DNA of 32,000 nt from assembly GCF_001017655.1 (NCBI RefSeq), contig NZ_CP010904.1, positions 2,280,001-2,312,000 of the forward strand, written 5' to 3'. Below, piece by piece: positions 1 through 32,000 of this stretch. This DNA is from Kiritimatiella glycovorans. Lineage in GTDB: Bacteria; Verrucomicrobiota; Kiritimatiellia; Kiritimatiellales; Kiritimatiellaceae. The notes under the pieces were generated by a model. That model saw only the letters and a program-made list of their open reading frames with translations, was not told the DNA's origin and did not search any database. The position numbers were made by a program, and so were the translations under genes. The number at the start of each line of letters is the position of its first letter. Position 1 is the stretch's first letter.

Positions 1-346
1 CCACCAGCCCGCTGCGGTTCGGTCCGACCGCGGTGAGCACATACTCGCCGCCCGAGTCGCGGGCCGCCGCGTCCGCCGGGAGCTCCTCCTCCAGCACGCG
101 GATACCCACGTCAAACGCCTCCCCCGTCTCCGCGCCGCGGGCCTCGAGACGTTCGCGCACCTGCGCCGCTTCGACGCCCGCGGGGAAACGCGCGGCGAGG
201 ATCATCGTGAAATACCCGCAGAGCACGGTCTGGCTCAGGTCGGCCAGATCGCCGCCCAGATCGCGGATCACCCCCGTCACGTCGGCCACGATCCCCACGC
301 GGTCGCGAGAGAGGATCGAAATCACGAAATGCCGCCGGTCATCCAT
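1..346 (-). CDS. ACT-domain protein (GcvR-like small-ligand-binding regulator); 3' end runs off the window
   Basis: Absent from the ORF track because it is edge-truncated. Manual minus-strand translation from the ATG at 346 gives MDDRRHFVISILSRDRVGIVADVTGVIRDLGGDLADLSQTVLCGYFTMILAARF..., a typical ACT-domain opening. The start overlaps the stop of the upstream gene (ATGGATGA). Confidence 0.6.
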   Translation of the reverse strand, partial: MDDRRHFVISILSRDRVGIVADVTGVIRDLGGDLADLSQTVLCGYFTMILAARFPAGVEAAQVRERLEARGAETGEAFDVGIRVLEEELPADAAARDSGGEYVLTAVGPNRSGLV

Positions 347-1427
347 TTCCCTCCGCCACCTTGCTGCGGTAGGCCTCGACCTCCCAGTTCTCGATAAACT
401 CGCGCGCGCGGTCGTCCATGTAGCGGATCCCGCCGAAGGCCTGGGCGTACTGCACGATCAGCGCGCCGTCGCGCGCCAGTTCCAGCGCGCGGCCGGCGAC
501 CTTCTGCGACGGTCCCGCGCCGAACACGGCGGGCTCTTCGCTGATCACGCGCGGCGCGTACCCGTACTCTTTGCGAAACGTCTCCGCCGCCTCCGGCGTG
601 CAGCGCCCGATCAGCGGGAAGGACTTCGCGTACACGATATGGTCGGGCGAGATCGGCCCGCCCGGCGCGGCGAATACGCCGCCGCGCGCCAGCCCGGCCG
701 CATCGTCGCCCAGCGCTTCGCGGATGCGATCCGCGGCCTTGTCGCACGCCTGTTCATCCGCTTCGCGCTCGTCCAGTTCGGGGGCGATTTCCGCCGACTC
801 GATTTCGCCGCGGAGGGCCTGCATGACCTTCCCGTACTGTTCGCGGATCTCTTCCGCGCTGTCGCCGGCGATGAACACGCCGTGGTTCTGCAGAAAGATG
901 AGGCGGGTTTCAGCGCCCTGTTCCCGTTTCCACTCGCCGATGCGTTCACGGAGTACCGTACAGAGCGTATACCCCGGATCGATGTACTCGCACCACATCG
1001 CGTCGGGGAAAAGCTTCCGGCAGGCCTGTTCGCCCTGCTGCGCGCAGGTCATGCCGTTGACCATCGGCGGGTGGGTGTGGACCACGAACACGGCGTCGAA
1101 CTCATTGTGCAGGGGGGCTTCGACCGAAGGCCGGCCCTCGTACCCGGGAAGCACCGTCTCCGCCATCAGGTCCTTGACCCACGTCTCGCGCGCAGAGGCG
1201 TCCTCCGGCGGCTCGGCCTCGTGGAGACGATCCACCTTCTTCCGGTCCAGCGCGACGAACGTCCCGGGGCTCATGCCGTCCAGGGTCGTCCCGGAAGGCT
1301 TGACCCAGAGGGTCGTATCGTTCTTGCAGGAGGTGTTCCCCCCCCCGCCCTTCACATATTCCTCCCCGCCGAACTCCGTCGAAAGTTCGGTGATGGTTTC
1401 CAGGTTCCGTCGTTCTTCCTCGTTCAT
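339..1427 (-). CDS. class II aldolase/adducin-family protein (resembles the aldolase half of RhaD-type bifunctional enzymes)
   Basis: 362-aa ORF with GGGGNTS near the N-terminus and a VVHTHPP metal-binding His cluster. The long + strand ORFs over it are antisense shadows of GC-rich coding DNA. Confidence 0.75.
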   Translation of the reverse strand: MNEEERRNLETITELSTEFGGEEYVKGGGGNTSCKNDTTLWVKPSGTTLDGMSPGTFVALDRKKVDRLHEAEPPEDASARETWVKDLMAETVLPGYEGRPSVEAPLHNEFDAVFVVHTHPPMVNGMTCAQQGEQACRKLFPDAMWCEYIDPGYTLCTVLRERIGEWKREQGAETRLIFLQNHGVFIAGDSAEEIREQYGKVMQALRGEIESAEIAPELDEREADEQACDKAADRIREALGDDAAGLARGGVFAAPGGPISPDHIVYAKSFPLIGRCTPEAAETFRKEYGYAPRVISEEPAVFGAGPSQKVAGRALELARDGALIVQYAQAFGGIRYMDDRAREFIENWEVEAYRSKVAEGNG

Positions 1428-1476
1428 ATCCGTAATCTCCTTCGTTCCGGTGCGTCCTGCGACGCCTCCCTGCCGG

Positions 1477-2208
1477 TCATGGTTCCCCCGCCGCCGCGCG
1501 CATCCCGCACAGCGTTACGGTCTCCTCGTACAAGGCCTTGCCGACGATCGCGCCGACCAGGTTTGCGCAGCCCAGCGCGGCCAGCGCACGGACGTCGTCC
1601 GCGGTCGAGACCCCGCCGGAGGCGATAACCCCGCAGTCCACGGCACGGCACATCCGTTCCATGGCGTCCACGTTCACCCCCCGCATCATGCCGTCGCGGG
1701 AGATGTCGGTATAGACCAGCGTCCCGACCCCCGCCTCCGCGGCGCGGCGCGCGAGTTCCGGCGCATCGGCGTCACACGTCCCGACCCAGCCCCGGGTGCG
1801 GACTTTCCCGTCGCGGGCGTCCAGCCCCAGCGCGAGCCGGTCGCCGCCGAACCGCGCCGCGAGCGGCGCGAGGTCTTCGGGCCGTTCCGCCGCGCGCGTA
1901 CCCAGCACGGCGCGGGCCGCGCCCGCCGCGAACACCCGCTCGAGATCCGTGTCCGTACGCAGCCCGCCGCCCGTCTGGACCGGGACCGGCGACGCCGCGC
2001 AGATGCGCGCCAGCGCTTCCGTGTTGCGCGGCGCGCCCTCGAACGCGCCGTCCAGATCAACCACGTGCAGCCACTGCGCACCCTCGCCGACCCACCGGCG
2101 CGCCATTTCCGCGGGATCGTCCGCGTAGACCGTCTCGTCCTCGGCGCGCCCCTGAAGCAGCCGCACGCACTTCCCGTTCCGTATGTCGATGGCGGGGTAG
2201 ATCACCAT
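1477..2208 (-). CDS. hisA: 1-(5-phosphoribosyl)-5-[(5-phosphoribosylamino)methylideneamino]imidazole-4-carboxamide isomerase
   Basis: 243 aa. Has MVIYPAIDIRNGKCVRL, HVVDLDGA and ASGGVS motifs characteristic of HisA, and lies directly downstream of hisH. Confidence 0.9.
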   Translation of the reverse strand: MVIYPAIDIRNGKCVRLLQGRAEDETVYADDPAEMARRWVGEGAQWLHVVDLDGAFEGAPRNTEALARICAASPVPVQTGGGLRTDTDLERVFAAGAARAVLGTRAAERPEDLAPLAARFGGDRLALGLDARDGKVRTRGWVGTCDADAPELARRAAEAGVGTLVYTDISRDGMMRGVNVDAMERMCRAVDCGVIASGGVSTADDVRALAALGCANLVGAIVGKALYEETVTLCGMRAAAGEP

Positions 2209-2214
2209 AGCGCT

Positions 2215-2889
2215 TCACTCCTTTTCCGGCCCATGGCGGCCAGCGGCGTGACCTTCATTGCAGGTTTTCAAGTAATTGCGGAGCATCGCCAGCCCGGCCT
2301 GCTGCGATTTTTCGGGGTGGAACTGGACGGCGAAGACGTTCCGGTGTCTTACGGCACTGGCGTATTCGATGCCGTAGTGCGTCCATCCCGCCGCGAGAGC
2401 CGGATCTTCGGGGTCTACGTAGTAGGAGTGGACGAGGTAGAAGAACGCGTCGTCGCCGATGCCGGCGAACATCGGGTCGCCGGACTTCGCCTGGCGCACC
2501 CGGTTCCATCCGATCTGGGGAACCTTGAGCCGGGTGTGGCCCTCCCATTGACCGTGTTCAAACCGGAAACGGCGGACGGCGCCGGACAGCAGGCCCAGTC
2601 CCGGTTCGGCGGGAGATTCCTCACTGCCTTCGAACAGTACCTGCAGGCCGAGGCATATGCCGAGAAACGGGCGGCCCGCACCGATCCAGTCGCGGATCGG
2701 GTCGACAAAACCGTTCGCGCGCAGATGGCGCATGCAGTCGCCGAACGCGCCGACTCCCGGAAGGATTACACCGGCACAGTCCTCCATATCCCCGGGCTGC
2801 CGCACCAGCCGCGGTTCCGCGCCGAGATAGCGGCAGGCGTTCGACACGCTGCCGAGATTGCCCATGTTGTAATCGATAATGCCGATCAT
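2215..2889 (-). CDS. hisH: imidazole glycerol phosphate synthase, glutamine amidotransferase subunit
   Basis: 224 aa. Has MIGIIDYNMGNLGSV, the nucleophile elbow GICLGLQ and FAVQFHPEKS (catalytic His/Glu), as in class I GATase HisH. Confidence 0.9.
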   Translation of the reverse strand: MIGIIDYNMGNLGSVSNACRYLGAEPRLVRQPGDMEDCAGVILPGVGAFGDCMRHLRANGFVDPIRDWIGAGRPFLGICLGLQVLFEGSEESPAEPGLGLLSGAVRRFRFEHGQWEGHTRLKVPQIGWNRVRQAKSGDPMFAGIGDDAFFYLVHSYYVDPEDPALAAGWTHYGIEYASAVRHRNVFAVQFHPEKSQQAGLAMLRNYLKTCNEGHAAGRHGPEKE

Positions 2890-3116
2890 GCGCCGTCGCC
2901 GCCCCTCTCTGAAAATCCGGGATTCTCGCGCTTAATCCCCGGTGTGTCGAGCCGCCGCCTTGAAAAACTGGCGGGGGAAATGAAGGAACTCAGCGCAGAG
3001 AAGAGAGAGGATTACGTGTAAGAGGATATGCGATGGATCTTGATATTTTCACTCAGGTTTCAGGTTTCAGGTTTCTTACTCACACTCTTCCCGGCCCCTG
3101 GCGCGAACGCTTCACC

Positions 3117-3947
3117 TCACGGCTCGGGAATCTCCGGGCGAAACCAGTCGCCGCGACCGTCGTCAAGGCGCCCGCGGCGCACGCGAACGCGGCGTCCTCC
3201 GGGAAGATCGGCGCTGAAGGGCGGGGTCCGGCCGTAGAGCCATTCCGGGGCGCGCAGCTGCGCTTCGCGGAGCGTCAAATCTTCCTCTTCCGCGTCGTTC
3301 AGGGACAGACGAAGCCGAGGACCGGAGCCGAAGAGTTCGATGAACGCTCGTTCCAGCGCGTCGCGCAGCGACGGAATATCCAGTCCCGGCGCAAATTCGG
3401 CCAGGTTGGCCACGGGCGCACGGACCGAGGGTACGGCGGCGGTCTCGAGGGCGGGCAGCGCCGGGGTCAGCATCCGCTCCAGCCGTTCGAGATCGGCCTC
3501 CACCAGCAGCGTGCCGTGGTGCAGTGCGCGGCCGCGGCGAAAAGCGAAGGCATGCCCCGAACACTTGCGGCCCCGGACGTAGAGACGGGTTTTCTCGACC
3601 CGTTCCAGCCGGACACCGAATCCGGCCAGCGCACGTTCGGCCACCGCGTAGACCCGTTCGGGTTCGTAGCGGGTGCGGTCCGTGATCACGCCATAGTTCA
3701 GGTTGCCGGGGTCGTGATAAACCGTCCCGCCGCCGGAGACGCGCCGCGCCAGCGGCACGCCCGCCGCGGAGAGCGCCTCCGGATCGCACTCTCTCCAAGG
3801 ATTCTGATTGCGCCCCAGCACCACGGCCTCGCATCCCGCCCACGTCAGCAGCAGCGGGCGGTCGAGGTCCGCGCGGTCGAGCAGATGCGCCTCCAGCGCG
3901 AGATTGCGCCATACGTCCGCCTGCGGAGAGTGGTACACCATCGACAT
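3117..3947 (-). CDS. lipoate-protein ligase / octanoyltransferase family protein (LplA/LipM-like, short form)
   Basis: The track ORF is 3117..4097, but the conserved region starts at MSMVYHS (ATG at 3947). Motifs LGRNQNPWRE, GGGTVYHDPGNLNY and GRKCSGHAF (lysine of the KxSG box) fit the family. The divergent + strand gene starts at 3979, which argues against the longer N-terminus. Confidence 0.75.
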   Translation of the reverse strand: MSMVYHSPQADVWRNLALEAHLLDRADLDRPLLLTWAGCEAVVLGRNQNPWRECDPEALSAAGVPLARRVSGGGTVYHDPGNLNYGVITDRTRYEPERVYAVAERALAGFGVRLERVEKTRLYVRGRKCSGHAFAFRRGRALHHGTLLVEADLERLERMLTPALPALETAAVPSVRAPVANLAEFAPGLDIPSLRDALERAFIELFGSGPRLRLSLNDAEEEDLTLREAQLRAPEWLYGRTPPFSADLPGGRRVRVRRGRLDDGRGDWFRPEIPEP

Positions 3948-3978
3948 AAATTGGGAGTATGCCCGCGACGACGCGAAA

Positions 3979-4512
3979 ATGAAAAGGATGTATGGCCACG
4001 CGGCGCAAATTCCGGAAGGATGGACGGCTGTGAGCGCACTGAATTCCATCCTTGAAGCGTACGGCGATCTGGAGCGGCGCGTGCAGCAGCGCATCACCCG
4101 TCGGTGGGGCGGGGTCTGCGCGCATTGCGCGACCTCGTGCTGCCGCGTGGATATCTGCGAAGAAGCCCTGGAGAGCGTATTTCTGTGCCGCGTGCGCGAG
4201 CATTTCGACCAGCCCGGCGATTTCGATCCCCGCTTCGGATGGCTGGGTCCCGGCGGGTGCCGGCTCGAGGTGGGCCGCCCCCCGGTCTGCTACGCGTTCT
4301 TCTGCGACGAAATCCGTAACAGCCTCACCCCGGAGGCCCGGGAACAGCTCGACCGGCTCGGATCCATCATGGACCGCGTCGGCCGCGTCGGGCCGCGCGG
4401 GCTCCATCTCGTCGAACTCACCGACCCCGGCGATCTTGAAGAGATCAACCTCGATCGGTTTTTAAGCTATGCCGACCGGGCCCGACGCGCCCTGCACGGC
4501 GCCGGTCCATGA
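3979..4512 (+). CDS. YkgJ-like CxxCxxCC putative Fe/Zn-binding protein
   Basis: Contains CAHCATSCC plus later Cys pairs (GGCRL...PPVCYAFFC). The start is placed at MKRMYGH (ATG 3979), because the upstream part of track ORF 3808..4512 overlaps the ligase gene antisense. Confidence 0.6.
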   Translation: MKRMYGHAAQIPEGWTAVSALNSILEAYGDLERRVQQRITRRWGGVCAHCATSCCRVDICEEALESVFLCRVREHFDQPGDFDPRFGWLGPGGCRLEVGRPPVCYAFFCDEIRNSLTPEAREQLDRLGSIMDRVGRVGPRGLHLVELTDPGDLEEINLDRFLSYADRARRALHGAGP

Positions 4513-4675
4513 CCGTTGCAATCCCGCCCCCGCTCGACGTGTGCACAGCTGCGCATCATATACACCCTTGCCCCTTTTCGCCCACCCGGCCTCCTGATCC
4601 GTGAGGCTTGCCGCCCACCAGAAATCCTGCCGATCCAAGGGAAAATGACACAATGTGCAGGGCCTTCACTTCGGG

Positions 4676-4812
4676 GAGCACGATTTCTTTGCCCGTGCTC
4701 TTTTCATTCCTCTTTGCGATCCCGGCGCCTTTGCGAGAGACATTTCTTCTGTTTTCGAACGCCGCGGATCTCGCGCGGCTGTAAGACGTCGCGGACATCC
4801 GGCTTGTTCGAC
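4676..4812. repeat. intergenic repeat family, copy R1 (core module only)
   Basis: About 135 nt that align by eye with 5778-5912 and partly with 7158-7250. The shared core is atttctttgcc.gtgct...cattcctct.tgcgatcccggcgcct.tgcgagag.cat...ttttcgaacg, with two direct TTTGCGA boxes flanking tcccggcgcc. Confidence 0.8.
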
Positions 4813-4814
4813 TT

Positions 4815-5585
4815 CTACTCCAAGGTAAACGTCGGTTCTCCGCCCAAGTCGGCCAGGATCGACCGGGCCGTCTCCTCTTGCTTGGCTGTTCCGGAAATGG
4901 CCAGCCACACAGCGCCTTCTGCACCGCAAACGCCCCCAGCGGCAATCAATTCAGCGTTCGCGCGCGTGAGGATCGCAATGGCATCTATCTCCGTCACAAC
5001 CTCGCCCGGTACGGGAAGCATCCGCGCACCACCTGTGCCCGGTGCATTCAGATGTGCGGCGATGCTGTTCAAGTCGGTCGAGACACGCTTCTCCAGCCCG
5101 ACCGGAAGGATGAGGCGCACGCGCCTTCCTACAACAGCCTGCAGTGCCGCCACGATTGTGCCCCCCTTCGGATGCCCGATCAGGATGCCGGCCTGTTTGC
5201 GCGCGAGGTCAACGGCATTCGCCCCCTTCAAAATGACATCGCCTTCCTTCAGGTCATCAAGAACGTCAAATATCGTCTTGCCGGTTAACCACGCCCCTTT
5301 CTGGATGACGACATCACCGGGGAATGGGCTCTCGCCAGGCAACCGACCGGTATCCGTCGTCTTCTCGCATGGTGGCCGTGTGATTCCGCGGAAGAACCGT
5401 TGACGTGAGAATCCATTCGCATCCCCGCATGCCGACAGCAACTCTTCGGCCACGTATCCGTTTGTTGTTCCCGCGATGATGACTACGGTGCCAGACTCAA
5501 GTGCCGTATGCATCGCAGGGTGCCGCACAAGCGCTCTGGCAATCAACCGCTTCCCGGTAGCGGGCGTTACTACAGCTCGGATCAT
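4815..5585 (-). CDS. conserved hypothetical protein
   Basis: Clean 256-aa ORF from [19 protein letters not shown] (ATG 5585). The longer track ORF reaching 5690 runs into repeat R2. I recognised no family motif. Confidence 0.55.
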
Positions 5586-5668
5586 CTCCCTGCTCCTGTT
5601 CAGCGATGGCGGTGCTGATCGTCGCTTGTTGACGACCATTGCGATATTCACCTTCGTACGGCATTCCG

Positions 5669-5912
5669 AACGTTCGTAGTAGCGCCGCAAGCCTGCCCCC
5701 GGCAGGCCAGGCGCGTGAAGATAACGGCCCCGGCCCTGCTTCGCAGGCCTGCGGGCCTACTACGAACGTGAGAGAGAACGCTCCATTTCTTTGCCTGTGC
5801 TATGCTCATTCCTCTTTGCGATCCCGGCGCCTTGGCGAGAGTCATTGCTTGTGTTTTCGACGTCGCCGTTCTCGCGCGGCTGTAAGCCGTCGCGGGCATC
5901 CGGCTTGTTGGA
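5669..5912. repeat. intergenic repeat family, copy R2 (hairpin module plus core module)
   Basis: The 5' module has a 12-bp perfect stem, cgttcgtagtag (5671-5682) pairing with ctactacgaacg (5757-5768). It encloses an inner hairpin gcctgcc-ccc-ggcaggc. The core module homologous to R1 and R3 follows. Confidence 0.85.
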
Positions 5913-5917
5913 GATCG

Positions 5918-6496
5918 CTATGGTTCGCGTTTTCTGAAGGTTGAACAGAATGTGTACTCGATAATCTCCGTATCGACGTGGATGAACCCCGCTGCTCTTG
6001 CGCAGTCACGATAGTAACTCCGGTCTCTCGTCTGTGTGGGCCATGGTCGACCATAGGAGGTCGCAGAGGCGATCCCCTTTACGATGTATTTAAGGCGGAC
6101 CGCAAACAACGGCTTCTTCGTCCTTGGCAGGGCAGAAGTATCGACGTCCCAGATACGGAAGAGCCCTCCAGGTTTCAGCACCCTGTATATCTCGGCAAGA
6201 GCTGCTTCAAGATCGACGCTGTGATCAAAATACATCAGGGAGAAGAATGCCGTTGCCGCGGCGAACGTGTCGTCAAGAAACTGCAACTGTCTCGCGTCCA
6301 TTACGATCTTCAGCGGGCCTTCGGGTGCTTCCTCGAGCTCGTCCCGTCGGCGGTCAATTGAGACAACTTGAGAGCCCTCCAGCCGTCCGATTACGCCTTC
6401 ACCACCTCCGCCAATATCGAGGACATACCCATCGAAGGATAGCGATGATATCTCAAGTTCTACCGGCTTCAGGAACAGTATATCATCTTCGTTCAT
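5918..6496 (-). CDS. class I SAM-dependent methyltransferase
   Basis: 192 aa. Motif I is VLDIGGGGEG, followed by an acidic residue after beta-2 (VSIDRR) and motif post-I/II (FSLMYF...LKPGG). Confidence 0.75.
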   Translation of the reverse strand: MNEDDILFLKPVELEISSLSFDGYVLDIGGGGEGVIGRLEGSQVVSIDRRRDELEEAPEGPLKIVMDARQLQFLDDTFAAATAFFSLMYFDHSVDLEAALAEIYRVLKPGGLFRIWDVDTSALPRTKKPLFAVRLKYIVKGIASATSYGRPWPTQTRDRSYYRDCARAAGFIHVDTEIIEYTFCSTFRKREP

Positions 6497-6537
6497 AACA
6501 CCTTCAAGTAAATCCTTCTGACAGCCGCTTACGGGGG

Positions 6538-6876
6538 TCAGTCCCCGCCTATCTCTTGTCGGCGATCCTGCTCTTCTTGCTTGCGAGCTTTCCGCTCAGC
6601 CTGCTTCTGCTTCTTGTCCTTCACCATCTGTTCGATGGATCGGACATTGTCCGGTCGTGTTTTCCCAAAACGCTTCTCATACAGTTCCTCGATGAATTCG
6701 GGGAGAGGGAGTTTCCACGGCTCCTGCTTGTGGTTCACCTTGCCGCCAAGCTTCTTCGGATTCATGCCGAGTTCGCGCGCCATTTGGACATGCGCGTGGG
6801 AGAGGTGGAAACGCTTCCGCGCATCAACCCACGGTTGATACTTCGACGACAGGTTTTTCTTCCGTTTTGCCATCAA
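6538..6876 (-). CDS. small basic hypothetical protein
   Basis: 112-aa ORF with a Lys/Arg-rich tail (KDKKQKQAERKARKQEEQDRRQ). It lies 41 nt upstream of the methyltransferase on the same strand. No family was recognised. Confidence 0.5.
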   Translation of the reverse strand: MMAKRKKNLSSKYQPWVDARKRFHLSHAHVQMARELGMNPKKLGGKVNHKQEPWKLPLPEFIEELYEKRFGKTRPDNVRSIEQMVKDKKQKQAERKARKQEEQDRRQEIGGD

Positions 6877-7046
6877 TCACTTTTCGCCAACGTATCCCAT
6901 AGCATCATATAGGGGTCCGCCTCATACGTCATTTTGTTTTTTAGGTTCTTCATAGATTTTTGTGGTGGAGTTGTTCGGGGAAGAGACGGGATGGGGATTC
7001 ACCACAGCGGTCACAGAGGATGCCGGGGTCGGGATGGGAGATGACA

Positions 7047-7314
7047 AACGTTCGTAGTAGCGCCGTAAGCCTGCCCCCCCCGGCAGGCCAGGCGCGTGAA
7101 GATAACGGCCCTGGCCCCGCTGCGCGGACCTGCGGGCCTACTACGAGCGTAAGAGAGAACGCACCATTTCTTTGCCTGTGCTATGCTCATTCCTCTCTGC
7201 GATCCCGGCGCCTTTGCGAGAGTCATTGCTTCTTTTTTCGAACGTCGCGCATGACGCTCAAATCAACCGAGTTCGCGCGGTTGATTTGTAGCTGTCCATG
7301 CGTCTTGTTCGGAG
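7047..7314. repeat. intergenic repeat family, copy R3 (hairpin module, core, divergent tail)
   Basis: The stem is cgttcgtagtag (7049-7060) with ctactacgagcg (7138-7149, one mismatch). The core is near-identical to R2 up to ttttcgaacgtcgcg. The tail then differs and contains the hairpin aaatcaacc/ggttgattt (7260-7288). Confidence 0.8.
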
Positions 7315-7318
7315 CTGT

Positions 7319-7723
7319 CTACTCCCACTTCTCGACATCAAGACCGGGCACCCGGTCGAACTCTCGCAGATTGCTGGTGGCGAGGCGCAGGCCATGAGCG
7401 AGACACGTCGCGGCGAGCCAAGAGTCGTGGACTCCGATCATCTTGCCTTGTCGTGCCAGATCAGCCCACAGTTGTGAGTGGGACCGGGCGGTTGCCAGGT
7501 TGATGACAAGGATCGGCAGCGAGTCAAGCACTCCCTCCACAAACGCAAGGCGCTTGGCCTTGATCCGCTTGTCTTTGGCGCGGTGGACTCCGTGGAGCAG
7601 TTCGCTGGCCGAGATGACAGAGAGAAAGGCCTCTTCCTCTTCACGACCCTGGATATAGGCCGAGAGATCCGCATCGGATCTCTCGAAGTGGATAAGCACG
7701 CTGCTGTCTATCAGGACGCCCAT
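7319..7723 (-). CDS. vapC: type II toxin, PIN-domain ribonuclease (VapC-like)
   Basis: 134 aa. Has MGVLIDSSVLI (first acidic residue), SASELLHG, and DSWLAATCLAHGLRLATSNLREF (PIN C-terminal acidic/Asn positions). It overlaps the upstream antitoxin gene by 13 nt. Confidence 0.85.
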   Translation of the reverse strand: MGVLIDSSVLIHFERSDADLSAYIQGREEEEAFLSVISASELLHGVHRAKDKRIKAKRLAFVEGVLDSLPILVINLATARSHSQLWADLARQGKMIGVHDSWLAATCLAHGLRLATSNLREFDRVPGLDVEKWE

Positions 7724-7992
7724 GGATCCCTCAACGTGGTGGAGTTCAACTCCTTGCGCGCTGAGTCAACATCCCTCCCGAATGAGGACACGTCAGATCT
7801 CGACAGGCGCGGGACTGTATGTAGAATTTCAGGCAGATCGCCGAGCCTCCGGCCATGGGGCAGCGGACGAAGTTCCGCCACGGACTTCCTCCCCTTCCGA
7901 AGAACAAACGCCTCGTTCCGATATGCGACACGATTCACGTACTCTGAGAAATGTCGTACCGCCTCTGTCACGCTCAATACCTTCGCGTTCAT
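7711..7992 (-). CDS. type II antitoxin (Phd/YefM-like, VapB role)
   Basis: 93 aa. The LSVTEAVRHFSEYVNRV opening is typical of Phd/YefM antitoxins. GGAGG lies 5 nt upstream of the ATG, and the gene is coupled to the PIN gene. Confidence 0.75.
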   Translation of the reverse strand: MNAKVLSVTEAVRHFSEYVNRVAYRNEAFVLRKGRKSVAELRPLPHGRRLGDLPEILHTVPRLSRSDVSSFGRDVDSARKELNSTTLRDPWAS

Positions 7993-8005
7993 TGGCGCCT
8001 CCGTG

Positions 8006-8035
8006 TATCTGATAATCAGATAGTACGATAATCAG
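8006..8035 (-). promoter_or_regulatory. putative operator of TA module 1
   Basis: Perfect 17-bp palindrome TATCTGAT-A-ATCAGATA (8006-8022) just upstream of the antitoxin SD. A third GATAATCAG half-site sits at 8027-8035. Confidence 0.5.
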
Positions 8036-8129
8036 GTTCCGCGGTCAACCGAGGTTTCTCGCTCCGAACGCCGGCGGTAACGGGTGGGTGTAAGTCGTAC
8101 CGTCCACGGGCCTGGTTTTGGCAGACCGC

Positions 8130-8507
8130 CTATGGGCGGAACACTTTGAGTTTCAGGCCCTTGATGGGCTTGAAGGGCTTGGGGTTGCTTGAGCAGAGCA
8201 TCATGTTGTTCTCTGTGGCCGTCGCCGCGATGAGAGCATCGGCGGCTCTGAGGCCGTGAGACAACGAGTACTCTTCGATGTATACGGCGGCTCGGTGGCC
8301 GATGTTGTCAGAGAGGGGGAGCGTCCTGAATCCGAAATCTCTCAGGAACTGCTTCGTGTAGTTGTGTTGCTCCTTGTTGTCCGTGCCCTGCAACAGTTCA
8401 AGATAAGTCTGCACAGAAATGAAGGGCTCATGCTCTTTCTCGACAAGACGTGCCGCCTTGCTGTTGCCCCGCTCGATCCAAATGAAGATGTCGGTATCAA
8501 ATATCAC
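8130..8507 (-). CDS. type II toxin, PIN-domain protein
   Basis: The PIN core starts at VIFDTDIFIW. I place the start at GTG 8507, giving the usual overlap with the antitoxin stop (GTGATATTTGA). Other motifs are YLELLQG and AADALIAATA. The track ORF extends to 8591 over the antitoxin gene. Confidence 0.8.
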   Translation of the reverse strand: MIFDTDIFIWIERGNSKAARLVEKEHEPFISVQTYLELLQGTDNKEQHNYTKQFLRDFGFRTLPLSDNIGHRAAVYIEEYSLSHGLRAADALIAATATENNMMLCSSNPKPFKPIKGLKLKVFRP

Positions 8508-8733
8508 GGTAGCGCCCTCCTCGAAGACGCTCCATTTCCGTTCCGACGGATTCCCGGGAGCCACGCATGTTGAAGAAGGGGTGCTCCTCAACCTTTGCCC
8601 TGGTCCGGTCTACCTTCGCCATCAGCACTCCTTTGGTCTTACCGCGATAGAGAATGTCGACATCTTCATTTCGGTCGAGAGCCTTGAGCACATCGTTCAT
8701 GTGGTATCGCAAATCGACTACTGTTGCCTGCAT
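8497..8733 (-). CDS. type II antitoxin, Phd/YefM family
   Basis: 78 aa. MQATVVDLRYHMNDVLKALDRNEDVDILYRGK matches the Phd/YefM N-terminal fold pattern. An SD (GGAGGCC) lies upstream. Confidence 0.75.
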   Translation of the reverse strand: MQATVVDLRYHMNDVLKALDRNEDVDILYRGKTKGVLMAKVDRTRAKVEEHPFFNMRGSRESVGTEMERLRGGRYRDI

Positions 8734-8751
8734 GCAGGGCCTCCTTTATGT

Positions 8752-8764
8752 ATAGTGCCACTAT
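8752..8764 (-). promoter_or_regulatory. putative operator of TA module 2
   Basis: Perfect palindrome ATAGTG-C-CACTAT, 19-31 nt upstream of the antitoxin ATG. Confidence 0.4.
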
Positions 8765-8869
8765 GCAGCATGAAGACCGGCAGATCAAGCTGCGAACGCC
8801 CGGCGTCACGTTTTGCCGGCGCCAGCGGCACTAACGCGCACGCTGATGTTGCCCCCCCTTGCGATCCAT

Positions 8870-9211
8870 TCACAGCTCCGGCTCACCACGTTCTTCGATG
8901 GGAGTCCTGATCGTCTTCTCGATATGTTCCCGCAAGATCCGCAACTTTTCTCGCAAGGGCTGCACGTCCACTTCCTCAATCATGTTCCACCAGTCGAGAT
9001 AGTCTTCCGGGTCTTCTTCGATTTCCTTCACGTCCAACAGGATGCCTTCAAGGTATGCGTCCTCGCTGCGGTACTGGCTGCATGCGGCACCCAGTTCAGA
9101 TGAGAGCGTGTGAACGGCTTCATCCGCAAGACGAATGCAGTCCCGTGCCATAGGCGTCAGACAGTTCGTGTCAATCTTCTCCTCCTTCCCAACGGTCGAA
9201 ATCACCGGCAC
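8870..9211 (-). CDS. acidic hypothetical protein
   Basis: 113-aa ORF with no recognisable motifs. Its coding status rests only on ORF length in an otherwise ORF-poor stretch. Confidence 0.4.
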   Translation of the reverse strand: MPVISTVGKEEKIDTNCLTPMARDCIRLADEAVHTLSSELGAACSQYRSEDAYLEGILLDVKEIEEDPEDYLDWWNMIEEVDVQPLREKLRILREHIEKTIRTPIEERGEPEL

Positions 9212-9440
9212 AGTGACCGTACGCTGCGCGGTCCTTTTGTACGATGCATTTCTTGGTTAGGCTCCTGCCAGCTTGCCGTCATGTCCTTAGTACAGGGGTC
9301 ATCCAGGGGTCACCCATTAGAGGTTCCGGTCATACACAAAAGTTCCCCTCGAGCCGCTGAAGTGACTTCTTCATACCTTTTCCTCTCGCCAAGCTTCACA
9401 TGAAGAGCATGAAGGTGGGTTGAGGGGGGGGGTGAACATA

Positions 9441-9558
9441 ATTCGTACTCTTACTCGTACGCGTACTCGGAGCGCCGAAGGCGCGATCCCACTCCCCCGA
9501 TTCAAGGAATTCGAGTACGAGTACCGCTTCGCTGAGTACGCGTACGCGTACGCGTACG
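9441..9558. repeat. palindromic GTAC-rich structured element with a (GTACGC)n microsatellite
   Basis: A 13-bp perfect stem pairs cgtacgcgtactc (9456-9468) with gagtacgcgtacg (9534-9546). An inner hairpin gcgcc-gaa-ggcgc lies at 9472-9484. GTACGC is repeated about 3.8 times at 9536-9558. Confidence 0.8.
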
Positions 9559-9833
9559 TTGTGACGCGAGCGGACTTGCCGCCGCTCACCATAAAAATTT
9601 ACGAAGAACTTTTTTTGAGCGCACTCCGTCTATTACGGCTAACGATGGCGCGTAGGCTGAGGCGTCGTGCTTGCCCACGCGGGGCGGCGGGACGTTTCAC
9701 CTTACAAAACGCCCCGCGACGCAAGCCGTCAGGCGCCGCGCTGCGGGGGATTTTGCAAGAGGCTCTTCTGTTTTCGAGCGCAATGCTCTGCGGAGACGCT
9801 TGCGACGTCCGCAGAAGCAATTTGTTCGCGTTC

Positions 9834-10307
9834 CTATGTGAATCGATGATCCGACTTCCGGTCTGAGACGCTCTTCCTGGCTGTTTCAAGCCAACCGGTT
9901 CGGACCTTCATTTGCGCGTCGAATTCCGGCACATAGGGCTTGATGTCCAGAAGCGGAGTTCCGTCGAGCATGTCAACGTTGCGGATATGAAGCGTGCCAC
10001 CTTCGACCCGATCGAGTCGGACTACCGACAGGCCGATGGGGTTCGGTCGCTTGGGAGCACGAGTGGCGAAAAGCCCCCGAGCCTCCGTGTCCATGAATGG
10101 AACGACCTGCAGTTTGAACCCTTGACTGCGATGAAATAGGTAAAGGAGCACGATATGGGAAAATCCGTCGAGATTCTTCAGCCCGGGCTGGTACTCGTCG
10201 AAGACCTCAACCGTCCCGCTCACTCCGGCTGCGCCGGCAGGCTGGATTGGCATGCCCGTCAGATCGGTAAACGGTGTGTGAATCAGTCCTATAGGTTCCA
10301 TTCCCAT
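9834..10307 (-). CDS. trmO: tRNA (N6-threonylcarbamoyladenosine(37)-N6)-methyltransferase TrmO/TsaA family
   Basis: 157 aa. IGLIHTPF, FSHIVLLYLFH, RPNPIGLSVVRL and GTPLLDIKPY are hallmark TsaA-like motifs. Confidence 0.8.
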   Translation of the reverse strand: MGMEPIGLIHTPFTDLTGMPIQPAGAAGVSGTVEVFDEYQPGLKNLDGFSHIVLLYLFHRSQGFKLQVVPFMDTEARGLFATRAPKRPNPIGLSVVRLDRVEGGTLHIRNVDMLDGTPLLDIKPYVPEFDAQMKVRTGWLETARKSVSDRKSDHRFT

Positions 10308-10749
10308 CTTCTCCCTGCGCGAATGTCCTCGGATGAGCTTCTCAGTCCAGGGGGCCGCGTTGGTGGCGGGCCTGTTGGTGGCGGGTCTGATAACCCTTTC
10401 TAATTCTTCATTTTGAAGGACTTACATCCCACAGCAATCGGTTTCCTGCCGCTTAGGGCCTCAATTCCATCGCCGGAAAAGATGTTGTCAGCTCCTCGCG
10501 CCTCACGGAGCGTCGCACATTCCTCGACCATACCTCCGTCGGACTCTCGCGATACGAAACAGAAATTTGCGCTTAAAACTCCGTTTTTGGGGCCATAACT
10601 GACCCCCTAAGACAAAATAAGCGCTTGTAACTACTCAGGTAGCCCCACCATGGCGCTACCACTGAAACAATCGTAGACTACCCCCCCCCGAGCGCAACAG
10701 AAAAAACCCGATTTTCTTCTGGACTCGGATCGCGTGGTCTTCTACGCTG

Positions 10750-11667
10750 ATGACCATGGCACAGGCTATGGTCATTCAGGGGCGGAGAATCACGGACGGC
10801 GAGATCGCCTTGATCCGGGATTTGATGGCGAAGAACCAGGACTGGGGCCGTACCCGCCTGAGCGAAGAACTGTGCCGCTGCTGGAACTGGCGCAACGCGC
10901 AGGGCCGTATCAAGGACATGGCGGCGCGCTCCCTGCTGTTGAAGCTGGAGCGACGCGGATGCATCGAGTTGCCGGCGCGTCAACGCCCGTCTTCCAATCA
11001 TTTCCGCAACCGGTGCGTGCCTGCCGTAGAACCTGCCGCCGAACCGATTCGCTCTGACCTGAGCGCATTGCGGCCCCTGTCGGCAGACCTTGTCGCCCCA
11101 CGTTCGGATAACTCGCAGTTGTTCAAAGGGCTGCTGGGCCGATACCACTACTTGGGCCATCGCAACACGGTGGGCGAGAACCTGCGCTATCTGATCCGCG
11201 ACCGGCACGGTCGGCTCGTGGCCTGTGCGCTGTTCGGTTCGGCGGCATGGAAATGCGCGGATCGGGATCGTTTCCTCGGCTGGGATCGGGCCTGCCGTGA
11301 ACGCAATCTTCAGGCATTGACCAACAATACGCGTTTCCTGATCCTGCCCTGGGTCGAAGTCCCGCATCTGGCCAGCCACGTCCTCGGCCTCATTGCCCGG
11401 CGCATCCGGGATGACTGGCAGGGCAAGTACGCTCATCCCGTGCATGCCTTGGAAACGTTCGTGGACCGTTCCCGATTCAAAGGCACCTGCTACCGGGCCG
11501 CGAACTGGATGCGCCTGGGCGCAACGCAGGGGCGGACCCGCAACGATCGAGACCGCCGCATCCAGGCGCCGGTCAAGGACGTGTATCTGTATCCGCTCAT
11601 CCCGGAGTTCCGGCGGGAGTTGTGCGCACCCGCCTGCTCCCGAACCGAAGGGAGGGCGGGCAGGTGA
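10750..11667 (+). CDS. DUF4338-domain protein (family of Druantia DruA), IS66-associated
   Basis: 305 aa. YHYLGHRNTVGENLRYLI, ALFGSAAWKCADRDRFLGW, NNTRFLILPWV and FKGTCYRAANW fit my recollection of DUF4338. The stop overlaps the transposase start (ATGA at 11665-11669). Confidence 0.65.
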   Translation: MTMAQAMVIQGRRITDGEIALIRDLMAKNQDWGRTRLSEELCRCWNWRNAQGRIKDMAARSLLLKLERRGCIELPARQRPSSNHFRNRCVPAVEPAAEPIRSDLSALRPLSADLVAPRSDNSQLFKGLLGRYHYLGHRNTVGENLRYLIRDRHGRLVACALFGSAAWKCADRDRFLGWDRACRERNLQALTNNTRFLILPWVEVPHLASHVLGLIARRIRDDWQGKYAHPVHALETFVDRSRFKGTCYRAANWMRLGATQGRTRNDRDRRIQAPVKDVYLYPLIPEFRRELCAPACSRTEGRAGR

Positions 11668-13106
11668 TGACACGCCAAGAGGCCGAAGCGATCTACGACG
11701 CCGGCAAGGAAACCGTCGTGCGGGTACTGTTGATGATGGATGCGCGCATCCGTGCTCTGGAAGAACGCGTTCAGTCTCTTGAGAACCAACTCGCCAAAAA
11801 CTCGCGCAACAGCAGCAAACCGCCCTCCAGCGACGGCTTCAAGAAACCTGCGCCCAAAAGCCTGCGCAAGAAGGGCAAGCGCAAGTCCGGCGGCCAGCCC
11901 GGCCATACCGGCCATACGCTCGCGATGGCCGACAAGCCCGAGCACACCGAAGTGCACCGTGTGAAGGAATGCGAACACTGCGGCCGCTCTCTAGCCGATC
12001 AATCCGTCGAGGGCATCGAAAAGCGTCAAGTCCATGACCTGCCACCCCTGCGGCTGATCGTCACCGAGCACCAGGCTGAAACCAAAACCTGCGCTTGCGG
12101 CCATCTGAACAAAGCCGCGTTCCCCGAAGGGGTCAACGCTCCCGTGCAATACGGCGAGGGGATCAAGGCTGCGGCCGTGTACCTGAAGAACTATCAGTTC
12201 CTGCCCTATGACCGAACCTGCGAACTGCTGAATGACTTCTTCGGCTGCCCGATGAGCGAAGGCACGCTCTGCAATATCATCACCCAATCCCACACGTTGG
12301 CCGCCGACCCCGTCGAGAAGATCAAGGAGTTGATCGAGCAGGCCGCCGTGGCACACTTCGACGAGACCGGCTCACGGGTAGACGGCAAGCTGTGGTGGCT
12401 GCATTCGGCCTCGACCGCACAGGCAACCTATTATGACATCCATCGCAAACGCGGCCGCGAAGCGATCGATGACATCGGCATCTTGCCCGACTTCCTCGGA
12501 CGCGCCGTTCACGACTTCTGGAAACCGTACTTCGGCTACGACTGCCTCCATGGCCTCTGCAACGCCCATCACCTGCGGGAACTGATCTTTGCGCATGAGC
12601 AGCACCAGCAGGACTGGGCCGACCACATGATCGACTGCCTGCTCGACATCAAAGAGGCCGTCGATCTCGCCAAACAGTCGACCGATCATCTTGACCGGCG
12701 GCAGCTACACACCTTCGAAGCCCGCTACCAGCAAGTCCTCGACGAAGGCTACGCGCAGAATCCGCTGCCGCCGTTGCCGCGCAACGCGAAGAAACGACGG
12801 GGCCGCCGCAAGAAGACCAAAGCCCGTAACCTGCTCGAACGGCTCGACGAGCACCGCGATGAAGCGCTTGCGTTCATGTACGACTTCAACGTGCCCTTCG
12901 ACAACAATCAGGCTGAGCGCGATCTACGCATGATGAAGGTGCAGCAGAAAATCTCGGGCATGTTCCGAACCGAGGATGGCGCCAAAGCCTTCTGCCGCAT
13001 TCGAAGCTACATCTCAACCGCCCGCAAGAATGCCGTCGGCGCTATGGATGCGCTGACCCGCCTGTTCAGCGGAAACCCCTTCGTTCCGGCGCTCAATACC
13101 TCGTAG
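11667..13106 (+). CDS. IS66-family transposase (TnpC-type DDE)
   Basis: Has an N-terminal coiled coil, SSKPPSSD and GGQPGHTGHTL. Also a zinc-finger region CEHCG...CACG, then HFDETG, WWLH and CNAHHLRE. The start is taken at ATG 11667 (MTRQEAEAIYDAG). Confidence 0.9.
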   Translation: MTRQEAEAIYDAGKETVVRVLLMMDARIRALEERVQSLENQLAKNSRNSSKPPSSDGFKKPAPKSLRKKGKRKSGGQPGHTGHTLAMADKPEHTEVHRVKECEHCGRSLADQSVEGIEKRQVHDLPPLRLIVTEHQAETKTCACGHLNKAAFPEGVNAPVQYGEGIKAAAVYLKNYQFLPYDRTCELLNDFFGCPMSEGTLCNIITQSHTLAADPVEKIKELIEQAAVAHFDETGSRVDGKLWWLHSASTAQATYYDIHRKRGREAIDDIGILPDFLGRAVHDFWKPYFGYDCLHGLCNAHHLRELIFAHEQHQQDWADHMIDCLLDIKEAVDLAKQSTDHLDRRQLHTFEARYQQVLDEGYAQNPLPPLPRNAKKRRGRRKKTKARNLLERLDEHRDEALAFMYDFNVPFDNNQAERDLRMMKVQQKISGMFRTEDGAKAFCRIRSYISTARKNAVGAMDALTRLFSGNPFVPALNTS

Positions 13107-13230
13107 CCTCTGCCGCGGATGAACGGACCTCGCCGATCCTACTCGCACTCGCCCCCTCGCAAATCCAGGCGGAGCCATCCCGACTTGCCGCCATCGTCTC
13201 GATCCCGTATAGCCCATCTGGAATCGGCTA

Positions 13231-13304
13231 ACGATAACGGGCGACGAGAACGGCTCACGAGTTGGAAGCGCCTATCGTCGACCGCTCTCGTCGCCCGTTA
13301 TCGT
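13231..13304. repeat. 19-bp perfect-stem hairpin inside the IS66 right end
   Basis: acgataacgggcgacgaga (13231-13249) pairs with tctcgtcgcccgttatcgt (13286-13304) across a 36-nt loop, downstream of the transposase stop. Confidence 0.8.
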
Positions 13305-13439
13305 CAACCGTCCTCTGGGAGAGGGGTACCTGAGTAGTCACCTTATTGTTTTAATCAAACATAACGTCCACGCTCTCCCTCACCTTGACCGTCCGCGGGC
13401 AAGGTGTAGGTGAGTAGCGTGTTGTTGGGCCATTCTGTC

Positions 13440-14432
13440 TCATTGCTGTGTCCGGAGTCCATCCTGTAATTTCTCCGTGATCCGGTCCCGCAGGCTCTTC
13501 GGGGCGAGCACTTTCACGTCGGGCATCCAGGACAGGACCCAGCGTACCAGTTCCTTGCGTCCTGTCGTCTCCAGCCGCATCTCGACACGGCCGTCCCGGC
13601 GCGTTCGGAACTCCTGGGTGGGGTGCCACTGCCGTTCGGTGATGTACACGGCCAGTTTCGGCTCGAAAAGCAGCCGGACCTTGATCGGCTTCTCGCCGCC
13701 CACGATGCCGAACGCCTGCCGGGCGTATGTCTCGGGGCTGAACTCGGCCGCTCGCGTGTAACCCTGTCCCGTCGCCGCGATCCGCCGGAACCGCGACAGG
13801 GCGAACGTCGCCACACGCCCCTTCTCCGCGTTCCACGACATCAGGTACCAGTTCCCATGGTAGGCGAGCAGGTGGTAGGGGTGCAGTTCGTACTCGGATA
13901 CGCGCCCGTCGAAGGTCTGGTACGTCGCCCGGACCGCCTCGCAGCGTTCCACGCATCCAGCCAACTTCGCCCATACATCGGGATCGATCCGCACCCGGTC
14001 CTCGGGCAGGACGCCGACGTGCTCACTGAGCCAGTCGGGTTCGATGGTCACATCGCCCTCCAGCGACTCGGCAATTTTATCCAGCACCGAGCGCATGTCC
14101 AGGTGGAGTGGTGTGTCCTCGTAATGGGCCAGGAGCTTGCGGGCAAGCGCGAAGCTGAACGCCTCCCGGCGGCTGATCCGCACCGGTGGCAACATGTAGG
14201 TTTCGTCCGTGAGCCGGAAACCATGCCGGGCCTCGTCGTAGGCCAGCGGGGCGTTCTCCTCGTCGCGCAGGAAGTCCAGATCCCGCGCCACGGTCCGGCG
14301 CGACACCTCGAACTCCTTCATGAAGTCGCTGCTGTTCGGCAGATAGCCGGTCTCTGCGCCCTCGCGCACCATCTGGACCATGCGCCGGATGCGGTAATAC
14401 TGGGGTCTGGAGCCTGCCTTCATTTTTCTCAA
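13440..14432 (-). CDS. WYL-domain transcriptional regulator (wHTH-WYL-WCX architecture)
   Basis: 330 aa. The N-terminal wHTH is FEVSRRTVARDLDFLRDE. The literal WYL motif sits in LLAYHGNWYLMSWN, and the C-terminal extension is ELVRWVLSWMPDVKVLAP. Confidence 0.85.
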   Translation of the reverse strand: MRKMKAGSRPQYYRIRRMVQMVREGAETGYLPNSSDFMKEFEVSRRTVARDLDFLRDEENAPLAYDEARHGFRLTDETYMLPPVRISRREAFSFALARKLLAHYEDTPLHLDMRSVLDKIAESLEGDVTIEPDWLSEHVGVLPEDRVRIDPDVWAKLAGCVERCEAVRATYQTFDGRVSEYELHPYHLLAYHGNWYLMSWNAEKGRVATFALSRFRRIAATGQGYTRAAEFSPETYARQAFGIVGGEKPIKVRLLFEPKLAVYITERQWHPTQEFRTRRDGRVEMRLETTGRKELVRWVLSWMPDVKVLAPKSLRDRITEKLQDGLRTQQ

Positions 14433-14488
14433 ACTTTCTTCAGGGGTATGCCGTTAGATGACACACCCTCTTTTATACATTGGGCGGC
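14433..14488. promoter_or_regulatory. 56-bp divergent intergenic region between the WYL regulator and the transposase
   Basis: Both genes must start transcription within or next to this segment, which contains ttttatacat. It is conserved in copy 2 (30858-30913). Confidence 0.45.
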
Positions 14489-15868
14489 ATGGTGGATCAA
14501 GTCTATCGTCCGCGCCGGCCCAAGGCATCGCCCCTGTGGCAATGCCTTTCCGGGCATTTCGACGCGTTTCTGGAGCTATACGAGGAACAATACCAGCCCC
14601 GGTACGGCTTCCTGCGCCCCATCATCCCGGAGGTCGTCAACAAGTTCCTCGACTGCGGCGACCTGGAGCGCGGCTTCGCCCGCGTGCGCTGCGACGACTG
14701 CAAGCATGAATACCTGCTCGCCTTCTCCTGCAAAGGGCGCTGGTTCTGCCCCTCGTGCCACCTGCCTGCGCCGAAGCGGCTTCGGCAGGCAGGCCAGAAG
14801 AAAGTCCAGCTCTTCGGCGCGCTTGTCACCGAGACCATCCTGTTCCCAGTACCCCACCGGCACTTCACCTTCGCCCTGCCCAAGATGTTGCGCATCTACT
14901 TCCGCCACGACCGCGATCTGCTCAAAGACCTGTGCCGGATCGCCCACGAGTGCCTGCTCGAATACCTGCGCACCACGCTCAATCTAACCGAGGGCCTGCC
15001 CGGCATCGTCATGGCGATCCACACCTTCGGCGAATACCTGGACTTCCACCCGCACCTGCACGCACTCGTTGCCGACGGCCTGTTCGTGCGCTCGGGCCTG
15101 TTCTATGTCCTGCCCGATGTCAGCCTCAAGCCGCTGGAGGAATTGTTCCGGGCTCGGGTCATCACGTTTCTGGTGGACAAGGGGCTTCTGCCGCCCGAGC
15201 GGGCGAACATGCTGCGCGGCTGGGTACATTCCGGGTTCAACGTGCATCGCAGCCGACGCGTGCTGCCCGACGAGCGTGAAGACCTGGAGCGTCTGGCCCA
15301 GTACATCATCAGGAACCCCTTCTCCGTCGAGAAAATGCAGGTCAACCCGTCCGGCGGGACGATCTTGTACCGCTCCGGCATGAACCCGAAGATCCGGCGC
15401 AACTTCGAGGTCTTCACCCCCTGCGACTTCATAGCGGCGATAACCCAGCACATCCCGGACAAGAGCTTCCAACTCGTCCGCTACTACGGATGGTACTCCA
15501 ACAAGATGCGCGGCCAGCGGGACAAACAGGCCGCCGAAGAGGCAAAGGCGCCAGGCCAGGCCGTGCAGATCATCGATGTATCCGACCACAAGCCGCGACG
15601 CATCCCGTCACCGAAATGGCGCGAACTCATCAAGAAAGTCTGGGAAGCCGATCCGCTGCTGTGTCCGCGCTGCGCCCACGAGATGCGGATTGTTTCGCTT
15701 ATCGACGACCGCGCCGTCATCGAACAAATCCTCCGGCACCTCGGTTTGTGGGAAGAAGGGGTCCGGGTGCATACCGGCGCGGATCCGCCAACGGCCACGG
15801 TCGTCGAGCCCTGGCTCGATGACCCGTTCCCCGACTACGACACCGTACCCGTGTTGTTCGCGAACTGA
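14489..15868 (+). CDS. IS91-family Y2 HUH transposase
   Basis: The zinc-binding N-terminus is VRCDDCKHEYLLAFSCKGRWFCPSCH. The HUH motif is FHPHLHALV, and the two-tyrosine region is VRYYGWYSN. The C-terminal zinc ribbon is CPRCAHEM and the tail is HLGLW. The ATG at 14489 is preferred over the TTG at 14480. Confidence 0.85.
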   Translation: MVDQVYRPRRPKASPLWQCLSGHFDAFLELYEEQYQPRYGFLRPIIPEVVNKFLDCGDLERGFARVRCDDCKHEYLLAFSCKGRWFCPSCHLPAPKRLRQAGQKKVQLFGALVTETILFPVPHRHFTFALPKMLRIYFRHDRDLLKDLCRIAHECLLEYLRTTLNLTEGLPGIVMAIHTFGEYLDFHPHLHALVADGLFVRSGLFYVLPDVSLKPLEELFRARVITFLVDKGLLPPERANMLRGWVHSGFNVHRSRRVLPDEREDLERLAQYIIRNPFSVEKMQVNPSGGTILYRSGMNPKIRRNFEVFTPCDFIAAITQHIPDKSFQLVRYYGWYSNKMRGQRDKQAAEEAKAPGQAVQIIDVSDHKPRRIPSPKWRELIKKVWEADPLLCPRCAHEMRIVSLIDDRAVIEQILRHLGLWEEGVRVHTGADPPTATVVEPWLDDPFPDYDTVPVLFAN

Positions 15869-15922
15869 GGCCATCGTGATGGGGGAGGTTTATATCTTTC
15901 CGCCCGAAAACATCCCAAACGT

Positions 15923-15970
15923 GCTGCCTCCGGTCGGTCCGGCCCCGGGGCCGGACCGACCGGAGGCAGC
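15923..15970. repeat. 48-nt perfect palindrome, candidate IS91-type end structure
   Basis: gctgcctccggtcggtccggcccc|ggggccggaccgaccggaggcagc forms a 24-bp perfect stem, 55 nt after the transposase stop. Confidence 0.85.
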
Positions 15971-16080
15971 CAAACCCCGGAGCTTGACGTCCACCCCCGA
16001 TTTTGCCACCCTCGCACCATGAAAGCGACACGATCAGCCAGCCTCGGACCTCAACAGCGGCCCCTCACCGGGAACCGCCT

Positions 16081-16794
16081 AAAAAGCAATTTCTTATCAA
16101 GGCCAATATCCCTAATTTAATTTACGAAACAACGATTTCGACGAATTGGGTGAACTGCCCGAACCACACGATGCCCGGAGAGACCTGCACCAATCAGACT
16201 CTGGTTGTCGTCACAAACTCCACCGCAATCGGTGGAGGAGTCATTTTCTATCGCACCTCAGCCAGTTCTGATGTCGATACCGATTCTGACGGCCTCGACA
16301 ATGTCACAGAATACGATCTGGGCACGGATTATCAGAACTCCGATAGCGATGGGGACGGAATGCCGGACGGATGGGAAGTTCAGTACGGATTTAATCCTCT
16401 TTATTATGCCGACGGCGGGTTCGACTATGACTCAGACGGCCTGATCAATGCCGACGAATATTTAAACGGAACATACCCCAACGACACAGACTCGGAAGAT
16501 GACGGTATGCCTGATGGCTGGGAAGTTGCCGGAGGCCTTGATCCGTTGACCGACGATACAAACGGTGACCCGGACGGCGATGGAGTCAACAATCTGGCTG
16601 AATATCAGGGCGGGACTCATCCGCAAATTGCTAACGTCTCGCCTCCCGGCGGTTCTCAGGGAAGCCTGATTTTCCGCTACGATGATGACGGGCGACTGAT
16701 CGAATCGCACCTGAACAACAGTTCGTCCGAACTGTACACACTGACCCCGGCACATAACGTAACGAACTTGAATGTTTTTTCTACAAGCAACTGA
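16081..16794 (+). CDS. thrombospondin type-3 (Ca-binding) repeat protein with a terminal YD repeat; probably 5'-truncated
   Basis: Repeated DxDxDGxxDxxE units are present (DTDSDGLDNVTE, DSDGDGMPDGWE, DYDSDGLINADE, DSEDDGMPDGWE, DPDGDGVNNLAE), followed by LIFRYDDDGRLIES. The reading frame stays open leftward into the GC-rich IS91 end. No SD-preceded start exists; the first AT-rich-zone ATG is 16171. Confidence 0.6.
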   Translation, partial: KKQFLIKANIPNLIYETTISTNWVNCPNHTMPGETCTNQTLVVVTNSTAIGGGVIFYRTSASSDVDTDSDGLDNVTEYDLGTDYQNSDSDGDGMPDGWEVQYGFNPLYYADGGFDYDSDGLINADEYLNGTYPNDTDSEDDGMPDGWEVAGGLDPLTDDTNGDPDGDGVNNLAEYQGGTHPQIANVSPPGGSQGSLIFRYDDDGRLIESHLNNSSSELYTLTPAHNVTNLNVFSTSN

Positions 16795-16816
16795 TTGAGA
16801 GGTACATATAAATGAA

Positions 16817-18160
16817 GGTTCTTTCTCGAATTTTGTGGATGAAAGCGTGAGACATCGCCCCAGATCTGCGCAAATGGTTGTGAACGCAATCATATACAGC
16901 AGGAGGAAGCGATGTCTCAGAAGTCATTGTTCACAGATTTGCTCGGGATTCAAGGATGGGGCGTAGTCGCCGGTGGAATTCGTATCGAGGAAGATGGCAG
17001 TGTGACGGTTCGAATCGATCGACGCAGTGTTGGTTACAGCTGTGGTCAGTGCGGGGAGGGGCTGTTGTTCACATACGACACGCAGCCACCGCGACGGATC
17101 CGGGACTTCCCGATCTGGGGCCGACAGTGCTACTTGGAAGTCGAGTTCGTCCGTGTGGATTGCCCTCGTTGCGGCGTGGTCATCGAGGGCTTGGACTGGG
17201 TTGAACGGTATGCTCGCCAGACCGTCCGTTATGAGAAGTACGTGGCAGGCTTGTGCGATCTGCTGCCAGTCAGCGATGTGGCCGCCCTGGAGGGCCTGAG
17301 TAAAGATGCCGTTTACCGAATGGACAAGAAGTGGCTGCAACGGCGTGATGCCAAGCGAGAGGAGCGCACGGTGCGATATCTGGGGATCGATGAGATCTCG
17401 CTGCGCAAGGGGCACCGCTACGCCACGGTTTTCTATGACTTGGAGCGCAAGGAGGTGATCGGCTTGGTAAAGACACGCAAGGAGCGCGCTGTGGGCGGGT
17501 TCTTCCGCTGCTTCGGTCGCAAGCGCTGCAAGGCTGTCGAGGCCGTGTGCATGGACCTCTGGCAGCCCTTCCTGAACAGCGTCCGACGGCACTGCAAGAA
17601 CGCCGTCGTTGTCTTCGATAAGTTCCATGTCTACAAGTACCTCAGTGATGCCATTGAGGCCGTACGTCGCCACGAGCAGTCCATATGCTCTGACGAAGAG
17701 GGCAAGCTGATCAAGGGCACGCGCTGGCTCTGGCTCAGGGCCTCACGCAACCTGAAGCGCAAACACAAACAGACTCTCGAACAGATCATGGCAATCAACC
17801 GACAATTACAGAAAGCGTACCTGCTCAAGGAGGACTTCGAGGCGTTCTACGCGTGCTCGACACGCGAAGAGGCCGAAGCCTTCCTGAAGGGGTGGATCAA
17901 GCGGTGTAAGCAGAGCCGGCTGGAGCCATTCATCAAGCTCGCCAAGCGCCTGGTCCGGTGGTCGCACGGCATCTTCTCCTACTTCGAATATCGCATCACC
18001 AACGGCGTGGCCGAGGGCATCAACAACAAAATCAAAGTACTCAAACGCAGGAGCTATGGCTTCCACGATGAGCACTACTTCTTCCTCAAAATACTCAATG
18101 CAACTGGAGCCCTACCCAGCTTCGAGCAACTCAGTGACCCACAATTTTAGCGAAAGAACC
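16817..18160 (+). mobile_element. ISL3-family insertion sequence (1344 bp)
   Basis: The IRs are ggttctttctcgaattttgtgg (16817-16838) and the reverse complement of 18139-18160, ggttctttcgctaaaattgtgg (18/22). A perfect 8-bp direct repeat TAAATGAA lies at 16809-16816 and 18161-18168. Confidence 0.9.
16912..18150 (+). CDS. ISL3-family transposase
   Basis: 412 aa. Has the N-terminal zinc-finger CGQCG...CPRCG and LGIDEISLRKGHRYATVFYDL. Also VCMDLWQPF, FDKFHV and GVAEGINNKIKVLKRRSYGF. Confidence 0.9.
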   Translation: MSQKSLFTDLLGIQGWGVVAGGIRIEEDGSVTVRIDRRSVGYSCGQCGEGLLFTYDTQPPRRIRDFPIWGRQCYLEVEFVRVDCPRCGVVIEGLDWVERYARQTVRYEKYVAGLCDLLPVSDVAALEGLSKDAVYRMDKKWLQRRDAKREERTVRYLGIDEISLRKGHRYATVFYDLERKEVIGLVKTRKERAVGGFFRCFGRKRCKAVEAVCMDLWQPFLNSVRRHCKNAVVVFDKFHVYKYLSDAIEAVRRHEQSICSDEEGKLIKGTRWLWLRASRNLKRKHKQTLEQIMAINRQLQKAYLLKEDFEAFYACSTREEAEAFLKGWIKRCKQSRLEPFIKLAKRLVRWSHGIFSYFEYRITNGVAEGINNKIKVLKRRSYGFHDEHYFFLKILNATGALPSFEQLSDPQF

Positions 18161-18163
18161 TAA

Positions 18164-21100
18164 ATGAATAACCGAATGCTCACTATTCTCGGAGTGGTTT
18201 TTTCTCTCGGCACGGCCTATGCCGGGATGGATTCTATCGGAGGATGGCATGCCGTTGGCAGTGACAACTCTTGTTTTGTCAGTAATGCGGCATCTCAGAT
18301 TTTGGCTGAACCAATGGTGTTATCCACCATGGAAAGTGGCGGCAGCGTACTTCCGGAAATGGCAATCACGGAGGCCATTCGGTCCCAGGCTGCAGCATTA
18401 AATAATGATCCTGTTGAAATTTTTGAGTTTGTTCGCAACCGGATTGGCTACGAGCTTTATTACGGTTGTTTTAAAGGTGCAGAAGGAACGCTGTTGAGCG
18501 GGTTTGGAAATGATTTGGATCAATGCGCTTTGCTGGGATCTTTGCTCAAGGTGGCGGACGATTCGATTGATGTCAGTTATGTTCGCGGAAATGTAATTTA
18601 TACGGGTGAGTTTTTAACGAATCTCACGGGTTGCCCAACGAACCATTTCCAACATTTGAACCCATGGTTTTTGATTCATGCGCCTGTACAGCGAGCTGAT
18701 GGGTGGGAATTCGATAAACATTACTGGCTTCAGGCGGAGATTGACGGAACAACCTATCAGCTGGATCCTTCGTTTGTACCGCATGAGTCCGCTCCCGAGG
18801 ATGCGGAAACTGTGCTGGCACAAGTCACTGGCTATACGCGAACCAATTTTTTAAGTACCGCATCGAATGGAGCCACTGTTTTTACTTCCGAACAGGTCCA
18901 AAATGTAAATGAGACAGCAGTCGAAAATCTTTTGCGTGGCTACGTGGCGCAGGTTCATCAGGCCCAAAATGATGGCGATTCTGAGGTTGAACAACTTGTC
19001 GGGCAGCGCATGCCTCAAAGTGAACCTCTTTCGGTTCTCAGCACGAATCTGCCACCGGACATGGTTCGGGTTGCGTCCTCCAGTGTATTGGGCAGCTTAC
19101 CAGACAATATGTTTGCCCGCTATGAGCTGACGCATGAATCGGGTTTCAGTTCTGTTGCTTTGAAGGGGTATGAGCTGGCAGGGAAACGGATCACGATTTT
19201 TTATGATTCCGATGATGGGAACAGGCCGGTTCTTCGACTGGATGGAGAGGAAAAGGCCCGCGGAACAACGGCATTAACGGTTGGGTATGTTAAGAATCTC
19301 ACCCTTAAAGTACTTCTGCCTTCGTTTTTTGGAATGTATGAGAAGGCCAATGCAAACAAGCCATGTGATTTGACCGTTGGTTACAGCTATAGTGTGGTTT
19401 CAGACCTCCTAATGGCTTCTCCAAAAGTGCTGGCGCGAGAGAGCCGTAAACTGGCGGCTTTCCGGTCACAGGGCTTAAGCGACGCTTCGGAAGAAGTGCT
19501 TGGAACCACGTTGCACCTGATGAATCTATTTTACTGTCGTCAGAACACGTTGCAAAACAAGCTTCTGAGTCGTCTGACCGGAATTCCGTCGCTGGGGCTT
19601 TTCCAGGGCGGAGTTGTGGCTCAGGAGGAAGGCTATTATATTGACCTGCCGTTGCTTGGAATGTCTTACGTAATGCAGATGCCGGATTCCTCGTCATTGT
19701 TTCAAGCCTCGTCGTTCATGGCCAGCGGTTTGGAGCATGGGATGCTGGAGCAGATCATGGGACCTGAGCGTCCGGGAATTTCTTCAACGAAGGGCATTGC
19801 ATTGAATAATGCAAACGGGAAGCACACGTATTATGCGACCTCTGCAAACTGGACCTCCGGCCTGAACGTTAAGTCCAAGCTTTCCGGCTATACTCCGGCT
19901 CAAAAAACCGATTTAGGCACTGAAATCAATAAGGGATACAGGATGGTGCTTCCACGAAATGCAGTGACGGTCGGTAATTGGACGGGAATCACTTATTTCA
20001 AGGTTTATTCACAGGCTCTGGGTGCGATTATTTCAGGAGCCTACGGCACCCAGAACGGGGGTTATTCAGGTTATCAGGGATATGTGCCGCCGCCGGTTGT
20101 TAATACGGTCACTCGAACCACGTACATTCCGCCCCCGCCGCCTCCTATTCAGCTTTTCCGCCCCAAAAGCATCGAGCCGGTTGATCTCTATTCCGGCGAC
20201 TATCTTCTGGATCACAAGGACTTAACATTATCCGGCCCGTTACCGTTGATTCTTAACCGTCATTATAACAGTGGGCAGGTTGCCGCAGATGGAGTGATGG
20301 GGCCGGGCTGGTGCCATTCACTTCAAATCGAAATCGACGAACACAGTAGCGGCGATTTTGCTTTTGGCGAACGAGACACGGCTGATGCCGCCGCCGTTTT
20401 AGCCGCCCAAATGATCGCGTTGGATCTGATGCGTAATGAAGACAACGCGAAAGGCTGGACGACGGCTGCCATTGCTGCAAAATGGGCTCTGGACTCCGCC
20501 GTGGAAAATACAATTACCGTTCGAATCGGCGAATCCGGAAGACAATTCACGCGCCTGCCTGATGGGGAATTCAATCCGCCCCCTGGATCAACAGATAAAC
20601 TGATACAAACAAACGGCGTTTATATTTTACAGGAACGGAATGCCAACAAGTATACGTTCAACACCAACAATCTGATTGCCGAAATTGCGGATACAGACGG
20701 AAACACGCTTACGTTTACTTACAATGCACAGACCAACCTGCAAAGCGTTGTCAGCAGTTTTGGGCCGACCCTCTCTTTCAGTTATACCGGCGGGTTGCTG
20801 ACGAGCGTGAGCGATAACTCGACGCCGACCCGCACCATTCAATACCAATATGATTCCAGCGACAACCTGACGAACTTTGTGGATGCCGTCGGGTTTGACT
20901 GGGGAATCGCCTATAGCGACACAAACCATCCGAGCGCAATTACTTCGCTAACCGATCCAGAAGGCATTACCACTATTCAGAACTTTTACAATTCCCTTGG
21001 TGTTGTGACTCAGCAGATATCCGCAACATCCAATATTTGGAAATTTCACACATCCAATGCCCAGAGCATCGAAGAAGATCCCGCTGGACGAAAGACAATC

Positions 21101-24100
21101 TACCGTTTCGATTTAAAGGGCCGCACCGTTGAAACACAGGCCGCAGACGGCAACAGCACATTCCGCAGATATAACGAACGCGATCAGGTTACAAATTCTG
21201 TTAATGCCGCAGGTGTGACCAATCTCCTCGTATATGACAACAGCCTGAACCTGGTCGAAAAGCGGGAATCTGCCGGAACATCCGAAGAGCGGGTTTCGGT
21301 TTATGGATATGATGCAAGCAATCGGCTGGTCTGCATCAGCAATCAGCTCAGCGCCACAGAGTGGCAGGTTTCCCGTTTTGAGTACGATTCCGAACACCAT
21401 GTGACAAAAACAACAGATGCCCTCAGCAACGAAACAACCTTTGTTTATTACCCCAGCGGGCTGCTTCAGCAAAAGAGTGAAGGGAACGGCTTGCGTGTCA
21501 CGTCATACACGTACGATTCATACGGAAACCCTGACACCGTCATTTCCACAGATTCAGGAACGAATGATTTCCTTTATAATGCCAGAGGAGAACTGCTCCA
21601 GCATACGGACAGCCGAGGGCAGACAACGGAAACCACCTATGATGCCAGCGGAAACCTGTTGCTTACCGAATTTTCTGACGGCACCACCGTCAGCAACAGC
21701 TATTGGAACAACGGGCTTCTCAAAACGGTTACCGATGCGAGAGGACATACCACGCACTACACCTATACTCCGGCCTACAAACAGAAAACAATCACCGCCC
21801 CGGATGGAGGAGTCGTCTCCAACGCATATGATGCCGCCGACCGCCTCGTTTCTGTTACGGATGCAAAAGGAAATGTTGTCAGTAATCTGCTGGATGACGT
21901 TGGAAGAACAATTGCCAGTTATTCAACGCTCACCACCCGGCAGTTCGCATACGATAAGGCAGGAAACATCACGAACTCTGTAATTGATCCTTCAGGGCTT
22001 AATCTTTGGGATCATACGGCATATGATGATTTCAGCCGCCCGGTTTCCAAATCCACGCCGCTGGCAACGGAGACGTTTCAGTATGACCCACTTGGACGGA
22101 TGACCAATCGGATTGATCAGATTTCCAAACATTGGAAAACTGAATTTGACCCGCTAAGTCGCCCCATCGCGTCCGTGCGCCCCTCCGGCGCGCGTGAGGA
22201 AAGCGACTATAATGCGCTCAGCTTCCGGACGCAGTTCCGCAATGCCGAAGGCAACGTCATTTCCTTTGGTGTGGATGCGCAAAGTCGAGTTACTTCCATC
22301 ACCAATGCCATCGGCAACGTGACCCGGTATCAGTTTGATAATAACGGAAACCTGACCAATCGCACCGATGCGGCAGGCCGATCAACGGCGTATATTTTTG
22401 ACGGGATGAACCGGATCGACAGGGTCGAGTATCCTGACATGACACAGTCTGTTTTCGACCATGACGCGAGCGGCAATCTGATCCTTTCCTCCAATGAAAA
22501 TGCCGAAATTACTTTCGCGTATGACACGATGAATCGACTTTCTGAGGCAGATGTTTCTCTGCGTTCTTTGAGTTCTTTCGCGGTTACAAACTCCTGCGAT
22601 CTGAATGGAAACCGAACCAACATTCTCTATCCCGGCGGATTGAGCGTTTCGTACAGTTTTGACGAAGAAAACCGCTTGGAGAGTGTGACCGCGAATCACG
22701 CGAATTTCGCGAATGAATTTTCATTCGGATATGATGGAGCTTCGCGCCTCACCAACATCGTCTATCCAAACTCCGTGGTTTCAGCTTTTGAATACGATGC
22801 CGAAAACCGGATTGTGGGCTTCACTCACGGAACTTTCTGTGAGCATGCAATTCAGCGGGACGTTCGTGGCTTTAAAATAAGGGAGGATATTTACGAAGGG
22901 CTTGTTCCCAACTTCACGAATAATCTTCACCAAACCCTTACGCACAATGACGCCGATCAGCTTGTTTCAGACGGTTTGGACAGCTATGCGTATAACAATA
23001 ACGGATGCCTTACCAATACCGCTGGAGCTGAATATCAGTGGGATTACAACGATCATCTTACATCCGTCAATGGAACAGAATACCTGTACGATGCGTCGGG
23101 TGCGCGGATTGGACGGATTTGGGGCGGGGTTACAAACTACTTTATTCTGGATTACCACGCTCCGCTCAAGATGCCGTTAGCCGAGGCGAATGCTGATGGG
23201 AGCATTACACGCTACTATGTTTGGTCGTCACACGGGCTGTTAGCGCATTTTGACCGCAACCCCGCCACCGGCGCGATCACATCAACTCGCTACTATCATG
23301 CGAATGAGCAAAAAAGCGTTCTCGCACTTACTGATGAAACCGGGAGCGTTACCGACCGGTTTGCGTATTCGCCATATGGACAGGTTCTCGGACGAACCGG
23401 CACCACAGATACGCCGTACCAGTGGATTGGAGGTCTTGCCGTTCGCAACGAAGGCGGCGGTTTATATTTTATGCTCAACCGCTATTACTCGGCTGACGTG
23501 CGACGCTTCCTCAGCATCGACCCCGCAGGTATCGACAGTTTCCCGAACCTCTATGCTTATGCGGATATTAATCCATTGGCGTTCGTAGACCCCCTCGGAT
23601 TATGGCAGGTCACAATCGGTGCTGCATATGGCTATGGTGGACGTGTTACGTTTGGGAAGAATAATGGCCGGTGGAATGTGGGGGGTGCTGTTGGATATGG
23701 CCTTGGTGCTATGATTGATTTTGCTCCGGGAAATAGTGCTCCCGCATTCGCTTCTCAAGGCGAAGCATCTCATGTTGGCGTTGAAGTCTCAGGAGGTGCC
23801 AAACTCCTAAATGCACTTGATGTTTCTGGAGGCCTTCGGGTACGTGTGGATGCCGATGATGCAACTAATGTGGAAGGCCGAGGAGGACTGATTGGTTCGC
23901 TAACCATCCCGGGAACAATTATCAATGCTAATGGATCTGCTGACGTTGTTGTTCAAGGAAATATTTCTCAGAAGACTTCCGATTCATTTTTGGAAGCAAG
24001 TCCAGAGCCGACCAGTTTTGGATTTGGAGCTATGGTTTTTGGAGGGATCACTGGGGGTACTTCTTGGCAAAGCAAGCCCCCGCAGGGTAGTTCCCCAAGT

Positions 24101-24139
24101 ACAACCCATGGACACACAACAACAGGATATTTGAAATGA
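18164..24139 (+). CDS. Rhs/YD-repeat polymorphic toxin with Sec signal peptide and N-terminal transglutaminase-like domain
   Basis: The signal peptide is MNNRMLTILGVVFSLGTAYA|G. A transglutaminase-like triad pattern is present: Cys121 in GNDLDQCALLG, His186 and Asp201 in HYWLQAEIDGTTYQLDPS. After a Pro-rich linker the shell begins at VDLYSGDYLLDHKDLTL (about 20155). Dozens of YDxxGN repeats follow, then an Rhs core ending DINPLAFVDPLGL (23588-23602). Confidence 0.9.
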   Translation: MNNRMLTILGVVFSLGTAYAGMDSIGGWHAVGSDNSCFVSNAASQILAEPMVLSTMESGGSVLPEMAITEAIRSQAAALNNDPVEIFEFVRNRIGYELYYGCFKGAEGTLLSGFGNDLDQCALLGSLLKVADDSIDVSYVRGNVIYTGEFLTNLTGCPTNHFQHLNPWFLIHAPVQRADGWEFDKHYWLQAEIDGTTYQLDPSFVPHESAPEDAETVLAQVTGYTRTNFLSTASNGATVFTSEQVQNVNETAVENLLRGYVAQVHQAQNDGDSEVEQLVGQRMPQSEPLSVLSTNLPPDMVRVASSSVLGSLPDNMFARYELTHESGFSSVALKGYELAGKRITIFYDSDDGNRPVLRLDGEEKARGTTALTVGYVKNLTLKVLLPSFFGMYEKANANKPCDLTVGYSYSVVSDLLMASPKVLARESRKLAAFRSQGLSDASEEVLGTTLHLMNLFYCRQNTLQNKLLSRLTGIPSLGLFQGGVVAQEEGYYIDLPLLGMSYVMQMPDSSSLFQASSFMASGLEHGMLEQIMGPERPGISSTKGIALNNANGKHTYYATSANWTSGLNVKSKLSGYTPAQKTDLGTEINKGYRMVLPRNAVTVGNWTGITYFKVYSQALGAIISGAYGTQNGGYSGYQGYVPPPVVNTVTRTTYIPPPPPPIQLFRPKSIEPVDLYSGDYLLDHKDLTLSGPLPLILNRHYNSGQVAADGVMGPGWCHSLQIEIDEHSSGDFAFGERDTADAAAVLAAQMIALDLMRNEDNAKGWTTAAIAAKWALDSAVENTITVRIGESGRQFTRLPDGEFNPPPGSTDKLIQTNGVYILQERNANKYTFNTNNLIAEIADTDGNTLTFTYNAQTNLQSVVSSFGPTLSFSYTGGLLTSVSDNSTPTRTIQYQYDSSDNLTNFVDAVGFDWGIAYSDTNHPSAITSLTDPEGITTIQNFYNSLGVVTQQISATSNIWKFHTSNAQSIEEDPAGRKTIYRFDLKGRTVETQAADGNSTFRRYNERDQVTNSVNAAGVTNLLVYDNSLNLVEKRESAGTSEERVSVYGYDASNRLVCISNQLSATEWQVSRFEYDSEHHVTKTTDALSNETTFVYYPSGLLQQKSEGNGLRVTSYTYDSYGNPDTVISTDSGTNDFLYNARGELLQHTDSRGQTTETTYDASGNLLLTEFSDGTTVSNSYWNNGLLKTVTDARGHTTHYTYTPAYKQKTITAPDGGVVSNAYDAADRLVSVTDAKGNVVSNLLDDVGRTIASYSTLTTRQFAYDKAGNITNSVIDPSGLNLWDHTAYDDFSRPVSKSTPLATETFQYDPLGRMTNRIDQISKHWKTEFDPLSRPIASVRPSGAREESDYNALSFRTQFRNAEGNVISFGVDAQSRVTSITNAIGNVTRYQFDNNGNLTNRTDAAGRSTAYIFDGMNRIDRVEYPDMTQSVFDHDASGNLILSSNENAEITFAYDTMNRLSEADVSLRSLSSFAVTNSCDLNGNRTNILYPGGLSVSYSFDEENRLESVTANHANFANEFSFGYDGASRLTNIVYPNSVVSAFEYDAENRIVGFTHGTFCEHAIQRDVRGFKIREDIYEGLVPNFTNNLHQTLTHNDADQLVSDGLDSYAYNNNGCLTNTAGAEYQWDYNDHLTSVNGTEYLYDASGARIGRIWGGVTNYFILDYHAPLKMPLAEANADGSITRYYVWSSHGLLAHFDRNPATGAITSTRYYHANEQKSVLALTDETGSVTDRFAYSPYGQVLGRTGTTDTPYQWIGGLAVRNEGGGLYFMLNRYYSADVRRFLSIDPAGIDSFPNLYAYADINPLAFVDPLGLWQVTIGAAYGYGGRVTFGKNNGRWNVGGAVGYGLGAMIDFAPGNSAPAFASQGEASHVGVEVSGGAKLLNALDVSGGLRVRVDADDATNVEGRGGLIGSLTIPGTIINANGSADVVVQGNISQKTSDSFLEASPEPTSFGFGAMVFGGITGGTSWQSKPPQGSSPSTTHGHTTTGYLK
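23603..24136 (+). other. Rhs C-terminal toxin domain, glycine-rich, family unassigned
   Basis: This is the 178 aa after DPLGL. It is Gly-rich with glycine-zipper-like runs (GAAYGYGG, VGGAVGYGLGAM, GFGAMVFGGITGG). I could recognise no nuclease, deaminase or ART catalytic motif. Confidence 0.6.
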
Positions 24140-24519
24140 TTAAATTATCTCCAAAAAGCTGGTGTCTCATAATAATCTGTGTTTTCGGCGGTGCTGTTTT
24201 GGTGACAACAATTTTAAATATGCATGTTTACAAAAGACCCGAAATAGAATACTGCAAAGCTTTTTTAAACAAACAGAAGAATATTTTTCCAACGTCTATT
24301 GGGTCTGTTAAATCCGTTGACTATAGAAAACAAGCCGCAGCAAAAGTGTCATTTAGAAAAGATGGGATTCAGGGGTTCTATTGTTTTGATGTGTCTGGTG
24401 ATACGGGAGAAATAAGGGTTCGCGTACATTGGAATAATACGAAAAACAATGATGATTTTCGAGTTGTTCGGGTTGAGCAGATTCGTGGAAGTGATTACCC
24501 TTTTCAAATTTGGCCGTAG
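24136..24519 (+). CDS. putative cognate immunity protein (N-terminal TM anchor plus small beta-rich domain)
   Basis: 127 aa. The start overlaps the rhs stop (ATGA). A hydrophobic helix is CLIIICVFGGAVLVTTIL. The role is assigned from its position immediately 3' of the toxin. Confidence 0.6.
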   Translation: MIKLSPKSWCLIIICVFGGAVLVTTILNMHVYKRPEIEYCKAFLNKQKNIFPTSIGSVKSVDYRKQAAAKVSFRKDGIQGFYCFDVSGDTGEIRVRVHWNNTKNNDDFRVVRVEQIRGSDYPFQIWP

Positions 24520-24536
24520 GAAAAAGGAGAACGACT

Positions 24537-26369
24537 GTGTTAAGTCGAACCCGCTATCAGTTTGATAATAACGGGAACCCAACCAATCGAATTGATTCCA
24601 TGAGCCGTTCCACCGGCTATGTTTTTGATGACATGAACCGGATGGTTCGGATTGATTATCCGAATGCAACACAGGCCGGTTTCGACCACGACAACAACGG
24701 AAACGTAACACTCTTCTTCAATGAGAATGCAGAGGTTGCTTTTGCATATGATGAGATGAACCGACTCGCCGCTTCGACCCAATCTGTGTCTTCTGTGAAT
24801 TTTGTGGTTCAAAATTCGTTCGATTTGAACGGCAATCGAACAAACATCACCTATCCGGGTGGCCTTGTTGTCAGTTACTCATTTGATGAGGATAATCGTC
24901 TGACATCGGCTTCCGCTAAAAATGCGAATGGCACATACACCTTTTCTTTCGGATATGATGGAGCATCGCGGTTGACCGGCATTTCCTATCCGAACGGAAT
25001 CAATGCAACGGTTGGTTATGATGCAGAAAGCCGCGTCACCAACTATGTTCACGGAACCGTTTTGAACCACGTAATTACTCGTGATTTGCGAGGTTTCAAA
25101 ACCCGTGAGGATATTTATGCCGGACTGATTCCAAGCTTTACGAATGGCTTGCGCCAGACTCGTGCGCACAACGATGCCGATCAGCTTCTTTCGGCAGGTG
25201 ATGAAGATTACGCCTATGATGCGAATGGAAACCTCACCAACGCCAGCGGAACGACGTATGAATGGGATTATGACAACCGCCTGCTCCGTTTCGGCCACAC
25301 GGAATACAGTTATGATGCTTCCGGTGGACGGGTTGAACGCGTCGAAAATGGAACAACCAACTTCTTCGTGCTCGACTATGCCGATCCCTTGAAACGACCG
25401 CTTGCCGAGGTAGATGGTGCGGGAACTATCACACAATATTATATCTGGAGACCCGCCGGATTATTGGCGCACATTGAGGCAAACGGCGCGGTTTATTATT
25501 ATCACCAAAACGAGCAGGGTTCCACATTGGCGCTCACCGATACCAATGCAGCCGTTGTTGCTCAGTATGCCTACAGCCCGCACGGAGAAATTCTTCAGAA
25601 AACCGGTTCAGTTGAAACGCCCTATACGTTCATTGGCGGCTTCGGCGTACGTGCTGAAAACAGCGACACATACTATATGCTCAATCGCTACTACTCCGTT
25701 TCTCAGCGCCGCTTCCTTTCGATCGACCCCGCTGGCATCGACAGTTTTGCCAACCTCTATGTTTACGGGAACCTGAATCCTTTGTTTGGCGTAGACCCAA
25801 CTGGGTTGTTGACCGTTTTCGTTCATGGAACCTATTCGGACAGCTCGACGTTTAATCAGGCTACGAGAAATATTTATGCGGAAACATTTAATGATCAAAA
25901 TCAAATTTCATTTGAGTGGAGCGGCATGAACAACACCCTTGCAAGAAAAATTGCAGGGCGGCGACTGGCAGGAAATATTAACGAATACCGCACACAGTAT
26001 CCAAATGAACCCATAACCATTGTTTCCCATAGTCACGGAGGAAATGTTGCATTTGAGGCCAGTAAACGAGCTGGCATTGACAATCTGGTTACGCTAGGAA
26101 CCCCAGCAAGGACATTTACTCACAATCCGAACGAGTCCAATATTGGTGAGTGGTACAATGTCTATTCCCATGGGGACAAGGTTCAGGTTTCAGGTGGCGG
26201 TTTGTTCCAGCCTTTTTTCCAGGAAGCAGGTCCGGCAGGTCGTACATTTAGTGGTGCCCATAACATTGAAACAAAGCACTCTTCTGGATGGGTACAAACA
26301 CACCTTGATCTCACAGGACGCGTGGGTGCTGATGCCGTCGGAAACTACATGAATAGGCCTGCAAAATGA
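24537..26369 (+). CDS. orphan Rhs C-terminal module with alpha/beta-hydrolase (lipase/esterase-like) toxin domain
   Basis: It is collinear with, and by eye about 60% identical to, residues encoded by 22322-23602 of the main rhs. The Rhs core ends at GVDPTGL (25794-25808). The CT carries VFVHG and the nucleophile elbow VSHSHGG. AAGGAG (24524-24529) lies 7 nt before GTG 24537; the track lists a TTG at 24510. Confidence 0.8.
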   Translation: MLSRTRYQFDNNGNPTNRIDSMSRSTGYVFDDMNRMVRIDYPNATQAGFDHDNNGNVTLFFNENAEVAFAYDEMNRLAASTQSVSSVNFVVQNSFDLNGNRTNITYPGGLVVSYSFDEDNRLTSASAKNANGTYTFSFGYDGASRLTGISYPNGINATVGYDAESRVTNYVHGTVLNHVITRDLRGFKTREDIYAGLIPSFTNGLRQTRAHNDADQLLSAGDEDYAYDANGNLTNASGTTYEWDYDNRLLRFGHTEYSYDASGGRVERVENGTTNFFVLDYADPLKRPLAEVDGAGTITQYYIWRPAGLLAHIEANGAVYYYHQNEQGSTLALTDTNAAVVAQYAYSPHGEILQKTGSVETPYTFIGGFGVRAENSDTYYMLNRYYSVSQRRFLSIDPAGIDSFANLYVYGNLNPLFGVDPTGLLTVFVHGTYSDSSTFNQATRNIYAETFNDQNQISFEWSGMNNTLARKIAGRRLAGNINEYRTQYPNEPITIVSHSHGGNVAFEASKRAGIDNLVTLGTPARTFTHNPNESNIGEWYNVYSHGDKVQVSGGGLFQPFFQEAGPAGRTFSGAHNIETKHSSGWVQTHLDLTGRVGADAVGNYMNRPAK

Positions 26370-26728
26370 AAAAATTATTAATGGAATCTCTGATTGCTGG
26401 GGCTGTTTTACTCGGACTTATATCACTGTTGAATGTTCTTGTTATACCCCTCGTGTTTTCATCTTTGTATGCTATCAATAGCTTAGCGGTTACGTTTTAT
26501 ACCTTTCTCATAACAGCCCCTATTGCTTTTATTTTTGGGTTCTTTGTATGGTGGATATTTTCGAAGCTTCGATTGCCATGGAGATGCGTTCTGGTTGGGT
26601 TCTTTTTTTCAATCTACGTCTTTTTCAACGTAAAATTCTACCCCATGGAAAAGGTAAATAAGGAGGATAGGCTACCTACTTTTGAAGAAGTTCTGCGCAA
26701 GCCAGAGGGCGAGTTCAATGAGTTTTAG
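26366..26728 (+). CDS. putative immunity protein, polytopic membrane protein
   Basis: 120 aa. The start overlaps the orphan stop (ATGA). Three or four hydrophobic segments are visible (AGAVLLGLISLLNVLVIPLVF, FLITAPIAFIFGFFVWWIF, VLVGFFFSIYVFF). Confidence 0.6.
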   Translation: MKKLLMESLIAGAVLLGLISLLNVLVIPLVFSSLYAINSLAVTFYTFLITAPIAFIFGFFVWWIFSKLRLPWRCVLVGFFFSIYVFFNVKFYPMEKVNKEDRLPTFEEVLRKPEGEFNEF

Positions 26729-26735
26729 GAAAAGA

Positions 26736-26815
26736 GTGTCAGGTTTCACCAAACCTTGGAACCCCGATCGACCCGGCGCAACCGAGCAATTTATCTATGA
26801 CGCTCTTGGAAACCT
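26736..26815 (+). pseudogene. vestigial third rhs fragment
   Basis: Manual translation gives ...VSGFTKPWNPDRPGATEQFIYDALGNL, a YD-repeat unit. It is cut off at 26815, where the duplicated mobile-element fragment begins. Confidence 0.5.
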
Positions 26816-26971
26816 GTTACCGACCAAATTGATGTCGTAGAGCGTTGCCAAATTAAAACGGTATGATTTCGGCGGATTCCCACGCTGTGACTGTATAAAT
26901 GTTCCCACTTGCGTCATAGGCTTGTTTCAGGTTTACGATGTCGCTGGCCCGATAAAAAATGACCGCACCGG
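26815..26971 (+). repeat. 157-bp direct repeat, copy A (period 854 bp)
   Basis: Identical by eye to 27669-27825 except for one substitution (tttcgg vs ttttgg). Confidence 0.9.
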
Positions 26972-26988
26972 TTTTTGCCGGTGCGGTC
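26952..26988 (-). terminator. rho-independent terminator (potentially bidirectional)
   Basis: The hairpin is gaccgcaccgg-tttttg-ccggtgcggtc (26961-26988). It is preceded by an A-run on the + strand (a T-run for the minus strand) and followed by gtattgtttt. It lies 18 nt beyond the stop of the minus-strand ORF ending at 27006. Confidence 0.7.
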
Positions 26989-27005
26989 GTATTGTTTTCC
27001 GGGGT

Positions 27006-27317
27006 TTACGATGCCTGCGGCCTGCCTGTGCGTCGCACGCAGACAGGCTGTTTGAATGCCTCCAGTTTATCCATGGCCTGGCTGAAGCTCATGCCCATGA
27101 CGCGGGTGAGCAGGTCGATGGCGTTACCGCCGGTTCCGGTGTCCGGGCAGACCCAGTAGGTTTCTTTGATGACGATGTCTGCGGGCAGGTCGTAAACTCT
27201 CCAGTTGCCGTTTGTGAGCTCCTGCATGGGATAACCCATTTGTTCGAGCAGGGGCGCGAGTGCGACGCGCCGGGCTGTGCGGATTTGTTCGTCGGTCCAT
27301 TTATTGCGTAACGTCAT
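27006..27317 (-). CDS. small conserved protein of a transposon/Mu-like module, function unknown
   Basis: 103 aa starting MTLRNKWTDEQIRTARRVALAPLLEQMGY, with GGNAIDLLTRVMGMSFSQAMDKL, which resembles primase-type zinc-binding-domain proteins. It overlaps the ATPase fragment stop by 17 nt. Confidence 0.45.
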   Translation of the reverse strand: MTLRNKWTDEQIRTARRVALAPLLEQMGYPMQELTNGNWRVYDLPADIVIKETYWVCPDTGTGGNAIDLLTRVMGMSFSQAMDKLEAFKQPVCVRRTGRPQAS

Positions 27318-27725
27318 GTTCTTTCCTCCAATGCGGCTGCATGAGGACGCGGTTGACCTGTTCGAGGCCGACTTCGCGTTTTCGGTCGCGGACGGTTTCG
27401 AGCAGGGAGCCGACGCAGAGGTTGCGCACGCGGCGCAGGACGCCTTCGGAGGTGCGTACGACAAGTGCGAGCGCATCGTCGGTGAAGACGGCGTGCGGCA
27501 GTCCGCAGCGGTCGAGCTGATCGCGGATGAAGGTTTTAACGTCGTCGGGCGCGAGGGGCTTGAGGTGCACCGAGTAGGTGATGCGGCTTCGGATGTCGTC
27601 GTTAATGCCGAGGCGCAGTTTGTGGATGAGCGGGGGCTGGGCGATGAGCAGCAGGTTGTGCGATTTGGTGTTACCGACCAAATTGATGTCGTAGAGCGTT
27701 GCCAAATTAAAACGGTATGATTTTG
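27301..27725 (-). pseudogene. 5'-truncated AAA+ ATPase of ExeA/TniB-like transposition-helper type
   Basis: Only the C-terminal part is present: ...NLLLIAQPPLIHKLRLGINDDIRSRITYSVHLKPLAPDDVKTFIRDQL...GVLRRVRNLC. There are no Walker A/B motifs. The upstream end lies inside repeat copy B. Confidence 0.6.
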
Positions 27726-27825
27726 GCGGATTCCCACGCTGTGACTGTATAAATGTTCCCACTTGCGTCATAGGCTTGTTTCAGGTTTACGATGTCGCTG
27801 GCCCGATAAAAAATGACCGCACCGG
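27669..27825 (+). repeat. 157-bp direct repeat, copy B
   Basis: See copy A. It ends in the left arm of the terminator hairpin and is fused directly to the hsdM fragment. Confidence 0.9.
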
Positions 27826-28237
27826 GATTTTCTATGCCCAGGGCGTAAAGGCCAATGTGCTCTTCTTCGACCGCAAACCCGCGCAGGAAAAGCCGTGGAC
27901 GGAGAAGCTGTGGATCTACGATCTGCGCACCAACATGCACTTTACCCTCAAGACCAATCCGCTCAAGCGCGCCGACCTCGATGATTTCGTGAATTGTTTC
28001 AATTCCGACAACCGACATGACCGCAAAGAATCCGAACGCTTCAAATGCTTCAGCTACGACGAACTGGTGAAACGCGATAAGGCCAACCTCGACATCTTCT
28101 GGCTCAAGGATGAATCGCTCGAAGATTCCGCCAATCTGCCGGACCCCGATGTGATCGCCCTCGAAATCACCGAAGACCTCGAAGCCGCCCTGGAACAGTT
28201 CGCCACCATCGCCGAGGATTTGAATAAAAGCGACTGA
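27821..28237 (+). pseudogene. hsdM: 3' fragment of type I restriction-modification methyltransferase
   Basis: TGIFYAQGVKANVLFFDRKPA...WIYDLRTNMHFTLKTNPL...FSYDELVKRDKANLDIFWLKDESLED is the conserved HsdM C-terminus. The N6-methylase catalytic region is absent, and no hsdS or hsdR is present. Confidence 0.8.
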
Positions 28238-28265
28238 GCAATTTTAATTCAGGGAAGGTTGACCC

Positions 28266-29696
28266 CTAAATTCTTTCCGGCGTTTCGATGCCGAGCAGCG
28301 AGAGGCCCTTTTTCAGGATGGCGGCTGTGAGGGTGCACAGGCGGATGCGGCTTTCGCGCGGGCCTTCGTCGGCTCTGAGGAAGGGGACGTTCTGGTAGAA
28401 GGAGCTGTAGGCCTGACTCAGATCGTAGAGGTAGTCGGCCATGACGCTGGGGCGGTGCAGCCGCGCGGCGGTTGCAACGGCGGCGGGGAAGCGCGTGAGT
28501 TTGAGCGCGAGGCGGCGTTCCTGCTCTTCGGTCAGAATGATCGGGAAGTCGTCGGGATTCGTCTCCGGGAATTTTTCGGCGTACTTGTCACGAACCGAAG
28601 CGATGCGCGCGTAGGCGTATTGCAGGTAGGGCGCGGAGTTGCCGTCCATGGCGAGTGCTTTTTCCCAGGTGAAGGTGACGAGGCTCTGCGGGTTCTGGCT
28701 GAGGTCGGTGTATTTGATGGCGCCGATGCCGACGGCGCGGGCGACTTCTTTCTGCTGCGCTTCGTCCATGTCGGGGCTGGAGGCTTTGACGACGTCGAGG
28801 GCGCGGGCCTCGGCTTCGTCGAGCAGCGCTTCGAGTTTAATGACGTTGCCTTCGCGGGTGGAGAAGGTGGCCTCGGGCAGGCGCATGAGGCCGAACCAGA
28901 CGTGGGTAAGTTTGGTTTCGATGCCGAGCTGTTTGCAGATGTGGAAGAACTGTTTGAAGTGGAGCTGCTGGCGTTCGTCGGTGACGTAGATGATTTCCGA
29001 AGGTTGGAACTCTTCGGTGCGTGAAATGACAGTGGCGATGTCGGTGGTGGTGTAGTTGTAGCCGCCGTCGGATTTGCGGACGATGGCCACGGCGAGGCCG
29101 TCGTCTTCGAGGTTGCAGATGAGCGCTCCGTCGGACTCTCCGCAGAGTTTTTTCTCTTCGAGCTGTTCGATGACTTTGGCGAGGTCGTCGTTATAAAAAC
29201 TTTCGCCGCGGTAGAGGTCGAAGGAGACGTCGAGGCGTTTGTAGATCCTGTTGAATTCGCCGAGGGTGAGTTCGATGAATGTTGACCAGAGTTTGCGGTT
29301 TTCGGGGTCACCTTTCTGGAGTTTTACGAGCTCGGCTTTGGCGCGGTCGCGCCAGGTGTCGTCGTCTTTGGAGCGGTTGTAGCTTTCCACGTAGATGCGT
29401 TCGAGCTCTTCGACCGGCGCGGTCTTTAATGCTTCCTGATCGGCGAATTCGCGGTAGCCGAGGATGATGAGGCCGAACTGGGTGCCCCAGTCGCCGAGGT
29501 GATTGTCGGCAATGACGTTGTATCCGAGGGCGCGATAGAGGCGGTCGATGGCATTGCCGATGACGGTGGAGCGGATGTGGCCGATGTGCATCGGCTTGGC
29601 GACGTTGGGGCTGGAGTAGTCGATGATGACGGGTTTGCCGTTTCCAATGAAGAGGCGAGTTGCCCACAGCCATGCGACCGTCTCCGACGAGTTCAA
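28266..29696 (-). pseudogene. argS: arginine--tRNA ligase lacking the N-terminal (Add-1) domain; probably a 5'-truncated copy
   Basis: The catalytic core is clear: SSPNVAKPMHIGHIRSTVIGN, NHLGDWGTQFG, and an anticodon-binding tail ending ETPERI. The HIGH motif sits at residue about 36, versus about 120-130 in canonical ArgRS. The frame has a TAG six codons upstream of the TTG at 29696. Confidence 0.6.
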
Positions 29697-29832
29697 TGAC
29701 CCATTCTCGACGGTCGCAGACTATGGACTACTCGCCGGAGTTGTGGCAGAACACTCGCAGGAAGCGGGAGCCCTGATGCTGACTTAAAGTTCGAAAACAC
29801 TGGCTCCGCTATCGGGACCACCGCTTATTGTT

Positions 29833-30857
29833 TCATTGCTGTGCTCGTAGTCCATCCCGAAGCTTTTCCGCGATCCGAGCCCGCAGGCTCTTCGGGGCGA
29901 GCACTTTCACGTCGGGCATCCAGGACAGGACCCAGCGTACCAGTTCCTTGCGTCCTGTCGTCTCCAGCCGCATCTCGACACGGCCGTCCCGGCGCGTTCG
30001 GAACTCCTGGGTGGGGTGCCACTGCCGTTCGGTGATGTACACGGCCAGTTTCGGCTCGAAAAGCAGCCGGACCTTGATCGGCTTCTCGCCGCCCACGATG
30101 CCGAACGCCTGCCGGGCGTATGTCTCGGGGCTGAACTCGGCCGCTCGCGTGTAACCCTGTCCCGTCGCCGCGATCCGCCGGAACCGCGACAGGGCGAACG
30201 TCGCCACACGCCCCTTCTCCGCGTTCCACGCCATCAGGTACCAGTTCCCATGGTAGGCGAGCAGGTGGTAGGGGTGCAGTTCGTACTCGGATACGCGCCC
30301 GTCGAAGGTCTGGTACGTCGCCCGGACCGCCTCGCAGCGTTCCACGCATCCAGCCAACTTCGCCCATACATCGGGATCGATCCGCACCCGGTCCTCGGGC
30401 AGGACGCCGACGTGCTCACTGAGCCAGCCTGCCACGGCGTAGCCGAAGGCGAAGACGGGTCCGGTTCGATGGTCACATCGCCCTCCAGCGACTCGGCAAT
30501 TTTATCCAGCACCGAGCGCATGTCCAGGTGGAGTGGTGTGTCCTCGTAATGGGCAAGGAGCTTGCGGGCAAGCGCGAAGCTGAACGCCTCCCGGCGGCTG
30601 ATCCGCACCGGTGGCAACATGTAGGTTTCGTCCGTGAGCCGGAAACCATGCCGGGCCTCGTCGTAGGCCAGCGGGGCGTTCTCCTCGTCGCGCAGGAAGT
30701 CCAGATCCCGCGCCACGGTCCGGCGCGACACCTCGAACTCCTTCATGAAGTCGCTGCTGTTCGGCAGATAGCCGGTCTCTGCGCCCTCGCGCACCATCTG
30801 GACCATGCGCCGGATGCGGTAATACTGGGGTCTGGAGCCTGCCTTCATTTTTCTCAA
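29833..30857 (-). pseudogene. WYL-domain regulator, frameshifted
   Basis: It is split into track ORFs 30234..30857 and 29833..30435. A 32-nt insertion at about 30427-30458, relative to copy 1, breaks the frame. Confidence 0.85.
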
Positions 30858-30913
30858 ACTTTCTTCAGGGGTATGCCGTTAGATGACACACCCTCTTTTA
30901 TACATTGGGCGGC

Positions 30914-31774
30914 ATGGTGGATCAAGTCTATCGTCCGCGCCGGCCCAAGGCATCGCCCCTGTGGCAATGCCTTTCCGGGCATTTCGACGCGTTTCTGGAG
31001 CTATACGAGGAACAATACCAGCCCCGGTACGGCTTCCTGCGCCCCATCATCCCGGAGGTCGTCAACAAGTTCCTCGACTGCGGCGACCTGGAGCGCGGCT
31101 TCGCCCGCGTGCGCTGCGACGACTGCAAGCATGAATACCTGCTCGCCTTCTCCTGCAAAGGGCGCTGGTTCTGCCCCTCGTGCCACCTGCCTGCGCCGAA
31201 GCGGCTTCGGCAGGCAGGCCAGAAGAAAGTCCAGCTCTTCGGCGCGCTTGTCACCGAGACCATCCTGTTCCCAGTACCCCACCGGCACTTCACCTTCGCC
31301 CTGCCCAAGATGTTGCGCATCTACTTCCGCCACGACCGCGACCTGCTCAAGGACCTGTGCCGTCTGGCGCACGAGTGCCTGCTCGAATACCTGCGCACCA
31401 CGCTCAATCTAACCGAGGGCCTGCCCGGCATCGTCATGGCGATCCACACCTTCGGCGAATACCTGGACTTCCACCCGCACCTGCACGCACTCGTTGCCGA
31501 CGGCCTGTTCGTGCGCTCGGGCCTGTTCTATGTCCTGCCCGATGTCAGCCTCAAGCCGCTGGAGGAATTGTTCCGGGCTCGGGTCATCACGTTTCTGGTG
31601 GACAAGGGGCTTCTGCCGCCCGAGCGGGCGAACATGCTGCGCGGCTGGGTACATTCCGGGTTCAACGTGCATCGCAGCCGACGCGTGCTGCCCGACGAGC
31701 GTGAAGACCTGGAGCGCCTGGCCCAGTACATCATCCGCAACCCCTTCGCCGTGGAGAAGATGCAGGTCAGCCCG
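30914..31774 (+). pseudogene. IS91-family transposase, 3'-truncated
   Basis: It matches copy 1 through ...NPFAVEKMQVSP, about 287 of 459 aa. It then reads into unrelated sequence. The RYYGWYSN tyrosine motif and the C-terminal zinc ribbon are lost. Confidence 0.85.
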
Positions 31775-32000
31775 CCGAACCGAGCCAATCTCGTCAACGA
31801 CAACTACATGGCCCCGTCGGCGACAACTACACTTCCCCATGTTGACGGGGCTGGTGGGCCCCGGGTTTCCGGGGTTTGAGGGCGATGGGCCGATAGGCCC
31901 GAGCCTTCCCCCTCCCACCCCGCAGGGGCACCCCCCATGGGGGGTGCGCGATTCTCACAATTGCGATTTTCATCGTTTTCGATTCCGTTCGCCCGCCTTC

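Follow-up and report, generated by a model that had tools for sequence, protein, structure and literature searches.

Two related IS91-family copies, each with an intact or broken WYL regulator gene, flank an Rhs toxin locus, 13.7 kb from each other, in the 32,000-nucleotide stretch of DNA analysed here (the window). This arrangement raises the question of whether the copies and the island between them form a unit that moves, or whether the copies entered the locus separately. A sequence-only reading had proposed a composite element, or cargo captured by one-ended rolling-circle transposition. We favour, with modest confidence, the explanation that the copies are two separate members of one insertion-sequence lineage and not a compound mobile unit; on this explanation the pair is ordinary insertion-sequence clutter around the Rhs locus.

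The two copies form a patchwork direct repeat

Blastn and pairwise alignment showed that 13436-15353 and 29829-31777 form a direct repeat that differs by 28 substitutions and one 32-bp insertion. Positions 13436-14034 matched 29829-30427 with 97.8% identity and 14034-15353 matched 30459-31777 with 98.8%, both on the + strand. Chance is excluded because the match spans 1.9 kb at 98.5% identity, and the earlier claim of related, directly oriented IS91/WYL copies was thus borne out. Its limits held only in part: the repeat is present, but the repeated part of copy 1 stops at 15353, leaving 15354-16078 unmatched in copy 2.

The substitutions, which had been described as denser toward both ends, proved to be clustered more sharply than that: 12 fell in 13439-13486, 6 in 14917-14944 and 7 in 15292-15345, with perfectly identical runs of 351, 786 and 347 bp between the patches. 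None of 100,000 random placements was equally clustered (P<1e-5). At the variable sites, the alleles of both copies recur among other family members. In the middle patch, copy 2 was 97.6% identical to L005 and L078, versus 85.4% for copy 1; in the terminal patches, the copies diverged by 13-25% and the alleles of copy 2 were typical of other lineages. Because both patch alleles occur in other family members, we infer that the copies exchanged sequence by gene conversion and that this caused the patches. As read from the alignment, the patchwork identity shows past recombination of the copies, with each other or with other genomic copies. The near-identity would then be partly secondary: about 1.8 kb would have been homogenised by gene conversion, with the original divergence surviving in short patches. 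Part of the patchiness could be an assembly effect, if this is a metagenome assembly.

The closest database relatives reach at most about 88% DNA identity, versus 98.5% between the two copies, as would be expected if copy 2 were a recent partial duplicate of 13436-15353, made by segmental duplication or abortive transposition, that later gained the insertion and imported divergent patches from third genomic copies. We consider this improbable: the terminal patches carry alleles of other lineages, and extra conversion events are needed anyway.

Copy 1 is a complete IS91-family element

Element limits were defined from 78 related loci. The aligned ends of relatives placed copy 1 at 13363-16099 (2737 bp, + strand), so that the earlier limits of 13437-16078 had to be abandoned. 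Its left end, AACGYCCACGC, was shared by six independent copies with unrelated DNA leftward (copy 1, L004, L005, L018, L019 and L078), and its right end, ...TTCTTATCA, was common to 15 copies with unrelated DNA rightward. A terIS-like hairpin occupies the left end (13363-13426; single-stranded DNA fold of -22 kcal/mol, z = -5.1) and is missing in copy 2; L018 keeps the stem with a different sequence. At the other end, an opposite-strand self-match revealed a perfect 48-nt palindrome 3' of tnpA (15923-15970; -35.9 kcal/mol, z = -7.2), at which position relatives likewise keep a stem while their sequences differ. Alignment of the 15 right ends, together with folding, delimited an oriIS-like terminus (16057-16099) made of a small subterminal stem and the conserved AAAAGCAATTTCTTATCA. 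The G+C content was 0.628 in the element, 0.508 in 16100-16815 and 0.45-0.50 over the rhs genes, confirming the abrupt drop in composition reported beside copy 1; the break seems to lie at 16080 because the final 20 bp of the element have a high A+T content.

The tnpA gene (14489-15868, + strand) encodes an intact HUH transposase of the IS91 family, 459 aa long from a conserved ATG (Pfam Y2_Tnp 2.5e-22, Zn_Tnp_IS91 6.2e-14). It scored 171 bits against NCBIfam transpos_IS91 (cutoff 125) and aligned with relatives over its full length; the Pfam hits behind the family assignment likewise exceeded their curated cutoffs. An ISCR identity by sequence was rejected, the score against NCBIfam ISCR_clade_Ia (123 bits) being far below the cutoff of 925. 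On the opposite strand, 13440-14423 encodes an intact 327-aa WYL regulator with HTH, WYL and WCX domains (Pfam WYL 3.5e-15, WCX 1.4e-18), whose closest solved relatives are PafB and DriD (E 1e-9 to 6e-8). Both genes are full length compared with relatives and under purifying selection (dN/dS 0.10-0.15, the range also obtained for the WYL gene against its relatives). Judged from these features, copy 1 is a complete IS91-family rolling-circle element, and probably an active one, with a hairpin-bearing terminator as its left end and a two-palindrome origin as its right end.

Between the two genes lies a conserved 26-bp palindrome, GGGGTATGCC-GTTAGAT-GACACACCC (14443-14468); a -10-like TATACA (14474-14479) follows 5 bp downstream and the tnpA ATG 20 bp downstream. 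All 23 WYL-tnpA intergenic regions of relatives carry it, even where WYL protein identity is as low as 43%. Copies lacking the WYL gene start at the palindrome or at most 19 bp from it. Two nested left boundaries are in use across the family: the outer hairpin and the palindrome beside tnpA. The element would thus pair a DriD/PafB-like regulator gene with a divergent transposase gene across a candidate operator; position, conservation and purifying selection suggest a regulatory role for the WYL protein.

Copy 2 is a broken copy

Copy 2 (29829-31777, + strand) is a decayed partial copy, matched by blastn to positions 13436-15353 in copy 1. The first 73 bp of the element, with the hairpin, are missing from it, and within the window it lacks all sequence 3' of tnpA codon 288, including the conserved right end. 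The 32-bp insertion (30428-30459 in the pairwise alignment) frameshifts its WYL gene, leaving a pseudogene (29833-30848, - strand) split into ORFs 29833-30435 and 30234-30857. The first 288 codons of its tnpA (30914-31777, + strand) translate in frame up to the breakpoint at 31777, where homology to copy 1 ends. The tail beyond it (31778-32000) is unrelated; it contains a motif (31793-31827) and a palindrome of 20 nt (31928-31947) and gave one 34-bp match to L020 (91%), with no match within the window and none in metagenome scans. As the window stops 223 bp past the breakpoint, the remainder of copy 2 could follow farther right, on the other side of an inserted element. With its left terminus lost, its WYL gene frameshifted and its tnpA broken, copy 2 would be the dead relic of a sister copy.

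The same hairpin-less left end, just past the WYL stop codon, was found in L002, L020, L007 and L072. The left end of copy 2 may therefore be a natural alternative end and not decay; such a recurrent family boundary suggests arrival as an element, which speaks against duplication from copy 1.

The interval records separate events

Immediately right of copy 1 lies an ORF with TSP3 repeats (16102-16794, + strand; Pfam TSP3_bac) that has no recognisable start and whose reading frame continues into the IS. An ISL3 element follows (16817-18160, + strand; transposase Pfam 7.7e-81), inserted independently at the rhs start codon; it has inverted repeats of 22 bp, and the 8-bp sequence TAAATGAA is perfectly duplicated at 16809-16816 and 18161-18168. 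The Rhs array (18164-26728, + strand; Pfam RHS_repeat 3e-64, DUF6531, Tle3) consists of the main 1991-aa Rhs gene (18164-24139), a small ORF (24136-24519), an orphan Rhs C-terminal gene that includes a Tle3-like domain (24510-26369) and a small membrane ORF (26366-26728); within the array, 22322-22539 and 24549-24766 repeat each other at 71-74% identity. A gene-fragment mosaic fills 26729-29828: a direct repeat of 157 bp (at 26815-26971 and at 27669-27825), the C-terminal half of an AAA ATPase gene (27301-27668, - strand), a 3' fragment of hsdM (27776-28237), argS without about 110 N-terminal codons (28266 to about 29650, - strand) and 178 bp of unassigned filler (29651-29828). Pfam and NCBIfam matches agreed with the contents first listed for the island, namely an rhs array, an ISL3 and unrelated gene fragments. 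Since the argS homology ends about 180 bp short of copy 2, argS was not cut by copy 2 itself.

To the left, an IS66-like element (10627-13341, + strand; NCBIfam transpos_IS66 6.5e-97, Pfam DruA 1.3e-37) with inverted repeats GTAACTACTCAGGTA / TACCTGAGTAGTCAC and no target duplication stops 21 bp from copy 1. The region is variable, rich in insertion sequences (IS66-like, IS91, ISL3), and starts just past core genes (his, lipB). The Rhs toxin array and gene debris lie within it. Both copies would then be residents of this region, among its insertion sequences, Rhs array and debris. Events inside and beside the interval that are separate from one another (the ISL3 duplication, the IS66-like element 21 bp from copy 1, the argS truncation 180 bp from copy 2) favour two separate members.

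Capture, movement and deletion

Rolling-circle transposition begins at the right end (oriIS), downstream of tnpA; in the one-ended form it takes along DNA beyond the upstream left end (terIS) (PMC13181058). Only terIS-side DNA being co-mobilised, copy 1, whose oriIS faces the island, cannot have captured it, and the proposal of one-ended capture fails for this copy. Copy 2 alone has the right geometry, its oriIS being absent or outside the window. Having lost the hairpin, it might have run by rolling circle from its right end into upstream DNA in the manner of ISCR elements, taking the 26.7-29.8 kb mosaic or possibly the whole Rhs island, with copy 1 as a possible source of transposase. The cargo would be on the correct side of a copy without a hairpin, and the adjoining truncated, unrelated genes of mixed G+C resemble those beside ISCR elements. 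The family captures upstream DNA elsewhere, as relative L006 shows: there a 2548-bp unit joins 374 bp from the start of a sulfatase gene to a truncated WYL gene, tnpA and the right end, and it is present twice at 97% identity, with differing flanks on both sides. We nevertheless hold capture by copy 2 to be unlikely, as no copy 2 oriIS is visible, its tnpA is broken at codon 288, neither the 78 related loci nor the metagenome scan showed any fragment or junction of the island recurring beside an IS91 copy, and some junctions within the mosaic have nothing to do with the IS (the argS end 180 bp off, the 157-bp duplication).

Joint movement of copy 1, island and copy 2 appears very improbable. 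It could proceed by rolling circle from a copy 2 oriIS to the copy 1 terIS, or by RecA excision of a 16.4-kb circle bearing a hybrid copy with an origin and without a terminator. Direct orientation and long identical tracts suit such a unit, and on the excised circle a crossover would in principle join the intact 3' tnpA and oriIS of copy 1 to the 5' tnpA of copy 2, which is in frame. Within the window, however, copy 2 has neither terminus; the two copies have unrelated flanks, the ISL3 element is an independent insertion, and a second instance of any junction was not found. The duplication-less IS66-like element left of copy 1 further points to rearrangement and not to clean insertion of a unit. 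By its own terms, the proposal of a mobile unit fails on present evidence: the copies look like insertions that happened independently, their flanks are unrelated and nothing indicates co-mobility. This is argued from anatomy and not from an empty site, because no related genome with this locus was found. As to the shared orientation, clustered copies in L005, L006 and L019 also all point the same way, probably owing to a strand bias when a single-stranded intermediate inserts.

The copies share identical runs as long as 786 bp and are good RecA substrates. Taken with the signs of past recombination, this makes future RecA-mediated deletion of the 16.4-kb interval plausible from the sequence.

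Comparison with known systems

Direct IS repeats around islands are known as RecA substrates for deletion or amplification, and the present copies resemble them in sharing one orientation at a distance of 16.4 kb and in being perfectly identical over as much as 786 bp; they differ in that one of them is a relic, and neither a deletion nor a circular product was observed. Copy 2 resembles ISCR elements (IS91-like, gene-capturing, without terIS) in having no left terminator, as do several relatives, and in L006 a foreign gene fragment joined upstream transposes with the element. Unlike in ISCR, there are no resistance genes here and no capture is demonstrated within the window.

The family shares with IS91, IS801 and IS1294 a transposase with Zn-binding and Y2_Tnp domains and an HPHLH (HUH-type) motif, dissimilar ends that are not inverted repeats, no target duplication, and variable left ends, as in L006 with its captured upstream DNA. 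Like IS91 and IS801, it has a single subterminal palindrome on the left and two on the right (PMC13181058). It differs from the three in its right flanks, 15 of which start with A then A/G/C and not with CTTG, GTTC or GTCC, and in its nested left boundaries. Where IS91 has a small co-directional orf121, the regulator gene here is divergent from tnpA.

LexA is reported to control ISCR transposase genes (PMC13393415). An element-borne or host regulator at or on the tnpA promoter region is common to IS91 Orf121, LexA/ISCR and the present family (PMC13181058; PMC13393415). The WYL gene and palindrome take the equivalent position between left end and tnpA, although the WYL protein (HTH-WYL-WCX) is unrelated. 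It matches DriD/PafBC-type WYL factors in length and domain order, and the DriD site, CGAC-N7-GTCG, resembles the candidate operator in its 4-bp G+C half-sites and 7-bp A+T-rich spacer. Only 3/8 DriD contacts to single-stranded DNA are kept (equivalents of Y168, R176 and Y192, but not of R178, R189, R204, R207 and Y240), which makes single-stranded DNA no more than a possible ligand here. Unlike DriD and PafBC, which are chromosomal damage-response regulators, the WYL gene described here is borne by a transposon.

Delimitation of the IS91-WYL element

The left-hand copy (copy 1) is a complete element of 2737 bp (13363-16099) that carries two divergent genes. On the plus strand, tnpA (14489-15868) encodes a 459-aa transposase with Zn_Tnp_IS91 and Y2_Tnp domains (PF14319, 6.2e-14; PF04986, 2.5e-22). 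The protein scores 171 bits against the NCBIfam IS91 model NF033538 (cutoff 125), and an HPHLH motif can be read in its translation; it has the Zn-binding N-terminal domain and the Y2/HUH catalytic domain by which IS91 transposases are recognized. On the minus strand lies the gene for a 327-aa HTH-WYL-WCX regulator (13440-14423). Scanning one genome per species found relatives of the transposase at 78 loci, the best being 85% identical, mostly in MAGs labelled Kiritimatiellia, Lentisphaerae or Verrucomicrobiota. These loci fix the element ends at 13363 and 16099, and thus copy 1 is complete. The left end, AACGYCCACGC, is the common start of six independent copies with unrelated DNA to the left and carries a strong hairpin (z = -5.1). 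Fifteen copies with unrelated DNA to the right share the right end, ...AAAGCGATTTCTTATCA; it comprises a 48-nt perfect palindrome (z = -7.2), a small subterminal stem and TTCTTATCA. Left and right ends do not resemble each other, as is characteristic of IS91 elements, which have distinct ends without terminal inverted repeats.

No target-site duplication was detected around copy 1 (flanks ...CAAACAT / AGGCCAA...) or L005a, a copy at a related locus (...CCGTTC / ATTGTTC...), the only two complete copies that had both flanks. The tetranucleotides CTTG, GTTC and GTCC, at which IS91 inserts with its origin end (oriIS), were found beside this end in none of the 15 right flanks. All 15 begin A-A/G/C, eight of them with AAT, and a target preference differing from that of canonical IS91 is likely.

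The WYL gene was complete in 9, partial in 6 and absent in 5 of 20 close relatives, defined by at least 68% transposase identity and enough upstream sequence, and was also present in five more distant relatives. It is under purifying selection as strong as that on tnpA (dN/dS 0.10-0.15). Judged from sequence conservation, the WYL gene is part of the element. IS91-WYL is apparently an undescribed IS91 subgroup and a well-delimited member of that family.

Relationship between the two copies

Self-comparison of the window showed two stretches of direct repeat, 13436-14034 against 29829-30427 (97.8% identity) and 14034-15353 against 30459-31777 (98.8%). The 32-base offset between them is an insertion in copy 2 (30428-30459), for which no source was found in the window or in the related loci; copy 1 sequence past 15353 has no counterpart in copy 2. 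The sequence-only reading had placed the copies at 13437-16078 and 29824-31774. Its description of them as closely matching direct repeats holds, but its boundaries need correction, the repeat being 13436-15353 / 29829-31777 and the element 13363-16099. Copy 2 is missing the first 73 bp of the element and with them the left hairpin; the 32-bp insertion interrupts its WYL gene, and its tnpA stays in frame for 288 codons before giving way to unrelated sequence from 31778. With tnpA broken at 31777, no oriIS or other right end was seen up to the window end at 32000. The tail past this breakpoint gave one short match, in the related locus L020: the motif GTCAACGACAACTACATGGCCCCGTCGGCGACAAC (31793-31827), which contains two CGACAACTACA repeats, is matched, at 91%, by the opposite strand of L020:1166-1199, beside gene fragments there. 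Metagenome scans returned no match to the right junction of copy 2 or to the degenerate tail motif.

The 28 substitutions between the copies are clustered, with 12 in 13439-13486, 6 in 14917-14944 and 7 in 15292-15345, and identical runs of 351, 786 and 347 bp separate the patches. Such clustering was matched by none of 100,000 random placements. Both alleles at the variable sites recur in other family members; in the middle patch, copy 2 is 97.6% identical to the related loci L005 and L078, copy 1 85.4%. As far as the sequence can tell, this patchy identity is what gene conversion between diverged copies leaves behind, and not what a duplicate drifting apart would show. That copy 2 is a recent partial duplicate of copy 1, the closeness of the match between them notwithstanding, is unlikely. 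The patchwork indicates that the two copies do engage in homologous recombination, and RecA-mediated loss of the 16.4-kb interval between them would be expected in principle.

The account that we favour, and consider probably correct, is that copy 1 is a live IS91-WYL element and copy 2 its dead sister. The two would have inserted independently into an IS-rich variable region that includes the Rhs array, and gene conversion would then have partly homogenized them.

Contents and surroundings of the interval

An abrupt fall in G+C to the right of copy 1, already apparent in the sequence-only reading, was borne out by windowed analysis: values go from 0.63, found in both copies, to 0.51 at 16100-16815, 0.45-0.50 in the rhs genes and 0.51-0.60 in the fragments further right. 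Directly right of copy 1 lies a TSP3-repeat ORF with no recognizable start (16102-16794), followed by an ISL3 element (16817-18160; 16809-18168 with its duplication). Its inverted repeats measure 22 bp, and the 8-bp duplication, TAAATGAA, is perfect and takes in the rhs ATG. Insertion of ISL3 at this ATG cut off the Rhs gene both from the sequence upstream of it and from the TSP3-repeat ORF. The Rhs array opens with the gene for a 1991-aa Rhs protein; after a small ORF come an orphan Rhs C-terminal gene, which has a Tle3-like domain, and a small membrane ORF. A search of 5.8 billion clustered proteins with the first 700 aa of Rhs (18164-20263) gave no homologue at E<=1e-10, and neither a related rhs locus nor an empty site was recovered. 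Exact look-ups of the transposase and the WYL protein, each with two start codons, and of Rhs gave no entry either; the host lineage is apparently unsampled.

The debris to the right of the array comprises a 157-bp duplication, half an ATPase gene, an hsdM 3' fragment and an argS lacking about 110 codons. The 157-bp direct repeats (26815-26971 and 27669-27825, 99% identical) match the beginning of that hsdM fragment; the 697-bp piece between them contains a partial ORF as well as the ATPase half-gene, which is the C-terminal half of an ExeA/TniB-like gene. The argS homology ends about 180 bp short of copy 2, with stop codons in between, and we therefore rejected the idea that copy 2 cut argS.

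To the left, 21 A+T-rich bases separate copy 1 from an IS66-like element (10627-13341), in which a DruA/DUF4338-like ORF (10666-11667) upstream of TnpC occupies the usual place of tnpA/tnpB. No 8-bp target duplication was found around this element, which points to a rearrangement there. Beyond this element lie genes for PIN toxins, a methyltransferase and a TrmO-like protein (57% G+C), then core genes (aldolase, hisF/hisH-type, lipB) at 67% G+C. The variable region thus starts near 4.5 kb, and copy 1 lies within it rather than at its edge. Rfam and tRNA scans of the window were empty, so there is no tRNA-type island boundary. Repeats of about 170 nt were observed at 4660-4830, 5762-5932 and 7143-7313, 76-93% identical and 1.1-1.4 kb apart, with a weak fourth copy near 8057-8117; they sit between small minus-strand genes (the methyltransferase and two PIN toxins) in a layout resembling a cassette array.

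Possible mobility of the Rhs island

In rolling-circle transposition, transfer runs from oriIS through tnpA to the terminator end (terIS), and failed termination carries DNA beyond terIS along (PMC13181058). The sequence-only reading had proposed that the island was either a composite element or cargo taken up by one-ended transposition. Copy 1 cannot have captured the island, since its oriIS faces it. Copy 2 has the geometry that capture of this kind demands, with the island on its left and the 73-bp hairpin terminus missing. One-ended capture by copy 2 nonetheless seems doubtful: the terminator is gone and the orientation correct, but the window shows no origin and a broken transposase gene, neither junctions nor fragments were met again in the related loci or metagenome scans, and the interval holds events unrelated to the IS91 copies. 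When the IS-masked window was compared with the 78 related loci by blastn and tblastx, no shared context was found, and the junction between copy 2 and its would-be cargo was not met in a second context in these loci or in the metagenome scans.

A compound unit made of copy 1, island and copy 2 would need functional outer ends. Copy 1 supplies a terIS-type left end and copy 2 has no right end within the window; with no junction or fragment found again in the related loci or metagenome scans, the composite element once proposed is highly improbable. In the related loci L005, L006 and L019, as in the window, all IS copies clustered within 10-20 kb share one orientation, so the shared orientation here requires no compound structure. 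Such clusters suggest strand-biased or local insertion, and strand-biased insertion of a single-stranded intermediate would be a sufficient explanation. Independent insertion followed by gene conversion remains our preferred account of the pair.

Left ends, upstream capture and the WYL regulator

Between the WYL gene and tnpA lies a 26-bp palindrome, GGGTRTGCC-GTTAGAT-GRCACACCC (14443-14468), present in 23 of 23 intergenic regions. A -10-like hexamer follows it at a distance of 5 bases and the tnpA ATG at 20 bases, and a predicted operator within the palindrome, TGCC-N7-GGCA/GACA, is likewise kept in all 23. The WYL protein has the wHTH-WYL-WCX architecture (Pfam HTH_11, weak; WYL; WCX), and its closest solved relatives are PafB (1.1e-9) and DriD (5.6e-8). 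We infer that it is a regulator of the divergent promoters.

Across the family, four classes of left boundary were distinguished. The first is the outer hairpin. The second, just past the WYL stop codon and without a hairpin, is that of copy 2 and of copies at L002, L020, L007 and L072. The third falls in mid-WYL, at about codon 161 (L006, L024). The fourth is the palindrome itself, in the WYL-less copies L005b (at 14230), L006a (at 21), L008, L012 and L021; three WYL-less copies begin exactly at its first base. At L006, a 2548-bp unit occurs twice (2788-5335 and 10784-13329), 97% identical, with flanks that differ on both sides. It joins 374 bp of the start of a sulfatase gene to WYL codons 1-161, tnpA and the right end. 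The repeated unit is direct evidence of an ability of the lineage to take up upstream DNA, which here transposes with the element. One-ended transposition or variability of the terIS-side ends, a hallmark of IS91, is thus found in the family at the related loci rather than in the window.

Some further observations concern the same boundaries. The N-terminal HTH half of WYL occurs alone in L006 (codons 1-161, two copies), L024 (8-163) and L019 (1-183 and 2-193), the breakpoint lying near codon 161-163 in two distant lineages; the truncation may mark a boundary that recurs, or it may leave a functional form without the sensor domain. The palindrome at 14443-14468 may be an inner or ancestral termination site besides a candidate operator.

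A more ambitious joint reading would make IS91-WYL a self-regulating, gene-capturing PVC lineage. The DriD/PafB-like protein would bind the tnpA-adjacent palindrome and gate transposase expression, and it would also set the choice between the inner site (the palindrome, giving WYL-less copies) and the outer hairpin. Having lost its outer terminator, copy 2 would have brought along the mosaic of gene fragments to its left, and the copy 1 transposase or RecA-mediated circle formation could let it move the Rhs toxin island. As a whole, with copy 2 both capturing the mosaic and moving the island, we regard this reading as improbable.

Significance and comparison with known systems

IS copies in shared orientation flanking a variable Rhs locus are commonplace. 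The arrangement described here is ordinary, and island mobility as posed in the sequence-only reading matters little; its sole firm consequence is a deletable Rhs locus, the deletion itself being one that we infer. The by-product is a precise description of an IS91 subgroup that occurs widely across assemblies of Kiritimatiellia, Lentisphaerae and Verrucomicrobiota and conserves WYL and palindrome, with defined termini, several alternative left ends and one clear capture of a foreign gene fragment (L006). It gives annotators correct element boundaries and offers a tractable system for the regulation and termination of HUH rolling-circle transposons; the WYL regulator and the nested left ends merit separate study.

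A full-text literature search turned up no paper that links WYL regulators to IS91 elements; both terms occur together in four papers, and such a link is the subject of no title or abstract among them. The palindrome shares the 4+7+4 layout of the DriD operator. Among the residues with which DriD contacts ssDNA, equivalents of Y168, R176 and Y192 are kept in the WYL protein, whereas R178, R189, R204, R207 and Y240 are not conserved; with only three of eight contacts conserved, we do not claim that it senses ssDNA as DriD does. The upstream capture seen at L006 is of the kind that IS91 achieves by one-ended transposition, and copy 2 shares with ISCR-like elements a missing terminator in the right geometry. 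In the published IS91/IS801 layout, one left and two right subterminal palindromes mark the ends, with terIS upstream and oriIS downstream of tnpA, and the anatomy of copy 1 fits this layout (PMC13181058).
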